64,000 nt of DNA from a virus (IMGVR_UViG_3300037721_000031:1-64000); one strand, 5' to 3'. Numbered from the stretch's first letter, positions 1-64,000 are shown. Numbers and translations are program-made. Notes: generated by a model not told the origin, from the letters alone.

Positions 1-2
1 CT

Positions 3-74
3 TTGCATGTTTTACTAGAAGCATTTAAAGAAGAGATTCATGAGGATCAGGAAGTTAATAGTAAAGCGTATTAA
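3..74 (+). CDS. 3' end of a gene running in from the left edge (partial)
   Basis: Open frame LHVLLEAFKEEIHEDQEVNSKAY* ends at TAA 72-74, followed by an A tract and a hairpin. Confidence 0.5.
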   Translation: MHVLLEAFKEEIHEDQEVNSKAY

Positions 75-110
75 TCTAATTATTCAGTAAGTATAAAAAA
101 AAAAAATAAA

Positions 111-157
111 GCATAATAGAGTACAGGAGCCTGGGCTCCTGTACTCTATTTATGTCG
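111..157. terminator. GCATA...TATGYC palindromic element
   Basis: GCAT-AATAGAGTACAGGAGC-ctgg-GCTCCTGTACTCTATT-TATGTCG; A12 tract upstream. Confidence 0.8.
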
Positions 158-164
158 TCGTAAA

Positions 165-941
165 TCAAGGTGTGGTTACTGCTCTCTCAAAATCCCATTT
201 ATCTCTAATGAGTCTTCTATAGAGTTTATGATAATCCACGTTATATTCTTCAGACCATTCTGAAATTGTTTTAGTAATTCCATTAAATACATATGTTCTG
301 GCTATTTGGACTTTAATCGAAGTATTAATTGCATCCTCCACAGACCATCCCGACTCTTGTAGTCTAGATACTAATGTATTATGGCATACGCGATTGATTA
401 AAGCTTCTGGTAGTTTAATCAATTCAGCTATTTGATACTTTCTACCATTATACTCATAAAACACGTTGTTTCTTTTATTATTCTGTTGCTCCACACGAGT
501 AGACCATTTACAATTGTTCTTTTCATAATTACCATCATTCTCTCTACGATCGATAGAATGATCTGGGCTGGGTCTTGGTCCCATATCTTCGTAGAATGCT
601 TCGAATGAATTCAACCATCTGTCACAAACAGTAATACCTCTACCACCGTAGTCGTGATATCTTGGACAATTTGAATTAATACATCTTTGAATTATTAGAG
701 ACCATATACGGTACTCCGGACTACTACTCATTCCGTGAGTGGTGACTGTTTCTTTCCAGAGACACCCGCAACTACCAGTATGAATATTGATAAGATTACT
801 AGTCGTCACTACAGTCTTATTTCCACAGTCACAAACACAGTTCCATCTAGCACTACCATTTCTTAGCCCTATTGCATTTTTACTTATTACAGTCAGCCTA
901 CCAAATTTCTGTCCTGTAAGATTTATTTTTGTTTTCACCAT
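165..941 (-). CDS. Free-standing HNH homing endonuclease
   Basis: G.KFGRLTV, WNCVCDCG and SCGC N-terminal motifs; YGGRGITVCDRW; HSIDRRENDGNYEKNNCKW..EQQNNK HNH core; two C-terminal HTH-like modules. Confidence 0.9.
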   Translation of the reverse strand: MVKTKINLTGQKFGRLTVISKNAIGLRNGSARWNCVCDCGNKTVVTTSNLINIHTGSCGCLWKETVTTHGMSSSPEYRIWSLIIQRCINSNCPRYHDYGGRGITVCDRWLNSFEAFYEDMGPRPSPDHSIDRRENDGNYEKNNCKWSTRVEQQNNKRNNVFYEYNGRKYQIAELIKLPEALINRVCHNTLVSRLQESGWSVEDAINTSIKVQIARTYVFNGITKTISEWSEEYNVDYHKLYRRLIRDKWDFERAVTTP

Positions 942-1000
942 TTTCTCAAACCTATAAAATTAATTAGTATTCTTGATCATCATTGTTTTCTGATCAGTAT

Positions 1001-1019
1001 TGTAATATAGGTTTGAAAA
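1001..1019 (-). promoter_or_regulatory. Early (virion RNAP-type) promoter motif upstream of HNH
   Basis: Minus strand TTTCA-AACC-TATATTACA; TATTAC is the phiKZ early-promoter core. Confidence 0.7.
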
Positions 1020-1032
1020 GATATTAACTACT

Positions 1033-1087
1033 GCATACAGCCGGATCCACTATGGATCCGGCTGTATATGTTGTATTTTTTTTTTTA
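1033..1087. terminator. GCATA...TATG palindromic element
   Basis: 15-bp stem 1035-49/1053-67; T tract 1076-87. Confidence 0.8.
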
Positions 1088-1089
1088 AG

Positions 1090-1974
1090 TTAAACTACAA
1101 TTCTGTATTTTTCGTAAGCGGCTGCAAGTTTTTTATCATAGTCTCGCTGGTTTGGTCCGTTATATGCGAGAGCAAAAGCCAACCAATCTTTAGAACGAAG
1201 AGCAGGCAACAGTCTTGGATCAGCCTTACCTTTAATAAATTCCACAAAACCTAAAAGTTGATTGCGTTCAGATACGTCAAAGCTAGCCACCATGTCGTTT
1301 ACAGTTGAAAAACCCATGTTAACATGATGGTAACCCATGATCTGGGCCAGACCCCATGAACAAGACTTTCTAGCACATTCTCTATTCAGAATAGCTGCCT
1401 TATCTAATCTATTATACTCACTAAATCCGCCAATATATCCACCCGGTGTACTGTTATAGATATCAGGTTGAGTATTTGTGAGATGCTCCTGTACGGTAAG
1501 GATAGGGTCACGTGTACCCTGAGGCTTGATACTGAGTACAGCCATTATCTTCTTGACGAGTTCAGGATCTGCAGCCATTGCCTTATTCAGCTCCTTACGG
1601 AACTGATGGCGTTCAAATAAAATGATAGACCGTCCATCATCTAAGAAACCAGCACCTTTACTCTCAACTTCACGGACAGCCTTGATAGCAGCCACTTCAA
1701 CATTCAGCTTTGTTGCTGAGTCGATGAAGTCTTGTTCTTCCAGAAATCTCCTGTCGATATAAGCACCAAGTGTGGCTGCAGTACCATCACCGAACACACC
1801 AGTCTTAGGAAAGCCAAACCTAGCCTGCCATTCGATTAAACGCTGTTCCGTACTTACACCAAAATCACCATCTGTCTTCAAGTTAATCTTAAGAATTTCA
1901 TTGAGAGCACGTTGTATAAGTACAACGTAAGGTCCCGTGCTACCCTTTTTTAAAACCTGCGTAGGGATTGTCAT
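1090..1974 (-). CDS. Modular endolysin: peptidoglycan-binding domain + N-acetylmuramidase (DUF3380-like)
   Basis: LKKGSTGPYVVLIQRAL..DGDFG PG-binding repeat; AIKAVREVES, ILFERH, SWGLAQIMG and FALAYNGP muramidase motifs. Confidence 0.88.
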   Translation of the reverse strand: MTIPTQVLKKGSTGPYVVLIQRALNEILKINLKTDGDFGVSTEQRLIEWQARFGFPKTGVFGDGTAATLGAYIDRRFLEEQDFIDSATKLNVEVAAIKAVREVESKGAGFLDDGRSIILFERHQFRKELNKAMAADPELVKKIMAVLSIKPQGTRDPILTVQEHLTNTQPDIYNSTPGGYIGGFSEYNRLDKAAILNRECARKSCSWGLAQIMGYHHVNMGFSTVNDMVASFDVSERNQLLGFVEFIKGKADPRLLPALRSKDWLAFALAYNGPNQRDYDKKLAAAYEKYRIVV

Positions 1975-2029
1975 TTTCTAAGCTCCTAATTAATAAGGTA
2001 CATTTATAAAATTTATGCATGTAATTACA

Positions 2030-2065
2030 CGGCATAAAAAAGAAGATCAGGTTTCCCTGACCTTC
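2030..2065 (-). terminator. Intrinsic terminator whose U tract runs into TATGCCG
   Basis: Minus strand GAAGGTCAGG-GAAA-CCTGATCTTC-TTTTTTATGCCG. Confidence 0.75.
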
Positions 2066-2303
2066 CATATCCCTGCTTATCTTTTTTATAGAGATCGTTT
2101 AGATCTAGTTATTGAAAACATTTTAAATCAATGGAGCAGTTACTAGATCTAAATGGGGTAGCCCAACTGCATTGACTGTACTAACGGGTAACTGTCATAA
2201 CTGACAATAGTTACTCATGTATAGCTAAGTTATTACTTGCTTTTAATTAATGAGTATTTGTATACCTTCGTCTTTGTACATAGAATATACATAACAGAGT
2301 AAA

Positions 2304-2717
2304 TTAATTCTTTTTATTTCTATTTTCATTTAAACCCTGTAATGCCTGGCGAGCAGCTTCATTTAAAGGAGCTTCTTTTCTAATTCTGTCTTCCGCAATC
2401 TCAAGCTGCATTGTTATCACATACGTTGGTTGCTCTATAAATTCATAAAAAGACAGACCAAAGTATTTCTGGATATCTCTATCAACATATTGCGACATTC
2501 GCTCATACAGTGCGCCACCAGTTACAGTATCTTCATTCCAGTTCATCATAATTAATGAGAATGGATGATCCCCAGCTTTTTCGTTATGATTATATATTTG
2601 GAATGAAGTCTCGTATCTGTCTCTTAGGACCATTTGCGCGTCTGTTGATACCAGTCTCGGAGAACTGGTGATAAGGTCTCCAATAGAGTCTTCTATGTTA
2701 ACCTTATCACCGAACAT
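2304..2717 (-). CDS. Putative virion/baseplate-hub-associated protein
   Basis: Clean ORF following the 500-aa gene; FGLSFYEFIEQP motif resembles myovirus hub-assembly proteins (from recall). Confidence 0.45.
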   Translation of the reverse strand: MFGDKVNIEDSIGDLITSSPRLVSTDAQMVLRDRYETSFQIYNHNEKAGDHPFSLIMMNWNEDTVTGGALYERMSQYVDRDIQKYFGLSFYEFIEQPTYVITMQLEIAEDRIRKEAPLNEAARQALQGLNENRNKKN

Positions 2718-2743
2718 TGGACTACAGACGTGCTCTTGACCAG

Positions 2744-4246
2744 TTACCTGGTCAGTATCTGGCCGGCTCGCTGCATGAGCAGGGTAAAAAACACGGAAAT
2801 TACATCAAGAGGAATCAGGTTAGGAAACTTATTTAATCCTGTTCCTTTGCCCGATACTTCAGGGATAGCGATGATGGCCGTAGTGACATCGTCGATATAC
2901 TTACCAACTTCTACGTGAAACTTCTTACGGGTTTCAGTACTTTCACTCATAGTTTCAAGAATAGAGTCGATGGTTCCTCGATCTGTCTGAGGAGATTCAT
3001 CCACCACTACACTTTCAACCCAATGCCCGTACTGTCGCATTACTGTAGCGTTTGCATGTTCGGCAATGGCTACATTACGTCGCTCAGCATCATCCTTATC
3101 ACTGGTAAATACTTCTTCAACAATACTAGTCAATGCAGTAATCCACTGATTACCGGAACGAATGTAATCTTCAGCACTTGGGACATGCAACATGATCTTC
3201 AGGTTATCACCGAGATCAATTGTCCGACCCTTATACAGAGGAAAGTCATTCTTGTAACGGTCAATCATATCGTCAGTAATAGAAGATACCGTACGATTAG
3301 ACATGTGTGCTTTTTGAGCTTTCGTGAAAGCTGTATTATCTACCCACATCAACTTACCAACATTGATCTTACCGCCAACCAGTTGCTTTTCAGCAATACC
3401 TTCAGCTGTTGAAAGAGCACGTACGTAATGAAAACCCTTTGGCCAAATAGAACACGCCAGACCCCAGAACAGTATCGGTAGATCAGGGGTAACAATCTTC
3501 TTACGAAGGTCAGTGGAGTTCTTCAGGGTTGTCTCGTAAACATGATCGATAATGAAGTCAACAAGCCATTGAGTGGTGTACGAACTAACATTAGAGAAAA
3601 TAAGACCATGAGTCTCTCGACCTAAAGCAATCTTAGTCTCCATAATCTTTCGGCGTAACTCGATCAATGCTGAATCACTAGGCGTCTTAATAGTGATATG
3701 AAATCCAGAATGCCAAAGCGGAATCGTCATCAATCCACCAAGACCCAGCAGTGCACGCACTCGTAGCTGTGCTTTCTCACCACTAACCTTAGCAACGCTA
3801 TTATCAGCGAAACGAGGTTGTGCAAATGCAATTGGACCCTTCTCAGTCACTAGTGCTTGTCGAAACTCGGCCCCTTCACGCTCAAGAGTTGCCTCAAATT
3901 GAGCGTGTGACTGTACAGTACTGAAACCGTTATCGAAAGTATCACTCCATCGACGAGCAGCGGGTGTATCCTTTCTGTCAGCATCAGCGTTATTTTCCAA
4001 ACGCTCTACAATGGACTTGCGAGTATGTGACAGCACGGGAATAATTTCATCACCTGCCTTGATTTGATCAAGATTATCGTACTCGTCAAATGCTGGGTAA
4101 TCTTGGTGTACGTTCTTATTTTCACTAGGTACTTCAGGCTTATAAGCGGCAGGAGTCTGATCAGTCAAATCTTCATTAATCGGAAAAGCGTCGGGTTCCT
4201 TATTAGGCTCCTTGCTCTCATCACTAGGTAACTGTTTTTCAGACAT
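2744..4246 (-). CDS. Putative virion structural (baseplate hub-like) protein of phiKZ-like phages
   Basis: 500-aa ORF with acidic disordered N-terminus; IPLWHSGF.ITIK.P motif recalled from phiKZ-like virion proteins. Confidence 0.5.
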   Translation of the reverse strand: MSEKQLPSDESKEPNKEPDAFPINEDLTDQTPAAYKPEVPSENKNVHQDYPAFDEYDNLDQIKAGDEIIPVLSHTRKSIVERLENNADADRKDTPAARRWSDTFDNGFSTVQSHAQFEATLEREGAEFRQALVTEKGPIAFAQPRFADNSVAKVSGEKAQLRVRALLGLGGLMTIPLWHSGFHITIKTPSDSALIELRRKIMETKIALGRETHGLIFSNVSSYTTQWLVDFIIDHVYETTLKNSTDLRKKIVTPDLPILFWGLACSIWPKGFHYVRALSTAEGIAEKQLVGGKINVGKLMWVDNTAFTKAQKAHMSNRTVSSITDDMIDRYKNDFPLYKGRTIDLGDNLKIMLHVPSAEDYIRSGNQWITALTSIVEEVFTSDKDDAERRNVAIAEHANATVMRQYGHWVESVVVDESPQTDRGTIDSILETMSESTETRKKFHVEVGKYIDDVTTAIIAIPEVSGKGTGLNKFPNLIPLDVISVFFTLLMQRAGQILTR

Positions 4247-4262
4247 TTATATCTCTCAGTAA

Positions 4263-4784
4263 TTAGGGTTCAATCGACGTATCCGGCCTTGTTTCCTCAG
4301 AAACAATTACGGCATCGGTGATAATATCTGGATTGATGTTATCGGGGATCTTTTTAGATTCAGTAACGATGCGTTCAGCTTCATGAAGCTGATCCAGTAA
4401 ATGTAGAACATTAGGCATCACTACATTTGAATGCCGCTCCATAAACATGTAGTACTTCTCATAAATAGAAATACCGAGCATGTGTTCGTCAGGAGTTGTT
4501 GCACCACCTGTCTTGTCTTTATGAAGAGCGCTTAAACCATTAAGCTCTTCAGTCAAACTAGTCAGATCCTTCGACAGTACAACGATATTCTTTTCAAACA
4601 GAGAAATATCCTTGATAGCGCCCCTAAGCTCTTCGTTTTGAATCAATGCCTGCAAACTCAAATGAGAACTAAGCAGTGAATAGCAATGTTGATTAATACC
4701 TCTGACATCGTCCCATACACAGGTGTTTTGCAGACTCTTCTCGGCGTTATCCCGAGCTACTCGCGATTGACTCTTCTTAGTCAT
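4263..4784 (-). CDS. Hypothetical protein (helical)
   Basis: 173-aa ATG ORF co-oriented with neighbours. Confidence 0.7.
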   Translation of the reverse strand: MTKKSQSRVARDNAEKSLQNTCVWDDVRGINQHCYSLLSSHLSLQALIQNEELRGAIKDISLFEKNIVVLSKDLTSLTEELNGLSALHKDKTGGATTPDEHMLGISIYEKYYMFMERHSNVVMPNVLHLLDQLHEAERIVTESKKIPDNINPDIITDAVIVSEETRPDTSIEP

Positions 4785-4990
4785 AATGAATTCCAGAATT
4801 GTTAATAATTTAAGGGTGTATAGCTTATTCTATTTTTTAATAGAAATGGATATGTACTGTCAGGACTCTGACAATGAAACATAATAGTATATCCCTTGCC
4901 ACATTATGACGTTATCAATGTAATTTTTCCAGATAACTCAGTAATTATTTGATACAACAGAATCTACTGTATTCTAATAAAAGGCACTTT

Positions 4991-5851
4991 ATGTTAGATA
5001 TTCTTGAAATGCATCTAAAGTCAGCTACTAGTCCAGAGTTGTCAGACGCAATTACAGAAGCTTGCGACTTGTTTGAAACATATGAGCTTCCAGGTTATCA
5101 AGATGCGTATACTGATTTACTACTAACAGCTGATAACCTTGACATCGGTGACTTAAATACTAATCTAACTAATCTCACATTAGAGATGCAGTCATTAGTT
5201 TTGGAACAGATGTTAATACATGTTAATGAGGACGCTACAATCCAACAATGTAATTTATTGTTAAGAGGATTGCGACTTATCGAGACTACTGAATTTAATG
5301 AAGACATAATTGCATTATGTTCAGAGACTGATGTCGATAATGCTTTGTGTGAAATCATAGCTACTGTTACGGGTGAATCAGTTGAAAATCTTTATCAGCT
5401 TATAAACAATACTGATCAGTGTGTACTTGATAGAATCAAAATGGTTTGTCAGCAGAGTAATAGCGGTGATACAATTAGTCCTATTGACACTAATCATGTT
5501 CGTCAAATCGTGGAACGTTTGATTAGATATAAAAACTCTATTGATAATAGGCCTCTATTTGTATACGATTCTATCTTAGATGGCCAACCAATAGAGCTTC
5601 CATTTGAAGTATATTACGACGACATGTGGAATAACATTGCGGCTCTTAATCCTCAAGAGAAGGCTATTGAGCTTTATGCAGCGGTACTAGTTAGCTCTGA
5701 TGCTATCAGTGATCCCAAGCCGTTCATTACAAAGATGCTTAATAGGACGTATACTTCTATTGACGAAGTAACTCCGATCATTACTGCTCTAGACAAGATC
5801 ATTCTTAAGTTTAACGCCGAAGATACTCCCGGCATCCATCGAAAGTCATAA
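4991..5851 (+). CDS. Hypothetical acidic protein (probable start ATG 4991)
   Basis: Long ORF; its stop overlaps the start of the RNAP subunit gene (TAATG). Confidence 0.7.
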   Translation: MLDILEMHLKSATSPELSDAITEACDLFETYELPGYQDAYTDLLLTADNLDIGDLNTNLTNLTLEMQSLVLEQMLIHVNEDATIQQCNLLLRGLRLIETTEFNEDIIALCSETDVDNALCEIIATVTGESVENLYQLINNTDQCVLDRIKMVCQQSNSGDTISPIDTNHVRQIVERLIRYKNSIDNRPLFVYDSILDGQPIELPFEVYYDDMWNNIAALNPQEKAIELYAAVLVSSDAISDPKPFITKMLNRTYTSIDEVTPIITALDKIILKFNAEDTPGIHRKS

Positions 5852-7194
5852 TGAAAAAGCTTGACTTCTTCTTAAGCGCTATGTTAGCGCACGAATATAA
5901 ACGTACTGCCTGGGTAATATCTGCTTTCAGCGTAATTTCTGAAGAACCAGAAGACTGGAAAAAAGATCCGTACCCTTACAGAATTGTACAGACTGTCGCT
6001 GGTTATTTTTTCGTTGATCCAAGCAATCCGTTGGAGCTTGTAACTATTGAGGATGCAGTAGTAGGTAAACCTCTTTTTTATGCTCGTGAGAAAATAGCTT
6101 TATCAGCTGGAGATGTTGAGAATCTTACTCAAGATGTGATCACTACCTACGGTAATGTTCTATTTAACTACATTGTTGTAATTTATCCTTTCGGAAAAAA
6201 GATTCCATTTCAGACAGGTAGAATTACTCCTGGAAAAATGGAATCTTTAATCATCGACAGGCTTCGAGATAATCCAAAGGTAGGCGAAGATACACCTACT
6301 GATAATAACGAAACAGCTCCTATATACGTTAGTGAATATCTGAAATTCTCTGACGCTATGTTTTGTTTGTCTGCATATACTCAGCTATGGGTGCCATCAT
6401 ATACCGAGAAAGCTATCACTGCACCTCCAGGCATTAAAGAGTTACGTACTCGATTGCTTGCGGAAAACAAGGACAGACTTCACGATCCTGCAGTAATTGC
6501 TAAGATTGACTCTCAACTAGTGCAGTATCTCAAAGACTGGATGAAGGATGATCCAGGTATGGGATTCTTAATTAAAGATAAGTCATTTTCTAACGTACGT
6601 AAGAAACTATATCTGATGATTGGTGCTGAGTACGGTATGGATGACGCTAGGCCCGAAGTGGAATTAGTAGAGACATCTCTATCTGAAGGCTGGAATCCTG
6701 AGCAGTTTGCAGCGCTAAATACTTCTTCTCGTTCTGGGTCTTTCTCAAGAAGTTCCATGACTGAACTTGGTGGTGAAGCTACTAAATGGTTAATGAGAGC
6801 GTCTTCCAATATTACAATTACAATGGATGACTGTAAGTCTACTCTGGGGATAGAGGTATTAGTCAATAAGGGTGAAGAATCCAAACTCATTGGTTTTACG
6901 GCAGTAAGGGCTGTACAGAACACCATGGGTGAATCAATGCAACAAAAGATCACTGCTGATAATGTCGGTAGTTATCTCGGTCACAAAGTGTACGTTCGTT
7001 CACCTATGTACTGTCTTGCTCCTAAGACAGACTTTTGTAAGGTATGCGTTGGAGATAGACTGGCAATTAGTCCGACTGGTCTTTCAACAGCTATTTCAGA
7101 ATATGGTTCAGTGTTCTTGACCACCATGATGAAAGCAATGCACTCTACTGCTTTGGTTCTCAAGCGTATGGAGAAAGATAGTATTTTCTTTTAA
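5851..7194 (+). CDS. Virion RNA polymerase beta'-like subunit, C-terminal part (phiKZ gp80-like)
   Basis: Bridge-helix-like TELGGEATKWLMRA, DDCKS, RSPMYC..FCKVCVG zinc site, trigger-loop-like TTMMKAMH. Confidence 0.85.
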   Translation: MKKLDFFLSAMLAHEYKRTAWVISAFSVISEEPEDWKKDPYPYRIVQTVAGYFFVDPSNPLELVTIEDAVVGKPLFYAREKIALSAGDVENLTQDVITTYGNVLFNYIVVIYPFGKKIPFQTGRITPGKMESLIIDRLRDNPKVGEDTPTDNNETAPIYVSEYLKFSDAMFCLSAYTQLWVPSYTEKAITAPPGIKELRTRLLAENKDRLHDPAVIAKIDSQLVQYLKDWMKDDPGMGFLIKDKSFSNVRKKLYLMIGAEYGMDDARPEVELVETSLSEGWNPEQFAALNTSSRSGSFSRSSMTELGGEATKWLMRASSNITITMDDCKSTLGIEVLVNKGEESKLIGFTAVRAVQNTMGESMQQKITADNVGSYLGHKVYVRSPMYCLAPKTDFCKVCVGDRLAISPTGLSTAISEYGSVFLTTMMKAMHSTALVLKRMEKDSIFF

Positions 7195-7366
7195 CTAATT
7201 AGAAATATACTGCTCTGGTCCGTATACCTGATTAACTTAGTTTTAACCTACTCAGTATTCGCGTTCTGTTTCTGAGTAGATATTTTTTCCCACTAAACTA
7301 ATTATTATTTGTATATGCGACCCATATCGCCAGACTACGATAAATCCATCACCTCAACAAACAGGA

Positions 7367-8083
7367 ATGACAATTATGTCTACTCAAATCCAATCGCCTA
7401 CCTCCTCAGATCAAGACAGTCAGTCGAGTCCGGATCAATCCGTGCCAGCGCCGAGTCCACTGGACTTCATCGGTACAAGCTCTCCAGAATCCTCGGTGGA
7501 ACAGGTCACTGTAGCTCCTGTAAGTGCTCCGAGTGCACCAGTATTGACGACTAGTACTAAGACTACTCCAGTTGTTAAAAAGAGCGCTGCAGCCGTTGTA
7601 GTTGACTGGCCTGAAGTAACCGGTATCCCTGATGCAGATCGTGCATTGAAGAATGTTCCTCTTGCACATCAAGTTAGTATCCAGCGCATTATGGAATACG
7701 CTGTAAAGATGAATCCTACTAAGCCCATTGAAAATACTGATGGTGCTAAGATGCAAGGTTCTCTTTTCAAGATTATCCAGAATGTGATCAATCGTGAAGA
7801 GACGTACTTTAGGCAAATCTTTACAGCTATTCTTGCAATCTTTACACATGACAAGAGTGGTGCATTTAAGGAAGCGAACGTGTATCGTTTTATGGATAAT
7901 ATCGCTATTAACGATATTGAACGTAAGGCTTTTGTTCGTCTTCTGAATATGATCAGGTTACTTGGTCCTAAGGAAAGCCGCGCTACCGCACTCAAGCAAA
8001 TTGACATGACTCAGACTCTGCAATTTGGTTTAACTGATGCTGGTAGACAACGAGTGTTTAGCTTCTTTAATATCAATAAGTAA
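7367..8083 (+). CDS. Hypothetical protein with S/P/Q-rich disordered N-terminus
   Basis: 238-aa ORF preceded by a purine-rich RBS-like tract. Confidence 0.7.
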   Translation: MTIMSTQIQSPTSSDQDSQSSPDQSVPAPSPLDFIGTSSPESSVEQVTVAPVSAPSAPVLTTSTKTTPVVKKSAAAVVVDWPEVTGIPDADRALKNVPLAHQVSIQRIMEYAVKMNPTKPIENTDGAKMQGSLFKIIQNVINREETYFRQIFTAILAIFTHDKSGAFKEANVYRFMDNIAINDIERKAFVRLLNMIRLLGPKESRATALKQIDMTQTLQFGLTDAGRQRVFSFFNINK

Positions 8084-8099
8084 CTACTGGACAAAAAAA

Positions 8100-8155
8100 G
8101 ATAGCATATTGAGACAGAGTCCCGTTCAGGACTCTGTCTTATTTATGCCGCTATC
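8100..8155. terminator. GCATA...TATGCC palindromic element (convergent junction)
   Basis: 12-bp stem 8111-22/8129-40; GCATA 8104; TATGCCG 8144. Confidence 0.8.
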
Positions 8156-8162
8156 GAAACCA

Positions 8163-9005
8163 TTACCTCAGATGTAGTGTTTGAAAGTAAACAGAAAGCA
8201 TCTGTGTGAAGATTTTCACTGACCCACTAGGAACAGATAAAAGACTGATCCACTGCCCATTGTTCAAAATAAGAAGCTCTCGATGTTCTGAATTAAAAAG
8301 CCAGAGATAGCTAAGATTTCCAAAACGCAAGAATAGCTGATTGGGCTTTCCATCTTGTCTGACATCGTAGAAGCCTTCAGGATAATCAGTCAAATCATTC
8401 ACAGGTACTTCTGTAACGTCTTCAAGAAACGCTGGAAAACGGTCGCTTGGCTTAACTGTCCCTTTTCCTAGAGGATTCATTTCAGGAGACAGGTTTTGAA
8501 ACAACAGTCCATTCTCACCGATCAACTCAGACAGCTGACCTTTATAAATGGTTTCTTGTACAGAAGTAATTCGATCACCTGGCTGCTGAACGTGATGTGG
8601 TTGTTCTGAGTCTGACTCAATAATTTTCCCCATAGTAGTAATGGCATTACCAATACTACTGAGAATAGCATCCTTACCATTATTGATGGCCGCTGCAGCA
8701 GCTTTCATTTTAGTAGTGTTTTCAACATTACTATCTACTTCATCGGTTAAGTCACTATTTGAAGAAGCTTGCCTAGCAGCTTCAGAGTAAACAGAAGTTA
8801 AGCTAACAATGTCACACATTACTTTATTCAAGCTAGAGAATACTTCGAGCTCATTGGTTGATGAGAGATCGTCATGAGTATCCTTAAGCTCCTTTAAAAG
8901 TAAGTAATCTTCCCGTACTTTAATTTCTGCTTTAGTGAGAGATAGATTCATTCTATTCAACATAGCCAGTACAGTTTCTAGCATTTGAATCTGAGTCATT
9001 TTCAT
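8163..9005 (-). CDS. Hypothetical protein
   Basis: 280-aa ORF with coiled-coil-like N-terminal half. Confidence 0.7.
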   Translation of the reverse strand: MKMTQIQMLETVLAMLNRMNLSLTKAEIKVREDYLLLKELKDTHDDLSSTNELEVFSSLNKVMCDIVSLTSVYSEAARQASSNSDLTDEVDSNVENTTKMKAAAAAINNGKDAILSSIGNAITTMGKIIESDSEQPHHVQQPGDRITSVQETIYKGQLSELIGENGLLFQNLSPEMNPLGKGTVKPSDRFPAFLEDVTEVPVNDLTDYPEGFYDVRQDGKPNQLFLRFGNLSYLWLFNSEHRELLILNNGQWISLLSVPSGSVKIFTQMLSVYFQTLHLR

Positions 9006-9073
9006 TATGTTACCTTTTTAAGTTACAATGCATTTAGTGCATTCAATACACTTACTGAATAAAAAAAAATACA

Positions 9074-9109
9074 GCATAATAGGCAGAGCAATTTAGCTCT
9101 GCCTATTAT
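9074..9109 (-). terminator. GCATA-flanked hairpin
   Basis: 14-bp stem 9076-89/9096-109; A tract upstream. Confidence 0.75.
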
Positions 9110-9157
9110 TAACCTAAAGTATGCGGGTATGAAAATGAATCATAGCCAAGTGGCGTA

Positions 9158-9814
9158 TTAAAGTGTACACCGCTTAGCTATTGGCTCTTCTATAGCCTCT
9201 TGAACAGAATAACCATATTGACGAATTCTAGAGTTAAATGTATGTTTATTTATGCCATTATCTAAGGCTTGTGGTAATTGAAGTAATTCTTTAGCCGAAT
9301 ACTTCTTCCCCCTGTATTCGTAAAACACATTATTTCTTTTATTATTAGCCTGTTCAGCCTTAGTGGCCCAGTAACAGTTACCTGGTTCGTAACCTTTATC
9401 GTTTTCTTTACGCTCTATGGAGTGTTCTGGGCTGGGCCTGGTACCCATATCAGAATAAAAATTCTCAAATGAGTTTAACCATCGATCACAGACTGTAATG
9501 TTTCTACCACCATATCTCTCATAGTTTATTACATTCGGATTACTACAACGGCTGAGCATGGCTCTCCAAATATCGTGTTCCGGGGAGCCCGTCATACCGT
9601 GAGTTGACATCCTTTCTGACAGTAATTTCGATCTAACACATCCGCAGCTAGTAGAATTACCGGTAGTTAAGTTACCACTGGCTATAGTGGTCTTGTTACC
9701 GCAGTCACAAATACAATTCCATCTAGTCCCGCCAGATAAAGACTTAACAGAGTTATGACTTTCAACAATTAATTTACCAAATCTTTGGCCTATTAAACTT
9801 ATTCTATACCCCAT
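9158..9814 (-). CDS. Free-standing HNH homing endonuclease (probable start ATG 9814)
   Basis: GQRFGKLIV, WNCICDCG, SCGC, YGGRNITVCDRW, HSIERKENDKGYEPGNCYW..EQANNK; the longer track start overlaps a perfect palindrome. Confidence 0.9.
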   Translation of the reverse strand: MGYRISLIGQRFGKLIVESHNSVKSLSGGTRWNCICDCGNKTTIASGNLTTGNSTSCGCVRSKLLSERMSTHGMTGSPEHDIWRAMLSRCSNPNVINYERYGGRNITVCDRWLNSFENFYSDMGTRPSPEHSIERKENDKGYEPGNCYWATKAEQANNKRNNVFYEYRGKKYSAKELLQLPQALDNGINKHTFNSRIRQYGYSVQEAIEEPIAKRCTL

Positions 9815-9842
9815 ATTTTCTCTTGTATTCAATAAAATGATA

Positions 9843-9882
9843 ACATAGAGTGCTGTTTGGTTTAAACCAAACAGCACTCTAT
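9843..9882. repeat. Perfect 38-nt loopless palindrome
   Basis: ATAGAGTGCTGTTTGGTTT-AAACCAAACAGCACTCTAT, 9845-9882. Confidence 0.9.
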
Positions 9883-9901
9883 AAGAACATATCTTAAACT
9901 A

Positions 9902-11455
9902 TCATCCCAGTATGTGATGATAACTAATACAATCGTAACTGATTGCCATATGCTGTAGCATATCTCTTTTTTTCTGGTGGTACTCGAGATGCTTTGGTGC
10001 ATCACTACAAACAAAGTATACGAATTGAAGACGTCTATTGGGAATTTTTCTTAAGCGTCCGAATCCCTGAATATTAGACTGAGAGCTTGAGACAGAAGTT
10101 GTAAGGATAACTGTAGTCAGCATAGGGATGTCGACACCAGTGCCAGCACTTAATAATGTCGATACACTAACATCAGCTTCCATCAAATTCTCATATGGAT
10201 CATCTTCCACATATCGTCTAACATCCAGACTCTTAAACTCACTACTTAGATGGCTAGTCACTAATGTACATAATTGAATGGATGCACAGTAAACTAATAG
10301 CCGATCACCTTTCTGATATTTCTGGAGAAAGAACTGTCTTACAGCGGCGGCTATCATAGATACGTAGTCGCCGAGTAAGTTGCGGTTCTGCATCACGCCT
10401 TTCTCAAACGCATGATGGCTGTAGATTGTGCTTCCCCACTCTGACGATCTAAGTTTAGTAGGTTCTCTTACCTGATAAATCCATGAATACGAATTCACAT
10501 ATTTATTATAAGCCATTCCTGCATACCGAATATCTTTCGGGTATGTGAGTTCATACATTTGATTCAGGAATGGGTCATCACCTTTCAAAGTAGCTGAAAG
10601 GGAGATGGTGTGACTTATATTTGTATACAGATCAATTTTAAAATTCAAGTGGAAGTCTTGGTGTACTTCATCTATTAGTCTGACCCCAGCATCCAGTATA
10701 CTGTATAGTTCATGAGGATTGCAATCATACCCTTCATCACTGATACAGTCGCCTTTATCTTCATAAGACTTAAACCAATTCTGCATGGTTCTATTACTAA
10801 TGATTATGGCTTTGGCTGTAAGTGATCCCTGTTTAGCTGTGCAAATAAGATCCATCAGTGATGCGCTACCTTGAACTACAATTACTTCATCGCCGTCTAA
10901 GCCTAGTATTTCTTTTAGATCACTTTTCCACTTCTCCACATACATAGGTTTTATTATTATAACAAATCTTTTACCCAATGTAGCCAATGCAGCACTAGCT
11001 GAATAAGTTTTACCTGAACCTGTTTGCGTCTCTAAAAGTTTCGTATGACTAGGTTTATCACTAACTAAATAATCAATGATAGGTACTTGATAATCTTTAT
11101 GAACCCACTTTTCCAGTACTTTAAGATCAACATCTAAACCGACATGCGGCTCATGCTTAATAACTTCGTAAGTATGTGGTAAGATCTGCATGTTCGACAA
11201 GTGTTTGACGAACTGTGGAAACTGATTTATGTGGAATCTATATTCATGAACTCTGTCAGAACTACCTACTCGTGCAGCAAATACTTTTATTGGTGCTTTC
11301 ATGAACTTTCGTCCCTTCTTCACCAAACCAAATTGAACATACTGCCGTGCGAATGATTCCACGACATTCTGACCAAGAGCCTGCACTTTATTCAGCACGA
11401 AATAATGGGAATAAACATTCACAGAAAAATACTTTACTGTCACGATTAACCCCAT
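9902..11455 (-). CDS. SF2 DEAD-like helicase (phiKZ gp75-like)
   Basis: Walker A QTGSGKT, DEVH, SLSAT, SAGTGVDIP, QGFGRLR motifs. Confidence 0.92.
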   Translation of the reverse strand: MGLIVTVKYFSVNVYSHYFVLNKVQALGQNVVESFARQYVQFGLVKKGRKFMKAPIKVFAARVGSSDRVHEYRFHINQFPQFVKHLSNMQILPHTYEVIKHEPHVGLDVDLKVLEKWVHKDYQVPIIDYLVSDKPSHTKLLETQTGSGKTYSASAALATLGKRFVIIIKPMYVEKWKSDLKEILGLDGDEVIVVQGSASLMDLICTAKQGSLTAKAIIISNRTMQNWFKSYEDKGDCISDEGYDCNPHELYSILDAGVRLIDEVHQDFHLNFKIDLYTNISHTISLSATLKGDDPFLNQMYELTYPKDIRYAGMAYNKYVNSYSWIYQVREPTKLRSSEWGSTIYSHHAFEKGVMQNRNLLGDYVSMIAAAVRQFFLQKYQKGDRLLVYCASIQLCTLVTSHLSSEFKSLDVRRYVEDDPYENLMEADVSVSTLLSAGTGVDIPMLTTVILTTSVSSSQSNIQGFGRLRKIPNRRLQFVYFVCSDAPKHLEYHQKKRDMLQHMAISYDCISYHHILG

Positions 11456-11515
11456 TTTATTAAATTAGAGAAGATAACTATAGGGAGGTTATCTTCCCTA
11501 ACTCATTATTGTAAT

Positions 11516-13528
11516 TTACCTAGTTCTGATACCGTGTGCATTTGTTTCACGAGGCATTAAGATAGCATCGAATACATGTTCCACTCTGTTCGTCAAAGCA
11601 AAGCTATCTGGATTTGTAATCACTCTTACATGATTCTCAAACGCCATCGCTGCAGACAGACTTCTAAACGTCATAGTCTTCTTCATCACACCTACACCAG
11701 CCGTGGTCCATGGTTTTGGTAGTGAGTAGTCACATGATTCTGCAGAAGCAATCATAGCTGTATAGAATGTAACTTCTAACGGAGCGAGATTTACAGACAA
11801 CTTGCTGTTCACTAGAAGAAACAGCTCCGCCAGCATTGAGTCTGGATTAACGAACTGATCACGCACCAGGATTTCTTTAACAGACCCTTCAAGAAGCTTA
11901 CTTATCTCAGCTGAGTGATCTGACATGTTGTAGTGCTTAAGAGGCAGTGTCAGAATTGGTTTACTCCAATCCCATCCGTTCATGTTGATAAGATAGTTTC
12001 CTCGACTATCCACATGCCATCCATTATCACGAATATGCTGTAGTAACTCACGAGTCATTGATGCCTTGCGTCGTTCAACAGTTACGTCCACAGCACCTTC
12101 ATTGATTACCTTACCATTATCAATTACGATTCCGATAGTTTCAAGTTCAGACACTCTCGTGATGACCAGTTGACTTATGTCTGCTGCATCTCGAATATCC
12201 GTAATATTAGAAGCCTCATCTGCTGATATTACGAGATTTATCTTACAATCTTTCAGCTTATCAGACAGCTGATAAGAGTTACCATCAGCTGAAGCTTTCA
12301 AGTACATTTTATCACCATCGCTAAGTAGGATGGTTTCAATAGTAGCTGATGAGTCCAAGTGCTTAACGGAAAGAACTGACTGGGAAGACTTCTGAGCAAG
12401 AAAAGTCGAACAAGCATGTCCCAAATTTGAATTAGGTGGAATAGAGTCAGCCAACCCACCAAAGCAAACTGAACACACACCTACTGGATCAGGATGTGCG
12501 CAATGCAGCACAGTACGCATCTGGATGGCCTTACCAATCAAATGCGTGTCAGCGGTGCTGATCTGTTTAAGCACTCCATCATCATCCAGATAATTCTTCC
12601 CTGCCAGTAACTTTAAATCACCTTCATAGACTGTCTTTCCATCTCTTACACTCTTTCCAGCAACTGTCCATCGCATGTACTTACCTGTACCGCAATCTGT
12701 ATGGTGAAGATTTTCTAATCCCATCGCAACGAGTTGTAGTCGGCGAGAAAAATATTCAGTATCCTGCAATGGTGCCTTAGAGAAAATCAGCGACTTTGCA
12801 GCAGACCTAGACTCAATAGCTGAACCATAGAAGGTCATGACACCTTCAGCATAACCAGTTAATACCGGTATATCAAACTGCAGCGAGTCTGTATCGGTGA
12901 TATATCCGCGTGGTCCTAGACATTGATGCATTTGATTTTCAGATGCTAAGGATGAACGTGAAAACTTACTTAGCGGATTCTTATACAGCTCAGGCACATT
13001 ACGCAGTACGTGCGTAACTGTCTTATATGCGTTTGCAATAGAGTCATAAGACGGCTTGAGAGTGCTTCGCATCTCAACCATCTGTGGATGAGTATATATC
13101 TCATGAAAGTCAAGTATGTCCAGAGACATTACATGAGCTTCTAACCGATACGACAAATCGTTATACATTCTGTTAGTGATGTCGTATGATAGCTTGGCCA
13201 TCTCATAGCGCAGTTTAAGCTTTTCTTCTGGTGACATCGCTTGATTCACAACATCGTAAATATACCACACTGCTCTACCGATTAATGCCAGGTGAGTACC
13301 TGAGTTCAGACGTGTTCCGTTAAGAAGGGAAGCTACGTGCTGATCTTTGTTAAGTGGTACAGCTGGATACTTTCTGAATGCATCCCATACGTGGGATGAG
13401 TAAATGCACTCTTGCGCATTTGTCTTGATGACTTCTCCGTCATCAAATTCTAAAAAGAATTCTCCATCCAAAATGGACCATAGCTCTTTGGTGGAGTAGT
13501 CTAGTAGCCGTCTGGCTTTGATTTTCAC
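11516..13528 (-). CDS. Non-virion RNA polymerase beta'-like subunit, C-terminal part (gp74-like)
   Basis: Q.LGPRG, bridge helix ESRSAAKSL..TEYFSRRLQ, DCGT, C.HPDP.GVCSVCFG zinc site, SQSVLSVKH. Confidence 0.9.
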   Translation of the reverse strand: MKIKARRLLDYSTKELWSILDGEFFLEFDDGEVIKTNAQECIYSSHVWDAFRKYPAVPLNKDQHVASLLNGTRLNSGTHLALIGRAVWYIYDVVNQAMSPEEKLKLRYEMAKLSYDITNRMYNDLSYRLEAHVMSLDILDFHEIYTHPQMVEMRSTLKPSYDSIANAYKTVTHVLRNVPELYKNPLSKFSRSSLASENQMHQCLGPRGYITDTDSLQFDIPVLTGYAEGVMTFYGSAIESRSAAKSLIFSKAPLQDTEYFSRRLQLVAMGLENLHHTDCGTGKYMRWTVAGKSVRDGKTVYEGDLKLLAGKNYLDDDGVLKQISTADTHLIGKAIQMRTVLHCAHPDPVGVCSVCFGGLADSIPPNSNLGHACSTFLAQKSSQSVLSVKHLDSSATIETILLSDGDKMYLKASADGNSYQLSDKLKDCKINLVISADEASNITDIRDAADISQLVITRVSELETIGIVIDNGKVINEGAVDVTVERRKASMTRELLQHIRDNGWHVDSRGNYLINMNGWDWSKPILTLPLKHYNMSDHSAEISKLLEGSVKEILVRDQFVNPDSMLAELFLLVNSKLSVNLAPLEVTFYTAMIASAESCDYSLPKPWTTAGVGVMKKTMTFRSLSAAMAFENHVRVITNPDSFALTNRVEHVFDAILMPRETNAHGIRTR

Positions 13529-13566
13529 TATATCCCTTTCAGCATAGACATGCTCATTATTACTTT

Positions 13567-13602
13567 TAGTGGTGGGTTATATTTAGGTATAACCCACCAC
13601 TA
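13567..13602. terminator. Hairpin between nvRNAP genes
   Basis: TAGTGGTGGGTTATA-tttagg-TATAACCCACCACTA. Confidence 0.65.
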
Positions 13603-13621
13603 GTAACCGTCGTTATGTTTA

Positions 13622-15847
13622 CTAAATGTCGCTCTTTTCTTTAAGATCTGACACAATGTCGTCTTGATCTCGTGTTAGCCCACTACTTACATCAGGTCGA
13701 TGCGGCTTATAATGAAACTCCCAACCACCGCACATTGCATAATGCTTAACCAACTGGAGTGGTCTTGCATTACCTAGTGGATTATTAGTACGATCAACAG
13801 CAACAGGAATATTTGTAGGATGTTGTGATTCAAGAATAGAAGTCAACATTTGCTTATGTGTAAGCATATTGTTGTTTCTGTCGAGTATCTCTGAAGCTAG
13901 GATAGGACCGGCACAAGCTGTCGCAATACGAATTTCAGTTTCACCCCACGCACGGATAGCTTGATCGCGAGTTGGTTTAGTGTACTTGTCTCTATTATTA
14001 ATCTGAGCCAGCACACCAAAGTTCTGCCACTTACCGGAAGACACGGCGGTCCAGTCATCGCCAGTCTTCTCTAGTAACATAAGGTACATGCTACCTATTC
14101 TTACATTACTAACCGTGGTACATTTTTGACCAGAGTATCCGATGTAGCTGACAGGACCGTAAGTAGGCTTAAACTCCTCTTCAAGCTGCCTAACAATATC
14201 CATCCCAAGAACTTTATTATCTGGTGGATAATACAGATAGATTATCTCGCTTTTGATAATCGATTCCAGATACGAGATTATTGTCTTATCGTCAAAACTC
14301 AGAAAGTGTTCGTATGTGTGCGGTGTCACAATTTGCAAATACCGCATAACACGAGACCAGCAGTTATTCACTATCTCTTGACTAGGACTCTTTAGATTCC
14401 AGCCAACAGGAATCTTTTGTGGACCAAATAGCTTCAACTTGATTTCCTTAGCCAGATCTCTTGAAGCTGCATTGATGTATGGCTCGTATAGCCCACCAAT
14501 ATTCATACGGGAAATACGTGCATTCGGATCGACAACGATGTCTGCTCTGTTACCAGCTTCATCTACAGGCATCTCATGAGGTTCTGCAATATGACAAATA
14601 ACGCCTTTTCCACCATGCGTATCAGTTAGCTTAAATCCGATGGTTGGTTCGATAGTGTACTCTATAACGAATTCCACACGCCAATCATCTAGAGGGATTC
14701 CTCGATGAAGCTTTGATACACGTTCCGGAGCATCTTTCGTATTAGACACTGGTTTTATTGCTCCGAGTACAGAGATAGCCTCCACTACCAACCTGTTAAA
14801 CTCGTGAGTAATGGTGAGTGCCTTACCACGTTGCCTCTTGAGATTTTGATAGACATCATAAATCTCTTTATAATAACGCATACGTGCATCATTATAACGG
14901 TTAGTTTGCACTTCCATCCCAACAGGAGTAGTTGGTACGGTAGACTCTGGGTCATGCATGACTTTGATATCGATTACTCGCCCAGAAGCAATCTTGCCAT
15001 CTTTTATCTGACCAGGACCTGCCGCATAATAGCATGTATCAAAGATAGGATCAATTTCTCGAGTTCTACGTGTAGACGTTTCAACAGGTGCGAAGTTATC
15101 ACTATGTTGACGAAGTGCCATCAGAACACCATCAGAACGAACCATGTCCCCAATGTCAGGATGAGGTTTGTAGTTGTTTTCATCTCCGTAAAGATTCAAT
15201 GGATAACTCTTAGAGCCCCATTCAACAACTCGAGTTTCGTAAGTCTTGAACCTAAACTTCTTCAGAACGTCTCTAGATACGATAAAGCCATCTTCAGCCA
15301 CAGCAGGGTGTGACATAAATGCGACATTGCATTCACGACCATACTTGTATCCGCCTTGATCAGTGACTGACGGACTATCCAGTAGTATCGTTCCCTTGGA
15401 TACAAATTCACCTTTACGTAGCTTTGTTACTGCGGGACAGCGTTTGTATGCGAAACCAAAATACTGATGATGTGAGAAGTAATCTACAAGACTAAGACAT
15501 CCCACTTCTTTAGTATCAACGCTTTCAAAGATTACTAGCGTTTCAGGATTATGACCAATAGCGCCTTCGTCAATCGTACGCGGATAACGTTCGATTACTC
15601 GAATGATCTCGGCATCTACAGGCATTTTCACATTAAATGTATATTTACCGTATTCATGTTCCATCCCGGTCTGAATGAAACGTTCAGTAGATCCTTCAAT
15701 CACTAACATTTGAGTAACGTGACTACTGAACATCTGCTTTCTAGAAGCACTATCGTATCCAACAAATGGAGACAACCCTAGAACGCCTAACAACTCTCTT
15801 CTAAGTTGATTACCTGGTTCCTCAGGTTTTTGTGACTTCTCAGACAT
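13622..15847 (-). CDS. Non-virion RNA polymerase beta-like subunit, C-terminal part (gp71/73-like)
   Basis: AEDG catalytic motif, GFKLTDTHGGKGVI, RISRMNIGG, GSMYLMLLEK, WGETE. Confidence 0.92.
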   Translation of the reverse strand: MSEKSQKPEEPGNQLRRELLGVLGLSPFVGYDSASRKQMFSSHVTQMLVIEGSTERFIQTGMEHEYGKYTFNVKMPVDAEIIRVIERYPRTIDEGAIGHNPETLVIFESVDTKEVGCLSLVDYFSHHQYFGFAYKRCPAVTKLRKGEFVSKGTILLDSPSVTDQGGYKYGRECNVAFMSHPAVAEDGFIVSRDVLKKFRFKTYETRVVEWGSKSYPLNLYGDENNYKPHPDIGDMVRSDGVLMALRQHSDNFAPVETSTRRTREIDPIFDTCYYAAGPGQIKDGKIASGRVIDIKVMHDPESTVPTTPVGMEVQTNRYNDARMRYYKEIYDVYQNLKRQRGKALTITHEFNRLVVEAISVLGAIKPVSNTKDAPERVSKLHRGIPLDDWRVEFVIEYTIEPTIGFKLTDTHGGKGVICHIAEPHEMPVDEAGNRADIVVDPNARISRMNIGGLYEPYINAASRDLAKEIKLKLFGPQKIPVGWNLKSPSQEIVNNCWSRVMRYLQIVTPHTYEHFLSFDDKTIISYLESIIKSEIIYLYYPPDNKVLGMDIVRQLEEEFKPTYGPVSYIGYSGQKCTTVSNVRIGSMYLMLLEKTGDDWTAVSSGKWQNFGVLAQINNRDKYTKPTRDQAIRAWGETEIRIATACAGPILASEILDRNNNMLTHKQMLTSILESQHPTNIPVAVDRTNNPLGNARPLQLVKHYAMCGGWEFHYKPHRPDVSSGLTRDQDDIVSDLKEKSDI

Positions 15848-15894
15848 CTGTAGACTCCTTTTGGAATAAATATACCATACACTTAGTTACCGAG

Positions 15895-15914
15895 TAGTGA
15901 TATGTATCTGAAAC
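15895..15914 (-). promoter_or_regulatory. Early promoter variant upstream of nvRNAP beta-C
   Basis: Minus strand TTTCA-GATA-CATATCACT. Confidence 0.6.
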
Positions 15915-15945
15915 AAATTTCGCTGACATAGATTAAAAGAGAAAG

Positions 15946-16293
15946 ATGTATATGAGTATTGTTGATAGTTTAATGACGCCAGATGGTGCTGCTGTATTTT
16001 ACAGCGACGGTCTGAGAAATGTTCTCGAAGACCACATGACATATTTAAGAACGCATCCGACTACGAGATCACTAGATGTATCTCCTAAGCAAGCCGAGCG
16101 CTTTGAGTACGACTTAATCGGATTACTTAATGAACTACAAATACCTATGTACATGCACTGGGTGGTAGCTCGTACTAATAACTTCGATTCTCTAAATAAA
16201 GTACCAGCTGATTTAGTTAGCTTGTTAATTCCAGATCATAAGGAAGTAGCTAAGTTACAACAAACATATCAGATCAGTACTAAGATTAACTAA
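15946..16293 (+). CDS. Small protein with LysM-like C-terminal region
   Basis: FEYDLIGLL..HWVVARTNN..LLIP resembles LysM/tail-X folds; opposite strand to the block. Confidence 0.5.
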   Translation: MYMSIVDSLMTPDGAAVFYSDGLRNVLEDHMTYLRTHPTTRSLDVSPKQAERFEYDLIGLLNELQIPMYMHWVVARTNNFDSLNKVPADLVSLLIPDHKEVAKLQQTYQISTKIN

Positions 16294-16344
16294 ATACTAG
16301 TAGTTCTTTATACACTACTGTGACAATCGTTGATTTTTCCAATT

Positions 16345-16401
16345 AAAAAAAAAAGAGCAGGGAATCACCCTGCTCTTCTCTATGCCGTCTTTTTTTTTTT
16401 T
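16345..16401. terminator. Bidirectional hairpin with TATGCCG (convergent junction)
   Basis: A tract; 10-bp stem 16353-62/16368-77; TATGCCG 16381; T12 tract. Confidence 0.8.
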
Positions 16402-16407
16402 AAAGCA

Positions 16408-17925
16408 TTAACAGTTAGACCAATTCATTGTATCTGGCCTCGCCCATCCTGGAGTTGAGTTTCCGCCAGGAACACTATTACCATAACCCATCTGTTGATG
16501 ATGCATCATGGGTTGAGCAGCCATGTGCGGGTTTGCAGCCAATACGGAATTGAAATCAATACCTCGACCAGTTCGTTGAATCTGTGCTTGAGGTTGTACA
16601 AACTGTTGTTGCTGTTGCAGCGGCATTAATTGTCCGAACTGATTAACCATCATCTGTTGCGGACCCATAGGAGTTTGTACCATTACTACAGTCCCAGGTC
16701 CCGGTTGTTGATGAACAGGTTGAGGCTGCTGAATCATCGGATAGCCCATCGGTGCGGGATAACCCATTGCAGGATGCTGCTGCGGAGCCGCCCAACCAGG
16801 TTGAGACGGAGTCATCATCAACGGTTGCAAGGGATGTGGCTGCGGTTCAACAGGACGAGAAGACTGTTCATTCACAGCCATTCCTGATAGACCACCAGCC
16901 GGCGGCTTTATTGCTTTCTGCACCTCAACAACTTGACCAAGCGGTTGGGGCTTTGCAATGGGCGATGGTTGTGAAGCAACTGTAGGCGTCAGTGCAGTAT
17001 TTACAGAAATGACATTACTACCGTCAGGAGGAACACGTCCTTCATTACCTGGCTGCATCGGAATCATTCGGATTTGAGTATGCAGCTTGTTTAGATCAGC
17101 AAAACTCTCTTCCCAATCACCGCTGAAGTAAAGGTCTGAGGAACCTTCAATGTAATCCTTAAACTCATCAACAATAGTATTTACAGAATCACCCACCGTG
17201 ATTAGTGACTTCATCAGAGCGTCCATTGTAGGAGCAATCTCAGAGTCACTCGGGAACATCCATGAATTCTCTTTCTCAATTCCAGAGATCATGTATTCCA
17301 TAAGTGACTTAAACGTTTCTCGATCGCTCTTACGAAGCTTCACTCCATAAACGTCATTTGGTTCTTTCGGAGCCGGAGTTTTCCGAACTTCTTCATAGAA
17401 CGGGAAATAGATAATACCCACCCGCCGGTGTTTCGTACTACCAACAGTACCGTTCTTCTGAACTCTCAGATGTACAAATGCCTTTGAATTATCACCAATC
17501 ATCATTGCTTCGGTGATCTTCTGCAATGCGGAAAGAGTCTTCTCGTCAGTATCTTTAACCTTCATCAAGAAGTTTGCTTGTTCAGGGCCAAGCTTCGAAT
17601 GTGTGGCTGTGGATACTGCCAGATCTAACAGGTTAATTGCAACATACCCAATGATGAAATTTAACCTCGTAACAAGTGCTTCTCGAAATGCAGTGACTAC
17701 TTCTGACTCACCCCGCAGGATAGACTCCGACAGAGGATGAAATACTACTCTGTTAGAAAAATCAGGATTCCTCAGCTGTGTATCTGTGGGTAATACAAGG
17801 CGCTTTCCTTTCACCAAGAAAGCCTTACGTTCTGCACCAGCTAACTGGATGCTGATGAACCCATCAGCATCCGCAGACATTCCAGCTGTAGACAACAAGC
17901 TCTTATAGACATCGATCAAATCCAT
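16408..17925 (-). CDS. phiKZ gp70-like conserved protein with Q/P/M-rich low-complexity C-terminus
   Basis: KRLVLPT, VFHPLSESILRGES motifs; position between PicA-like gene and RNAP beta-C. Confidence 0.65.
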   Translation of the reverse strand: MDLIDVYKSLLSTAGMSADADGFISIQLAGAERKAFLVKGKRLVLPTDTQLRNPDFSNRVVFHPLSESILRGESEVVTAFREALVTRLNFIIGYVAINLLDLAVSTATHSKLGPEQANFLMKVKDTDEKTLSALQKITEAMMIGDNSKAFVHLRVQKNGTVGSTKHRRVGIIYFPFYEEVRKTPAPKEPNDVYGVKLRKSDRETFKSLMEYMISGIEKENSWMFPSDSEIAPTMDALMKSLITVGDSVNTIVDEFKDYIEGSSDLYFSGDWEESFADLNKLHTQIRMIPMQPGNEGRVPPDGSNVISVNTALTPTVASQPSPIAKPQPLGQVVEVQKAIKPPAGGLSGMAVNEQSSRPVEPQPHPLQPLMMTPSQPGWAAPQQHPAMGYPAPMGYPMIQQPQPVHQQPGPGTVVMVQTPMGPQQMMVNQFGQLMPLQQQQQFVQPQAQIQRTGRGIDFNSVLAANPHMAAQPMMHHQQMGYGNSVPGGNSTPGWARPDTMNWSNC

Positions 17926-17942
17926 TTAGTTACCCTATACCG

Positions 17943-19442
17943 TTAGACGTTATCAAAGCCAGAGCCAGTCAATGTTTCCAGACTGGGTGAAGGCAAACTA
18001 ATGCATGCTTCAAGCATGTTGCCGAAATCGTAAGCCACTTCCTTCAAGCGTTCAGAACTAGCAGCTAACACAGGTGCTGTAAGTGCATCAGCAAAACTTG
18101 GTGCAACAAACATCACACCTGGCCTGTTATCAATTTGCAGGTTAATCATGGTGGAGCGAGCTATCTCTCCACGGATCTCAATGTTGTAACCGACGGTGTT
18201 ATTCATCGAGACCTGATTAATTACTTCTGTTTGTAGACGGCTTTGGAAACCAAACATTGCCCGCTGCATATCTTGCCCACCCAAAGTGGCACCATCGAGA
18301 ACGTTAATCATTGGACCGCCAATTGAATGATTAGTGCATCGCACATGAGCGATTGCCAAACCAGCTTCAATCAGTAAACCAATAATCGCATTCGAAATAA
18401 TTGCAGCTGCCTGATGCTCGTAAGTCGCACCACCCCAACTCTCAGAACAATCTGCACTATTATTCAATATACCAGCGTAGCTTGGGTTTCCTTGAGCGAT
18501 AGCTGACCCAGACTGCATGACGACCATCCTTTGGTCCATTGGGTCAGCCAAAGCTGGATCAAGCTTAAACAGGTCAGACAGTGTGAAGTTGTCTGACATT
18601 GTGTTAAGATTAATCTGACTGATAGCGTTGATAAATGCATTCCTATTCAAGCTAGCTTCCAGACTGTTACCTGCTGCTCTTGTATGTAATTCCATACTTG
18701 CAGCTGTCGATGGCATGGCTGATGCCGCTTCGATGGTGCTGTTAATAATTCTGCTGGCGTATTCAGTAGCCAACCCATTACTGCGCCGCGATGCACGTGG
18801 GGTACGCGTACTCAGCTGACGGGTATCTACCAGATCAGATGCACCCAGTCCCATTGTTGTAATTGTGGTATGGATATCACCTGGCCTCATCGAAACGAAA
18901 TTATTAGCCAGAGGATCTGACAATGATGACAGATCTGTCCATGCATTGTTAGCCACAACGTGATATGCGTCAGTTACATGAGATACATTATGTCCCGCAT
19001 ACTGGCCGTACTCTACTGTGTCATTCATTACAGTGACACTGTTGATCGTGAACCTTGTATTCGGATCAAGAGCGCCGCCGTAAGACAACATATCCGGGTG
19101 ATCAGTGTAACCTTGAATCAGTTCAGTTGTTGATCCACCCAGTCGATTATAAACCTTCACTTTCATGAAGAAATAATACCGATCAACACCCCATCCATTT
19201 GGAATCAGGATACCGTTGCTTGATTCAGGTGCTGCTTGCGGCTGCACAAAGTCACCGGCTACACCAGCCAAGAACCCACCTGAGATAGTCTGCAAATGAC
19301 CTTGAAGTGTATCCAAGCGTTCAGTAATCAAACCTACTGCACTTCCAGTACCATTTGTTTTATACGGACGACGATACTGAACTCCGTGTTTACCAGCCTT
19401 TGCCATCAACAGCTGCAGAATTTCAATCTTAAAAGTCGACAT
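17943..19442 (-). CDS. picA: Probable phage-nucleus protein importer PicA/Imp1 (phiKZ gp69-like)
   Basis: Synteny (directly downstream of the sigma-like nvRNAP subunit, upstream of gp70-like) and size about 500 aa. Confidence 0.6.
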   Translation of the reverse strand: MSTFKIEILQLLMAKAGKHGVQYRRPYKTNGTGSAVGLITERLDTLQGHLQTISGGFLAGVAGDFVQPQAAPESSNGILIPNGWGVDRYYFFMKVKVYNRLGGSTTELIQGYTDHPDMLSYGGALDPNTRFTINSVTVMNDTVEYGQYAGHNVSHVTDAYHVVANNAWTDLSSLSDPLANNFVSMRPGDIHTTITTMGLGASDLVDTRQLSTRTPRASRRSNGLATEYASRIINSTIEAASAMPSTAASMELHTRAAGNSLEASLNRNAFINAISQINLNTMSDNFTLSDLFKLDPALADPMDQRMVVMQSGSAIAQGNPSYAGILNNSADCSESWGGATYEHQAAAIISNAIIGLLIEAGLAIAHVRCTNHSIGGPMINVLDGATLGGQDMQRAMFGFQSRLQTEVINQVSMNNTVGYNIEIRGEIARSTMINLQIDNRPGVMFVAPSFADALTAPVLAASSERLKEVAYDFGNMLEACISLPSPSLETLTGSGFDNV

Positions 19443-19507
19443 GAGTAATTCTCCTTTTTACACAGTTACGCATTCCAACTCGTAACTTCGATAACTAAGA
19501 AACTATT

Positions 19508-21148
19508 TCAAACTCCAACAATACCAGAATTCTTTAACAAATTAGACTCAAATCCAGACTGAAGGTATGTATCGCCTTTATTATCTAACTCCATTACTAG
19601 CGACGCCAGAACATCTCTGATATTCTCAGGTATTCTAAATCTAATAGATACTTCATTGCCTTGCAGGTATTCAATCCACTGTGGCGGAAGTGTTAACGTC
19701 CATTGATAACATGAAATTCCTTCAATTATCATGTCTATCGATGCCATAGATGGATTTATGCTTTTAGCATTCTTCGCTCTACTCGACGTTCTCTTTAAGT
19801 AAGGAAACATCTTTCCAAACTTTGTGATATTATCACTGCTCATGCGTGTCTTGTTATCTGCAATGATATTACCACCTACATCAACATAGTTCCTAGGAAT
19901 GGCACTAATGAGTCCAGCAAGACTATGGTAGCCTTTAGACCACAAGTAGGCTTGTGACAGAGCTATCATGCTTAGAATATCAGACTTATTCAGATACGGA
20001 ATTGCTTCGCACGGAATATAATTAGCCAGAATCCACCCAGCGATAGTTATTTGATGGTTAGTTAACTGCTCACCAAACAAAACCTGCACACTCTCAAATG
20101 ACGTCCGCACTAGTTGAGGCATATCAGGACTAGTACTGAGCCTATTAATCAAACTAAGGTCATTACTTGGTTCTCGATTGTAAGCTTGATTAATACTGAG
20201 AGAAATGTATCTACGAATACAAGCTACATCACCCTCAGCAATAGCTTCTTTGATTTTAAAGCCTTCTAGCTTAGAGTGGTTAGAGTTCTCATCACCACCA
20301 GATGACTCAGTTGCATACTTAGGTTTAATAACACCAGTTCGGTTCTCTAATGATTTACTTCGTTGGTCAATGTAGTTATGCAGATATGTAACAAGCGTAT
20401 GATCTGAATTGATACCACGAATATCTGCAGACGTTAAACGCCTAACTACAGTAACTGCAAGAATCCATTCTGGAAAGTCTTCAGTACTAACGCCAGAGAA
20501 CACAGCAGCTTCTTTACTACGGTCCTTTGGAATTGTATTAACAACAAATACTTCGAGTCTACGCATCGCTTCACTGAACATCAGATGTGCATTAGAGATT
20601 AAATCAAACGCCTGATATTCCTTGAATGTTGGTCCAGTCTCTTTCTTTGTTTGCAGAATGAATTCTTCCCATACTGGAATCATCACTCGCATCGCTAGTG
20701 TAAGAGTGACTAGCTTCCTATAGTCATCTTCCAGGTATGTTTTCTCACGAGTCCAGGACGTATCCTCTTCAGGATTGAATACCCTCTTGATTCCTGTCGG
20801 AACCAGAAGAGGACTCTTAAGCCAGACCCAGTAATCTAGATCATCCAAAGAATGCAAATCAATCAGACGAGTAGCTAGTGGACGCATCTCTCTAGTCATA
20901 CTCTGAATATCAGGACTTTCGTTAAGGACCGTATAAATCTTCTTATACGTGTCGAATACTAAACTCTGATGCTCGACGGGCGTTTGTTCCCAGTATGCAT
21001 TTATTTCATCAAAATGTTCGAATCCGTATTTCTGAGATGTTCTAATCACTTCTTCAGTAATACTGAATTCTAGCTCTTCTGTTTGGTGCTTAATCAATAC
21101 CTCGTAGGTACCTGACAAAGTCTTTTCTCGACCCAAAACAATTTTCAT
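19508..21148 (-). CDS. Non-virion RNAP sigma-like promoter-specificity subunit (phiKZ gp68-like)
   Basis: 546 aa; REKTYLEDDYRKLV.L.L.MR.MIPVW motif; synteny; upstream early-promoter motif. Confidence 0.75.
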   Translation of the reverse strand: MKIVLGREKTLSGTYEVLIKHQTEELEFSITEEVIRTSQKYGFEHFDEINAYWEQTPVEHQSLVFDTYKKIYTVLNESPDIQSMTREMRPLATRLIDLHSLDDLDYWVWLKSPLLVPTGIKRVFNPEEDTSWTREKTYLEDDYRKLVTLTLAMRVMIPVWEEFILQTKKETGPTFKEYQAFDLISNAHLMFSEAMRRLEVFVVNTIPKDRSKEAAVFSGVSTEDFPEWILAVTVVRRLTSADIRGINSDHTLVTYLHNYIDQRSKSLENRTGVIKPKYATESSGGDENSNHSKLEGFKIKEAIAEGDVACIRRYISLSINQAYNREPSNDLSLINRLSTSPDMPQLVRTSFESVQVLFGEQLTNHQITIAGWILANYIPCEAIPYLNKSDILSMIALSQAYLWSKGYHSLAGLISAIPRNYVDVGGNIIADNKTRMSSDNITKFGKMFPYLKRTSSRAKNAKSINPSMASIDMIIEGISCYQWTLTLPPQWIEYLQGNEVSIRFRIPENIRDVLASLVMELDNKGDTYLQSGFESNLLKNSGIVGV

Positions 21149-21209
21149 CTAGGTATCTCCGTGCAAGCAATTATGCTTATTACAATCATACCGCTACGTT
21201 ACTCAAGAT

Positions 21210-21228
21210 TGTAATATGTGATTGAAAC
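21210..21228 (-). promoter_or_regulatory. Early promoter upstream of the sigma-like subunit
   Basis: Minus strand TTTCA-ATCA-CATATTACA. Confidence 0.75.
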
Positions 21229-21255
21229 AGATTTCATTGAACAGGTCTAATGGCC

Positions 21256-21292
21256 GCATAAGCAGGGAGTCTTAAGACTCCCTGCTATGCCG
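21256..21292. terminator. GCATA...TATGCC palindromic element
   Basis: GCATA-AGCAGGGAGTC-ttaa-GACTCCCTGC-TATGCCG. Confidence 0.8.
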
Positions 21293-21333
21293 CTATGCTT
21301 TTGTAGTGCTGTGTGGATTATCGATTTTAACTA

Positions 21334-22008
21334 TTACCAGGGAGTATCATCATCAGTGACTTGATTACCCTTGGGGCTATCTTGACGCTGATTACCACCA
21401 CCTGCCTGATTACGGTTACCACCGCCCTTATCTTCCTTCGGCTTCGGCTCCACATATTCCTTGACCAACAATTGAGCCATCATCAAACGAAGAACATCGA
21501 GGTACGACTTCGCCATCAGAATAGACACTTCACCCTTGCTGTACGGGGCACCGTCCTTATGCACAAAGCTATGGAACTCGGGATTCACAAACGGGAACTT
21601 AATCTGAGGACGACGAGGCGCAGACACCGCAACCCATACAACTCCATCAGCGTCCTTACCAGCCAGGAGACTAGACTCCACTGTCGGAGTCTCAGCACGC
21701 TTACCACCATTCCAACTAAAGTTGGAGTTATCAATCTTACCTTTGAACTCACCTACAGCGTTAATGGCTTGTTCAATCAAGTTCATGAATGCGAAAAAGA
21801 TGGGTGCATCGATCTTGGCGGCAATCTTACCATAATTAACTTGGTCATCCGGATCGTTGGTGTAGACCACAATTCTCGGGTTGTTATTAATTAGTTGCCA
21901 GAGCAAACTTGCCCTCTTTCCCTTGGTATTTACCGCGGTCATGTTAAGCTTGTTATTATCAAGACCGTTCTTTACACGGGGCTGCGGTTTAAAAGTATTT
22001 TCACTCAT
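21334..22008 (-). CDS. chmC: ChmC-like nucleic-acid-binding protein (phiKZ gp67-like)
   Basis: Synteny (directly upstream of gp68-like); NNPRIVVYTN motif; G/N/Q/R-rich tail ending DDDTPW. Confidence 0.6.
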   Translation of the reverse strand: MSENTFKPQPRVKNGLDNNKLNMTAVNTKGKRASLLWQLINNNPRIVVYTNDPDDQVNYGKIAAKIDAPIFFAFMNLIEQAINAVGEFKGKIDNSNFSWNGGKRAETPTVESSLLAGKDADGVVWVAVSAPRRPQIKFPFVNPEFHSFVHKDGAPYSKGEVSILMAKSYLDVLRLMMAQLLVKEYVEPKPKEDKGGGNRNQAGGGNQRQDSPKGNQVTDDDTPW

Positions 22009-22152
22009 TTTAGTTGCCTTTTTTCTGGCTAAAGATTAGCTTTAAACAATAGCTCTCTAAAGCTATCATCTTTAAGAATTACCATGTGATTGGGTTTACA
22101 AACAATAACTGATATCGATAAAAAGAAGACAATATCTTGGTTTAAATTTACA

Positions 22153-22989
22153 TTAACTTCTAAAAAGTTGTAGTAAATTATCTTTTAAGAAATGATCTTT
22201 CAGTAGACCTATGTCGTATACTAATTTGTCACGAGTAGTTACTTGACTCCAGTTATACTGCGTGGCAAGATCTAAAACAGCTTTTCTAATATTGATAGAC
22301 GTCGGTCTAAAATGTTCCTTATCACCAAACACCTGTATGAATTGCTCATTAAAAGGTATTGTTGGAATTGTTGAGCCATTAAGATATTTAGTATACCATT
22401 GGTGCTTATGTTTGACTGTACCTGTATGTGATTCTAGTAACACAAGTTCTCTAAATCCTTTACAAATTAAATCTAAAGGATAGTGAGTCAGTAACATAGA
22501 CTTACCGTCAGACGATCCTGTTATTTTCAACTTGAATGTCTTTAAATCTTCTTGATGATTTCGCACATAAGGTGCAAGAGAACCTATCATTGCTGAAGTA
22601 TATGTCTTCTGTAATACTGTTGTATCACCTCGCAAATGACTATGCGGATAGGCTCTCTCCATACCTGCATAATCACTCACATAGAAAACCACTTTCATCT
22701 GACCTTTTGTCTCAGAATCTATTACTCGTTGAAATTGATCAGCCTCTACTTCAACTTGTTCGTATAGCGTAACATGAGGAACTGTTTCTACTAGCTCACG
22801 ATCTACTGAGTTATATAGATTACGAAATATGGTCTTTATATTCACCCAGATTTGATCGTACAGTATTAGTTCATTCTTACCTGTCGGATGCTCCTCATGT
22901 TCACCAATAGCACCTTCTATCGCAAGTGAGGTAGCTATCGATAATGGATATTTACCCATTACTCGATCAGCGAGTATTCCTACATTCAT
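22153..22989 (-). CDS. Conserved phiKZ-like hypothetical protein (gp66-like)
   Basis: PLSIATSLAIE, LLTHYPLDL, LLESHTG, WYTKY motifs; synteny after the SbcD-like gene. Confidence 0.6.
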   Translation of the reverse strand: MNVGILADRVMGKYPLSIATSLAIEGAIGEHEEHPTGKNELILYDQIWVNIKTIFRNLYNSVDRELVETVPHVTLYEQVEVEADQFQRVIDSETKGQMKVVFYVSDYAGMERAYPHSHLRGDTTVLQKTYTSAMIGSLAPYVRNHQEDLKTFKLKITGSSDGKSMLLTHYPLDLICKGFRELVLLESHTGTVKHKHQWYTKYLNGSTIPTIPFNEQFIQVFGDKEHFRPTSINIRKAVLDLATQYNWSQVTTRDKLVYDIGLLKDHFLKDNLLQLFRS

Positions 22990-22995
22990 GATAAA

Positions 22996-24123
22996 TTACC
23001 TTAACTCAATCAAGAGTTTTTCAGCTAAACTCAATAGCTTAGGATCTTGAATTTTTAAGCTGACTCTAGTCATTACGAGTTTATCAATATTATCTCGTGT
23101 TATTTGAATTGGTACGTATTCATCATTAATTTCTTTATCTTGAATAAAGTTAACATCATCGTCCACAGAGCGGACTATTTTCGTCCAAGTAATCAGTGGT
23201 CGATGACGTACCAATTGTTCCATTTCTGTAATAATAGGATTGTCTTTAGAGCAAGATAAACGTACATGAGAGCCATCTGGAAGATCATCTGTGGATTGAT
23301 GTACTTTCTGTAAAGTCTGCTCTAATGTTAAATGTTCGCAATCTACCGTGACATATTTTCTAGCTTTCTTGTTCTCATGAAAAACTATTTCAAAGTCATT
23401 ACGGGAGCGAACTGTGACACGAACATGACCTTTTGCTTCCTCCTCACCATGGGACAGTCTATCGAACGAACCTTGTGCTATAATTCTATCATGACGACTA
23501 TACGTGTGGATATGTCCGATGAATATAAACTTATCCACTAACCGCAAGTACTCTTGCTCATTATGCCTTGGTGCTTTAACAACTGGCGGCAACTGATAAG
23601 AAAATTGACCATGCATAAATGCATAATCTACAGTCTTCAAATTACGAGCAGTCATTAACTCTCTGACTTGAGACAGCGTGTTATCGGTAGATTCATCCCA
23701 CTCATCAGGAACATATAGAACATTAATGTCCAGCTGCTCTATATACTCTATTGATAATTCCTTTACGTATTGAAGGTTGGCATTTATACGTGCCTCTTCA
23801 TTAAGTAAGACAAATCTCTGAGATTGATCTCTGTCGTGACTTGGCGTACCGTACAGTACACGTAAAATGACATCATGCTTCTTACAGCGACGTAGCAGCT
23901 GCATTATCCATGCGTCGATGGAATAAACACAATCGTCAGATAAGTTCAGTAATCTATCAAATACATCACCAGCTAAAACTAATAAGTCAAGCTGAGCAAA
24001 TGACGCATTATCAGCAAACTCTCTATCTAAGTTTTCGATTATATACTCTGTCTCGTTACGTCTAGAACCAAGGTGAATATCAGACACCACGGCTAATTTC
24101 AATTCACTCTTCAATTCACTCAT
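22996..24123 (-). CDS. SbcD/Mre11-like metallophosphoesterase nuclease
   Basis: SDIHLG, LAGDVFD, GTPSHD, MHGQF, IGHIH motifs. Confidence 0.9.
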   Translation of the reverse strand: MSELKSELKLAVVSDIHLGSRRNETEYIIENLDREFADNASFAQLDLLVLAGDVFDRLLNLSDDCVYSIDAWIMQLLRRCKKHDVILRVLYGTPSHDRDQSQRFVLLNEEARINANLQYVKELSIEYIEQLDINVLYVPDEWDESTDNTLSQVRELMTARNLKTVDYAFMHGQFSYQLPPVVKAPRHNEQEYLRLVDKFIFIGHIHTYSRHDRIIAQGSFDRLSHGEEEAKGHVRVTVRSRNDFEIVFHENKKARKYVTVDCEHLTLEQTLQKVHQSTDDLPDGSHVRLSCSKDNPIITEMEQLVRHRPLITWTKIVRSVDDDVNFIQDKEINDEYVPIQITRDNIDKLVMTRVSLKIQDPKLLSLAEKLLIELR

Positions 24124-24153
24124 GATGTTTAATATAAAAGTTATATAGTTATT

Positions 24154-24753
24154 TTAGAAGACGTCAGAATCATACTCAAAATCGTTTTTATTTTGTTCAG
24201 AGTCTGGAGTACTTTTAATATCAGTGGTAACAGCATCTTTAGTCTGCACCATATAGTCTGGCAACTTTCTATCGTATCTCAGACAGATCTCCGACCAAGC
24301 TTTTATGTTACGCATAACTAAAGGATTACCGTCTTTTACGATATTCCTGCGATTCATCTGGTCTTCAAAATAGCGCTCTGCTCGCTTCGGATGCAGATTA
24401 CTAAGCTGTTCAGTGGTAGCTACGATGTGTGTAATAGGCGTAGCATTGTTATCGGCGCTATTGAGAGTAACTGCTTCTCTCTCAAAGAATGCTGGCACTG
24501 TGTACAAAACTTCCCCATTATTACCTGTGACATTTACAGGCATATACGGGTTTCCAGCAATACCAAACCAAGTTTGTAACAGATCAGTATCCTGAGGAAC
24601 CTCACCTAGAAATAGAGGTAAAAAATGATTTACAAATAGTTGTTCAGGCAGTACAGCGATAGATGCTTTTGTTATCTTATCTAAAGCTTCTGAAACACCG
24701 CTTATTTCAATACCCTGCCTGGACTTCTTAAATTTCTCAATATCGATTTTCAT
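24154..24753 (-). CDS. Conserved hypothetical protein (probable start MKIDIEK at 24753)
   Basis: LPEQLFVNHFLPLF, W..IAGNPY.PV.V motifs; the track's longer start lies within a hairpin. Confidence 0.65.
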   Translation of the reverse strand: MKIDIEKFKKSRQGIEISGVSEALDKITKASIAVLPEQLFVNHFLPLFLGEVPQDTDLLQTWFGIAGNPYMPVNVTGNNGEVLYTVPAFFEREAVTLNSADNNATPITHIVATTEQLSNLHPKRAERYFEDQMNRRNIVKDGNPLVMRNIKAWSEICLRYDRKLPDYMVQTKDAVTTDIKSTPDSEQNKNDFEYDSDVF

Positions 24754-24771
24754 AGAGCTATCTCCAAATAA

Positions 24772-24808
24772 GGCACAAGCAGACAAGAGGAACTTCCTCT
24801 TGTCTGCT
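24772..24808. terminator. Hairpin with variant GGCACA flank
   Basis: AGCAGACAAGAGGAA-c-TTCCTCTTGTCTGCT, 24778-24808. Confidence 0.7.
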
Positions 24809-24827
24809 ATCTATTTACTTATTTTAT

Positions 24828-25499
24828 TTAACTATCACACTTTACCGTAGTAACTTGACCGTCTTGGCTCACGTTAAGCTTACCCGATGTAACTGCCGGT
24901 GTCGGGCCACGTCGAGTAATTACTTGGAACGACTTTTCTGCTTCTTGTAACTCAGGTGAGTCATCCAAAGCCATGAAATCTGCCTCTTGATAATATTCAT
25001 ATCCCTCGATATTTTGAGCGACATGCATCAGTGTACCAATTGCAGGCGTCTTGAATTCAGGATTAATTGTGCGTATCAGTTTTAATTGTCGCTGAATCTC
25101 GTGAAATTGTTCTTTTGACGGTTGCGCTTTAAGATCAACAAAGGTGGTAGCACCTAGCTTATTAGAATTCTCTTGAAATACAGTTAAGTGATACGGCCCT
25201 GTACTATCCAGTGAATCATTGATAATCAGCTTATAGGTGTTACTAGTATTAGGAAGATCCATATCCAGTAACACCAGGCATGACCCGTCACTCAGTTTCC
25301 GAGGCCGAACAAGAAACTTATCAGGACTCACACGACGATGAGTAGCTACCAAAGCCCTGATGCTATCACTAAGCTCTGAGAAGATTTCGCACTTAATCTT
25401 TGCAATCGCTTCTGGATTATTTACTTGTTTATTTACCAGACCGGTAACGTGTGCAGTGATAATGCTGTCCAAACCGTGTTCGTGATGATCATGAGACAT
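24828..25499 (-). CDS. Hypothetical protein
   Basis: 223-aa ATG ORF with AGGA-like RBS. Confidence 0.7.
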   Translation of the reverse strand: MSHDHHEHGLDSIITAHVTGLVNKQVNNPEAIAKIKCEIFSELSDSIRALVATHRRVSPDKFLVRPRKLSDGSCLVLLDMDLPNTSNTYKLIINDSLDSTGPYHLTVFQENSNKLGATTFVDLKAQPSKEQFHEIQRQLKLIRTINPEFKTPAIGTLMHVAQNIEGYEYYQEADFMALDDSPELQEAEKSFQVITRRGPTPAVTSGKLNVSQDGQVTTVKCDS

Positions 25500-25550
25500 A
25501 ATGATTTCCTTTTGAGATGATTGCGTATTAGACGCAGACTATATTGGTTC

Positions 25551-25964
25551 TTAGGTAGCGTTATTATTCAGGTTAACAAATTCTTTAAATCTACCATCTA
25601 TTAGAGAAATGAGTCTACTAACTTGATATTCGACACCATCCTTAATTAGCCGTATATCTAAAGACATTCTCATTTTAGAAGAAGATGTTGACGAGTCTTC
25701 TTCTGTAACAGATACATTAGCCTGAACGCTATCATAATACCTTGACATGTATGTAATAATTGCCTGTCTCACAGCCATGACAGCTTTATCTGTACTACCC
25801 GAAGCCTCTTCGAGAATCCAAGGCATGCTAGTTATGTTATTTCCATACAAACAAGTTTGAAACTTGTCTGAATGAAACATATGTGATAATAAAAAATCTG
25901 CAGATTCAGCTGGATTTTTAACCCAACCAAACGTAGAGAGTGTAGGCACTATCATAATAGTCAC
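25551..25964 (-). CDS. Conserved phiKZ-like hypothetical protein
   Basis: VPTLSTFGWV motif; core-block position. Confidence 0.65.
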   Translation of the reverse strand: MTIMIVPTLSTFGWVKNPAESADFLLSHMFHSDKFQTCLYGNNITSMPWILEEASGSTDKAVMAVRQAIITYMSRYYDSVQANVSVTEEDSSTSSSKMRMSLDIRLIKDGVEYQVSRLISLIDGRFKEFVNLNNNAT

Positions 25965-25976
25965 TTTTTGATTTCA

Positions 25977-26741
25977 TTAACTAGTGATTGATCTTTCAAA
26001 TGACCAGCCATTCCTGAAAATTCTTTGGTACAATTTATAGTACGGGATGCCCAGGTGGCGGGACCATTCTTTAAGTGTTTTGGTTTGACCGTTATGCGTG
26101 ATGATTAGAAAGTTAGTTCTTCTAACTTCTTCACTTACAGCTTCCTCAATTGATAGGCCTCTTTCAAGCCGCCTTTTTAAGGTCTGTTTACAAATACCGT
26201 ATTTCCTAGCAATCTGAGATCTAGTTAAGCTAATATCATCTAGAATGTGACGGATGTTTGTCCTTTTGTTATTGTGTTGTTCTTCTAGAGTAGCCCAATG
26301 ACAATTACTCAGCTCATAATTACCACCGTTTTCACGACGGTCAAGGGTATGTTCTGGTGTTGGCCGAGGCTTCATATCTTGGTAGAAGCTCTCAAAAGAG
26401 TTCTTCCAACTGTCGCAAACTGTTATTCCACGACCACCGTAGTTATCGTATTCATCGCATCTCTTATCAAAACATCTCTGGAGCATTACTCTCCAGATCT
26501 TATATTCTGGAGTTTTAGCTAAACCGTGTGTCTTATTAATTTCAGAAGCTTTTTCATCTCTGAAACATCCGCAACTTTTGGTATGACCACTTCTAAGATG
26601 TCCAGTGTATACAACAGTAGAAGTATTACAGTCACATAGACATATCCACATCAATCCGCCATCAACAGCTCTACGTATATGTTTTCTATGAACAACCAAT
26701 CGTCCAAAACGTTGTCCTACTAAATCAATAGGTACAGACAT
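25977..26741 (-). CDS. Free-standing HNH homing endonuclease
   Basis: GQRFGRLVV, WICLCDC, SCGC, YGGRGITVCDSW, HTLDRRENGGNYELSNCHW..EQHNNK; two C-terminal modules. Confidence 0.9.
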   Translation of the reverse strand: MSVPIDLVGQRFGRLVVHRKHIRRAVDGGLMWICLCDCNTSTVVYTGHLRSGHTKSCGCFRDEKASEINKTHGLAKTPEYKIWRVMLQRCFDKRCDEYDNYGGRGITVCDSWKNSFESFYQDMKPRPTPEHTLDRRENGGNYELSNCHWATLEEQHNNKRTNIRHILDDISLTRSQIARKYGICKQTLKRRLERGLSIEEAVSEEVRRTNFLIITHNGQTKTLKEWSRHLGIPYYKLYQRIFRNGWSFERSITS

Positions 26742-26857
26742 AATACTTTAATCTTTTAGTTACATTCATTTCATCGAGCGTATGTCTATAACGGTAGTCA
26801 TGGCTTTTCTTTTATGGGGTTAACGTTGTCTGTAGAACAAAAAAATAGAAATGTACA

Positions 26858-26896
26858 GCGATAGAGCTATGGCCTTTGGCCATAGCTCTTATGCCG
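26858..26896. terminator. Palindromic element with TATGCCG
   Basis: 12-bp stem 26863-74/26878-89; TATGCCG 26890. Confidence 0.8.
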
Positions 26897-26917
26897 TCAA
26901 ATCACTTTTTTAGTCTT

Positions 26918-27586
26918 TTACAAATTACAAGCACTTGGTGATGTGGGATCTTCTTTACCAGGAGTCATCATTGATTTAATCAAATCCCACGTAGACACAA
27001 TATCTACCTTCTCAGACAGGCTTAGACGAACATCGTCGTCGTCACCTTCGAAGTAGATTGTGGTCTTCCAGTCTACATCACCCTCGACACATTCTTGAAT
27101 AAGACCAGACATTACTTTTCTATAGTCGGTATGGTCAGTTCCTATCGATGCTGGTTCCATATCAATATACGTATCAGAGTAACCATCACACCTTTGTTGA
27201 TGGTACAGTTCCCTAACATCTGGACAAGCCATGATCCAGCGTTGCATCGACAACGGTGCTTGCTGCATAGCTCCAATATTGCTAAGAGGACGAATAATGT
27301 CTGTCTGAAAACAATATTGAACAGTACGGATAGCTGCCTTTGCAGCACGTAATGCTTCTGAGCCATTATAACGTTGAAACACTTCACGGCCTTGCTCCAT
27401 AAAGGCTTTGCCAGTGTTTGTTAAAGAGTCACTCAATCGATACGCCTGATCCTCAAGGAAGTTCAATGCTGATTGAGTCTTTTCACCAAATGCAAATAAC
27501 TCGAGGGTACCTGGATCACCGGTGATTATCCTCATAGAACTAACTCCTTTTTCAATATAAAGGGAAGACTTCCAATCATCCCTCAA
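26918..27586 (-). CDS. Conserved nucleus-block hypothetical protein (phiKZ gp59-like by synteny; start may be MRII at about 27534)
   Basis: MQRWIMACP and DYRKVMSG motifs; directly downstream of RNAP beta'-N. Confidence 0.55.
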   Translation of the reverse strand: MRDDWKSSLYIEKGVSSMRIITGDPGTLELFAFGEKTQSALNFLEDQAYRLSDSLTNTGKAFMEQGREVFQRYNGSEALRAAKAAIRTVQYCFQTDIIRPLSNIGAMQQAPLSMQRWIMACPDVRELYHQQRCDGYSDTYIDMEPASIGTDHTDYRKVMSGLIQECVEGDVDWKTTIYFEGDDDDVRLSLSEKVDIVSTWDLIKSMMTPGKEDPTSPSACNL

Positions 27587-27593
27587 ACCAATA

Positions 27594-29081
27594 CTATTCT
27601 TCAGCGCCTAGCATTTCAACCATCAACCTTCTCTTAACTTGATCCGTTTGATTACTACGGTATTCAAGCCAATTAGAAATTGATCCAACTACAGGCTTAG
27701 GGATTGCCAAAGAATCAGATACTGAGCGTGGCTTCTCCATACCGAATGTCGACATGTGCGGAGCCAGATGTTCAAATTCCTTTTCCATTCGCTGATCAAT
27801 AGTCAATGAAAACTGGAGAGCATCTCCATCGAAGTCAGCATTGAGCGATCTAACTATTAGAATAGGTAGACTTACAGTTGGAATATCAGGATCTGTTTTA
27901 ACTTTGGTAATGTATACGTGCTGAATCGAACCTCTAAGAAGGCTAGGTGGGCGATTCAAGTTGCATGAAATACCACGACCATTCGGAGCTTCAGCAATTA
28001 ACTCTTTGAATAAGCTGTCCAATAGAGGACTGTATTTCTGCGCATGTTCATTGATGAATAGAATAGCTTCATTTGGTGTATAGCCCAATTTCATCAACTT
28101 ATTCATTAGATGAATTCTCAGCACAGATGTGGCAACACCCCACGGAATGTAAATCTCATCGTAGTTATGTGCATCTGTGATTGAGGAGATCACAGCTCTG
28201 AAGCTGAAATGCGATCGTGTGGCAAACACATGCTTACGAAAGATACCTTCTTTCTTAGCAAGATGCTTATCGTAAATCGTCTCGTAGAACTCTGCAAGCT
28301 GACTGATTGTTCTTGCTGTTCTATTTTCTTTAGTGCGTTGGCTATGGATCTTGTACTCAGTATCAATACCGGCCAGTGTACGTATCGCGTCTACTGCACC
28401 AGTTGTGATCGGATCTACATAAGTACCTAGATCATTCTTCTCCACCACCAATAAGCTTCTATGGGGAATCGGTAGAAACCTGGAAAAGACGCAATCTCTG
28501 TGCTGCTCGATAACCGTTCTGAGTACTGCTTTATGATTGCGTTTAACTTTAAACGGCTTAATCTCATAAAGCGCATCAATAATGGCGTCAAAGTTTTCTA
28601 CAAAGAAATTGTAACTACGTTCAATAGGTTGCCCATTGATAGTAATCTCTTGGACTGCACATTGAGTTAGTGGCGGGATAGTGCTTGGATGATAACTGGT
28701 ATCGGTCAGCCACTGAATAACATTAAAGTTAGAGTGTGTGAAGTGCTGAGTAAGCATTGTCCACACAATCGGATTCATTAGAGGTGCTACGCCATTTGGA
28801 GATCTAATCCACGTAAGTGGTTGAAGATCTTGATCAAATAGAGGCTTTACACGCGTTTCGCATTTCGAACAATAGACACCAACTCCTTTAGAATCGATGT
28901 TATATTCACCAGTAACTTCACCACATTCACATGACGGAATATTGGTCAGTAAATCCCGTGAGAACGTAGTGTAGATAAGTTTATTCAGCTTCTCTTTATC
29001 TTGTTCTGAAAATGCTGGTAAATCATTAATGATTACTGGTGACTTACCAATAAGGTTTGTGAATACCTTATCTAAATTCAC
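27594..29081 (-). CDS. Non-virion RNA polymerase beta'-like subunit, N-terminal/catalytic part (gp55-like)
   Basis: NADFDGD catalytic motif, NRPPSL, CECG..CSKC zinc finger, RKHVFATRSHFSFRAVI. Confidence 0.95.
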   Translation of the reverse strand: MNLDKVFTNLIGKSPVIINDLPAFSEQDKEKLNKLIYTTFSRDLLTNIPSCECGEVTGEYNIDSKGVGVYCSKCETRVKPLFDQDLQPLTWIRSPNGVAPLMNPIVWTMLTQHFTHSNFNVIQWLTDTSYHPSTIPPLTQCAVQEITINGQPIERSYNFFVENFDAIIDALYEIKPFKVKRNHKAVLRTVIEQHRDCVFSRFLPIPHRSLLVVEKNDLGTYVDPITTGAVDAIRTLAGIDTEYKIHSQRTKENRTARTISQLAEFYETIYDKHLAKKEGIFRKHVFATRSHFSFRAVISSITDAHNYDEIYIPWGVATSVLRIHLMNKLMKLGYTPNEAILFINEHAQKYSPLLDSLFKELIAEAPNGRGISCNLNRPPSLLRGSIQHVYITKVKTDPDIPTVSLPILIVRSLNADFDGDALQFSLTIDQRMEKEFEHLAPHMSTFGMEKPRSVSDSLAIPKPVVGSISNWLEYRSNQTDQVKRRLMVEMLGAEE

Positions 29082-29178
29082 TAATCTTTGAGCTACTCCT
29101 ATGATTTTCTCCTTGATTAAATTAGGATCTGAAGTAACTAAACTTTTATGCTTTCTTATACTGTTTTTCTAAATTGCG

Positions 29179-29214
29179 AAAAAAAAGAGAGACCACCCGA
29201 AGGCAGTCTCTCTT
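29179..29214 (-). terminator. Classical intrinsic terminator after chimallin
   Basis: Minus strand AAGAGAGACTGCC-TTCG-GGTGGTCTCTC-T8 (cUUCGg loop). Confidence 0.9.
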
Positions 29215-29257
29215 CTCGCCCCACCGTTAAGTGGGGACTTCCTCAGGGATGAAACCC

Positions 29258-31165
29258 TTATTGCGACCAACGGCCGAACGTACCGCCGACTTGCGTGCCA
29301 GGACGAACACCACCACCATAGCCACGGTTGAACAAGCCGCCGCTTTCAGTGCCCAGACGCAGATTCTGCATCCAAGACGCAGACACCCGATTCGGGCCAG
29401 CCATATCCTGGAACGGAGTCACAGGACGAATCACCAGACCAGTAGCCACAACTGCCTTTTCCAAGGCATCCATGAACGGACCAGAGAACGTAACGCGCTC
29501 AGCGAAGCCAGTGTAGAACACCGACCCACCAACTGCCGACTCCAGAATACGACGACGAGCATGCATGCGCAGATCCAGCGGATATTCGGTACGAGTAAAC
29601 GTATCCGACCATTCACGAATTTGCACAGGATCCGTCTCACCGAACATGTTCGCAACTGCCAGATAGTCTACATCTCGCAGATCGCGCTTGACACCATTCT
29701 TGTCAACGTAATGACCCATGTGAATACGGTTGTTCTCAGCGAACACTGCCGGACCACTGTAATTGAACTTACCATTCGTCAACAGTTGAGCTGCAGACAG
29801 AATCGCTTCATTCGCATCAGCACTGCCACGAGCGGCTGCCAGGAACACAGAAGTCAGCCAAGTTTCCGGACCACATTCTTCCACATCCATAGAGATCGCC
29901 AGATTCGGACGAATGAATGCTTGCACCAACGACGCCAGTTGCTGCGCGGTGAACGAGTCACTACGCGTATCGATCCGGCTACCGAAACCCGAAGGATTCT
30001 TGTCCAGATTGGCTTCGATGCCGATTGCACCCAGATCACGCATGTCGAACTCGTTGGTATGGGGGCGACGGAAAGCACCGATCCAGTTACCATTAGCACG
30101 CAGGGTCAGAGCAGTCACCATACCCAGCAGTTGCCCAGGCAGCGTGTTCAGCAGCTTAGCATCCAGCTTCGTGATGATGAATCGCGGAGTGTACAGATGC
30201 GTCGATTGAGGCTGTTGCTGGTATTGTTGCAGAGCTTGTTGGTAGGGGTTCTGACCGATTTGCGGATTGGCCGGATCCCACAGCAGATCCATGAAACCAC
30301 CAATACCGAAGACCTGTTCCGAACGTTCACCGCTGTTCAGAGAAATTCGCTGACCATCTTGCTTACCTTGTTGCGCTTGACCGCGAACTTCAGCGTAACC
30401 AATGTAGACGTCTGTCCGCACAGGCTGACCAACGGCATTAGCTTGTTGATTCTGATTGAACGCCAGAGTGGCAACAGAGTTCAGACCAGCAGCAGAACCT
30501 TCAAGACTATAGTCCTTGAAGTTCGAAGCATTGCTGTTCAGAACAGTACCGGCAGCACGCAGAGCATTGGCCAGCGTAGCGCGAACCAGCGCCAGATCCT
30601 TGAAGTCATAGCCAGCAGGAACCACTTGACCTTCAGCGTCAAACATGTGAGCCGGGTTCGTGCTCGGGAATTGACGCGCAACCACACCGGCCACAATCGC
30701 CTTGTAGTCATTATCGTAAGCATCACCAATCGCCCATTGCTGTTCGACAGTCTTACCATTGACATTGACTTGAGGACGGGGCAGTTCACCAGCGGTGTCG
30801 CCGATGAGCATCGTGTGGAATGCCAGAGCAGCGTTCGGAGCTTGCTTGTGACGAACCACCAGCACGATGGCTGAACAGAACAGATTGGTAGCTTCAGTCT
30901 TGCTGATGTTCACCATCTGCAGATCATAGCTTTCATGGGCATTACCGATCAACAGCTTGACTGCATCGGTGAAAGCCTTCATCGCCTCCGCATCAGGAGT
31001 ACCTGCCAGCGGAGCGGGGTTACGTTCAGTCATTACACTCATGGACTGAGTGTTAGTGTAATTTGATTGCATCGGACGTTGTGTAGAAGATTGTTGCGAT
31101 TGAGCTTGCGCGGGAGGCACCAGCGAGCTGGCTTGATTGTTTTGCGACGGGATATTGACGGCCAT
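29258..31165 (-). CDS. chmA: Chimallin, major phage-nucleus shell protein
   Basis: 635 aa directly upstream of the nvRNAP beta'-N gene; PRFIIT, RIHMGHYVD..RDLRDVDYLAV and GGLFNRG..FGRW C-terminal segments; strong codon bias. Confidence 0.88.
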   Translation of the reverse strand: MAVNIPSQNNQASSLVPPAQAQSQQSSTQRPMQSNYTNTQSMSVMTERNPAPLAGTPDAEAMKAFTDAVKLLIGNAHESYDLQMVNISKTEATNLFCSAIVLVVRHKQAPNAALAFHTMLIGDTAGELPRPQVNVNGKTVEQQWAIGDAYDNDYKAIVAGVVARQFPSTNPAHMFDAEGQVVPAGYDFKDLALVRATLANALRAAGTVLNSNASNFKDYSLEGSAAGLNSVATLAFNQNQQANAVGQPVRTDVYIGYAEVRGQAQQGKQDGQRISLNSGERSEQVFGIGGFMDLLWDPANPQIGQNPYQQALQQYQQQPQSTHLYTPRFIITKLDAKLLNTLPGQLLGMVTALTLRANGNWIGAFRRPHTNEFDMRDLGAIGIEANLDKNPSGFGSRIDTRSDSFTAQQLASLVQAFIRPNLAISMDVEECGPETWLTSVFLAAARGSADANEAILSAAQLLTNGKFNYSGPAVFAENNRIHMGHYVDKNGVKRDLRDVDYLAVANMFGETDPVQIREWSDTFTRTEYPLDLRMHARRRILESAVGGSVFYTGFAERVTFSGPFMDALEKAVVATGLVIRPVTPFQDMAGPNRVSASWMQNLRLGTESGGLFNRGYGGGVRPGTQVGGTFGRWSQ

Positions 31166-31311
31166 TATAATTTCCTTTTTCAGATGAGGTTAAATTTAAG
31201 CTCTTTGCAAAGAGTATAAAGCTCAAGAACATATCACATTAGAAAGACTTTTCATCCCTGAAGGTCGATCCAACGCTCGATTATAATAACATCCGCATTA
31301 TAATCCAGATA

Positions 31312-31330
31312 TGTAATATAGGCCTGAGAT
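31312..31330 (-). promoter_or_regulatory. Early promoter upstream of chimallin
   Basis: Minus strand TCTCA-GGCC-TATATTACA. Confidence 0.7.
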
Positions 31331-31611
31331 TCTTTTCATTTCAAATTAGAGCTTATTACAGTATACACGGTACAGTGCATTTCATTGATTCGTTGTGTAA
31401 AAATCATACACGGAATCATAGAGGTACCCTCCAGCCTCAGGAGTTACCCCAAGGCTGGATGACGAAAGCTGTAACACTTTCGTCATAAGATATTACCAAC
31501 GTATTTTTTTACACTACGTCTTATTCGCTATCAAATTTTATATAGTTTAACTTACGTTGATGTATTTTATGTTCAATGATCACAGCAGTTTATTAAAATC
31601 AGAAATACGCT

Positions 31612-32700
31612 ATGCATAACCTACTAAGGCTTATCGATTCTATAGACCAGGGATTACCTAGCTTCCCTGTCTGGGAATTGCTTCGTAGAGGCCTATCTCT
31701 TAATCTTGACAAAATTACTAGTCACTATCACCGATTCCCTGGGAGAGTAAATGGTTCACACTTCCTGGTAAAACTCATCAATAGCATGAACGTGTCACTT
31801 AATCAGCCTCTTGATCGCTTTTATTCAAATATGAATACTAAGGCTTTAAGTGTATCTCAGTCATTAATGATGACATCTTCTATTAGTACAGGTAGAGTGT
31901 TTGACGGATATTTCTATGGTGAAGGTACCAAAGAAATACTGATTGCTCATGATGAAGGTTTTGATTTCTATAAAGCATCTCAGAACTGGAGAGAGTTGCA
32001 GCCTATTAGAGTATTACGTCATCCTAAAAGTGATCTAGCGTTAAATATACCAGATGGCAATTCGTACAACATTGAAGAAGGCATTGCTGTTATAGCTATT
32101 AACTTACCAATGTTGGCGCTGCAATACCGTGAGTATCAGATTTACGAAGACTCAGTAGCTCTCTCTAGAGGTGAATCGCCTCGTGGATTGACACATTACA
32201 TCTATAGTTACGCATTGACAAATATGATGTACAGTCATCTAGATGTAGCCATATTTAACAGATTGTACAACTTACTAATTGGTGCGCCTCTTGGGGTATC
32301 TACTAAGAAACACTCTTTCTACATTCAAGATTATGAAAGTAAGCTAACAGATCTTCAGTTACTTCAGCTTCGTATGTTAGAAAGAAATCCTCGTAAGTTA
32401 GACGCAATGATGCGAATGATTCCTCTTGTGACAGAAGCTAACTTATCAACCATGTCTAGATTACCAGACATGGTACCAACAAGACCTGTTGTATGGTCTT
32501 TAGTGCTGAGTCGATTACAGTTACTATCGTTTATATACGGTGCTAATACAGACGGTGCAAGAGTTAGAAACGGAACCGAAGTAAATAGAATAACTAGAAT
32601 GTTTCAGTTATTCGATATAGAAGAAGTGTTAGGTAGAATTCTACCTATTGATTACTTCCTTGATGTGAGCCAACAAATCAAGAAAATCACACAGGCATAA
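31612..32700 (+). CDS. Conserved phiKZ-like protein (gp52-like), function unknown
   Basis: 362-aa ORF divergent from chimallin; IRVLRHPKSDL and INLPML..QYR motifs. Confidence 0.65.
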   Translation: MHNLLRLIDSIDQGLPSFPVWELLRRGLSLNLDKITSHYHRFPGRVNGSHFLVKLINSMNVSLNQPLDRFYSNMNTKALSVSQSLMMTSSISTGRVFDGYFYGEGTKEILIAHDEGFDFYKASQNWRELQPIRVLRHPKSDLALNIPDGNSYNIEEGIAVIAINLPMLALQYREYQIYEDSVALSRGESPRGLTHYIYSYALTNMMYSHLDVAIFNRLYNLLIGAPLGVSTKKHSFYIQDYESKLTDLQLLQLRMLERNPRKLDAMMRMIPLVTEANLSTMSRLPDMVPTRPVVWSLVLSRLQLLSFIYGANTDGARVRNGTEVNRITRMFQLFDIEEVLGRILPIDYFLDVSQQIKKITQA

Positions 32701-32738
32701 AGACTAGAGCCTTGTAAGGCTCTAGTCTAATTATGCCG
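32694..32738. terminator. GGCATAA...TTATGCCG element (convergent; contains the stop codon of 31612..32700)
   Basis: 13-bp stem 32701-13/32716-28. Confidence 0.85.
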
Positions 32739-32746
32739 TCTCGGTT

Positions 32747-34879
32747 TTAATACTGATCCATCGCCAGACGAGTGATGTTGTCATTAGCTATGTAGTAACC
32801 TAATGTTTCAAGAATTAGATATAGAATACCAGTCATATCGAAAACGATCTTACGGATATCCATTACAATTTCTATCTCTTCAGGCATACCTTTTAGGCGT
32901 AAACTTTCTTGCGGAAGTATTACAGTCTGCATCCCTAGCTTTTGATTTTTTATCATCCAACTTTCTAATCTTTGAGCTAATGCTTTATCCTTAATATTCG
33001 CTACCCACTTCTTCATTGATGTCGAAGATTTAAGGTCAACATTAACTTTGACACCGGCATACGGAGGTATTGGTGCATCTCCATACTTAGGAGCAAAAAC
33101 TTCTTGCCACATTGTGTAATGCTGATATGGTGAATCTTCCTCAGACTTAGTGTAAGATTCTGGAGACTTTATTTGGGCACTGCGGAAGTAGGTTGACTCA
33201 CCAGCTTTTACAGATCTTACTATTTCTCTTTCTGTATCTGCTACTTTTCTAAGTAACGCATACAGAGATATCTTCTTACCAGATACAACAGTATCCATGA
33301 TCTCTTTCATCATGCTTTCTGCTTTATCTGTGATAATCGAAGGTACATTTGAAGACTTAAGGTGGACTCCCTTAATCTCCATTTCATAATCCTTATAGAT
33401 ATTACCTTCTTGGCAAGAGATATATGCAAAGTAGTGCTTACCTACTTGAGTTGGAATAAATACATCAAACTTGTATTCATTCTTCATTGCAATCTGGTGT
33501 ATTCGTTTTGACTCAATACCCATATTAGCGCTCATACGAGCTAATACGTGCGTAATGGTTTCGGCTGCTAAGAATATCATTGTCGCAGCGGTAGCTGTTG
33601 TTTCTGCTGTAAAGCCAGGATTATTACCGTGCTTCCAGAATACCCAATCTTGTACTGTGAAAATAGTAGAGTCAGTATCAGAGGTAAGAGCAGCTCTGCG
33701 AATAGATTCAGGAAAGAATGCTAACGACGCAGGTACGTTATCAGTTACGAATAAGGCCTCTATCAGACTTGTGTAGTCTGTTACAGTCTGATGAATGTTC
33801 AGTACAGTGGACGCGATAAACTGTTCAATCTCTTTACCTTTTATCTTATCCATCGTCATCCCACGCATTTCTGCTGGAAAGAACTGAGTAGCTAATACAC
33901 GATATTCTTCACGATGTGTCTTGAAGACAGTTTCAGAGTCGCTACATGGTTGCCGAACTGCCATCGATAAACGAGTAATAAACGTACGGACTACTTCATC
34001 ATTAAACTTAGCTAAATGATACAGGTCGCCAGTATATGTATACGCTGAGCGCTGCTCTGGTGTTAAGCTATATACTAGATCACGTATGTGATCCATAACT
34101 TGTTCATTCTTCCAGTATAAATTAGTAGAGTAAGTAATGCATTCCATTGTTTCAGCTGCAGAAGGATGACGAATCCCCCAGTCAGACATAGCCTTACTAA
34201 GCTTAACGTAATCTGTATGGTTTATAATTGAAATGATATTATTTAAAACAATCTTAGGGTTCCAGTAATGTCTGTTACCGCAAAGAATCTTTTCATTATT
34301 AGCATTACCATAACCAGAAGTACTACGACAAGTACTAGTGAGCGTTGAATGTGCAGTCTTATTAAAAAGCGGTGTAGAATTAGATACGTGAGCGCCGGAG
34401 ATAGAATTGTTACTAATCTTCTTATTACCCTGCTCTAACTTTTTAACAAACTCTAACAGCTTGTCGCCATTCATCTTTGCAGAGAACATAGCCTTTTTAG
34501 CTTTAGAACGAGCTGCTACGTTAGCGTCAATAAAGTCTACTAGTAGAGATTTATTAACTTTAGGAGATAAGTATGTTGTAAACGTTGGAGCTATAATCTG
34601 TTCATCCTTAACGCTATCTCCAATATACTTACTCATTGTAGAGATCTTTTTCTCTCTGTCGCCGTTATCTTTACGTTCTAGGTAGTATGTTGTCGGATCT
34701 TTAAATTCAAACTTCTGGCCTGGCTTCAATTGATTTAACACATACTCACGACATTCGTCTAATGGCTTCTTAGTGGCGATATGTAGATATGTTGCCGCAT
34801 CATCCACGTAATGTCTGAAAATATCTAAATCTCTCTTATACTCATTCTTTTCCAAAACAAACGGATTAGCAGCAGTCAT
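32747..34879 (-). CDS. Family B DNA polymerase, polymerase part (phiKZ gp50-like split polymerase)
   Basis: KKISNNSISG motif B, SDTDSTIF motif C, EMEIKGVHLKSS. Confidence 0.9.
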   Translation of the reverse strand: MTAANPFVLEKNEYKRDLDIFRHYVDDAATYLHIATKKPLDECREYVLNQLKPGQKFEFKDPTTYYLERKDNGDREKKISTMSKYIGDSVKDEQIIAPTFTTYLSPKVNKSLLVDFIDANVAARSKAKKAMFSAKMNGDKLLEFVKKLEQGNKKISNNSISGAHVSNSTPLFNKTAHSTLTSTCRSTSGYGNANNEKILCGNRHYWNPKIVLNNIISIINHTDYVKLSKAMSDWGIRHPSAAETMECITYSTNLYWKNEQVMDHIRDLVYSLTPEQRSAYTYTGDLYHLAKFNDEVVRTFITRLSMAVRQPCSDSETVFKTHREEYRVLATQFFPAEMRGMTMDKIKGKEIEQFIASTVLNIHQTVTDYTSLIEALFVTDNVPASLAFFPESIRRAALTSDTDSTIFTVQDWVFWKHGNNPGFTAETTATAATMIFLAAETITHVLARMSANMGIESKRIHQIAMKNEYKFDVFIPTQVGKHYFAYISCQEGNIYKDYEMEIKGVHLKSSNVPSIITDKAESMMKEIMDTVVSGKKISLYALLRKVADTEREIVRSVKAGESTYFRSAQIKSPESYTKSEEDSPYQHYTMWQEVFAPKYGDAPIPPYAGVKVNVDLKSSTSMKKWVANIKDKALAQRLESWMIKNQKLGMQTVILPQESLRLKGMPEEIEIVMDIRKIVFDMTGILYLILETLGYYIANDNITRLAMDQY

Positions 34880-34945
34880 GCTTGTTTCTCATGTAAATTA
34901 ATTTCTCAGCCAAATGTACAAACTACAACATAGAAAATAATGACA

Positions 34946-35001
34946 GCATAAAAAAAAAATAATGTCTTACAAATAGTGCTCCGTACGGAGCACTATTTGT
35001 A
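34946..35001. terminator. GCATA/A tract + perfect hairpin
   Basis: TACAAATAGTGCTCCG-ta-CGGAGCACTATTTGTA, 34968-35001. Confidence 0.75.
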
Positions 35002-35018
35002 GTAGACGTTAACATACA

Positions 35019-35987
35019 TTACGGAGTAGCCATAGCCCTTTCAAAACTCCAACCATAACACATTAGTCTGTTATAAAGTCTTGTGTAATTTTTATTATAT
35101 TCTTTAGCCCACTCGGATACTTTCTTTGTAATTCCGTTATGTGTAAAAGTTGTTTCTGTCTTTATAGATACAGTTGTGGCTTTCTCAAAACTCCAACCAT
35201 ACTGCATTAGCCTACCGTACAGTGTATGATACGGAATTTTGTATTCAGTCGCCCACTCTCTAATACTTTTCGTTACTCCATTATGAGTAACAAAGCAAGT
35301 ACTCTTCCTTTCTAAAGAACCCATCTTTGTATTAAAAGCCCTCTCAACGGTCCAACCACATCTTACAATTCTTGAATACAAATCAGTATATATTAAATTC
35401 TTGGCCTTAGCTTCCGGTGTCTCAGCTAATTCTAGTAATGTTAACTGTCTACCGTTATATTCATAACTTGGCTTTACCTTATAAGATCCTGGTTCACTAT
35501 AAATTGGCTTCCATTTACAGCTACCAGGTTCATAAATCTTAGACATATGTTTTCTAACAACTTTATGTTTATGGTCGGGACTCGGACCCATATCGTTATA
35601 GAAATTTTCAAATGAGTCTTTCCACCAATCACAAACAGTAATACCTCTGTTGCCAAAATTAGAATACTTCTTATCAGACTTATTGTAACAGACGCTAAGT
35701 ATATCTTCCCAGACTTTTCTTTCAAAGTCTCCTGGGTTACTATAAGTTGGTTCTACTTCATCTTGAGTATCGGAAACATCTTGTTTATTACAAAATTTAG
35801 AGCTATTACTTGTAATACATCCGCAGTCAGTCGTAACTTTACCAACGAGACCGTTACCAGAAAATGTCGTTATTGTACCACAATCACAATGACAGACCCA
35901 ACCATTTCCTTCAAAGAATGAAAAATCATTATTCATTTCTTTTACAGTAAGAATACCGAATCTACGTCCTACTAAGTCTTGAAACAT
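35019..35987 (-). CDS. HNH-family protein with degenerate catalytic core and three C-terminal DNA-binding modules
   Basis: GRRFGILTV, CHCDCG, FGNRGITVCDWW retained; H-S-I-D-R/N core replaced by HKHKVVRKHM; terminal EQxNN absent. Confidence 0.8.
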   Translation of the reverse strand: MFQDLVGRRFGILTVKEMNNDFSFFEGNGWVCHCDCGTITTFSGNGLVGKVTTDCGCITSNSSKFCNKQDVSDTQDEVEPTYSNPGDFERKVWEDILSVCYNKSDKKYSNFGNRGITVCDWWKDSFENFYNDMGPSPDHKHKVVRKHMSKIYEPGSCKWKPIYSEPGSYKVKPSYEYNGRQLTLLELAETPEAKAKNLIYTDLYSRIVRCGWTVERAFNTKMGSLERKSTCFVTHNGVTKSIREWATEYKIPYHTLYGRLMQYGWSFEKATTVSIKTETTFTHNGITKKVSEWAKEYNKNYTRLYNRLMCYGWSFERAMATP

Positions 35988-36000
35988 GATATAGATTCCT

Positions 36001-36429
36001 TTACGGTTTAGATGTAATAGAAACTGATCTTGCTTTTAATGAATAAATAGTTCTGATAGCTTCCACAGAATCCGTTACCTGTGAGATAGCACAATGTATG
36101 GAATCTTCCTTAAAAGGATCTTTCGTCATACTGACTGAATTATAAAGGAAGTCATAAACTATCTTATCACCATATGACCAGATGAGAGTATAATGATGCG
36201 GTTTTGCAGGGCTACGATAAACTCTGAGAAATACCATTAATCCGAACTGTTCATCCTTGGTGAGCATGTATAGCATAGCTATTCGCTGAAAGCCGCAATA
36301 TGTTTTACCATATTTATCACGCCTCAGTCTTGTTTTTGTAACTGGATGAAATACCTTTGAAAGTTCTAAGAAATTTAACAGCGGGTCTTTCTCTGGCTTC
36401 TTAAGTAAACTTTTAAACCAATTAAACAT
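36001..36429 (-). CDS. Hypothetical protein
   Basis: 142-aa ATG ORF with GGAAGAG RBS-like tract. Confidence 0.65.
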   Translation of the reverse strand: MFNWFKSLLKKPEKDPLLNFLELSKVFHPVTKTRLRRDKYGKTYCGFQRIAMLYMLTKDEQFGLMVFLRVYRSPAKPHHYTLIWSYGDKIVYDFLYNSVSMTKDPFKEDSIHCAISQVTDSVEAIRTIYSLKARSVSITSKP

Positions 36430-36451
36430 CTTTAGACTCTCTTCCTAATTA

Positions 36452-36496
36452 CGGCATAAACACTGAAGCCCTAAGAAAGCTTCAGTGTTTATGCCG
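36452..36496. terminator. Perfect CGGCATAA...TTATGCCG element
   Basis: 18-bp perfect stem, 9-nt loop. Confidence 0.85.
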
Positions 36497-36548
36497 CATT
36501 TCTGTAATGCGTACATATTAGTTATAAGTATTACAACTAGTCTAACGA

Positions 36549-36727
36549 TAGTGCTGTCTGATTGTAGATATAAGTAGCACACGCGTAGATGTAAGTTATC
36601 TAACACAGTGCTTATCAATACAACCAGACAGCATTAGCTACCGGGCTTTCTTACGCCTTGGAGGAGCGCTTCTATCACCATGGAAAAAGGTAAACACAGT
36701 GATAGCGATTCAGAGACAGCCAGTCCC
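36549..36727. ncRNA. Candidate structured non-coding RNA
   Basis: Long imperfect hairpin 36549-36636 plus a second domain (CTATCAC 36672-78/GTGATAG 36699-705) in an ORF-free gap. Confidence 0.35.
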
Positions 36728-36781
36728 TTACAGATCATAGCAATACTCTGTAACTTTTTACAAAACATATACTAATACTAT

Positions 36782-37177
36782 TTAGATCAGCTGAATATCA
36801 AGATTATTGAAACCATTCTGAACCAACGCAATCCGTACTCTCTCAACATCAGAGCTACTAACACCTTCGATCTTAACCACCATACGCCTGGACTCTACTA
36901 ATTCAAGCGTGTCCAGGTTAATCCATGGAATGCCAAGAATTGTAGCTACTCCAGATGCAGTTCTGATACGAATATAGTCGTACTGTGACGGATCATCAGG
37001 AATACCGGACGGTAAATGAGGATATACGTTAGTGTGAATAGCTGGAATATCAACTGTCTGTAACGCTGTCTCGTAATCTAAGATTGCAAGAATAGTGATG
37101 TTCTTGAAATCATTACCTAAAATAGAAGTAGGGTGGACGTCAAAATTGTAGACGCTTTTTAACTCAAATGGATACAT
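36782..37177 (-). CDS. Conserved phiKZ-like protein (gp49-like)
   Basis: YNFDV.PTSILG..FKN.TILAILDYETA motif; core-block position near the DNA polymerase. Confidence 0.65.
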   Translation of the reverse strand: MYPFELKSVYNFDVHPTSILGNDFKNITILAILDYETALQTVDIPAIHTNVYPHLPSGIPDDPSQYDYIRIRTASGVATILGIPWINLDTLELVESRRMVVKIEGVSSSDVERVRIALVQNGFNNLDIQLI

Positions 37178-37589
37178 TATAGGTCCTTACTGTAGATTCT
37201 GGGGTTTGTGTTAGTAATAGATCGCCCGATGAGACTATACTGCAATTTAAGTAAAGTCTTAAAGACATAAGGTTCTTCAAAGAATACTCTACCCATAAAC
37301 ACTGTATCTCAGAAGCATACTGTTTTAGATACCTAATAACCATGTTTCTATCGTTACCGTCATATATTTCAAGAACATCTAGTATCTCGTCACTAGGAAA
37401 ATCTAGACATTCCATACTAGGGTAACGATCGTAAAGCTCTGAGAATAACTCCGAAAGAATGTACTGAAACATTCTTTCGATATTACTCTTAATAAGTTCT
37501 CTACCGCGCAGTACGTGCATCAAACGTTGATATTGCTCTGCGGCAGGCAGTATCAATTCGCATGGCAAGGAATCTATCGTGTTGTTCAT
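37164..37589 (-). CDS. Small acidic hypothetical protein (array member; probable start MNNTID)
   Basis: Overlapping co-oriented ORF run. Confidence 0.6.
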   Translation of the reverse strand: MNNTIDSLPCELILPAAEQYQRLMHVLRGRELIKSNIERMFQYILSELFSELYDRYPSMECLDFPSDEILDVLEIYDGNDRNMVIRYLKQYASEIQCLWVEYSLKNLMSLRLYLNCSIVSSGDLLLTQTPESTVRTYNVSI

Positions 37590-38025
37590 TATTAATAAAA
37601 GGTATTTGCATCTTCTCAAGAACTAGTACGTATTGGTCTACATGACTTAGTTGATAGTACAGTACGCCACCAACATACAACCCGTGACTATTTAGTTCCT
37701 TGTACAGACCTATCCCGTAAGCTTCACGAGCAGTGACGTATACTCCGACGTCATTACCTAGCTCTGAAGATAACTGGATATCATCAAGCATTTCATGACT
37801 GGATACAGCTAGATTATAAAGTGCTGTTTCTTTTACCCTGATAAGTTCTAGAATGTCGGCGGTGGCTACCTGTACTTCAATCCCTAAGATTTCAAGTTGT
37901 TCTAACTTGTTTAGGAAATCTTTTAATCCTGGCGGAGAATTCAGCAGTACCGTTTTCGGTAAGTGCGGACACACATCGCGGTACATCTCATCATCTCCTT
38001 CTTCGAAGAACAATAGATTTATCAT
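37501..38025 (-). CDS. Small acidic hypothetical protein (array member)
   Basis: Overlapping co-oriented ORF; HGLY motif shared with the upstream neighbour. Confidence 0.6.
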   Translation of the reverse strand: MINLLFFEEGDDEMYRDVCPHLPKTVLLNSPPGLKDFLNKLEQLEILGIEVQVATADILELIRVKETALYNLAVSSHEMLDDIQLSSELGNDVGVYVTAREAYGIGLYKELNSHGLYVGGVLYYQLSHVDQYVLVLEKMQIPFINNEQHDRFLAMRIDTACRRAISTFDARTAR

Positions 38026-38422
38026 CGATCATACTTCCGTATTCAAAGACCAGGTATTGATCCACATAAAGACCGTGTTGTTTAAAGTATCTACATAACA
38101 CATAACTGACTTTCACTATATTAGTAAATACACGTTCTAGCTCTGTTATGCATTCATAGAAGTTACTTGACCCACTTATGCATGCGCGTGTATCAAGTAT
38201 GTCGTCTTGAATTAAAGCATCTGGTAATGCAGTTATCTCATTTTCTGCTGTTACGTAATGAGATACCGACTCCACAATACGACTCAAAAGAACATCGATG
38301 TCTATGGTGGGGAGATTAGCCTGGTTAATTGAACTTTTAAGTTCAGTCAAGTAATCCTCTACTCCGATAATTACTTGACTGGGCATGGGGTATGCTTGCA
38401 GCGAGTGAATAGCATTCATCAT
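37991..38422 (-). CDS. Small acidic hypothetical protein (array member)
   Basis: ATGA start/stop overlap with the upstream gene; HGLYVD. Confidence 0.65.
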   Translation of the reverse strand: MMNAIHSLQAYPMPSQVIIGVEDYLTELKSSINQANLPTIDIDVLLSRIVESVSHYVTAENEITALPDALIQDDILDTRACISGSSNFYECITELERVFTNIVKVSYVLCRYFKQHGLYVDQYLVFEYGSMIDDKSIVLRRRR

Positions 38423-38883
38423 CGCTCTGCCACTAAGATAACTGATGTGCCGTTATCTATAAACTGTACATCTGCTATTATTACAACGTTATTACCAAGG
38501 TATTGATTAAGTTCAACGTATATGGCTTGTTCTACTTGTTTAGTAGCTAACTCAAGCTTATTCCATAAATCTGTATAGTTCGACGGAAGTGCATTATTCT
38601 TATCCATTGATTCCAGGTACAGATCATAGTCATGCGTTACTGGATTACTATAATAACATCTATCATACTGCTCAGAGTACTGATACGTAGATAGTAATGC
38701 TCTTACGGCTTCAGCTATACCTCCCTTATAAAAGTAGAAGCACGGCGCCCAACAATCTAACTCTATTACTAGGTCAGTAATCGAGATAACGAAGCGCCAT
38801 GTATGGGACAAGTTTTGCCCGCAGTCCCGGATCGGTAATGGAGTTTGGATTTGTCGGTACATACAAGATAAACATATCCCCAT
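38419..38883 (-). CDS. Small acidic hypothetical protein (array member; start uncertain)
   Basis: Overlapping co-oriented ORF. Confidence 0.55.
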   Translation of the reverse strand: MGICLSCMYRQIQTPLPIRDCGQNLSHTWRFVISITDLVIELDCWAPCFYFYKGGIAEAVRALLSTYQYSEQYDRCYYSNPVTHDYDLYLESMDKNNALPSNYTDLWNKLELATKQVEQAIYVELNQYLGNNVVIIADVQFIDNGTSVILVAER

Positions 38884-39247
38884 GCGGGTAGTAGTATGGA
38901 AACGTCCTATCCGTACAATTAACTGGAATTAGCTCTGATATAATGTCTGTTAGCTCTAATCGACACTCGTGTAGTGTAAGACTATTTTTTATTTTATCAA
39001 AGCCGTCTTGAGGTAATAGCAGCGCTAGTGCATTTTCCGCTTTACTACTTTCAAGATTACCATCATCGATAAGAATGTCTTTAAGTATTTCAGAAATTAC
39101 CAGACCGCACTCTATCTCAAAGTCATCAAATACAAATGCTAGTCTTTCCATCAGTGGTCTCACCGATACGATCAACGGCATATACATCTGAATATCTTCT
39201 AACTCATCTGCTTTACCAGCCCAATTGAGTGGAGGTGTAGTAGTCAC
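38774..39247 (-). CDS. Small acidic hypothetical protein (array member)
   Basis: GTG start abuts the stop of the upstream gene. Confidence 0.55.
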   Translation of the reverse strand: MTTTPPLNWAGKADELEDIQMYMPLIVSVRPLMERLAFVFDDFEIECGLVISEILKDILIDDGNLESSKAENALALLLPQDGFDKIKNSLTLHECRLELTDIISELIPVNCTDRTFPYYYPHGDMFILYVPTNPNSITDPGLRAKLVPYMALRYLDY

Positions 39248-39829
39248 CTAAATTACCCTTTCACGCTTTAACCTCATGTATTCGTGAATTCTAAAGTCTC
39301 CTAACTTGCTAATCTTCAGGTCATAACCTATCTGACTAGTATGATAGATACTCCAGTTATCCTGACCGATGAAGTTACATATATCAGTGGTAAGATCTTG
39401 TAAAATACATCTAATACGCTCTTCGCAGAATTGAGATTGTTCTGTGTTTCCGGGATCTATTAAGTATGCGTCTAAGATATGTTGAAACCTTATCTTATTT
39501 TCTACCCAGTTCAATGAGTTATCTATTAAAGAGTTTACAAAGTCTTTAACCAGACAAACACCTATAGTGCCTCTTGAACGCTCATGATAAGTAGTATTGC
39601 GGCTAGGCAATGTCATGACGATTCTACCGTCATCGTGCGAAATACCGACAGATACCTTTTGAGTTTCTATACTGTTACTTCTACCAAAATTCAAACCAAC
39701 CACATTCCTGCAAGCTGGTGTGTACAATCCAGGTAGAGAATTAATCAGTAGATACTGCATCTCGTCTTCAATCATTCCGCCATATTCTTGAATCGGCACA
39801 ATGATAGTTCTAATCGGTTGTTGCATCAT
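39248..39829 (-). CDS. Conserved hypothetical protein (array member)
   Basis: DLKISKLGDFRI C-terminal motif. Confidence 0.65.
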   Translation of the reverse strand: MMQQPIRTIIVPIQEYGGMIEDEMQYLLINSLPGLYTPACRNVVGLNFGRSNSIETQKVSVGISHDDGRIVMTLPSRNTTYHERSRGTIGVCLVKDFVNSLIDNSLNWVENKIRFQHILDAYLIDPGNTEQSQFCEERIRCILQDLTTDICNFIGQDNWSIYHTSQIGYDLKISKLGDFRIHEYMRLKRERVI

Positions 39830-39853
39830 ATTTCTTCTCTCTATGATATATCT

Positions 39854-40237
39854 TTAAAACCATGATGAACCATCACTTTTTCTTAAGATAAGACAATTGT
39901 GATAATAACTTACTGACAGTTGATCAGTAGGTATAAAGCGCGATGGTAGAACATCTAGTAACGCTCTAGAAAAATCTACTTCAAATAGTGAACCGTACAT
40001 ATTCTTCAACTGATAGTAACTACGTTCATACCACGGATCATGTCTGGAATAGTTGCTGATATTTACAAAAGGGAAGACATCATCCAATACTCTTTTCAGT
40101 ATCCACTCTATTGAGTTATTTGTAATTCCACGACCTGACTCAGTGTAGACTCCAAGCGTCGTAGTGTGTGATAGCTCAATTATCTTTTGTATGAATTCGT
40201 CAACATTGATGACCATGCCATTACACTGGAACTTCAT
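39854..40237 (-). CDS. Small hypothetical protein (first array member)
   Basis: ATG with GGGAGA RBS-like tract. Confidence 0.65.
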   Translation of the reverse strand: MKFQCNGMVINVDEFIQKIIELSHTTTLGVYTESGRGITNNSIEWILKRVLDDVFPFVNISNYSRHDPWYERSYYQLKNMYGSLFEVDFSRALLDVLPSRFIPTDQLSVSYYHNCLILRKSDGSSWF

Positions 40238-40300
40238 AGTCTCCCTTTATAGTGCTATTGGTTACTACAAAATAATGCCAGAAGATAAAAAAATGACGCA

Positions 40301-40354
40301 GCATAGTAGCCTATAGGGTCTCTCGTTTGAGAGACCCTATAGGCTTTTTATGAC
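40301..40354. terminator. GCATA...TTATGAC element after phuZ
   Basis: 17-bp stem 40308-24/40329-45. Confidence 0.8.
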
Positions 40355-40372
40355 ATTCTAGAGGCTCTTATA

Positions 40373-41362
40373 TTAGAGAACAAGCCCGTTATCTGTAGCG
40401 CTATCCTTATCTGTCAGAATCGTAGGAGTGTTAATCCTAGCGCGCTGAATTTGTTCAAGCTCTTGCAGCTTTGAACTCAATGCTTTAGCAGCATGTGCCA
40501 TCAAGTCTGTTGTGATAACCAAATTAATTGGAGCAGCATTGATCAAACGATCATTCGCGCCTTCAGGCATGAATCCAACTGCTTGATAATCTGGTGTAAT
40601 CGGCAGGCTAGAATCCCCACCCTTTTCACACAGAGTAACTACACTTACAACTTCACCAGCATGTTCAGTAGGGAACTGCCCAAAGTAGGTGTTCAGAGCA
40701 GCAAGCTGAGGCGCGAACGTAGTCGCTCTATTGAAGTTCAAGAAGTTGAACAGATCTTTAGAATCAAGTTCACTGTTCTCTCTGGAGTATGCAGTCAATA
40801 ATGCGGACACTGTTTGCAGTACTTCAGAATCAACTTGTGCACGAGGAGTTACTGAGCTGTTTTGCATATACTTCACAACTACAGGCTTTCCACGAAGCTT
40901 GCTGATTGCTTCATAGGACTTGATAGTCTTCAGAGTGTTGTCCACATCCAAACGAGTATCACTTGCTCCAACCAACACCACTACAACTGCAGTATCTCGC
41001 TCCAGCAACTCAGAAACGATGGACGGTGCGATAACAGAACCAGAGCCACCGGAAGCTGAAGAGATGACAACAGACAAATCAAGCGGTTCATGACGTTGCA
41101 GAATGTCTCGTGTATGCGCGGCGATCTGTTGGTAGTTTTCCTTACGGATCTTACCAGAACCATCAAGATCTTTCAGGAGATACACTGCACCTTCAGGAAC
41201 ATTGGTCGAAAGATTACTACGGCTTGTGTCGATGTATGAAATTTCAAGCTTTGATACACCGATCTCTTCATTATTCCGAAACTTCTCTAGCTGCGAAGCG
41301 ATATTAATCCCGGCGCCACCACATGCAAAGATCCTGATAATTCCTTTTAGCTTTTCGGTCAT
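40373..41362 (-). CDS. phuZ: Phage tubulin PhuZ
   Basis: FACGGAGINI, IDTS.SN, DGSGK.RKEN, SASGGSGS tubulin signature, DNGLVL C-terminus. Confidence 0.95.
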   Translation of the reverse strand: MTEKLKGIIRIFACGGAGINIASQLEKFRNNEEIGVSKLEISYIDTSRSNLSTNVPEGAVYLLKDLDGSGKIRKENYQQIAAHTRDILQRHEPLDLSVVISSASGGSGSVIAPSIVSELLERDTAVVVVLVGASDTRLDVDNTLKTIKSYEAISKLRGKPVVVKYMQNSSVTPRAQVDSEVLQTVSALLTAYSRENSELDSKDLFNFLNFNRATTFAPQLAALNTYFGQFPTEHAGEVVSVVTLCEKGGDSSLPITPDYQAVGFMPEGANDRLINAAPINLVITTDLMAHAAKALSSKLQELEQIQRARINTPTILTDKDSATDNGLVL

Positions 41363-41428
41363 GACATATCCTTTATAGATTCATATGAGCTATACTTTTG
41401 GCAACACTATTATTACATTGCTCAGGAT

Positions 41429-41447
41429 TGTAATATATAGTTGAAAC
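41429..41447 (-). promoter_or_regulatory. Early promoter upstream of phuZ
   Basis: Minus strand TTTCA-ACTA-TATATTACA. Confidence 0.75.
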
Positions 41448-41480
41448 ATAATAGATTACGATATTTAAACAGGAATAAAA

Positions 41481-42284
41481 ATGAACCCTATCGCGATGGC
41501 GTTGAACCATATAAAATTCACGATACCTCGAGAAATCCTGGATACTGTCTTTATTGAAAGAAACCGTTTTCTTCGACAAGTACCAATGACTGTTGATGCC
41601 CACATCACAAATGAAGTTATCAGAGCACGCATTCTTCCTGAACTTAATCTGGTTGGTGGTGCTGAAATATTTGTAGCATTACAGGGAATAATGCCAGAGC
41701 GGATTAATCAATACACGTCAGTCTATAAAATTCCGAAGAGCAGGACTGGTGGGCGTTCAATAATTAGTGTTCTAAATGTAACATTCTCAGATCCAACAGC
41801 TACCTCTAATTATGGTACAGCAACGGGTTGTCAAAGTACTGAAATGCTGACTACTGCGCAAGCAATGGTTGACGCAATGGGTACAATTCCAATTACATCT
41901 ACTTCACATGTTCAGTTAGTTGGTGAGAATACAGTAATGGTTAGAGATACAGTACTTTTACCAGCCAACATATATTTGCGTTGTGTTGTCGAGAATGATT
42001 CTAATCTTAGTCATCTACAAGCTCGTAGTTATCCGGCATTTTTTAAGCTAGTAGAATTTGCTGTAAAAGCTTTTATTTATAATAATCACATCATTCAGAT
42101 GGATGTTGGTGAGCTTTACGGTGGTCACAATTTAGGCAGGTTCAAAGAAGTCGTTGATAGCTACTCTGATGCTGAGGAAATGTACCAAACTCACATGAGA
42201 GAAGTAATGGCTAAGGTAATGATGATGAACGATACAGAGTCTATAACCCGACACATTAGAATGCTTGTGGGCGGGCGTAGATAA
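41481..42284 (+). CDS. Conserved phiKZ-like hypothetical (possibly virion) protein
   Basis: 267-aa ORF divergent from phuZ; IP.EIL...F and Y.DAEEMY motifs. Confidence 0.65.
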   Translation: MNPIAMALNHIKFTIPREILDTVFIERNRFLRQVPMTVDAHITNEVIRARILPELNLVGGAEIFVALQGIMPERINQYTSVYKIPKSRTGGRSIISVLNVTFSDPTATSNYGTATGCQSTEMLTTAQAMVDAMGTIPITSTSHVQLVGENTVMVRDTVLLPANIYLRCVVENDSNLSHLQARSYPAFFKLVEFAVKAFIYNNHIIQMDVGELYGGHNLGRFKEVVDSYSDAEEMYQTHMREVMAKVMMMNDTESITRHIRMLVGGRR

Positions 42285-42293
42285 TTATAAATT

Positions 42294-42349
42294 GACATAT
42301 GAGAGCTATAAGCTATTCAATAAAGAATAGCTTATAGCCTTTTATGCCG
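42294..42349. terminator. GACATA...TTATGCCG element (convergent junction)
   Basis: 14-bp stem 42305-18/42325-38. Confidence 0.8.
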
Positions 42350-42371
42350 TACAATTATTTTATAAACTCAT

Positions 42372-43490
42372 TCAGAAGTCTACATCAAACACTTTACCAG
42401 TATCGGTACGCTGCATTACGTTTACCTTGTACTGCCCATTTTGCTGTTCTTGAGGAGCAGCTTGTGTCTTAGAGATATCAATCCACTTTTCCATAAATGG
42501 GAGAGGATTACTCTTAGGCATTTCAAAATCAGAGTCGGGTTGAATCTCTAAGATATCGTAAACATCACCGGCTGAGTAGATGGTCCACTTATCCAACATC
42601 TTACCGTTAAGACCAGCTAATGGTTCTGTATCGAGATCCAGACCCTTATTCCATACAAGCTCAGACATCACTACTTCTTTGATTAATTTCTTAACCAACG
42701 GAAGAGTCTCCTGTCTTGCAATCGCACCCATTGAAGTTTGATGTTCATTAGCGAGTACTAGTCTACCTAGCTCCACATGTACTTCAAACTCGTCTTGGCA
42801 GATTTTTTGTACAGTTTTAGCAATAGGAACAAACGCACCTGCCGAACCAATAGCAAACGTTACTGCGAACGAACTCATAAACTGAATACGTTCCATCACC
42901 AACATTGCCACGACAAGCATGTAAATTGCATTATACGTACTTTGGTCAGCTTGACGCAACCCTAATGCATACTCGTGACTAACTTTGTAAGTGTGAGCCA
43001 TAACCTCAGAGACTATAGTCAGTCTCTGCATTGCTTCCTTAACCTTGAGTACTTCATCAAGTACCTTGTGTGGGTCATCAAAGCTATAACGAACAATCTC
43101 AGAATATGCTGATGCGTGTACAATCTCATTATCTGTGATTCTACCGTACGCTGCTTGTAATTCAGGAGAGCTAATGAATGGAGCCATAATTGGCAACAGT
43201 GTACGCGCTGCAACTGAGTCAGCTTCCCACTGCCATGCCAGGGTCTTAATCATTCTTTCCGAAATAGACTTAGGACGAGTCTTGAATTCGGTATTACACG
43301 TCTTGAAGTCCATTGTGAACTCTTGTTCATCCCAATCCAAAGACTTCATGTTCTTATAGTTTTCCCAAATCTTAGGAAATCTACGATTCACTGTATCAAA
43401 CAAGCCGGCTTGCTGACCAAGAAACAAACTAGTGTGCCCACTAACAGCATAGTCTGTTTTATCAGTATTGAAAATATTCTTATCAATCAT
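42372..43490 (-). CDS. nrdB: Ribonucleotide reductase class Ia beta subunit
   Basis: WQWEADS, NEIVHASAY (diiron ligands + radical Tyr), ERIQFMSSF, ICQDEFEVH, APQE tail. Confidence 0.92.
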   Translation of the reverse strand: MIDKNIFNTDKTDYAVSGHTSLFLGQQAGLFDTVNRRFPKIWENYKNMKSLDWDEQEFTMDFKTCNTEFKTRPKSISERMIKTLAWQWEADSVAARTLLPIMAPFISSPELQAAYGRITDNEIVHASAYSEIVRYSFDDPHKVLDEVLKVKEAMQRLTIVSEVMAHTYKVSHEYALGLRQADQSTYNAIYMLVVAMLVMERIQFMSSFAVTFAIGSAGAFVPIAKTVQKICQDEFEVHVELGRLVLANEHQTSMGAIARQETLPLVKKLIKEVVMSELVWNKGLDLDTEPLAGLNGKMLDKWTIYSAGDVYDILEIQPDSDFEMPKSNPLPFMEKWIDISKTQAAPQEQQNGQYKVNVMQRTDTGKVFDVDF

Positions 43491-43521
43491 GTTACTTTCT
43501 TTTTCAGATATAGTTACAATC

Positions 43522-43555
43522 AGGACTAGGGGAATGTTCCCCTAGTCCTTTATGT
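43522..43555. terminator. Hairpin with TATGT between nrdA and nrdB
   Basis: AGGACTAGGGGAA-tg-TTCCCCTAGTCCT, then TTATGT. Confidence 0.7.
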
Positions 43556-43562
43556 AAGCGTA

Positions 43563-46142
43563 TTATAAAGAACAAGCCCCGGAATCGCAACCGGCGCTTG
43601 AACCAGCTGTGTTTTCTGACTCCACATAGATAACGTTACTATTTTCAAGCGATGCAGTATCGCTATTAATCATAGCTTCGTCAGAATGAATATTTCCACC
43701 ACTTGCTTCTACTTTAGCAAGAGTATCGAAATGAACTGTTGCATCAGTTTTCTTCAACACTACCTTCTTAGCTGACTTTACATTCATGTAGTATTGTGAT
43801 TTCATTCCTACACGAACCATATGGAAGAAGTTCTCAAGCATTTCATCAGTAGTCACCTTCTCAGCGCCACGAATATGTCTATACAAGTCTGCTGAAATCG
43901 ATTGATCTGTAAATCCTTGAATAATACCATAGATGTCAATTAGATCTTTAGTTGGTACATCCCAAGCTAATTCATAATTTAGCTTATCGCCATCTGGTGC
44001 TGCCCAATACGTAATGATATTATTATCACTTTTATTAAGAGTAATGTCCCTTACTGGATAAAGGCAATTTGTTGCAGCTGCGGCTTTCGACGAGGTCTCA
44101 CCAGGCATGTATGCTACAACAAAAGAATTACGAATTCCTTTATTCTCTACAATTTCAGCACGTAATTGTTCCCAGTCATACTGAAGCTCGACATTAGGTA
44201 CGATCTTTTCAACAACGTACTGATTACGTGTATCGATAGGTAACCAACCTTCGACCCACTTAGTACGATGGATCCATGGAGCATTACCGAGCTCCCGACC
44301 TAATTGAAGAGATGCCTTAATGCAGTGATAGCTGTGTCGTTCAGCAACACGATGGATTTCTTCTTTACCTTCTTGACTAGAATACTTCAAGTTTTTCTTA
44401 GCCATGTAGTGTGCCAAACTCATAATGCCTACACCAGCAGACATTCTATTTTTAGCTGTATATCCGATATGTGGTAGTGTGTACTCTGATTTATGAATAC
44501 ACTTATCAATCATGAGGAGAGTGTAGTATGCGGCTTTTTCATACTGCTCGTCAGTATCGACATTAGAAATAATGATCGCACCTAAAGAGCACAATGCTAC
44601 TTCGGGTTCTTTCTTCAGGTTCAGTATTTTAACAACTTTTAAACCCATAAGACTGAGCGAGGGTACGTCGCAAAGATCGCCGATTTGTAACTGCTGTGCA
44701 GCAACGTACTTATACTTACCAGAATACAAACGAACGACACGTGGTGCATCCAGTCGACGGATAATCTCATATTGGTCGATAAATTCAATATATCCCACAG
44801 ATTGCTTAGAATACAAGTCTTCCATTGACTCATACGGTTCGGTGGATTCTACGATTTCGACACATAAGTTCGAACTAAAAATAGGGTCTTTAGCCGGAGT
44901 GTGTCTATTAATCTCATCAATAAACGTTAAATAAGCACGGCCAGTCTCAAACGTCTCATTTCTATTTGCCAGAACTACTTCACGAGCAGAAATGTACTTC
45001 TTCTTAAACTCTGGATCATTCTCATACTTAGAGTAAAGATATTCAAAAGTCTTTGGATCCGAATCAAACATTGAATAATAAAGATCTGGTGCAGTATGTG
45101 AATTAAACTGCATAATTGGTTCATCCAGAGCAGCTTTACGCGCTAGTAGCTTATTCGCATGCATAGTGTAATCCATGTCGCGAATTTGCTTCTCTGTCGG
45201 TGTCATTGGATTCTTTAAAGCTTGCAGAGTCTCTACTTCTGGATCAAATGCACTAAAGAAAGAGTTACATGCACCAGCTCTACCATTTTGCATGTTAGCG
45301 CGTACAGCGCCATTCATAGCACGCAAGTATGGGAGCTTTCCTTGATGTATGATCATACCACCACGAATGGAATCACCTACAGAGCGTGTATGTAAGATAT
45401 TACCAATACCGGCTGACTGTACAGTCATCTTGTATGCAATGTGATCACCAACACCTAATGAGCTAGCTGTGTCCGATGATGCGTATAAACAACATGACGC
45501 ATAACCGTTTAACGGAGTGCCTAGATTAGTATAGTTCGGTGTAGGTGCACTAATAATGTTCTTGGAAAGAAGATTATAAAACTCTTTCACGTCATTCATG
45601 CGACGATCACGAGGCTGATCCTCAGACAGAGCCATAGCCATCCGCATAAACACAAATTGAGTAGACTCAAATTCGTGACCCCCTAGACGATCACGCAAGG
45701 CATACTTAAACCGGATATGGTAATGTTGAAAATGAGCATATTCAAAATCACGTGTGTGTTGAATAATATCTTCAGCGATAGCATATTCAGAATCATCATA
45801 GTCGAGATTAACCATGAGCCCTGCTTTATTAGATGCTTTAAAACAGTTCTTTACAGTTGGAACACCTTGTGGATAAATTTCTTTATACATAATGGCAGCA
45901 TAAAGTCTACCAGCCATTCTGTTATAAGACCATGTGTCACGATCAAGACATTCTCTGATCAATGCATACTGAAGATCAGAACTACTGCAAGCTTCAGGTA
46001 ACGACCCTACAGCGTTCAGCACAACACCAGACCAATCCACATAGTCACTTAATGACTCAGCGGCCCAGATACCCCATCCATTGACTTTAGTGGCATTAAA
46101 TGGCTCACGTGAACCATCACGCTTAATAATTTCGTTGATCAA
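43563..46142 (-). CDS. nrdA: Ribonucleotide reductase class Ia alpha subunit with ATP cone and active-site-loop insertion
   Basis: IIKRDGSREPF ATP cone, YASCCL, SSNLCVEI, VALCSLG, MPGETSS, KSQYY, C-terminal CDSGAC. Confidence 0.95.
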   Translation of the reverse strand: MINEIIKRDGSREPFNATKVNGWGIWAAESLSDYVDWSGVVLNAVGSLPEACSSSDLQYALIRECLDRDTWSYNRMAGRLYAAIMYKEIYPQGVPTVKNCFKASNKAGLMVNLDYDDSEYAIAEDIIQHTRDFEYAHFQHYHIRFKYALRDRLGGHEFESTQFVFMRMAMALSEDQPRDRRMNDVKEFYNLLSKNIISAPTPNYTNLGTPLNGYASCCLYASSDTASSLGVGDHIAYKMTVQSAGIGNILHTRSVGDSIRGGMIIHQGKLPYLRAMNGAVRANMQNGRAGACNSFFSAFDPEVETLQALKNPMTPTEKQIRDMDYTMHANKLLARKAALDEPIMQFNSHTAPDLYYSMFDSDPKTFEYLYSKYENDPEFKKKYISAREVVLANRNETFETGRAYLTFIDEINRHTPAKDPIFSSNLCVEIVESTEPYESMEDLYSKQSVGYIEFIDQYEIIRRLDAPRVVRLYSGKYKYVAAQQLQIGDLCDVPSLSLMGLKVVKILNLKKEPEVALCSLGAIIISNVDTDEQYEKAAYYTLLMIDKCIHKSEYTLPHIGYTAKNRMSAGVGIMSLAHYMAKKNLKYSSQEGKEEIHRVAERHSYHCIKASLQLGRELGNAPWIHRTKWVEGWLPIDTRNQYVVEKIVPNVELQYDWEQLRAEIVENKGIRNSFVVAYMPGETSSKAAAATNCLYPVRDITLNKSDNNIITYWAAPDGDKLNYELAWDVPTKDLIDIYGIIQGFTDQSISADLYRHIRGAEKVTTDEMLENFFHMVRVGMKSQYYMNVKSAKKVVLKKTDATVHFDTLAKVEASGGNIHSDEAMINSDTASLENSNVIYVESENTAGSSAGCDSGACSL

Positions 46143-46331
46143 TTGACACCTCTTGAAGAGATAAGATAGACCTTAATTCCTTATCGTTTTACTGACTGCA
46201 AATGATAAGGAATTAAAAATATAAGTAAATATTGATTATTGTTACAGAGTAATAGTTACTAGTTATTCTGTAAAGACTAACACATAAGGTACTTCCCAGT
46301 CATGAAAAAATACTTCAAGTTTTATGTAAAA

Positions 46332-46369
46332 CGGCATAAAACCCAAGAGAGTAAGTCCCCTGGGTTTTA
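46332..46369. terminator. CGGCATA-flanked hairpin
   Basis: TAAAACCCA 46337-45/TGGGTTTTA 46361-69. Confidence 0.55.
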
Positions 46370-46400
46370 CGTTACATATCTGACTCTACTAACTAGACAT

Positions 46401-46859
46401 TCAGTCCGACATAATGAAAGAGATATATCTCTTAGACTGTAAGTGTAAAAGTTCAAACTTCAGACACATGTCTTTTGTAGACGTTACTTGAGTCTCACAC
46501 CCTAAGTACTTAGTAGTAAAGCTCTTCAATATACCAGATCCTTGAATATGATCTTTCTTATTATACTCAAGAGGTAGACTCACTCTTTGTGTTAGTGAGC
46601 TGTCACTACTATGCAGTAGTTGCTCCAGAACATTACTAGGATTCTGGATATCTGGAGACTCTCCAGGAATACGCGTCATTAAATGCACATTTACAGTAGT
46701 ATTACTAGAACTCTTGTTAGAGATTCTAGCTACCAGACTCTTAGGAAGAGTCATGCAGTAAATAAGTGTTGCTAGACGTATAACTGGAGACTCAGTATGT
46801 TTATTACCATGAATAGTTAACATCCATGGGTCTAATATGTTATCTACATAGTTATTCAT
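46401..46859 (-). CDS. Hypothetical protein
   Basis: ATGA overlap with the upstream gene. Confidence 0.55.
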   Translation of the reverse strand: MNNYVDNILDPWMLTIHGNKHTESPVIRLATLIYCMTLPKSLVARISNKSSSNTTVNVHLMTRIPGESPDIQNPSNVLEQLLHSSDSSLTQRVSLPLEYNKKDHIQGSGILKSFTTKYLGCETQVTSTKDMCLKFELLHLQSKRYISFIMSD

Positions 46860-47515
46860 AAAACACCATTAGATTGTTGTGCTTGAAAATCAAAGCATAA
46901 ACTTAAGTAATGACTACGGCTAGATTTATGACTGATATCCATACTTATAACTGGACCATTATCCATACTGATGTAGCTTTCTTGAATAACGATCTGATCT
47001 TTCATCTTCTTAATAAACTCTAGAACTTGACATGCTACAAAACCAAACATAAGGCCGTTATGCGTGACAGACCTTTGCATTAATACATCAGGGTTACCTG
47101 TCACGTATTCTAGTTCATTCATTAGTTTACTAACACCTGTATCAGCATTTTTACTATTTGCACCAAATGATGCTTTTCGGTTAGTCTCTACAGGTTGAAG
47201 AGAGATATTGCTACGTTGATCATCATCACTTACTAGAGAAAGTGATTCACTAATATGGTATCTAGCAGATCCTTCAGGATAATACTTAAAAGCATTATAT
47301 ATCATCTTGTCCGTACTATTTGTCTGGACATTCTTCATTAGCTCTCTAACTAAATCAATAAAGTCCCCCATCACTGCTGGATATTTTCTATGGAAATTCT
47401 TTTTAATGAAGCCTACCTCAGCGTTGGTGAATAAGAATTCATTAGTGGAAATCATCAGTGATGGTTTGTGTTGAGTCATGACTTTATCTTTTTCGATTTT
47501 AATGATGTGTAGCAA
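46856..47515 (-). CDS. Hypothetical protein (start uncertain, possibly MTQHKP)
   Basis: 219-aa ORF. Confidence 0.6.
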   Translation of the reverse strand: MLHIIKIEKDKVMTQHKPSLMISTNEFLFTNAEVGFIKKNFHRKYPAVMGDFIDLVRELMKNVQTNSTDKMIYNAFKYYPEGSARYHISESLSLVSDDDQRSNISLQPVETNRKASFGANSKNADTGVSKLMNELEYVTGNPDVLMQRSVTHNGLMFGFVACQVLEFIKKMKDQIVIQESYISMDNGPVISMDISHKSSRSHYLSLCFDFQAQQSNGVL

Positions 47516-47557
47516 CTACTGCTGAAACATATTATCTTACAAACTAAGGACACAATA

Positions 47558-48175
47558 ATGGCATCCATCATTCGAAACGCTCTTGCTTCTATGGAAGGTA
47601 TGGAAGTAAAGCTGGAAATCACTCAAGCACCAGTTGTTAAAGAAGATGTGGTCGTTCCTAAAATGACCACTACAGTTGTTACTAACACTACTACTGTTGC
47701 AAAACCTGTAGACGATAAAGAAGAAGTAAAGATCGTTTTAGATGGTCCTTTATCAAGTATCTATTTTAAAGCCCTTAACATTGCCTATGCAAAACCAGAT
47801 CCAGTAACTGGAATGGTATCTACGGAATCGTTGGCACTTACGGACTACTACAGAGCTGCTGAGATTCAAAAGAAGTTAGCTAGTGAAGTCGTCACACACG
47901 AAGTGGAAGAAGCAGTTAGTTCTAATCCTAGCAGTACTGCACTAGTTGCCCCGATGACTAAGGATGAAGTTATTCCTGTCGTTAAGGAACTTATTGATGT
48001 CAGTGGTGGAGCACCTACTGATTTTTGTATTGTATTTAACACCATGGCTCCAACTCATTACTCACCTATGGGTTCTTCTGATGGCGTGGAAGTTGTAGTT
48101 ATGGATCGTGCTCAACCAATTGCTTTTGAAGACATTGAAGGTGTAACGATTTTTGTAAAAATGAAAAAGAAGTAA
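47558..48175 (+). CDS. Probable virion head protein
   Basis: ASME and VSTES match the S/A/G-X-E prohead-protease cleavage motif of phiKZ-like head proteins; LDGPLS.IY..ALN..YAK motif. Confidence 0.5.
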   Translation: MASIIRNALASMEGMEVKLEITQAPVVKEDVVVPKMTTTVVTNTTTVAKPVDDKEEVKIVLDGPLSSIYFKALNIAYAKPDPVTGMVSTESLALTDYYRAAEIQKKLASEVVTHEVEEAVSSNPSSTALVAPMTKDEVIPVVKELIDVSGGAPTDFCIVFNTMAPTHYSPMGSSDGVEVVVMDRAQPIAFEDIEGVTIFVKMKKK

Positions 48176-48181
48176 CGAATA

Positions 48182-48224
48182 GACATAAACAGACAGTTTC
48201 ATAGCGAAACTGTCTGTTTATGTC
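48182..48224. terminator. Perfect GACATAA...TTATGTC element
   Basis: 19-bp perfect stem, 5-nt loop. Confidence 0.85.
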
Positions 48225-48317
48225 GTCATTTAGACAAAGTTTTATTAATAAGATATATGCTTATAGTTTAAAAAATACATCAATACTAATGATTTGAACC
48301 ACCGTAAGAGGAGAATA

Positions 48318-48338
48318 GGGCGGGGGTTTGGGGGTGGG
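48318..48338 (+). other. Canonical G-quadruplex-forming motif
   Basis: GGG-C-GGGGG-TTT-GGGGG-T-GGG. Confidence 0.7.
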
Positions 48339-49029
48339 TTAAGAGGAGTTTCCTCTTATTATAGGGCGGGCGTAGCGACGACCTCTAATAGAGTAGTGGT
48401 GTTATACTTTTCTTACAGCCATAAACCATTCCACTATCCCAGGGTCAACAGGCCCTGGGGAATAGGTAATGATGGTTTTAATTAAAACATATATAAACGC
48501 GCGCGAGCGTGCGCATGTGTGATGTTATATAGTGAATAAATGAAATGATTTAAAAGAGTTATGAGCTATTTGTTTTAATAAGAGTATGAACTCTACCATA
48601 CATTGAAACAAATCTAACATGGATAAGTTTGAAAGGTTTTAGAGACATTATTAGTAGATATTTTAGAGAGCTATAACTAGAATATTCTTTACTACAGTAA
48701 CAACCAATACTCCTACTCTAAAAAAAGAAATTTTAAAACAATTCTTATTTTACTTTTTACACTACGTGTAGTAATATGAGTATGTCAATTTAATAAGATG
48801 TAAGTTAATCTAAAAATAAGAAAAAAGTATACAGTCTTAAATCTTAGTGATGATTATGATAATTTAAAAGATATACAAAGTGATCTATAAACGTTTACAT
48901 TCTTTATAGCGGGAATACTACTATCTAATGAAATTAAACGTTTGTAGATGATTCTGAAAAGATTTAGAACTATGTTCGACGTCTATTAGATTTGTATAGA
49001 TTATTTTTTACGATAAAAGGAATCTGGAA

Positions 49030-50274
49030 ATGAGTAGCATGATAAAAGAAATATTTGATAAACTAGTTGGAGCTTCGTTACCAATTGATTCTTATATGGT
49101 AAAACAAGTACACCGTTATCAAACTGATTTTGTTAACAAAAATAAAGATCACACCGAGTTCTTTGGTGGGAACTTGACAGGTGTACACATTACCAGGTTT
49201 ACAGACTCTGATAAGTCTAAGTGGTTTGAAGATGTATTAGATAATGCAGACTCTGAGGAACTTAGAGAGAAGTTACATACAGTCCCAGCATTGCAGAATG
49301 AAAAAGGTGTGTTTATCATATCTGGTGATGTAATGAATTTATCCTGCATGTGGCTGTTACATAAGTTTCACAATGCTTCAAACATTCCTTTAGATCATAG
49401 ACGAAATGCGATGATCGATGTAATGTTAGCAATGCAATTCAAGATGTTGACATCGTTATTATTTCACTACTTTAGATATCCTGCTGATAGAGCTGTAGCC
49501 GAGGCTACTTATGCAATGCTTACAAATAAGTACTCATTGAAGGTATATGGGTCTTGGATCGGAGTATTGCGTTCTAGGTGTGAAGATGTAATATCAAATA
49601 CATCTATCCACTTTGACACTATTAGTAAAATGGATAACGATGTTGGTGTTGTTAGAGCTATTAATGATATTCAAGGTAGACTACGTGATATGTTGAAAAA
49701 CATTTACGGTGTATTCTTGCAGGCTCACCACTCAGGTGCTAAAGTAAGCGCTACTTCGTCTGTGATTGAACACGATGGAGTGGAGATACTTAAAGATACT
49801 AGTAAATCACAAACCACTTATATTCGATATATTAAATCCATAATTGGAGATAGTAACTCATTTATACGTGAAGAATTACTGAGAGTAGTGGCTAACATCA
49901 TGCCATCGGCACCACCTAAGCATCTGAGAACAACTCTTGAATTTTTATCAAGAAATTACTTGAAAGCTCAATCTGATGAGGTAATTAAATTACTTGATAA
50001 TACTCTTATCCATAGCTTCACATATCTGGCTGAGAATCGTGCAACAATGCGTTCAGGTATTGACTTACCGTCATTACTAACACGTCTTAGAGGTGTATAC
50101 ACCTCTTCACGTTCTACTGATCCTGATCTGTTAGAGTTAAGAAAGATAGTAGAAGATATTACAAGAACTGCGATTGATGTAAAGACTGAAGCAGTAATAG
50201 CTTCCGTACGTACCGCAGTGTTATTGTACATCATAGCCAGAACATACACTATGCGACATTATCTAACTAATTAA
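49030..50274 (+). CDS. Conserved phiKZ-like virion structural protein (gp32-like)
   Basis: HTEFFGGNLTGV, RGVYTSSRS.DP.L, R.AVLLYI..R motifs. Confidence 0.65.
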   Translation: MSSMIKEIFDKLVGASLPIDSYMVKQVHRYQTDFVNKNKDHTEFFGGNLTGVHITRFTDSDKSKWFEDVLDNADSEELREKLHTVPALQNEKGVFIISGDVMNLSCMWLLHKFHNASNIPLDHRRNAMIDVMLAMQFKMLTSLLFHYFRYPADRAVAEATYAMLTNKYSLKVYGSWIGVLRSRCEDVISNTSIHFDTISKMDNDVGVVRAINDIQGRLRDMLKNIYGVFLQAHHSGAKVSATSSVIEHDGVEILKDTSKSQTTYIRYIKSIIGDSNSFIREELLRVVANIMPSAPPKHLRTTLEFLSRNYLKAQSDEVIKLLDNTLIHSFTYLAENRATMRSGIDLPSLLTRLRGVYTSSRSTDPDLLELRKIVEDITRTAIDVKTEAVIASVRTAVLLYIIARTYTMRHYLTN

Positions 50275-50291
50275 AACTAAGGTTAACTATT

Positions 50292-50702
50292 GTGGTGCGG
50301 TTTATTTATCAACTACTGAAATTATTTCTTCGTTTAATTTCAGTGCTCTGTAAACAGGTACTAGGGCCTTATACATTTACAGATATTTCATTAAATTGTC
50401 CAGCAGTGACAATGACTATTACTACAATTGATGGAATAATTACCACAATTCATTGTAAGGAACGAAGATATTTACGAAGATACGCAAACTGGTATGTTAG
50501 AGATCGTACTGTAAGTACTTACACCGTATACGCGACAGTGTGTGGTGATGTATCTGAAAATTATAATAGAGCTTGTAATACAGTACACTCGTTTCCTAAA
50601 CTACTTCATCCGTGGATGTCAGCAGATAACCATAGAGAGGCGGTTGTCGAAGCATACATCGATATACTGTTATGTAGTTTGCGTGTAACTAATGACACGT
50701 AA
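50292..50702 (+). CDS. Hypothetical protein (start uncertain)
   Basis: GTG ORF filling the gap before terL. Confidence 0.4.
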   Translation: MVRFIYQLLKLFLRLISVLCKQVLGPYTFTDISLNCPAVTMTITTIDGIITTIHCKERRYLRRYANWYVRDRTVSTYTVYATVCGDVSENYNRACNTVHSFPKLLHPWMSADNHREAVVEAYIDILLCSLRVTNDT

Positions 50703-50745
50703 TGTATTCTACCTTTCATAACTACATCAGTTACGTTTATTAAAT

Positions 50746-50800
50746 ATAACGATCAATATGTCATGAGCTATAATGCTTAGACATATTGATCGTTATGCCG
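50746..50800. terminator. Long hairpin ending TATGCCG upstream of terL
   Basis: 17-bp outer stem 50746-62/50780-96. Confidence 0.75.
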
Positions 50801-50842
50801 AACCATAGTTGGTTCGTCTATAGAAAAAAGAGAGTAAAATAA

Positions 50843-53056
50843 ATGACTATCCTATTTGCATCGGACTGGGGTAAATACCCAGGTGCAATCATAGATTTAA
50901 AAACCCGCAACACTTCTTTTATTCGCATGGCGAGTGTACTGCGTTCAATGGGTGTTAAGAATCATGCTTTTCCTCTTGCACTGCATGATAAAACATTACA
51001 AGGTGTAGATCCTTTTGATATTACGAGACTCACTCTTGAACAGCAGTTACGTATTGCGTTAGAATGTAAAAATAATTATTGGTATTATTTTCGAGAGATA
51101 GCAAAAACTTCATCTATCGGTAGTACTGATTCTAAACCATTTCAATGCAATCGTGGTAACATTGCTTTAGCGTGGTTATTCTTTAACCACATTATGCAAA
51201 TTCTTATCCAGCCACGTCAGACTGGTAAGTCTTTCGGTACTGACACAATAATGACTTTGTTATTAAACGTCGTTTGTGTAAATACAAAAATAAATCTATT
51301 AACGAAAGATGATACGTTGAGGCGTTCTAATATACAACGCTTGAAAGATATTGCTAATGAATTACCAATTTATCTACAGCAAAAAGGTCCGACTGACTTA
51401 AACAATACTGAGGAAATTACAATTAATTCATTAGGTAATAGATATACAACACACGTTCCTCAGATGTCAGTTAAGAAAGCTATTGGTTTAGGTCGAGGTC
51501 TGACAACACCAATATTCCACATTGATGAAGCTCCATTTCAGTCAAATATAGAAATTGCTTTACCAGCAGCACTAGCCGCTATGGGTGCCGCTGTGGATAA
51601 GGCTGCCGATGAAGATGCTCCTTATGGTACTATTATTACAACTACAGCTGGTAAGAAGGATGATAAAGACGGTCGTTTTATTTATAACATGATGTCTGAA
51701 TCAGCTAATTGGACAGAACGTTTTTTAGACGCTGTTGATCATTCTGATTTAGAAAATATGATACGTCGTAATAGTCGTACTGGTAAGTTAAGAGTGTCGT
51801 GTGTTTTTAATCATCGACAACTAGGCAAGACAGATGACTGGTTACGTCGTAAGTTAGAAGAAGCTGTGCAATCAGGAGACGATGCTAACCGAGACTTCTT
51901 TAACATGTGGACTTCTGGCTCACAGACTAATCCATTACCTACAAGTGTCTTGGAAACAATCCGTGCTAGTGCTAAAGAAGTGAAGTATGTAGATATCTCG
52001 CCAATAAACGGTTATGTCACTAACTGGTACATTAATGAAGATGAGATAGAAGCTAGAATGGCGAATGGTCAATTCGTTCTAGGTATGGATACATCCGAAG
52101 CTTCTGGTGGCGATGATATTTCGCTTATTCTAGTAGATGTACGTACATTAGATTTAGTTGCATCAGGTACTTACAATGAAACTAATCTACTCATGTTTTC
52201 TAAGTGGGTAGCTCAGTGGTTTGTTAGGTTTCGTAACTTTACAGCTATTATTGAAAGACGATCTACTGGCGGTATGCTTCTTGATTATCTTCTCATTATG
52301 TTACCGGAAATGGGAATTGACCCATTTGTGAGACTGTTTAACATGATTGTTCATGAGAAAGATGAACAGCCTGAGCGTTACGCTGAAATTTGTCAACCAA
52401 TGAGTAGACGTGATTCTAATATTTACGTCAAGATGAAGAAGGCTTTTGGTTACGCCACCAGTGGATCTGGAGTAACTTCTCGCACAGCCCTGTATTCAGC
52501 AACATTGAAATTAGCCGCTACTCGTGCTGCATCTAAAATATATGATAAAAGTCTTATTGATCAAATAACAGGCTTAATTGTAAAGAATGGTAGAATCGAC
52601 CACGAAGATGGGGCACATGACGACATGGTCATTGGTTGGCTACTATGTATGTGGTTAATTACTTCTGGCGTTAATTTATCACATTACGGTATAGATACAT
52701 CTAAGTTAATGAGTAGAATTGTTGAGATTGAACATTTAGACCCTCATGAGATTTTTGAGAGACGGCAACAAGCTGATCTGAGAAAGAAGCTAGATGATCT
52801 TAGTGATCAATTAGCTAAAACTGCTGATGATTACGTGTCGATGAAAATTGAACATCAAATGCGATCATTAATGCACGGTATCACAGTAGAAGAAGATGAA
52901 ATTCTTTCTGTTGACGAAATGATAAGAATTAGTCGAGAGCGTCGAAAGACTAACAGACTTGATAAGTATTCATCGAGTAATGGACAGAATAATCATTGGT
53001 CTAAGTATCAACAACATACTCCGCAGTCTAGCGGGTATTTTGTAAGAGGTGTATAA
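50843..53056 (+). CDS. terL: Terminase large subunit
   Basis: PRQTGKS Walker A, FHIDEAPF Walker B, TTTAG motif III, LGMDTSE and AHDDMVI RNase H-like nuclease. Confidence 0.93.
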   Translation: MTILFASDWGKYPGAIIDLKTRNTSFIRMASVLRSMGVKNHAFPLALHDKTLQGVDPFDITRLTLEQQLRIALECKNNYWYYFREIAKTSSIGSTDSKPFQCNRGNIALAWLFFNHIMQILIQPRQTGKSFGTDTIMTLLLNVVCVNTKINLLTKDDTLRRSNIQRLKDIANELPIYLQQKGPTDLNNTEEITINSLGNRYTTHVPQMSVKKAIGLGRGLTTPIFHIDEAPFQSNIEIALPAALAAMGAAVDKAADEDAPYGTIITTTAGKKDDKDGRFIYNMMSESANWTERFLDAVDHSDLENMIRRNSRTGKLRVSCVFNHRQLGKTDDWLRRKLEEAVQSGDDANRDFFNMWTSGSQTNPLPTSVLETIRASAKEVKYVDISPINGYVTNWYINEDEIEARMANGQFVLGMDTSEASGGDDISLILVDVRTLDLVASGTYNETNLLMFSKWVAQWFVRFRNFTAIIERRSTGGMLLDYLLIMLPEMGIDPFVRLFNMIVHEKDEQPERYAEICQPMSRRDSNIYVKMKKAFGYATSGSGVTSRTALYSATLKLAATRAASKIYDKSLIDQITGLIVKNGRIDHEDGAHDDMVIGWLLCMWLITSGVNLSHYGIDTSKLMSRIVEIEHLDPHEIFERRQQADLRKKLDDLSDQLAKTADDYVSMKIEHQMRSLMHGITVEEDEILSVDEMIRISRERRKTNRLDKYSSSNGQNNHWSKYQQHTPQSSGYFVRGV

Positions 53057-53058
53057 GC

Positions 53059-53097
53059 CGGCATAAAGACCACGGGATTCCCGTGGTCTTTATGCCG
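53059..53097. terminator. Perfect CGGCATAA...TTATGCCG element (convergent junction)
   Basis: 19-bp arms separated by a single T. Confidence 0.85.
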
Positions 53098-53123
53098 TTT
53101 GCGTGTCCAGCGCTTTTAAAAAA

Positions 53124-53993
53124 TTAAACTTGTAAAGCCGTGTTGGCTAAACCAGTTACCCGAGAACCATAACCTTCGCTTTGCTTCGAAACATCAGCAG
53201 AGATTCCATCCACAAAGGATTGACGTGCATAGGGGTTCGCGCCCACTACAGACATGGAATCAAGCAGTGTCTGACAGAATGCGTCAACACCAATACCAGT
53301 TTGAGAAATAGCAGTGAAGTTGATGTCATAAGTAACAGCTTCACCAGCTGCAGCCAATTCACGCTTACCTGTGATTTCACCGGTTCCTTGCGGGAACATG
53401 TTAGTGCACAGCCAGCTCTTGACTACCTTTGAATGAGTAGGATCAGGTTCGATGAACGCACACGTCATCGAGTACATATCCATCAACATGTCAGCAGGAA
53501 CCTGACCGCCTAAAGTAGCAATATTAGCCACCTTAGAATCCGGATCCATCAACAGGTTACGAATCCATGCGCCCATGAAGCTAGCCACCGGCATGCCATA
53601 CTTTTCATTCCAGCGAAACACAGGGTTAGAACGTGCACGAGTCACATTCATGTAATCCTGATGCATTTCACCAGCGCCACCAACAGGCGATGTATCGTCA
53701 ACCGCAACTTCAAGACCTTGAGACAAACCATCGATAGAGATGGGATGGAGTTCAACAAGAGCTCTCAGAGTAGCTACCCAGTTATCCGGGTTAGACATAA
53801 ACTGGAAACCACGAGGAGCTTCCACTAACAGACAGATGAGATTACGACGAACGTATGCTTGATTGCTCACGACCCGAGTCAGGTCGTTTGCATATCCCAT
53901 TTGCCCACCGTAACGCAGATCAACCATTGGGTTTTGATGGCCAGCAGCAAAATCCGGGTTGTTCTGCAAAATTGTATTTGCAAGTCGTGCCAT
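53124..53993 (-). CDS. Major tail tube protein (phiKZ gp30-like)
   Basis: Follows the sheath gene; DLRYGGQMG, EKYG.P, EPDPT..V.KSWL..NMFP motifs. Confidence 0.8.
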   Translation of the reverse strand: MARLANTILQNNPDFAAGHQNPMVDLRYGGQMGYANDLTRVVSNQAYVRRNLICLLVEAPRGFQFMSNPDNWVATLRALVELHPISIDGLSQGLEVAVDDTSPVGGAGEMHQDYMNVTRARSNPVFRWNEKYGMPVASFMGAWIRNLLMDPDSKVANIATLGGQVPADMLMDMYSMTCAFIEPDPTHSKVVKSWLCTNMFPQGTGEITGKRELAAAGEAVTYDINFTAISQTGIGVDAFCQTLLDSMSVVGANPYARQSFVDGISADVSKQSEGYGSRVTGLANTALQV

Positions 53994-54073
53994 TACCTGG
54001 CTCCTTCTTAGAAAACGTTAAAGATTCTTAAATGAGAGAATAGTATCGATAGCTATTGGAAGATATTTTTAAT

Positions 54074-54103
54074 AGTGGGTAGAAATTCTCACTTCTACCC
54101 ACT
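54074..54103. terminator. Hairpin between sheath and tube genes
   Basis: AGTGGGTAGAA/TTCTACCCACT. Confidence 0.55.
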
Positions 54104-54129
54104 CAAGCTTCTTAATAGCTTAGTAAATA

Positions 54130-56205
54130 TTATTCTTCCAAGTCACTAATGCGACGAGCTTCGATACTCAGCACCGACACAGTCTTCATGTTAGGCGCGT
54201 AGATCTTGATCTTCGTAGTCCACGAATACCCACGAGCAACGTCAGCTTCTGTGAAGTAGACATCAGGTTCAATCACAAAACGATCATCGAAACGACCAAT
54301 GGTGTTATCGATAATGAAACGCTTAACACGCTCGATCAACTGAGCATTTGTCAAATTAGCGCTTCCAGTGAATTGACGCCATGCCCGCTCGCCAACCTTT
54401 TGCAGTTCAACAATAGCCATGGCTGTGAAGAAGCTATTCAGCACAGACGTATCATTGTCATAAACTGTCTTAAGGGCCGGGAAGAAGTAACTACGACGCC
54501 CAAAACTCTGCACCCAGTTCAATCCAGCATCCCAGTCCTTATTCCGAACTGAGGCAGGAGTGAACGTCACGTTGATGTCAGTGAACATCGAAACGTTATT
54601 CAGAGGAGATGCGTCAAATGCAAAACCAGGCTTCCAGCGACCATTACCAGCACCCATGTAAGAAGCCGCCTTACGAGCAACTTCAAGAGTGAGGGGAAGG
54701 TTCTTAGTATACTGCGATTGCAGCAGACGACCAGAACGACCAACCACCATACCGCGCATTACTGCAGTACCGAAGAACTCAGATTCAGGAAACAGTTGAA
54801 GACGCGTCTTCAGAGCAATAGCCAGAGAGCTTTCTTGAGAAGCAGTCAGAGTCAGACCAAGAACGTCGTGCGTAGACAGAACAACAAACGTATCCTTACG
54901 CACAGCAATGAAACTACAAAGAGCGTGCTTCGTAGCCAGGGGGAACCCGCTATCATAAATGATAGATTCAGGATAACGTGCCGAGTCCATGAGTACACTG
55001 TTCTCGTTAGCATACTCAGTGACAGCGGTAGTCACCAAATCAGCAAACAAGGTTTCATTCATTGTACCATCTTTACCACCAATCGCGTAGATTGTGGACG
55101 ACTCACTCAACCGAACGCTGTTGCCAGCTTCAATTAATTCGAATGTTTCGTACGGAACACCAGATGAATGCAGACCGTTAATAAGGTTGACCTTATATTC
55201 CCCGCCAGCAGTACCGTCTAAGTCATTACCGTCACCAGTCCACAAAGATTCAGTATCGTAGACATCGTTCAGGATACTAGCCAGATTGGCGTGATAAATA
55301 TGCATTTCGCCAAAAGGACCATACGTCGGAGGATTCACTGTGGAATCAAAATCCTGATAAGCTTGAAGGAAGACATCTTCAATCGACAGCTTACTATCAG
55401 TATTACGGTCAATAACTTGAGCTTTCCAAGTCACATCTCTAAACTGTTCAGCAGCCAGTGTCTCAACGATAGTCGGTGTCGACAGATCATCCTTACGATA
55501 CACGCAAGCAATACGGAAAGGATATACCTTTTCATTGGAGATAATACGTTCATCGACAGGCGACGATGAAGTAGTTGTCGGTGCCCAAATGCGAATACCG
55601 AAGTTGCTGCTATCGGCACCGAAATACGGGCCACGAAGATCCATGATCGGATAACGAACAGATTGAGTAGCTCCGTCAGTTTGATCACCAGGTGCTTGAG
55701 CAGCTTGGCCGAATGAGTCATTACCGCTAACGGGTAACACTTCAGCGACTACCCACTTTGCCTTGATACCAGCAACTTGTTCCCCAGTAGGAACCTTTAA
55801 GCCATCAACGTCAAGAGTGAATGAGCCATCAGCTTCACGTTCATACGTATCGATATCTCCTTGCAAGACATCCAGATATAAACGAATAGAAGCAGGAGAA
55901 CCAGCGTCAGAAGGCTTCACGCGCTGAACCATCTGCGCGTTACCCTGACTGTTGATGATGTTGCTAAGAACAGTAGCATGCGTTGCAAACGAGCTACGAA
56001 GATCAAAGCTATCAGCACCGTACATTGCTGTACGGCTATTACCCACTACCAGTTGAGGAGTGGTGGGGCCTTTCTTAGCATAGATGTATACTTTCGGGAG
56101 GTGAGTAGGAATTACTTCCGGCTCAGGGACAAGAGCGCGAGTGCTCTTATCATCCGTCCCACGAAAGATGGTCATCGGCGCGCCATTGACAATAGTAGTG
56201 GACAT
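54130..56205 (-). CDS. Contractile tail sheath protein (phiKZ gp29-like)
   Basis: 691 aa; IVNGAP, YDSGFPL.TK, LKTVYDNDTSVLNS, GYSW..KI motifs. Confidence 0.88.
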   Translation of the reverse strand: MSTTIVNGAPMTIFRGTDDKSTRALVPEPEVIPTHLPKVYIYAKKGPTTPQLVVGNSRTAMYGADSFDLRSSFATHATVLSNIINSQGNAQMVQRVKPSDAGSPASIRLYLDVLQGDIDTYEREADGSFTLDVDGLKVPTGEQVAGIKAKWVVAEVLPVSGNDSFGQAAQAPGDQTDGATQSVRYPIMDLRGPYFGADSSNFGIRIWAPTTTSSSPVDERIISNEKVYPFRIACVYRKDDLSTPTIVETLAAEQFRDVTWKAQVIDRNTDSKLSIEDVFLQAYQDFDSTVNPPTYGPFGEMHIYHANLASILNDVYDTESLWTGDGNDLDGTAGGEYKVNLINGLHSSGVPYETFELIEAGNSVRLSESSTIYAIGGKDGTMNETLFADLVTTAVTEYANENSVLMDSARYPESIIYDSGFPLATKHALCSFIAVRKDTFVVLSTHDVLGLTLTASQESSLAIALKTRLQLFPESEFFGTAVMRGMVVGRSGRLLQSQYTKNLPLTLEVARKAASYMGAGNGRWKPGFAFDASPLNNVSMFTDINVTFTPASVRNKDWDAGLNWVQSFGRRSYFFPALKTVYDNDTSVLNSFFTAMAIVELQKVGERAWRQFTGSANLTNAQLIERVKRFIIDNTIGRFDDRFVIEPDVYFTEADVARGYSWTTKIKIYAPNMKTVSVLSIEARRISDLEE

Positions 56206-56640
56206 ATTAAAATTCCGTAAATGAGTGGAGACAGATACCTTAAATGTATAGAATTTTCTTTGTACTATACGTTGACGGTAAGATTTCCTAAAAGACTAAT
56301 CTGACAACAGTGCGTGTGACTATACAAATAAGTTTTTTATTTCAATACAAATCACTTATTATTTAGAAGACGCTATTATTGTTTAGCCTGAATTTTTTCA
56401 AATCACAAGTGAAAAAGACTGACTAGTCTTTTCATATGTGACGCAGAGTGGTATTTCGACCGTAGATGTATATCCCGGTAAATACAATTTATGAGTAAGA
56501 TCTTTTTTAATAACACTGATCATAAAAAATGTGATTCTTTATGCGAATGTGTTGTCGCATTCATAATAAATGTCAGTAAGAAGATAATGCTCCATTTTCT
56601 ATACAAATTATTTACAGTTAGCTGAGAAAAGGATAACGAT

Positions 56641-57561
56641 ATGTCTATTTTTAAAACTGCTTATGATACAGCAGCATGTCGAGGTTACATTACAGATAAA
56701 ATTACCGATGGACTTACTCGTGCTGATATCAAGAGTCTTTTAACATCATCTAAGCTAAATGATGTTGCGTTAGTTACCGGCAGTCATTTGGTAGATGAAT
56801 TAGTTCCTACTTTTAGTCATCCTATTTTATTTAAAGACCGTAATGGTACTGAAAAGCTAGCTATTGACGTACGAGGCTATGGTAAGTGGGACAGCGTACA
56901 GCAAGAATATGTGGTGCGTGACACAGCCTCTTATGATGGCTTGATGGTGCGTGCTGGTCTTAATGAGATCTGGTTAGAAGCTAATGGTCCTGATAGAATT
57001 AGGTCTATGTCTGTTTTCCCGTTAAGTGTATTTGCTTCTTGGATAGGTGAAGCAGTAGCAAAACGTTTAGCATTGGAAGCACAAGATCAGTTCACTGTAT
57101 CTGTACTAGCAGCTATTTTCTATTTAAATCTTTTTTGGGATAATGAACGCAGTACAAATCCTAACAAGATGGATAAAGCTTTTCTTGTAAGTGTTATATC
57201 TAGAGGCTTGAATTACAAGTCTGATATGGTTTACGATATTGTTGAAAAACATGCGGGTATCGCGAATGTTAACGACTATTGTGAAGCTTGCAAGAGTTAC
57301 TCGCAAAGTGTACGGCTACGTGATCTAAATGTATCTACACTTTTTGCAATGATTGGTGGTTACTGGTATGGTAATAGCGGCCGCGAAGTTATCGCAGTTG
57401 CACTCGAACATCCGCCAACATGGTTATCCTTGTTATGGCAAGCAATGTATATTCAGGGGTATCGTAACGCAGGTCTTACAAAGATTCTGGAACGCAGTAC
57501 CTATAAGCGGCAGAGTAGCCAGTTCGGATTAGCGGTATCTAGTCTTTTAAAGACTAACTAA
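56641..57561 (+). CDS. Virion structural protein (gp28-like)
   Basis: Divergent from the sheath gene; VALEHPPTW motif. Confidence 0.65.
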   Translation: MSIFKTAYDTAACRGYITDKITDGLTRADIKSLLTSSKLNDVALVTGSHLVDELVPTFSHPILFKDRNGTEKLAIDVRGYGKWDSVQQEYVVRDTASYDGLMVRAGLNEIWLEANGPDRIRSMSVFPLSVFASWIGEAVAKRLALEAQDQFTVSVLAAIFYLNLFWDNERSTNPNKMDKAFLVSVISRGLNYKSDMVYDIVEKHAGIANVNDYCEACKSYSQSVRLRDLNVSTLFAMIGGYWYGNSGREVIAVALEHPPTWLSLLWQAMYIQGYRNAGLTKILERSTYKRQSSQFGLAVSSLLKTN

Positions 57562-57635
57562 TGCTCCAACTGGTGCCGTCCAATTTGTAAAACCGCTAGA
57601 ATATATTTACTAGAGGTCTTCTAGGATACACTTCA

Positions 57636-60257
57636 ATGAGCAATAGTTATAAAGTAATGGGTGATTTCTTGCAACGCCATGCATATCAAAATGTATGGTG
57701 TACACCCGATCAAGACAAACAAGCAATATTTAAACCTGCACGAATTACTAGAGACAATGGTACTTGGAGTACTATTACTGTAATGTGGCGTACTTACAGG
57801 CTACCTGACGAGACCTCTAGATTTCATGTATATCAGCTAGGGCAAGTCCACCCAATGCTGTTAGGTCTTGCAGCTGCTATTGGTGAGTGGAAGTCTGTAG
57901 CTCAAACGTGTATAGATGAGAGTCTGATAGTTGATCTATATACAGTAACAGGTGTACAGATTCACCGCACACAAGCTTACTATTTAGTAACAGCTGAAAA
58001 GAATTTAGTATTAGTTGTAAGGATACCCAATAAAACTAAAGTACCAATCGATCTTAATACAGATGATTTATATATTAGACTTTATTCCAATGCATTTTAT
58101 AATACGTTACGTGCTGATGGAGTAGACGACATTGTCCATGTAGAAGGACGTGTAATTACCAGTACACAGGACATTCTTGATGTTCAGCAGAATCTGGCTA
58201 CTTGGAATACTCGCAGTATAGGTCACTGTTATTGCTTTATTAACGGATTTCGTGTAGACGCAATCGACATGATTACTGCTAGAGTTGGTGATCTGGTTGA
58301 GTTTGTTTATGACGGATCTATCAAGCTAGTTGTAAGCTTCCCGGTTTCAGATTTACAACAATTCACAAGTACACTCGACCAAAATAGCAAGTACTTGCTG
58401 CACCATAGTCAACCAAGTACTACGATCGACTACATTGACGATATTGATGTCTTTCTAGTAAAGCCACTACCGAACAGCCGCTACAAAGGCATATACTTCC
58501 ATAAGAACAACCCTGCAGCTTTACGCATGGTTACTCATAAAGACTACTCTGTGCCTGTACAATACCTGGCATCATACGCACAGCAACGACCAGAGTTAGG
58601 TAGTAATGTTGATAATTTGGTAGTAGAGTTGCATATTCGAAAAGCCGGTTACCAACGAGAACTTGTACTAGAACATCAACGTATTGCTCAGCTATATACA
58701 TTACCAGATGACGATGTAACTAGAGCTATGGCTGGTATAGATTCCACAGTAAGTGTATGGACAGCCGCAGCATTAGAAGCAAGCGGGTACACTGCATTAA
58801 TGCGAGCTAGGCTCGGTGATATTAGTACCGAGTTAGTACAGAATGCTTACGGATACAATGCTGCGAGTAAGTTGGTAGGAGATACACCGACTCATGTGGA
58901 AGTAATGGGTAACATTAAATTTATTAATGTACCGATTGCATTACAAAACGAATCTACTGCTTACGAATATGACTCTGATGGATTACTGCTTGGATGGAGT
59001 GTTCATACAGGTAGTTCAGTGTATGTAGCCCAGTATGAAGATACCGCACTTATAGAAATGATGTTCGGCGCAGCTTCTGAAAGTTTACAAACTTTCTGGG
59101 ATCAACAAACATCGTTACTACCAGTAGGCTATAACTATAGATTCTATACCTGCGGTAAATCTGGTCAACTAATTGATAATAATTGGGTAGACCGTACTGA
59201 TTCAGGATATTACGCCATTATTAATGGGGCGGTAGAATGGGCTGTTAATTCTAGTAATACGTACACTGTTGTTCGTGGTAATAAAAATCATTTGACTTAT
59301 GAATTAGAGTACTACGCAGTAGATAGTCTTATAGCATTTACTTTACGCGAATACCACACGGAGTTACAAACATATAGAGTTCTTCCATTCCCACCCGGTA
59401 AGATCGAAATCTTTCTTAACGGTAAAAGCTTGATAGAGACACTCGATTACTTTATAGACTTCCCTAGAGTAGTGGTTACAAATAAAGAATATTTAGATAA
59501 TCCACATATTGAAGCTCAGAAAATAGTAGTGAGAATGACTGGCTTCTGTGATAATCAATTAGATTATGAACAAGTACAAGATGTTGGCTTTGTACGCTAC
59601 GGTGTGTTATCGATGAACAATCGATTTGACGTACGTGGTGATAAAGTTAATCGCATAGTTGTAGATGGTGCGCTGTATCGGTTCGATGAATTTGAGTATG
59701 CTGAAAGTGATTTCGATGTTCATGTTACAGATGCCCGTAATGGATCACCGTACTCAATTACAGATATTGTAGTACCGATGAATAGTCACTTGCATTCTGA
59801 AGATACTCGAGATGACCCGACATACCGGTTAAGAGCTCTATCTAGAGAAGTCGATGTGGAAGTATCTGATTACTTGTCATTGAAGATCCCAGAAAAAGAC
59901 CCTGAGGAACCTAGTGCAATTACTGAAAGATATAGGATCGTTAGTCCGTTTTTTAGTAAGATTATTTATGATCTGATTAGTGGCGCGTTATGGCAGCAAA
60001 GATTCACAGAACACTACGGTGAAGACTACGTAAGAGAGATGTGTCTTCCTTATGAGTACTTGCTAGCTACAGATCCAATTAAAGAAGGTCTTACCCCAAA
60101 TACAGATTTTGTAACTATTCATCCTCATAATCTCAATAACTATGTGGACATGGGTATTTATCAGTATAAATTTCTGAACAGGGTAGTTACTATATACGGA
60201 TTAGGAAAGATTGAAATATCTTCTCATGTCAGAGTTTTAATCTTCGGTGAAGAGTGA
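57636..60257 (+). CDS. Virion structural/baseplate protein (gp27-like)
   Basis: 873 aa; VWCTPDQDKQ, FHVYQLGQ, FLNGKSLIE.LDY motifs. Confidence 0.7.
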   Translation: MSNSYKVMGDFLQRHAYQNVWCTPDQDKQAIFKPARITRDNGTWSTITVMWRTYRLPDETSRFHVYQLGQVHPMLLGLAAAIGEWKSVAQTCIDESLIVDLYTVTGVQIHRTQAYYLVTAEKNLVLVVRIPNKTKVPIDLNTDDLYIRLYSNAFYNTLRADGVDDIVHVEGRVITSTQDILDVQQNLATWNTRSIGHCYCFINGFRVDAIDMITARVGDLVEFVYDGSIKLVVSFPVSDLQQFTSTLDQNSKYLLHHSQPSTTIDYIDDIDVFLVKPLPNSRYKGIYFHKNNPAALRMVTHKDYSVPVQYLASYAQQRPELGSNVDNLVVELHIRKAGYQRELVLEHQRIAQLYTLPDDDVTRAMAGIDSTVSVWTAAALEASGYTALMRARLGDISTELVQNAYGYNAASKLVGDTPTHVEVMGNIKFINVPIALQNESTAYEYDSDGLLLGWSVHTGSSVYVAQYEDTALIEMMFGAASESLQTFWDQQTSLLPVGYNYRFYTCGKSGQLIDNNWVDRTDSGYYAIINGAVEWAVNSSNTYTVVRGNKNHLTYELEYYAVDSLIAFTLREYHTELQTYRVLPFPPGKIEIFLNGKSLIETLDYFIDFPRVVVTNKEYLDNPHIEAQKIVVRMTGFCDNQLDYEQVQDVGFVRYGVLSMNNRFDVRGDKVNRIVVDGALYRFDEFEYAESDFDVHVTDARNGSPYSITDIVVPMNSHLHSEDTRDDPTYRLRALSREVDVEVSDYLSLKIPEKDPEEPSAITERYRIVSPFFSKIIYDLISGALWQQRFTEHYGEDYVREMCLPYEYLLATDPIKEGLTPNTDFVTIHPHNLNNYVDMGIYQYKFLNRVVTIYGLGKIEISSHVRVLIFGEE

Positions 60258-60276
60258 TTCTCTTAACAATTTCTAA

Positions 60277-60300
60277 GAGGGCTCTAGAAATAGAGCCCTC
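60277..60300. terminator. GAAA-loop hairpin between baseplate genes
   Basis: GAGGGCTCTA-GAAA-TAGAGCCCTC. Confidence 0.65.
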
Positions 60301-60321
60301 AATTTTGGAGCTATATTTAAA

Positions 60322-62025
60322 ATGAGTGATCCCATATCGACCAGTGGTATTTATGGGTCGGTCGACGGGCAGACTCCAATTTATAATGCCGCAGGACGTT
60401 TTACAGTTTGGGCATTGACGGAGATCTACCAAGGTACAATCGGTGAAAATCGGTATGTACCAAAGATCGGCGACTTAGTAAAAGACATGGACTTAGGTCT
60501 TGAGTTTAAGGTAACGGCAATTGATCCATCTACATTGATGGTTACGCTTCAACCAATTAATACTATTCAAAGTGGTGACTTTACTGAAGAAGATTTGTTA
60601 CTCGGTGTTGGACCTGGTACTCAGTCTGATACTTATCGTGTTTATCTTGACAGCAGTGTTGTGCCTCATGCTCTTGCCGTAGATGCACGACTGTCTGTTG
60701 CTGGGACGATGGCATCATACTGTCGTATCTTCCGTGGAGCAGATTTAACTAGTGGCGGTGACGTTATTAGTGGCTTCTATGATACTCAAGGAAACCTCAC
60801 AAGTGACGTTGTTCCGTTAGAAGTTGTGTACATGCCAGCTGGTCAGAATACGTCTATCAAGACTGTTCCGGTATGTTACACGATGGATACCCTTCCAGAT
60901 GGTGAAATCGTAACAGCGGTGATGTATTCGGATGCCGGACATGTAATCTCTAAGCGTCAGTTACTTATCGAAAATACTTCATTTATTCGTGCAGCTAGTA
61001 GTCCCGCGCGTTACATTACAGGTATTTCGTTAGAGTGTCCATTCCTGTCTACATCAGATACACGACTGATTAACCTTCCGATTAACGTATTACTTACCGG
61101 CATCAACATGCTGGGTGTCGTACACTACTCAGATGGTGCTGTTGTTAAGATGCCTGTGGACGGTACTAAGTTTGCTATTCTTGGTATGGACGGTTACGTA
61201 GCCACTGTTGTAAATCAACAAGCTTCATTAGTACTTCGCTATCGCTTGTCATCTGATGAAGTAGTATACGGTCACGGTACAGGAGAGTTTCCACATATCT
61301 CTGAAGCGTATCGGATTAAGACAGCTCAAGCTGACGGTGCATACAGTGTTAAGCTTTACTGCTATCCTATTTGGCTGGACTCAGTCAATGGGTACACTCT
61401 GCGTTGGTACATGTATAATGCTGATCGTACTGTAGTTTACAATGTGACAGGACTAGTAGAGATTAGTTCTACAGGACCTGCATTTAATCCTATTCTGTAC
61501 GGCGTTAATCAACGACTTTCTGTAGCTATTAATCTACAAGAGGTAAATGGTTCTTACCGTAACTACAGACATACTCAAACTGTCGAAATCATTCTGTGGA
61601 CTCCTGGATCCGAACATAATGATGTCAACTGGTCTATTGCATTCGATATTGGTCAAAATCCTCCGTTTGGTGTTGATCCGCATTATGCTGCATTAGAATT
61701 CGTTAACTCGAATCTATACCGTTTGAATTTAGCATCAGGAGCCACTACCTTGAATGAGTGGCTTGATAAGATATATTACAGTACTAAGCCATTGATTGAT
61801 CAACAAAGAGAATTAGTAGCGCCAGCTCCTACTCACTTTAGAATTAAGTTTGGTGTTTACGATCTCACATTCAATATTTCTGAATGGAATGTTACTAAGC
61901 AAATTGGTACCGGCTTAGCTAACAACGATACTGTATTTGTTGAATTTATTAAGCGTACTTCACTAACGGACATTCAACTCAGTATTGCAGGATTACCAGT
62001 ATGGCAGCTTTCTTCAGTACCATGA
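60322..62025 (+). CDS. Virion structural/baseplate protein (gp26-like)
   Basis: 567 aa; YVPKIGDLV.D and YSVKLYCYP.W motifs. Confidence 0.7.
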   Translation: MSDPISTSGIYGSVDGQTPIYNAAGRFTVWALTEIYQGTIGENRYVPKIGDLVKDMDLGLEFKVTAIDPSTLMVTLQPINTIQSGDFTEEDLLLGVGPGTQSDTYRVYLDSSVVPHALAVDARLSVAGTMASYCRIFRGADLTSGGDVISGFYDTQGNLTSDVVPLEVVYMPAGQNTSIKTVPVCYTMDTLPDGEIVTAVMYSDAGHVISKRQLLIENTSFIRAASSPARYITGISLECPFLSTSDTRLINLPINVLLTGINMLGVVHYSDGAVVKMPVDGTKFAILGMDGYVATVVNQQASLVLRYRLSSDEVVYGHGTGEFPHISEAYRIKTAQADGAYSVKLYCYPIWLDSVNGYTLRWYMYNADRTVVYNVTGLVEISSTGPAFNPILYGVNQRLSVAINLQEVNGSYRNYRHTQTVEIILWTPGSEHNDVNWSIAFDIGQNPPFGVDPHYAALEFVNSNLYRLNLASGATTLNEWLDKIYYSTKPLIDQQRELVAPAPTHFRIKFGVYDLTFNISEWNVTKQIGTGLANNDTVFVEFIKRTSLTDIQLSIAGLPVWQLSSVP

Positions 62026-62068
62026 TGATTATACTTTAATAAGTATAAGTACATTAGAAAAAAATATA

Positions 62069-62110
62069 GCATAATACACTAGGTCTCACAAGACCTAGTG
62101 TATTTATGTC
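62069..62110. terminator. GCATA...TATGTC element
   Basis: 14-bp stem 62073-86/62091-104. Confidence 0.8.
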
Positions 62111-62306
62111 ACTTAGTAAAAGCGTCTTGAATTGATAATTTTGATTTATATAACCTGTAATACACGTTTAAGATAACTTGGGTTACTAGTCACTAGCTCT
62201 GTAAAAGTTTAAATTTAGTTTTTTTATAATTAATGTCATGAATACCATCAGTATCTTTAATACAATTAATCTAAACGTGGCTAACTTAGCTATACATCTA
62301 AGTACC

Positions 62307-62540
62307 ATGAGTTTGATTGATTTAATTGTAGTTGTACTACCGTGGATATTATCAGTAACAACATTATGGATAACATTCATAACTGGGAATAAGCACCCTA
62401 GAACATGGTTTTTAGGATTAATTAATCAAGCGTTATGGTTAGTGTGGATACTACTTTCCAAGAACTGGGGGCTGATTCCACTTAACGTAGGTCTTTGGAT
62501 TATTTATTACAGAAATCATCGTAAATGGACTAGTGAATAA
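62307..62540 (+). CDS. Small 3-TM membrane protein, half-PnuC-like (probable start ATG 62307)
   Basis: Three hydrophobic segments; W.LGLINQ.LW and terminal Y.N..KW resemble one PnuC triple-helix bundle. Confidence 0.55.
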   Translation: MSLIDLIVVVLPWILSVTTLWITFITGNKHPRTWFLGLINQALWLVWILLSKNWGLIPLNVGLWIIYYRNHRKWTSE

Positions 62541-62556
62541 AAAAAAAATAAAGACA

Positions 62557-62598
62557 GCATAATAGCTAGAGCCCTGATGGGCTCTAGCTATTTATGCC
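62557..62598. terminator. GCATA...TATGCC element (convergent junction)
   Basis: 14-bp stem 62561-74/62579-92; A tract upstream. Confidence 0.8.
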
Positions 62599-62609
62599 AT
62601 TGCTAAAAT

Positions 62610-63242
62610 TTAATGCCAAGTAGTGTTGTACATGTCGTCAATTTCAGCATGATAACCAAGCTCTTTAAGCTGTTGTAAGTTTTCACTATCTTTAGCAATA
62701 ACAGCGTTATCTGACCTAGAAACAATGGAAAGATGACTGCCTCCATCAGTGAGCGGAATTGCTTTAACGCACAGTATTTCGTTCTCAACATTAAGCTCAA
62801 AGACATGTGTGTTATTTAAATATACACAACATTCTGATATAAAATCAAATATGCTGCGTTTAAGTAAAACACTACAGTATTCTTTATCAAGTAAGTAAGT
62901 CTTTAATTCGGATATGATTAAAGGCAGTGGCTTTGGTTGATACTCTGTCTTTCTACTTAAGTCAACAATGCAATTATCTAGCATGATTGATAGTGAAAGA
63001 TGTCCGTGACCTTCATCAGAAAGACTTACTTTTTCACACCAGTGACCGTATTCATTAGATATTACATACTTTAATATCTGTCCGGTATGTTTATCCACTA
63101 AAAGTCCCTGGTAGAACTTTTGCATACGACCTTGTAGCTCACTACAGATGTTATTGTAACTATTACCGATTAGTCTTTTAATAATTTTCTTAAAAGACTC
63201 TACAGAACGATTCTCAATAGAAATGCATGATGTTTGAGTCAT
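62610..63242 (-). CDS. Hypothetical protein
   Basis: 210-aa ORF abutting the upstream gene. Confidence 0.6.
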   Translation of the reverse strand: MTQTSCISIENRSVESFKKIIKRLIGNSYNNICSELQGRMQKFYQGLLVDKHTGQILKYVISNEYGHWCEKVSLSDEGHGHLSLSIMLDNCIVDLSRKTEYQPKPLPLIISELKTYLLDKEYCSVLLKRSIFDFISECCVYLNNTHVFELNVENEILCVKAIPLTDGGSHLSIVSRSDNAVIAKDSENLQQLKELGYHAEIDDMYNTTWH

Positions 63243-63839
63243 TTAAAAACCAGTCATTTTGTTAGAGGATGTAGACTGTTCAATAACCTGATTGGAACGA
63301 TACACTGGTGAGAGAATGGATTGCATCAATAACGGCTTATCGGCAGAAGTAATGCAGAAACAATGATACGCTGGATCTACTACTCTTGCTATTTTAGAGT
63401 ATGAGCCATAATACTCAATAATGTTCTTACAAGCTTTCTGATATGCTTGCGAGACACCGCTGGTTTGTTTATGCCCATTTTTAGAAAGGTATCTGTTTGT
63501 ATAATCCAGTAATTCAAAGTTTGCACACTTTGTTACCTGAACATCAGTCTGTTGAATTTGACCGTCTGATAGCATGAGTGTAATCTCAGCAGCTAATGCT
63601 GACGGGTGTCTATAGCTAAGAATTTCTGAGTAGCTGTCACCCGTAGTCAGAGTCATGGTACCAACCCATTCTTTTTCAAGAATGTCAATAAGTGGCTTTA
63701 CCTTCTTTAGAAGCTTAACTCTTTCTTTAAGGATATACTGGTCTAGCTCAGAATTCAGAATATCATTAAACCATTCAGATCCGTATACATCATTGTACGG
63801 ACCTGAGATTTGTATAGTTACTGAGTGACTATTTTCCAT
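63243..63839 (-). CDS. Hypothetical protein
   Basis: 198-aa ATG ORF. Confidence 0.6.
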   Translation of the reverse strand: MENSHSVTIQISGPYNDVYGSEWFNDILNSELDQYILKERVKLLKKVKPLIDILEKEWVGTMTLTTGDSYSEILSYRHPSALAAEITLMLSDGQIQQTDVQVTKCANFELLDYTNRYLSKNGHKQTSGVSQAYQKACKNIIEYYGSYSKIARVVDPAYHCFCITSADKPLLMQSILSPVYRSNQVIEQSTSSNKMTGF

Positions 63840-63999
63840 GATGTTGAAGTTCTTGACTCCTCATAGCTTGAAGTTGTAAATAATCGACACCGTCATGCAG
63901 ATTAAGTTCTCCGATTACTTGATCTAAAATAATCGTGACACCTTCGATTACAGTATTAGCATATATTTTAGAAGCCCCATGCACAACGCAGCTTTGTCT
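63829..63999 (-). CDS. 3' part of a gene running in from the right edge (partial)
   Basis: Open frame RQSCVVHG...QELQHHGK* with its stop overlapping the next start. Confidence 0.5.
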   Translation of the reverse strand, partial: RQSCVVHGASKIYANTVIEGVTIILDQVIGELNLHDGVDYLQLQAMRSQELQHHGK

Positions 64000-64000
64000 A

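Follow-up and report, generated by a model that had tools for sequence, protein, structure and literature searches.

The closest described systems are the conserved transcription terminators of the phages phiKZ and 201phi2-1. In phiKZ, ONT-cappable-seq mapped a terminator motif made of a stem-loop followed by YTTATKYYGT (E = 1.7e-212; Putzeys et al. 2024, PMC10914365), with RNA 3' ends located at or just past the TATG (PMC10914365). The motif A of 201phi2-1 (n = 59) is similar to that of phiKZ, and its co-occurrence with motif B lengthens the stem (PMC11512511). The strongest 201phi2-1 terminators are those combining two motifs, with longer stems, and terminators of this kind were active in a reporter assay in uninfected Pseudomonas chlororaphis, so the host RNAP is stopped too. 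When 61 published phiKZ 3'-end (TTS) coordinates were placed on the phiKZ sequence, 31 of them had a TATG nearby, and for 24 of these 31 the end lay from -1 to +3 relative to the G. In phiKZ, moreover, both strands of palindromic GGCATAA-stem-TTATG hairpins carry 3' ends (T012/T013, T018/T019, T059/T060 and T070/T071).

The window analysed here is a stretch of 64,000 nucleotides corresponding to the first 64 kb of the 266.6-kb genome of an uncultured, nucleus-forming, chimallin-encoding, phiKZ-like jumbo phage from a sediment metagenome (98% completeness, contig ends overlapping by ~222 nt), whose best-matching relatives are FLC9, RP12 and RP31. As in phiKZ and 201phi2-1, the genome that carries the motif combines chimallin with split multisubunit RNAPs, the combination that marks the phiKZ lineage: a chimallin family gene lies at 29258-31165, an Rpb2 domain 6 at 13622-15847, and the RNAP beta subunits are split as in the vRNAP and nvRNAP of that lineage. 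The genome also encodes a gp123 homologue in which 10 of the 16 TATG-pocket residues (taken from PMC12809450) are kept, including F151, H185, H331 and Y406. A ribonucleotide reductase gene occupies positions 43563-46142 (-). Our analysis makes it very probable that the intergenic palindromes of this genome are transcription terminators, and by sequence comparison they are this phage's version of the phiKZ/201phi2-1 elements, useful as such but neither a new kind of element nor a new code. RNA ends have been mapped in phiKZ; the one sequencing run containing the present sequence is a DNA run.

The hairpins that the initial annotation had described at about 20 gene junctions, with GCATAA...TTATGCCGT as their fixed base, proved to be real. 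All 20 sites contain a stable hairpin, with RNAfold energies from -12.8 to -35.1 kcal/mol and a base formed by CATA(A) and/or (T)TATG(C/T) (Table 1). The junction at 111..157 is convergent given the overlap of the contig ends, lying between the genes 264623-266419(+) and 165-941(-). At position 50794, the hairpin of the element is the one upstream, at 50745-50793, with a 17-nt loop, and not a small hairpin found past the motif. At 34946..35001 the motif comes after the T run, since ATGCTGTC is preceded by T10. The window gave no match to Rfam families at the gathering score.

Table 1. Hairpin elements in the window, with the sequences that follow the stem on each strand.
Feature	Position	Strand	Flanks and context
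Putative bidirectional terminator	111..157	both	+: stem then TTTATGTCG; -: TTATGC and T12 after the stem
15-bp hairpin, minus-strand genes on either side	1033..1073		sense (-) TATGCAGT; antisense (+) TATGTTGTA then T11
Imperfect hairpin	2030..2078	-	sense (-): then TTTTTTATGCCGTG
Putative bidirectional terminator, convergent genes 7367-8083(+)/8163-9005(-)	8104..8150		+ TTTATGCCGC; - ATATGCTATC then T7
14-bp hairpin	9074..9111	-	sense (-): then TTATGCTGTA and T9
Convergent junction	16353..16390		+: stem then CTCTATGCCGTC and T12; -: stem then T10
Two-sided element, between minus-strand genes	21250..21296		sense TTATGCGGC; antisense TATGCCGCT
14-bp hairpin	24778..24808	-	degenerate flank TGTGCCTTATTT on sense strand; absent from the initial annotation
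12-bp hairpin	26863..26897	+	TTATGCCGTC solely on strand antisense to both adjacent genes
Two-sided element, convergent genes 31612-32700(+)/32747-34879(-)	32694..32738		
15-bp hairpin	34946..35001	-	sense strand order: AGACATTA, T10, ATGCTGTC
Perfect 18-bp palindrome	36452..36496		CGGCATAAACACTGAAGC...GCTTCAGTGTTTATGCCG
17-bp hairpin	40301..40352		sense (-) ACTATGCTGCGTCA then T7; antisense TTTTATGACA
Convergent junction, 41481-42284(+)/42372-43490(-)	42294..42349		+ CTTTTATGCCGT; - CATATGTCA
12-bp hairpin	43522..43560	+	TTTATGTAAGCG antisense strand only; 13 nt past ribonucleotide reductase stop codon
Imperfect hairpin	46332..46373	-	sense (-): then TTTTATGCCGTTTT
19-bp palindrome	48182..48226		GACATAAACAGACAGTTTC...TTTATGTCGTC; past gene 47558-48175(+)
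14-bp stem, 17-nt loop	50745..50800	+	sense (+): then TATGCCG
Perfect 18-bp palindrome, convergent genes 50843-53056(+)/53124-53993(-)	53059..53097		CGGCATAAAGACCACGGG...TTTATGCCG
14-bp hairpin	62069..62111		sense (+) TTTATGTCAC; - TTATGCTATA then T7
Convergent junction	62557..62599		+ TTTATGCCAT; - TTATGCTGTC then T run

The flanking motif was far commoner beside hairpins than chance would produce. GCATA-N14-44-TATGYC had 12 matches against 2.4 expected, a number reached in none of 100 shuffles, and genome-wide 51 of the 67 intergenic TATGYYG words stood directly after a hairpin, compared to 8 of 125 within genes (Fisher p = 8e-24), which supports the proposal of a genome-wide punctuation of gene junctions with a sequence-specific flank. 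TATG was present in 83 of the 172 3' flanks of intergenic hairpins but in just 9.6% of the other intergenic 20-mers (p = 1e-38), and the four most enriched tetramers in these flanks (GCCG, TGCC, ATGC and TATG) are all part of TATGCCG. Aligned 3' flanks gave the consensus TTTATGCCGT followed by T/A-rich sequence, longer than previously annotated, and a logo anchored at TATG read T T T A T G C C G T. As in phiKZ and 201phi2-1, the elements are intergenic, lie downstream of genes and have, on the transcribed strand, YTTATKYYGT right after a stem-loop; positions +5/+6 are mostly CC here, in RP12 and in FLC9, and T/C in phiKZ. The two fixed ends are mutually reverse-complementary, so where both are present they constitute the bottom of the stem. 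Many sites, however, are one-sided (2030, 9074, 16381, 26890, 34946, 43551, 46332 and 50794).

The claim that the inner stems are unrelated was overstated. CTAG-rich subfamilies exist, CTAG being present in 14 of 53 stem arms against a 3.5% background, a common 7-mer was found in 49 of 1378 stem pairs, and two paralogous stem pairs (142780/215304 and 62561/88486) differ by compensatory double changes; the second includes the stem of the element at 62557..62599. In contrast to the GCCCTCCC/GGGAGGGC stems of phiKZ, those found here (10-19 bp) are longer and much more varied. Many have CCC/GGG at the loop, with a CTAG-rich subfamily in place of a single stem consensus such as the BCCYCCCC...GGGRRGG of phiKZ. 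The C-rich/G-rich stem seems to be lineage-specific rather than defining, because the stems of RP12, FLC9 and RSF1 are also unlike those of phiKZ.

The same 3' flank was detected in phiKZ, FLC9, RP12, RSF1 and metagenomic relatives. TATG was enriched 4-33x in the hairpin 3' flanks of phiKZ, FLC9, RP12 and RSF1 (G+C 37-57%) and of most closer metagenomic relatives, and at the distant loci with RNAP-beta homologues the enrichment was weaker and inconsistent, with small counts. In a relative with 79% aa identity (L005), orthologous junctions kept CATAA/TATGCTG around unrelated stems, the flanks being conserved despite stem turnover: the counterpart of 8104..8150 has the same flanks and another stem, that of 9074..9111 carries TTTATGCTGG with a T run after it, and that of 16353..16390 keeps CGGCATAG with a different stem.

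Motif copies were unevenly distributed over the junctions of the genome, with 23 at 29 convergent, 27 in tandem-sense, 16 in tandem-antisense and 0 at 30 divergent ones, and the motif accompanied 14 of 20 hairpins in convergent against 2 of 10 in divergent settings (p = 0.019). This concentration at convergent junctions, together with the absence from divergent ones, suits terminators and not promoters. At convergent gene pairs the elements form two-sided GGCATAA-stem-TTATG palindromes, as in phiKZ, in which RNA ends map to both strands. Of the 43 copies in co-directional arrays, however, 16 (about a third) face the antisense direction (sense bias p = 0.13), and sense-only perfect palindromes are about as numerous as antisense-only ones in this phage, phiKZ and RP12. 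A pure sense-terminator model does not predict this, unless antisense transcripts are assumed to be stopped too.

An alternative that we regard as improbable is that the nvRNAP uses the outward-facing TATG words as late promoters, with transcription starting at the G, which would make the elements terminator-promoter composites or programmed sources of antisense RNA. The phiKZ nvRNAP late promoter, 5'-TATG-3' (Yakunina 2015; Chen et al. 2026), shares its four bases with the flank; late promoters require the word (PMC4666361), and it binds in the gp123 pocket (PMC12809450), most of whose residues are conserved in this phage. In addition, the phiKZ late start site P022 (39935) lies on a TATG past a weak hairpin, and in tandem arrays the motif precedes the next gene by 20-130 nt. 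Against this, TATG by itself is insufficient for initiation (PMC4666361), the divergent junctions lacking the motif are the ones that bear promoters, and no gene follows the copies at convergent junctions. Among the phiKZ start sites in the portion of the list covering the first 50 kb (P001-P004, P008-P029), not one falls on the G of a terminator TATG; in that portion, early promoters are instead found ~45 nt downstream of it. A TATG consistently upstream of, and directed at, a gene was not what we found: unlike a late promoter, the TATG of the elements is placed as a stop signal, past hairpins.

Recognition of the duplex base GGCAUAA:UUAUGCC, in an RNA hairpin or a DNA cruciform, by a dedicated phage protein acting in termination, processing or export, with the polymerase not being the reader, is quite improbable as well. 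Where both halves occur they form a fixed duplex at the stem bottom whatever the stem length, the motif is conserved among phages of widely different G+C, and antisense-facing and two-sided copies are common. But the one-sided elements, about half of the total, cannot form such a duplex, and the two sides behave as nearly independent in tandem arrays (10 two-sided elements observed vs ~7 expected). No candidate binding protein was found, and 201phi2-1 terminators function without any phage protein. The initial annotation had the base read sequence-specifically by a phage factor; reading at the level of the RNA polymerase is plausible, but a dedicated factor is not required, because the 201phi2-1 terminators already function in host cells without infection.

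We give very little credence to a role of the elements in stabilising RNA 3' ends or in RNase processing instead of in stopping the polymerase. ONT-cappable-seq 3' ends alone cannot tell termination from trimming back to a stable hairpin, and the mapped phiKZ ends are scattered from -1 to +3 about the G; yet the 201phi2-1 elements caused a real drop in downstream expression in a reporter terminator trap, a mere exonuclease block needs no conserved 10-nt flank past the stem, and at convergent junctions the presence of the motif on the two strands matches control of polymerase traffic. Finally, DNA-level elements, either attC-like recombination sites or REP/MITE-like mobile palindromes, are hardly credible in spite of the layout of fixed ends and variable middle, the few paralogous stems and an extra gene (9158-9877) lying between hairpins and missing at the orthologous place in L005, since stem pairs so rarely share a 7-mer, the elements are limited to gene 3' ends, a tyrosine recombinase (PF00589) had no match in this 98%-complete genome while all control genomes matched, and orthologous junctions carry elements with different stems, indicating that these are maintained in place and not inserted. 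The analogy with integron attC sites was therefore dropped; their core sites RYYYAAC/GTTRRRY are not at the ends, which read (CG)GCATAA/TTATGC(CG). The near-identical copies typical of REP/MITE-like palindromes were not seen either.

Returning to transcription termination, each element comprises a 10-19-bp stem-loop and then (T)TTATG(C/T)(C/T)GT on the transcribed strand, often with a T/A-rich tail, and RNA synthesis would end, by homology with phiKZ, at or 1-2 nt past UUAUG. The motif is on both strands where transcripts from both sides need stopping; the complementary copies lengthen the stem and produce the GCATAA...TTATGC fixed base. The hairpin may perhaps work as in intrinsic (rho-independent) termination, although we lean against it. 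As in intrinsic terminators, a G+C-rich hairpin precedes a U-rich stretch (UUUAU), A/T tracts flanking both sides would allow bidirectional function, and the relatives' elements halt the host RNAP. The elements differ from them in that the U tract is replaced or broken up by a specific 10-nt word, which is conserved over phages whose G+C contents vary widely, and in that long T runs, if any, are 8-14 nt beyond the stem, past the word. Of the 20 sites in the window, 11 had a T run (5 or more T within ~20 nt) on one strand or both, mostly past the motif, and only UUUAU adjoins the stem.

Other polymerases respond to sequence-specific pause or termination signals, such as the T7 class II ATCTGTT and the elemental pause G-10 Y-1 G+1 of bacterial RNAP. 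Here too a short word may be read by the elongating polymerase, and the step between TAT and G has a pyrimidine at -1 and a G at +1, as in the elemental pause; in contrast to those signals, the word would always work beside a hairpin. In phiKZ, terminator RNA ends fall about the same TG step where promoter RNA starts. A more doubtful proposal is that one non-template-strand RNAP pocket reads TATG both for late-promoter start and, after a hairpin, for pausing or stopping. Counted against it are the description of the gp123 pocket as incomplete in the transcribing complex (PMC12809450), the many phiKZ 3' ends 1-2 nt beyond the G, the several mapped phiKZ terminators with TTAT and no G, and the halting of host RNAP by 201phi2-1 terminators. 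If it were true, RNA start and stop would have one word in common, and the antisense-facing and two-sided copies would be two-way insulators against promiscuous initiation from so short a promoter.

A hairpin coupled to the word TATG(YYG) in its 3' flank recurs at gene borders throughout the source genome. Perfect inverted repeats were listed across the genome and crossed with crude gene calls, the chance rate of the word being 6-7% per side, and the word was found on one or both sides of 53 out of 84 intergenic hairpins with a stem of at least 10 bp. The 20 junctions that the initial annotation had described as hairpins with a fixed base all proved to have a stable hairpin whose base included CATA(A), (T)TATG(C/T) or both, and the pattern GCATA-N14-44-TATGYC was observed 12 times versus 2.4 expected, a count reached by 0 of 100 shuffles. 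In the whole genome, a hairpin preceded 51 of the 67 intergenic TATGYYG copies versus 8 of the 125 intragenic ones (Fisher p = 8e-24), and of 172 flanks lying 3' to hairpins, 83 held TATG, compared with 9.6% of the remaining intergenic 20-mers (p = 1e-38). Each of the four tetramers with the highest enrichment in the flanks was a fragment of TATGCCG, and the aligned flank read T-T-T-A-T-G-C-C-G-T, followed by T/A-rich sequence. An RNAfold scan for TATG after structures of -8 kcal/mol or below yielded 199 matches, mostly intragenic, and was excluded from the counts as too noisy. Genes were called as greedy longest ORFs, by which small genes may be missed and a few junctions possibly misclassified.

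For phiKZ, 133 termination sites were mapped by ONT-cappable-seq by Putzeys et al. (PMC10914365), and most of its predicted intrinsic terminators consist of a stem-loop and a 5'-TTAT-3' region (BCCYCCCCHWWDGGGRRGGBYTTATKYYGT; PMC10914365), the flank of which, YTTATKYYGT, is the flank found in the source phage. In 201phi2-1, motif A of 59 terminators is closely similar, and a second motif often joins it, lengthening the stem (PMC11512511). Inspection of the phiKZ sequence revealed hairpins with the same palindromic base, e.g. aatggcataaGCCCTCCC...GGGAGGGCattatgtc, and published 3' ends sit on such palindromic hairpins on both strands (T012/T013, T018/T019, T059/T060 and T070/T071). Coordinates from the supplement of the bioRxiv version allowed 61 phiKZ 3' ends to be placed on the sequence; TATG lay at most 10 nt from 31 of them, 24 of which ended at -1 to +3 of the G. 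Judged by sequence, the elements are the conserved phiKZ/201phi2-1 terminator, now in an uncultured lineage, and not a new class, although the stems of the source phage are longer and more varied and its flank is the CC variant.

The contig comprises 266,566 bases (39.9% G+C; the window is its bases 1-64000) and its genome completeness is 98% (CheckV). The named relatives nearest to its split-type RNA polymerase beta-like subunit were Burkholderia phage FLC9 (51% aa) and Ralstonia phages RP31 and RP12 (45%); other members of the wider phiKZ group came next. These relatives, together with the split polymerase subunits and a chimallin-family protein, point to an uncultured phiKZ-like, nucleus-forming jumbo phage. 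No match was obtained among GenBank phages by megablast with 8 kb, nor any relative in an IMG/VR protein-pattern scan with a 567-aa protein as query. The only sequencing run containing the contig was a sediment metagenome (DNA), probably the source sample, and the sequencing-run lookup listed no RNA run with it. Positions 1-222 and 266345-266566 repeat each other over ~222 nt, a single base within an A run excepted, and circular permutation or terminal redundancy is likely for the record, which is nonetheless classed 'linear'.

Features of the source genome (window positions equal genome positions)
Feature	Position	Strand	Remark
Chimallin-family shell protein	29258-31165	-	
RNA polymerase beta-like subunit, split type	13622-15847	-	
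gp123 homologue	145574-147283	-	Outside window; 31% identity to phiKZ gp123
Promoter-like word	15897-15913	-	Window
Promoter-like word	21211-21227	-	Window
Promoter-like word	31221-31237	+	Window
Promoter-like word	47519-47535	+	Window
Promoter-like word	91430		Genome
Promoter-like word	197582		Genome
Promoter-like word	227069		Genome
Intergenic hairpin without TATG	13567-13602		Window
Intergenic hairpin without TATG	29185-29214		Window; after chimallin gene, classical A/T-tract layout
Intergenic hairpin without TATG	54074-54103		Window
Intergenic hairpin without TATG	60277-60300		Window

Intergenic TATGYYG was present in 23 copies at 29 convergent junctions and in none at 30 divergent junctions, and the 255 co-directional junctions held 27 sense and 16 antisense copies. 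Likewise, hairpins with the word were more frequent at convergent (14/20) than at divergent junctions (2/10; p = 0.019). Such placement is that expected of a stop signal and not of a promoter. Site 111 is also convergent, since the overlap of the contig ends places gene 264623-266419(+) on its left. TATG is also the late-promoter word of phiKZ, and a weak hairpin precedes the TATG on which the late start P022 lies; nevertheless, the junction counts as well as the start sites of phiKZ contradict promoter activity as the main function of the outward-facing TATG. In the first 50 kb of phiKZ, the start sites P001-P004 and P008-P029 were compared, and none coincided with the G of a TATG at a terminator; early promoters lie ~45 nt downstream of a terminator. 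The source phage also has a small family of words resembling promoters, TTTCA(g/a)nCACATAT(C/T)A(C/T), which occur 23-375 nt upstream of start codons and are similar to TATAT(T/C)AC, the core of phiKZ early promoters. Two orthologous junctions of L005, a metagenomic relative, conserve the word (TTTCAGACACATATCA and TTTTCAGTCACATATCAC), and the copy at 21219 lies ~45 nt after a terminator, the geometry seen in phiKZ. Downstream of the terminator at 48182, 800 nt (48225-49029) lack a long ORF and contain, at 48340-48358, hairpins and G-rich repeats.

The sense bias within co-directional arrays (antisense in 16 of 43 copies) was not significant (p = 0.13), nor was it in a position-weight-matrix test of tandem arrays (Wilcoxon p = 0.16). 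Sense-only, antisense-only and two-sided perfect palindromes were about equally frequent in the source phage, phiKZ and RP12, and in four cases (43522, 173013, 174020 and 246214) nothing recognisable was present on the sense side. Most simply, RNA synthesis in the antisense direction would be halted at gene borders too, as is plausible with a late promoter of just four bases.

As to anatomy, the two 'fixed ends' of the initial annotation are mutual reverse complements and thus, where both occur, just form the foot of the stem; about half of the elements are one-sided. At site 50794 the relevant hairpin lies upstream, at 50745-50793. U tracts displaced from the stem were also seen. The inner stems are mostly unrelated, as had been proposed, except that 14 of 53 arms contained CTAG (background 3.5%) and 49 of 1378 pairs had a 7-mer in common; a MAFFT alignment of eight loop-centred stems was driven by CTAG and its register was broken. 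Two paralogous pairs were found, the members of each alike in flanks and stems: genome 142780-142807 and 215304-215331 differ by compensatory double substitutions (GGGC/GCCC versus GGAC/GTCC), and 62561-62592 in the window differs from genome 88486-88517 by a compensatory double change (GAGCC versus GAACC). Rfam gave no match to the window. Not all terminator-like hairpins of the genome belong to the motif class (see table).

In 50-kb pieces of phiKZ, FLC9, RP12 and RSF1 (37-57% G+C), TATG was 4- to 33-fold enriched in hairpin 3' flanks, and the TTATGCCGT flank variant was common to the source phage, RP12 and FLC9. Among metagenomic loci found via the RNA polymerase beta subunit, most of the closer ones were enriched; in the most distant, where few hairpins were counted, enrichment was weaker and inconsistent. 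The 256-kb L005 contig, whose beta subunit is 79% identical, conserves gene order, and at four orthologous junctions it has hairpins with different stems. Three keep the flanks, as (G)CATAAA / TATGCT(G/A)T, TTATGCTG plus a T run, and CGGCATAG; the fourth (21334/19508) has TCTTTATTCC, without the G. Selection thus acts on structure and flank, not on stem sequence. At window 9158-9877 (-), a 239-aa ORF without Pfam match has hairpins at 9845-9882 and 9076-9109; L005 lacks it at the corresponding position, with just one terminator between the flanking genes, and the ORF resembles an inserted cassette of one gene with hairpins at its borders.

Letter-level conservation over a 20-point G+C range suggests that the phage polymerases read the word. 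When the phiKZ nvRNAP is bound to a promoter, TATG of the non-template strand (-3 to +1) lies buried in a pocket of the beta-like subunit gp123, beneath the beta lobe (PMC12809450). Of the 16 residues named for this pocket, 10 are retained in the gp123 homologue of the source phage, among them the stacking F151, H185, H331 and Y406. An RNA ending at the U before the G would offer TATG to this pocket in the promoter register, and the contact could produce a sequence-specific pause beside the hairpin. Multisubunit RNA polymerases generally pause at pyrimidine(-1)/G(+1), a rule that the step from TAT to G presumably fits. However, many phiKZ 3' ends lie 1-2 nt beyond the G, some mapped phiKZ terminators are TTAT without G, and the pocket is described as incomplete in the transcribing complex (PMC12809450); we regard a pause through the gp123 pocket as tentative and rather doubtful. 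A dedicated phage factor reading the base, proposed at first, is not strictly needed, because such elements of 201phi2-1 lower downstream reporter expression in uninfected P. chlororaphis, most strongly when composed of two motifs with a longer stem. In relatives, RNA ends at UUAU(GY), a few bases past the stem. Two-way use and a gain in stem length can each account for the two-sided form. The suggested likeness to attC sites was discarded because no tyrosine recombinase was found in the 98%-complete genome, the ends differ and the elements are maintained in place; mobile repeats were ruled out by the different stems at orthologous junctions and the few shared stem 7-mers.

Reading of the word by the phage polymerases agrees with its persistence: the phiKZ word recurs almost letter-for-letter both in an uncultured lineage and among jumbo phages of Ralstonia and Burkholderia (52-57% G+C) while stems turn over, a pattern that favours selection by way of the polymerase over selection by way of base composition. 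The terminator word bears on termination in nucleus-forming jumbo phages, whose multisubunit RNA polymerases are non-canonical and lack sigma factors, and it is usable for annotating transcription units in uncultured chimalliviruses.
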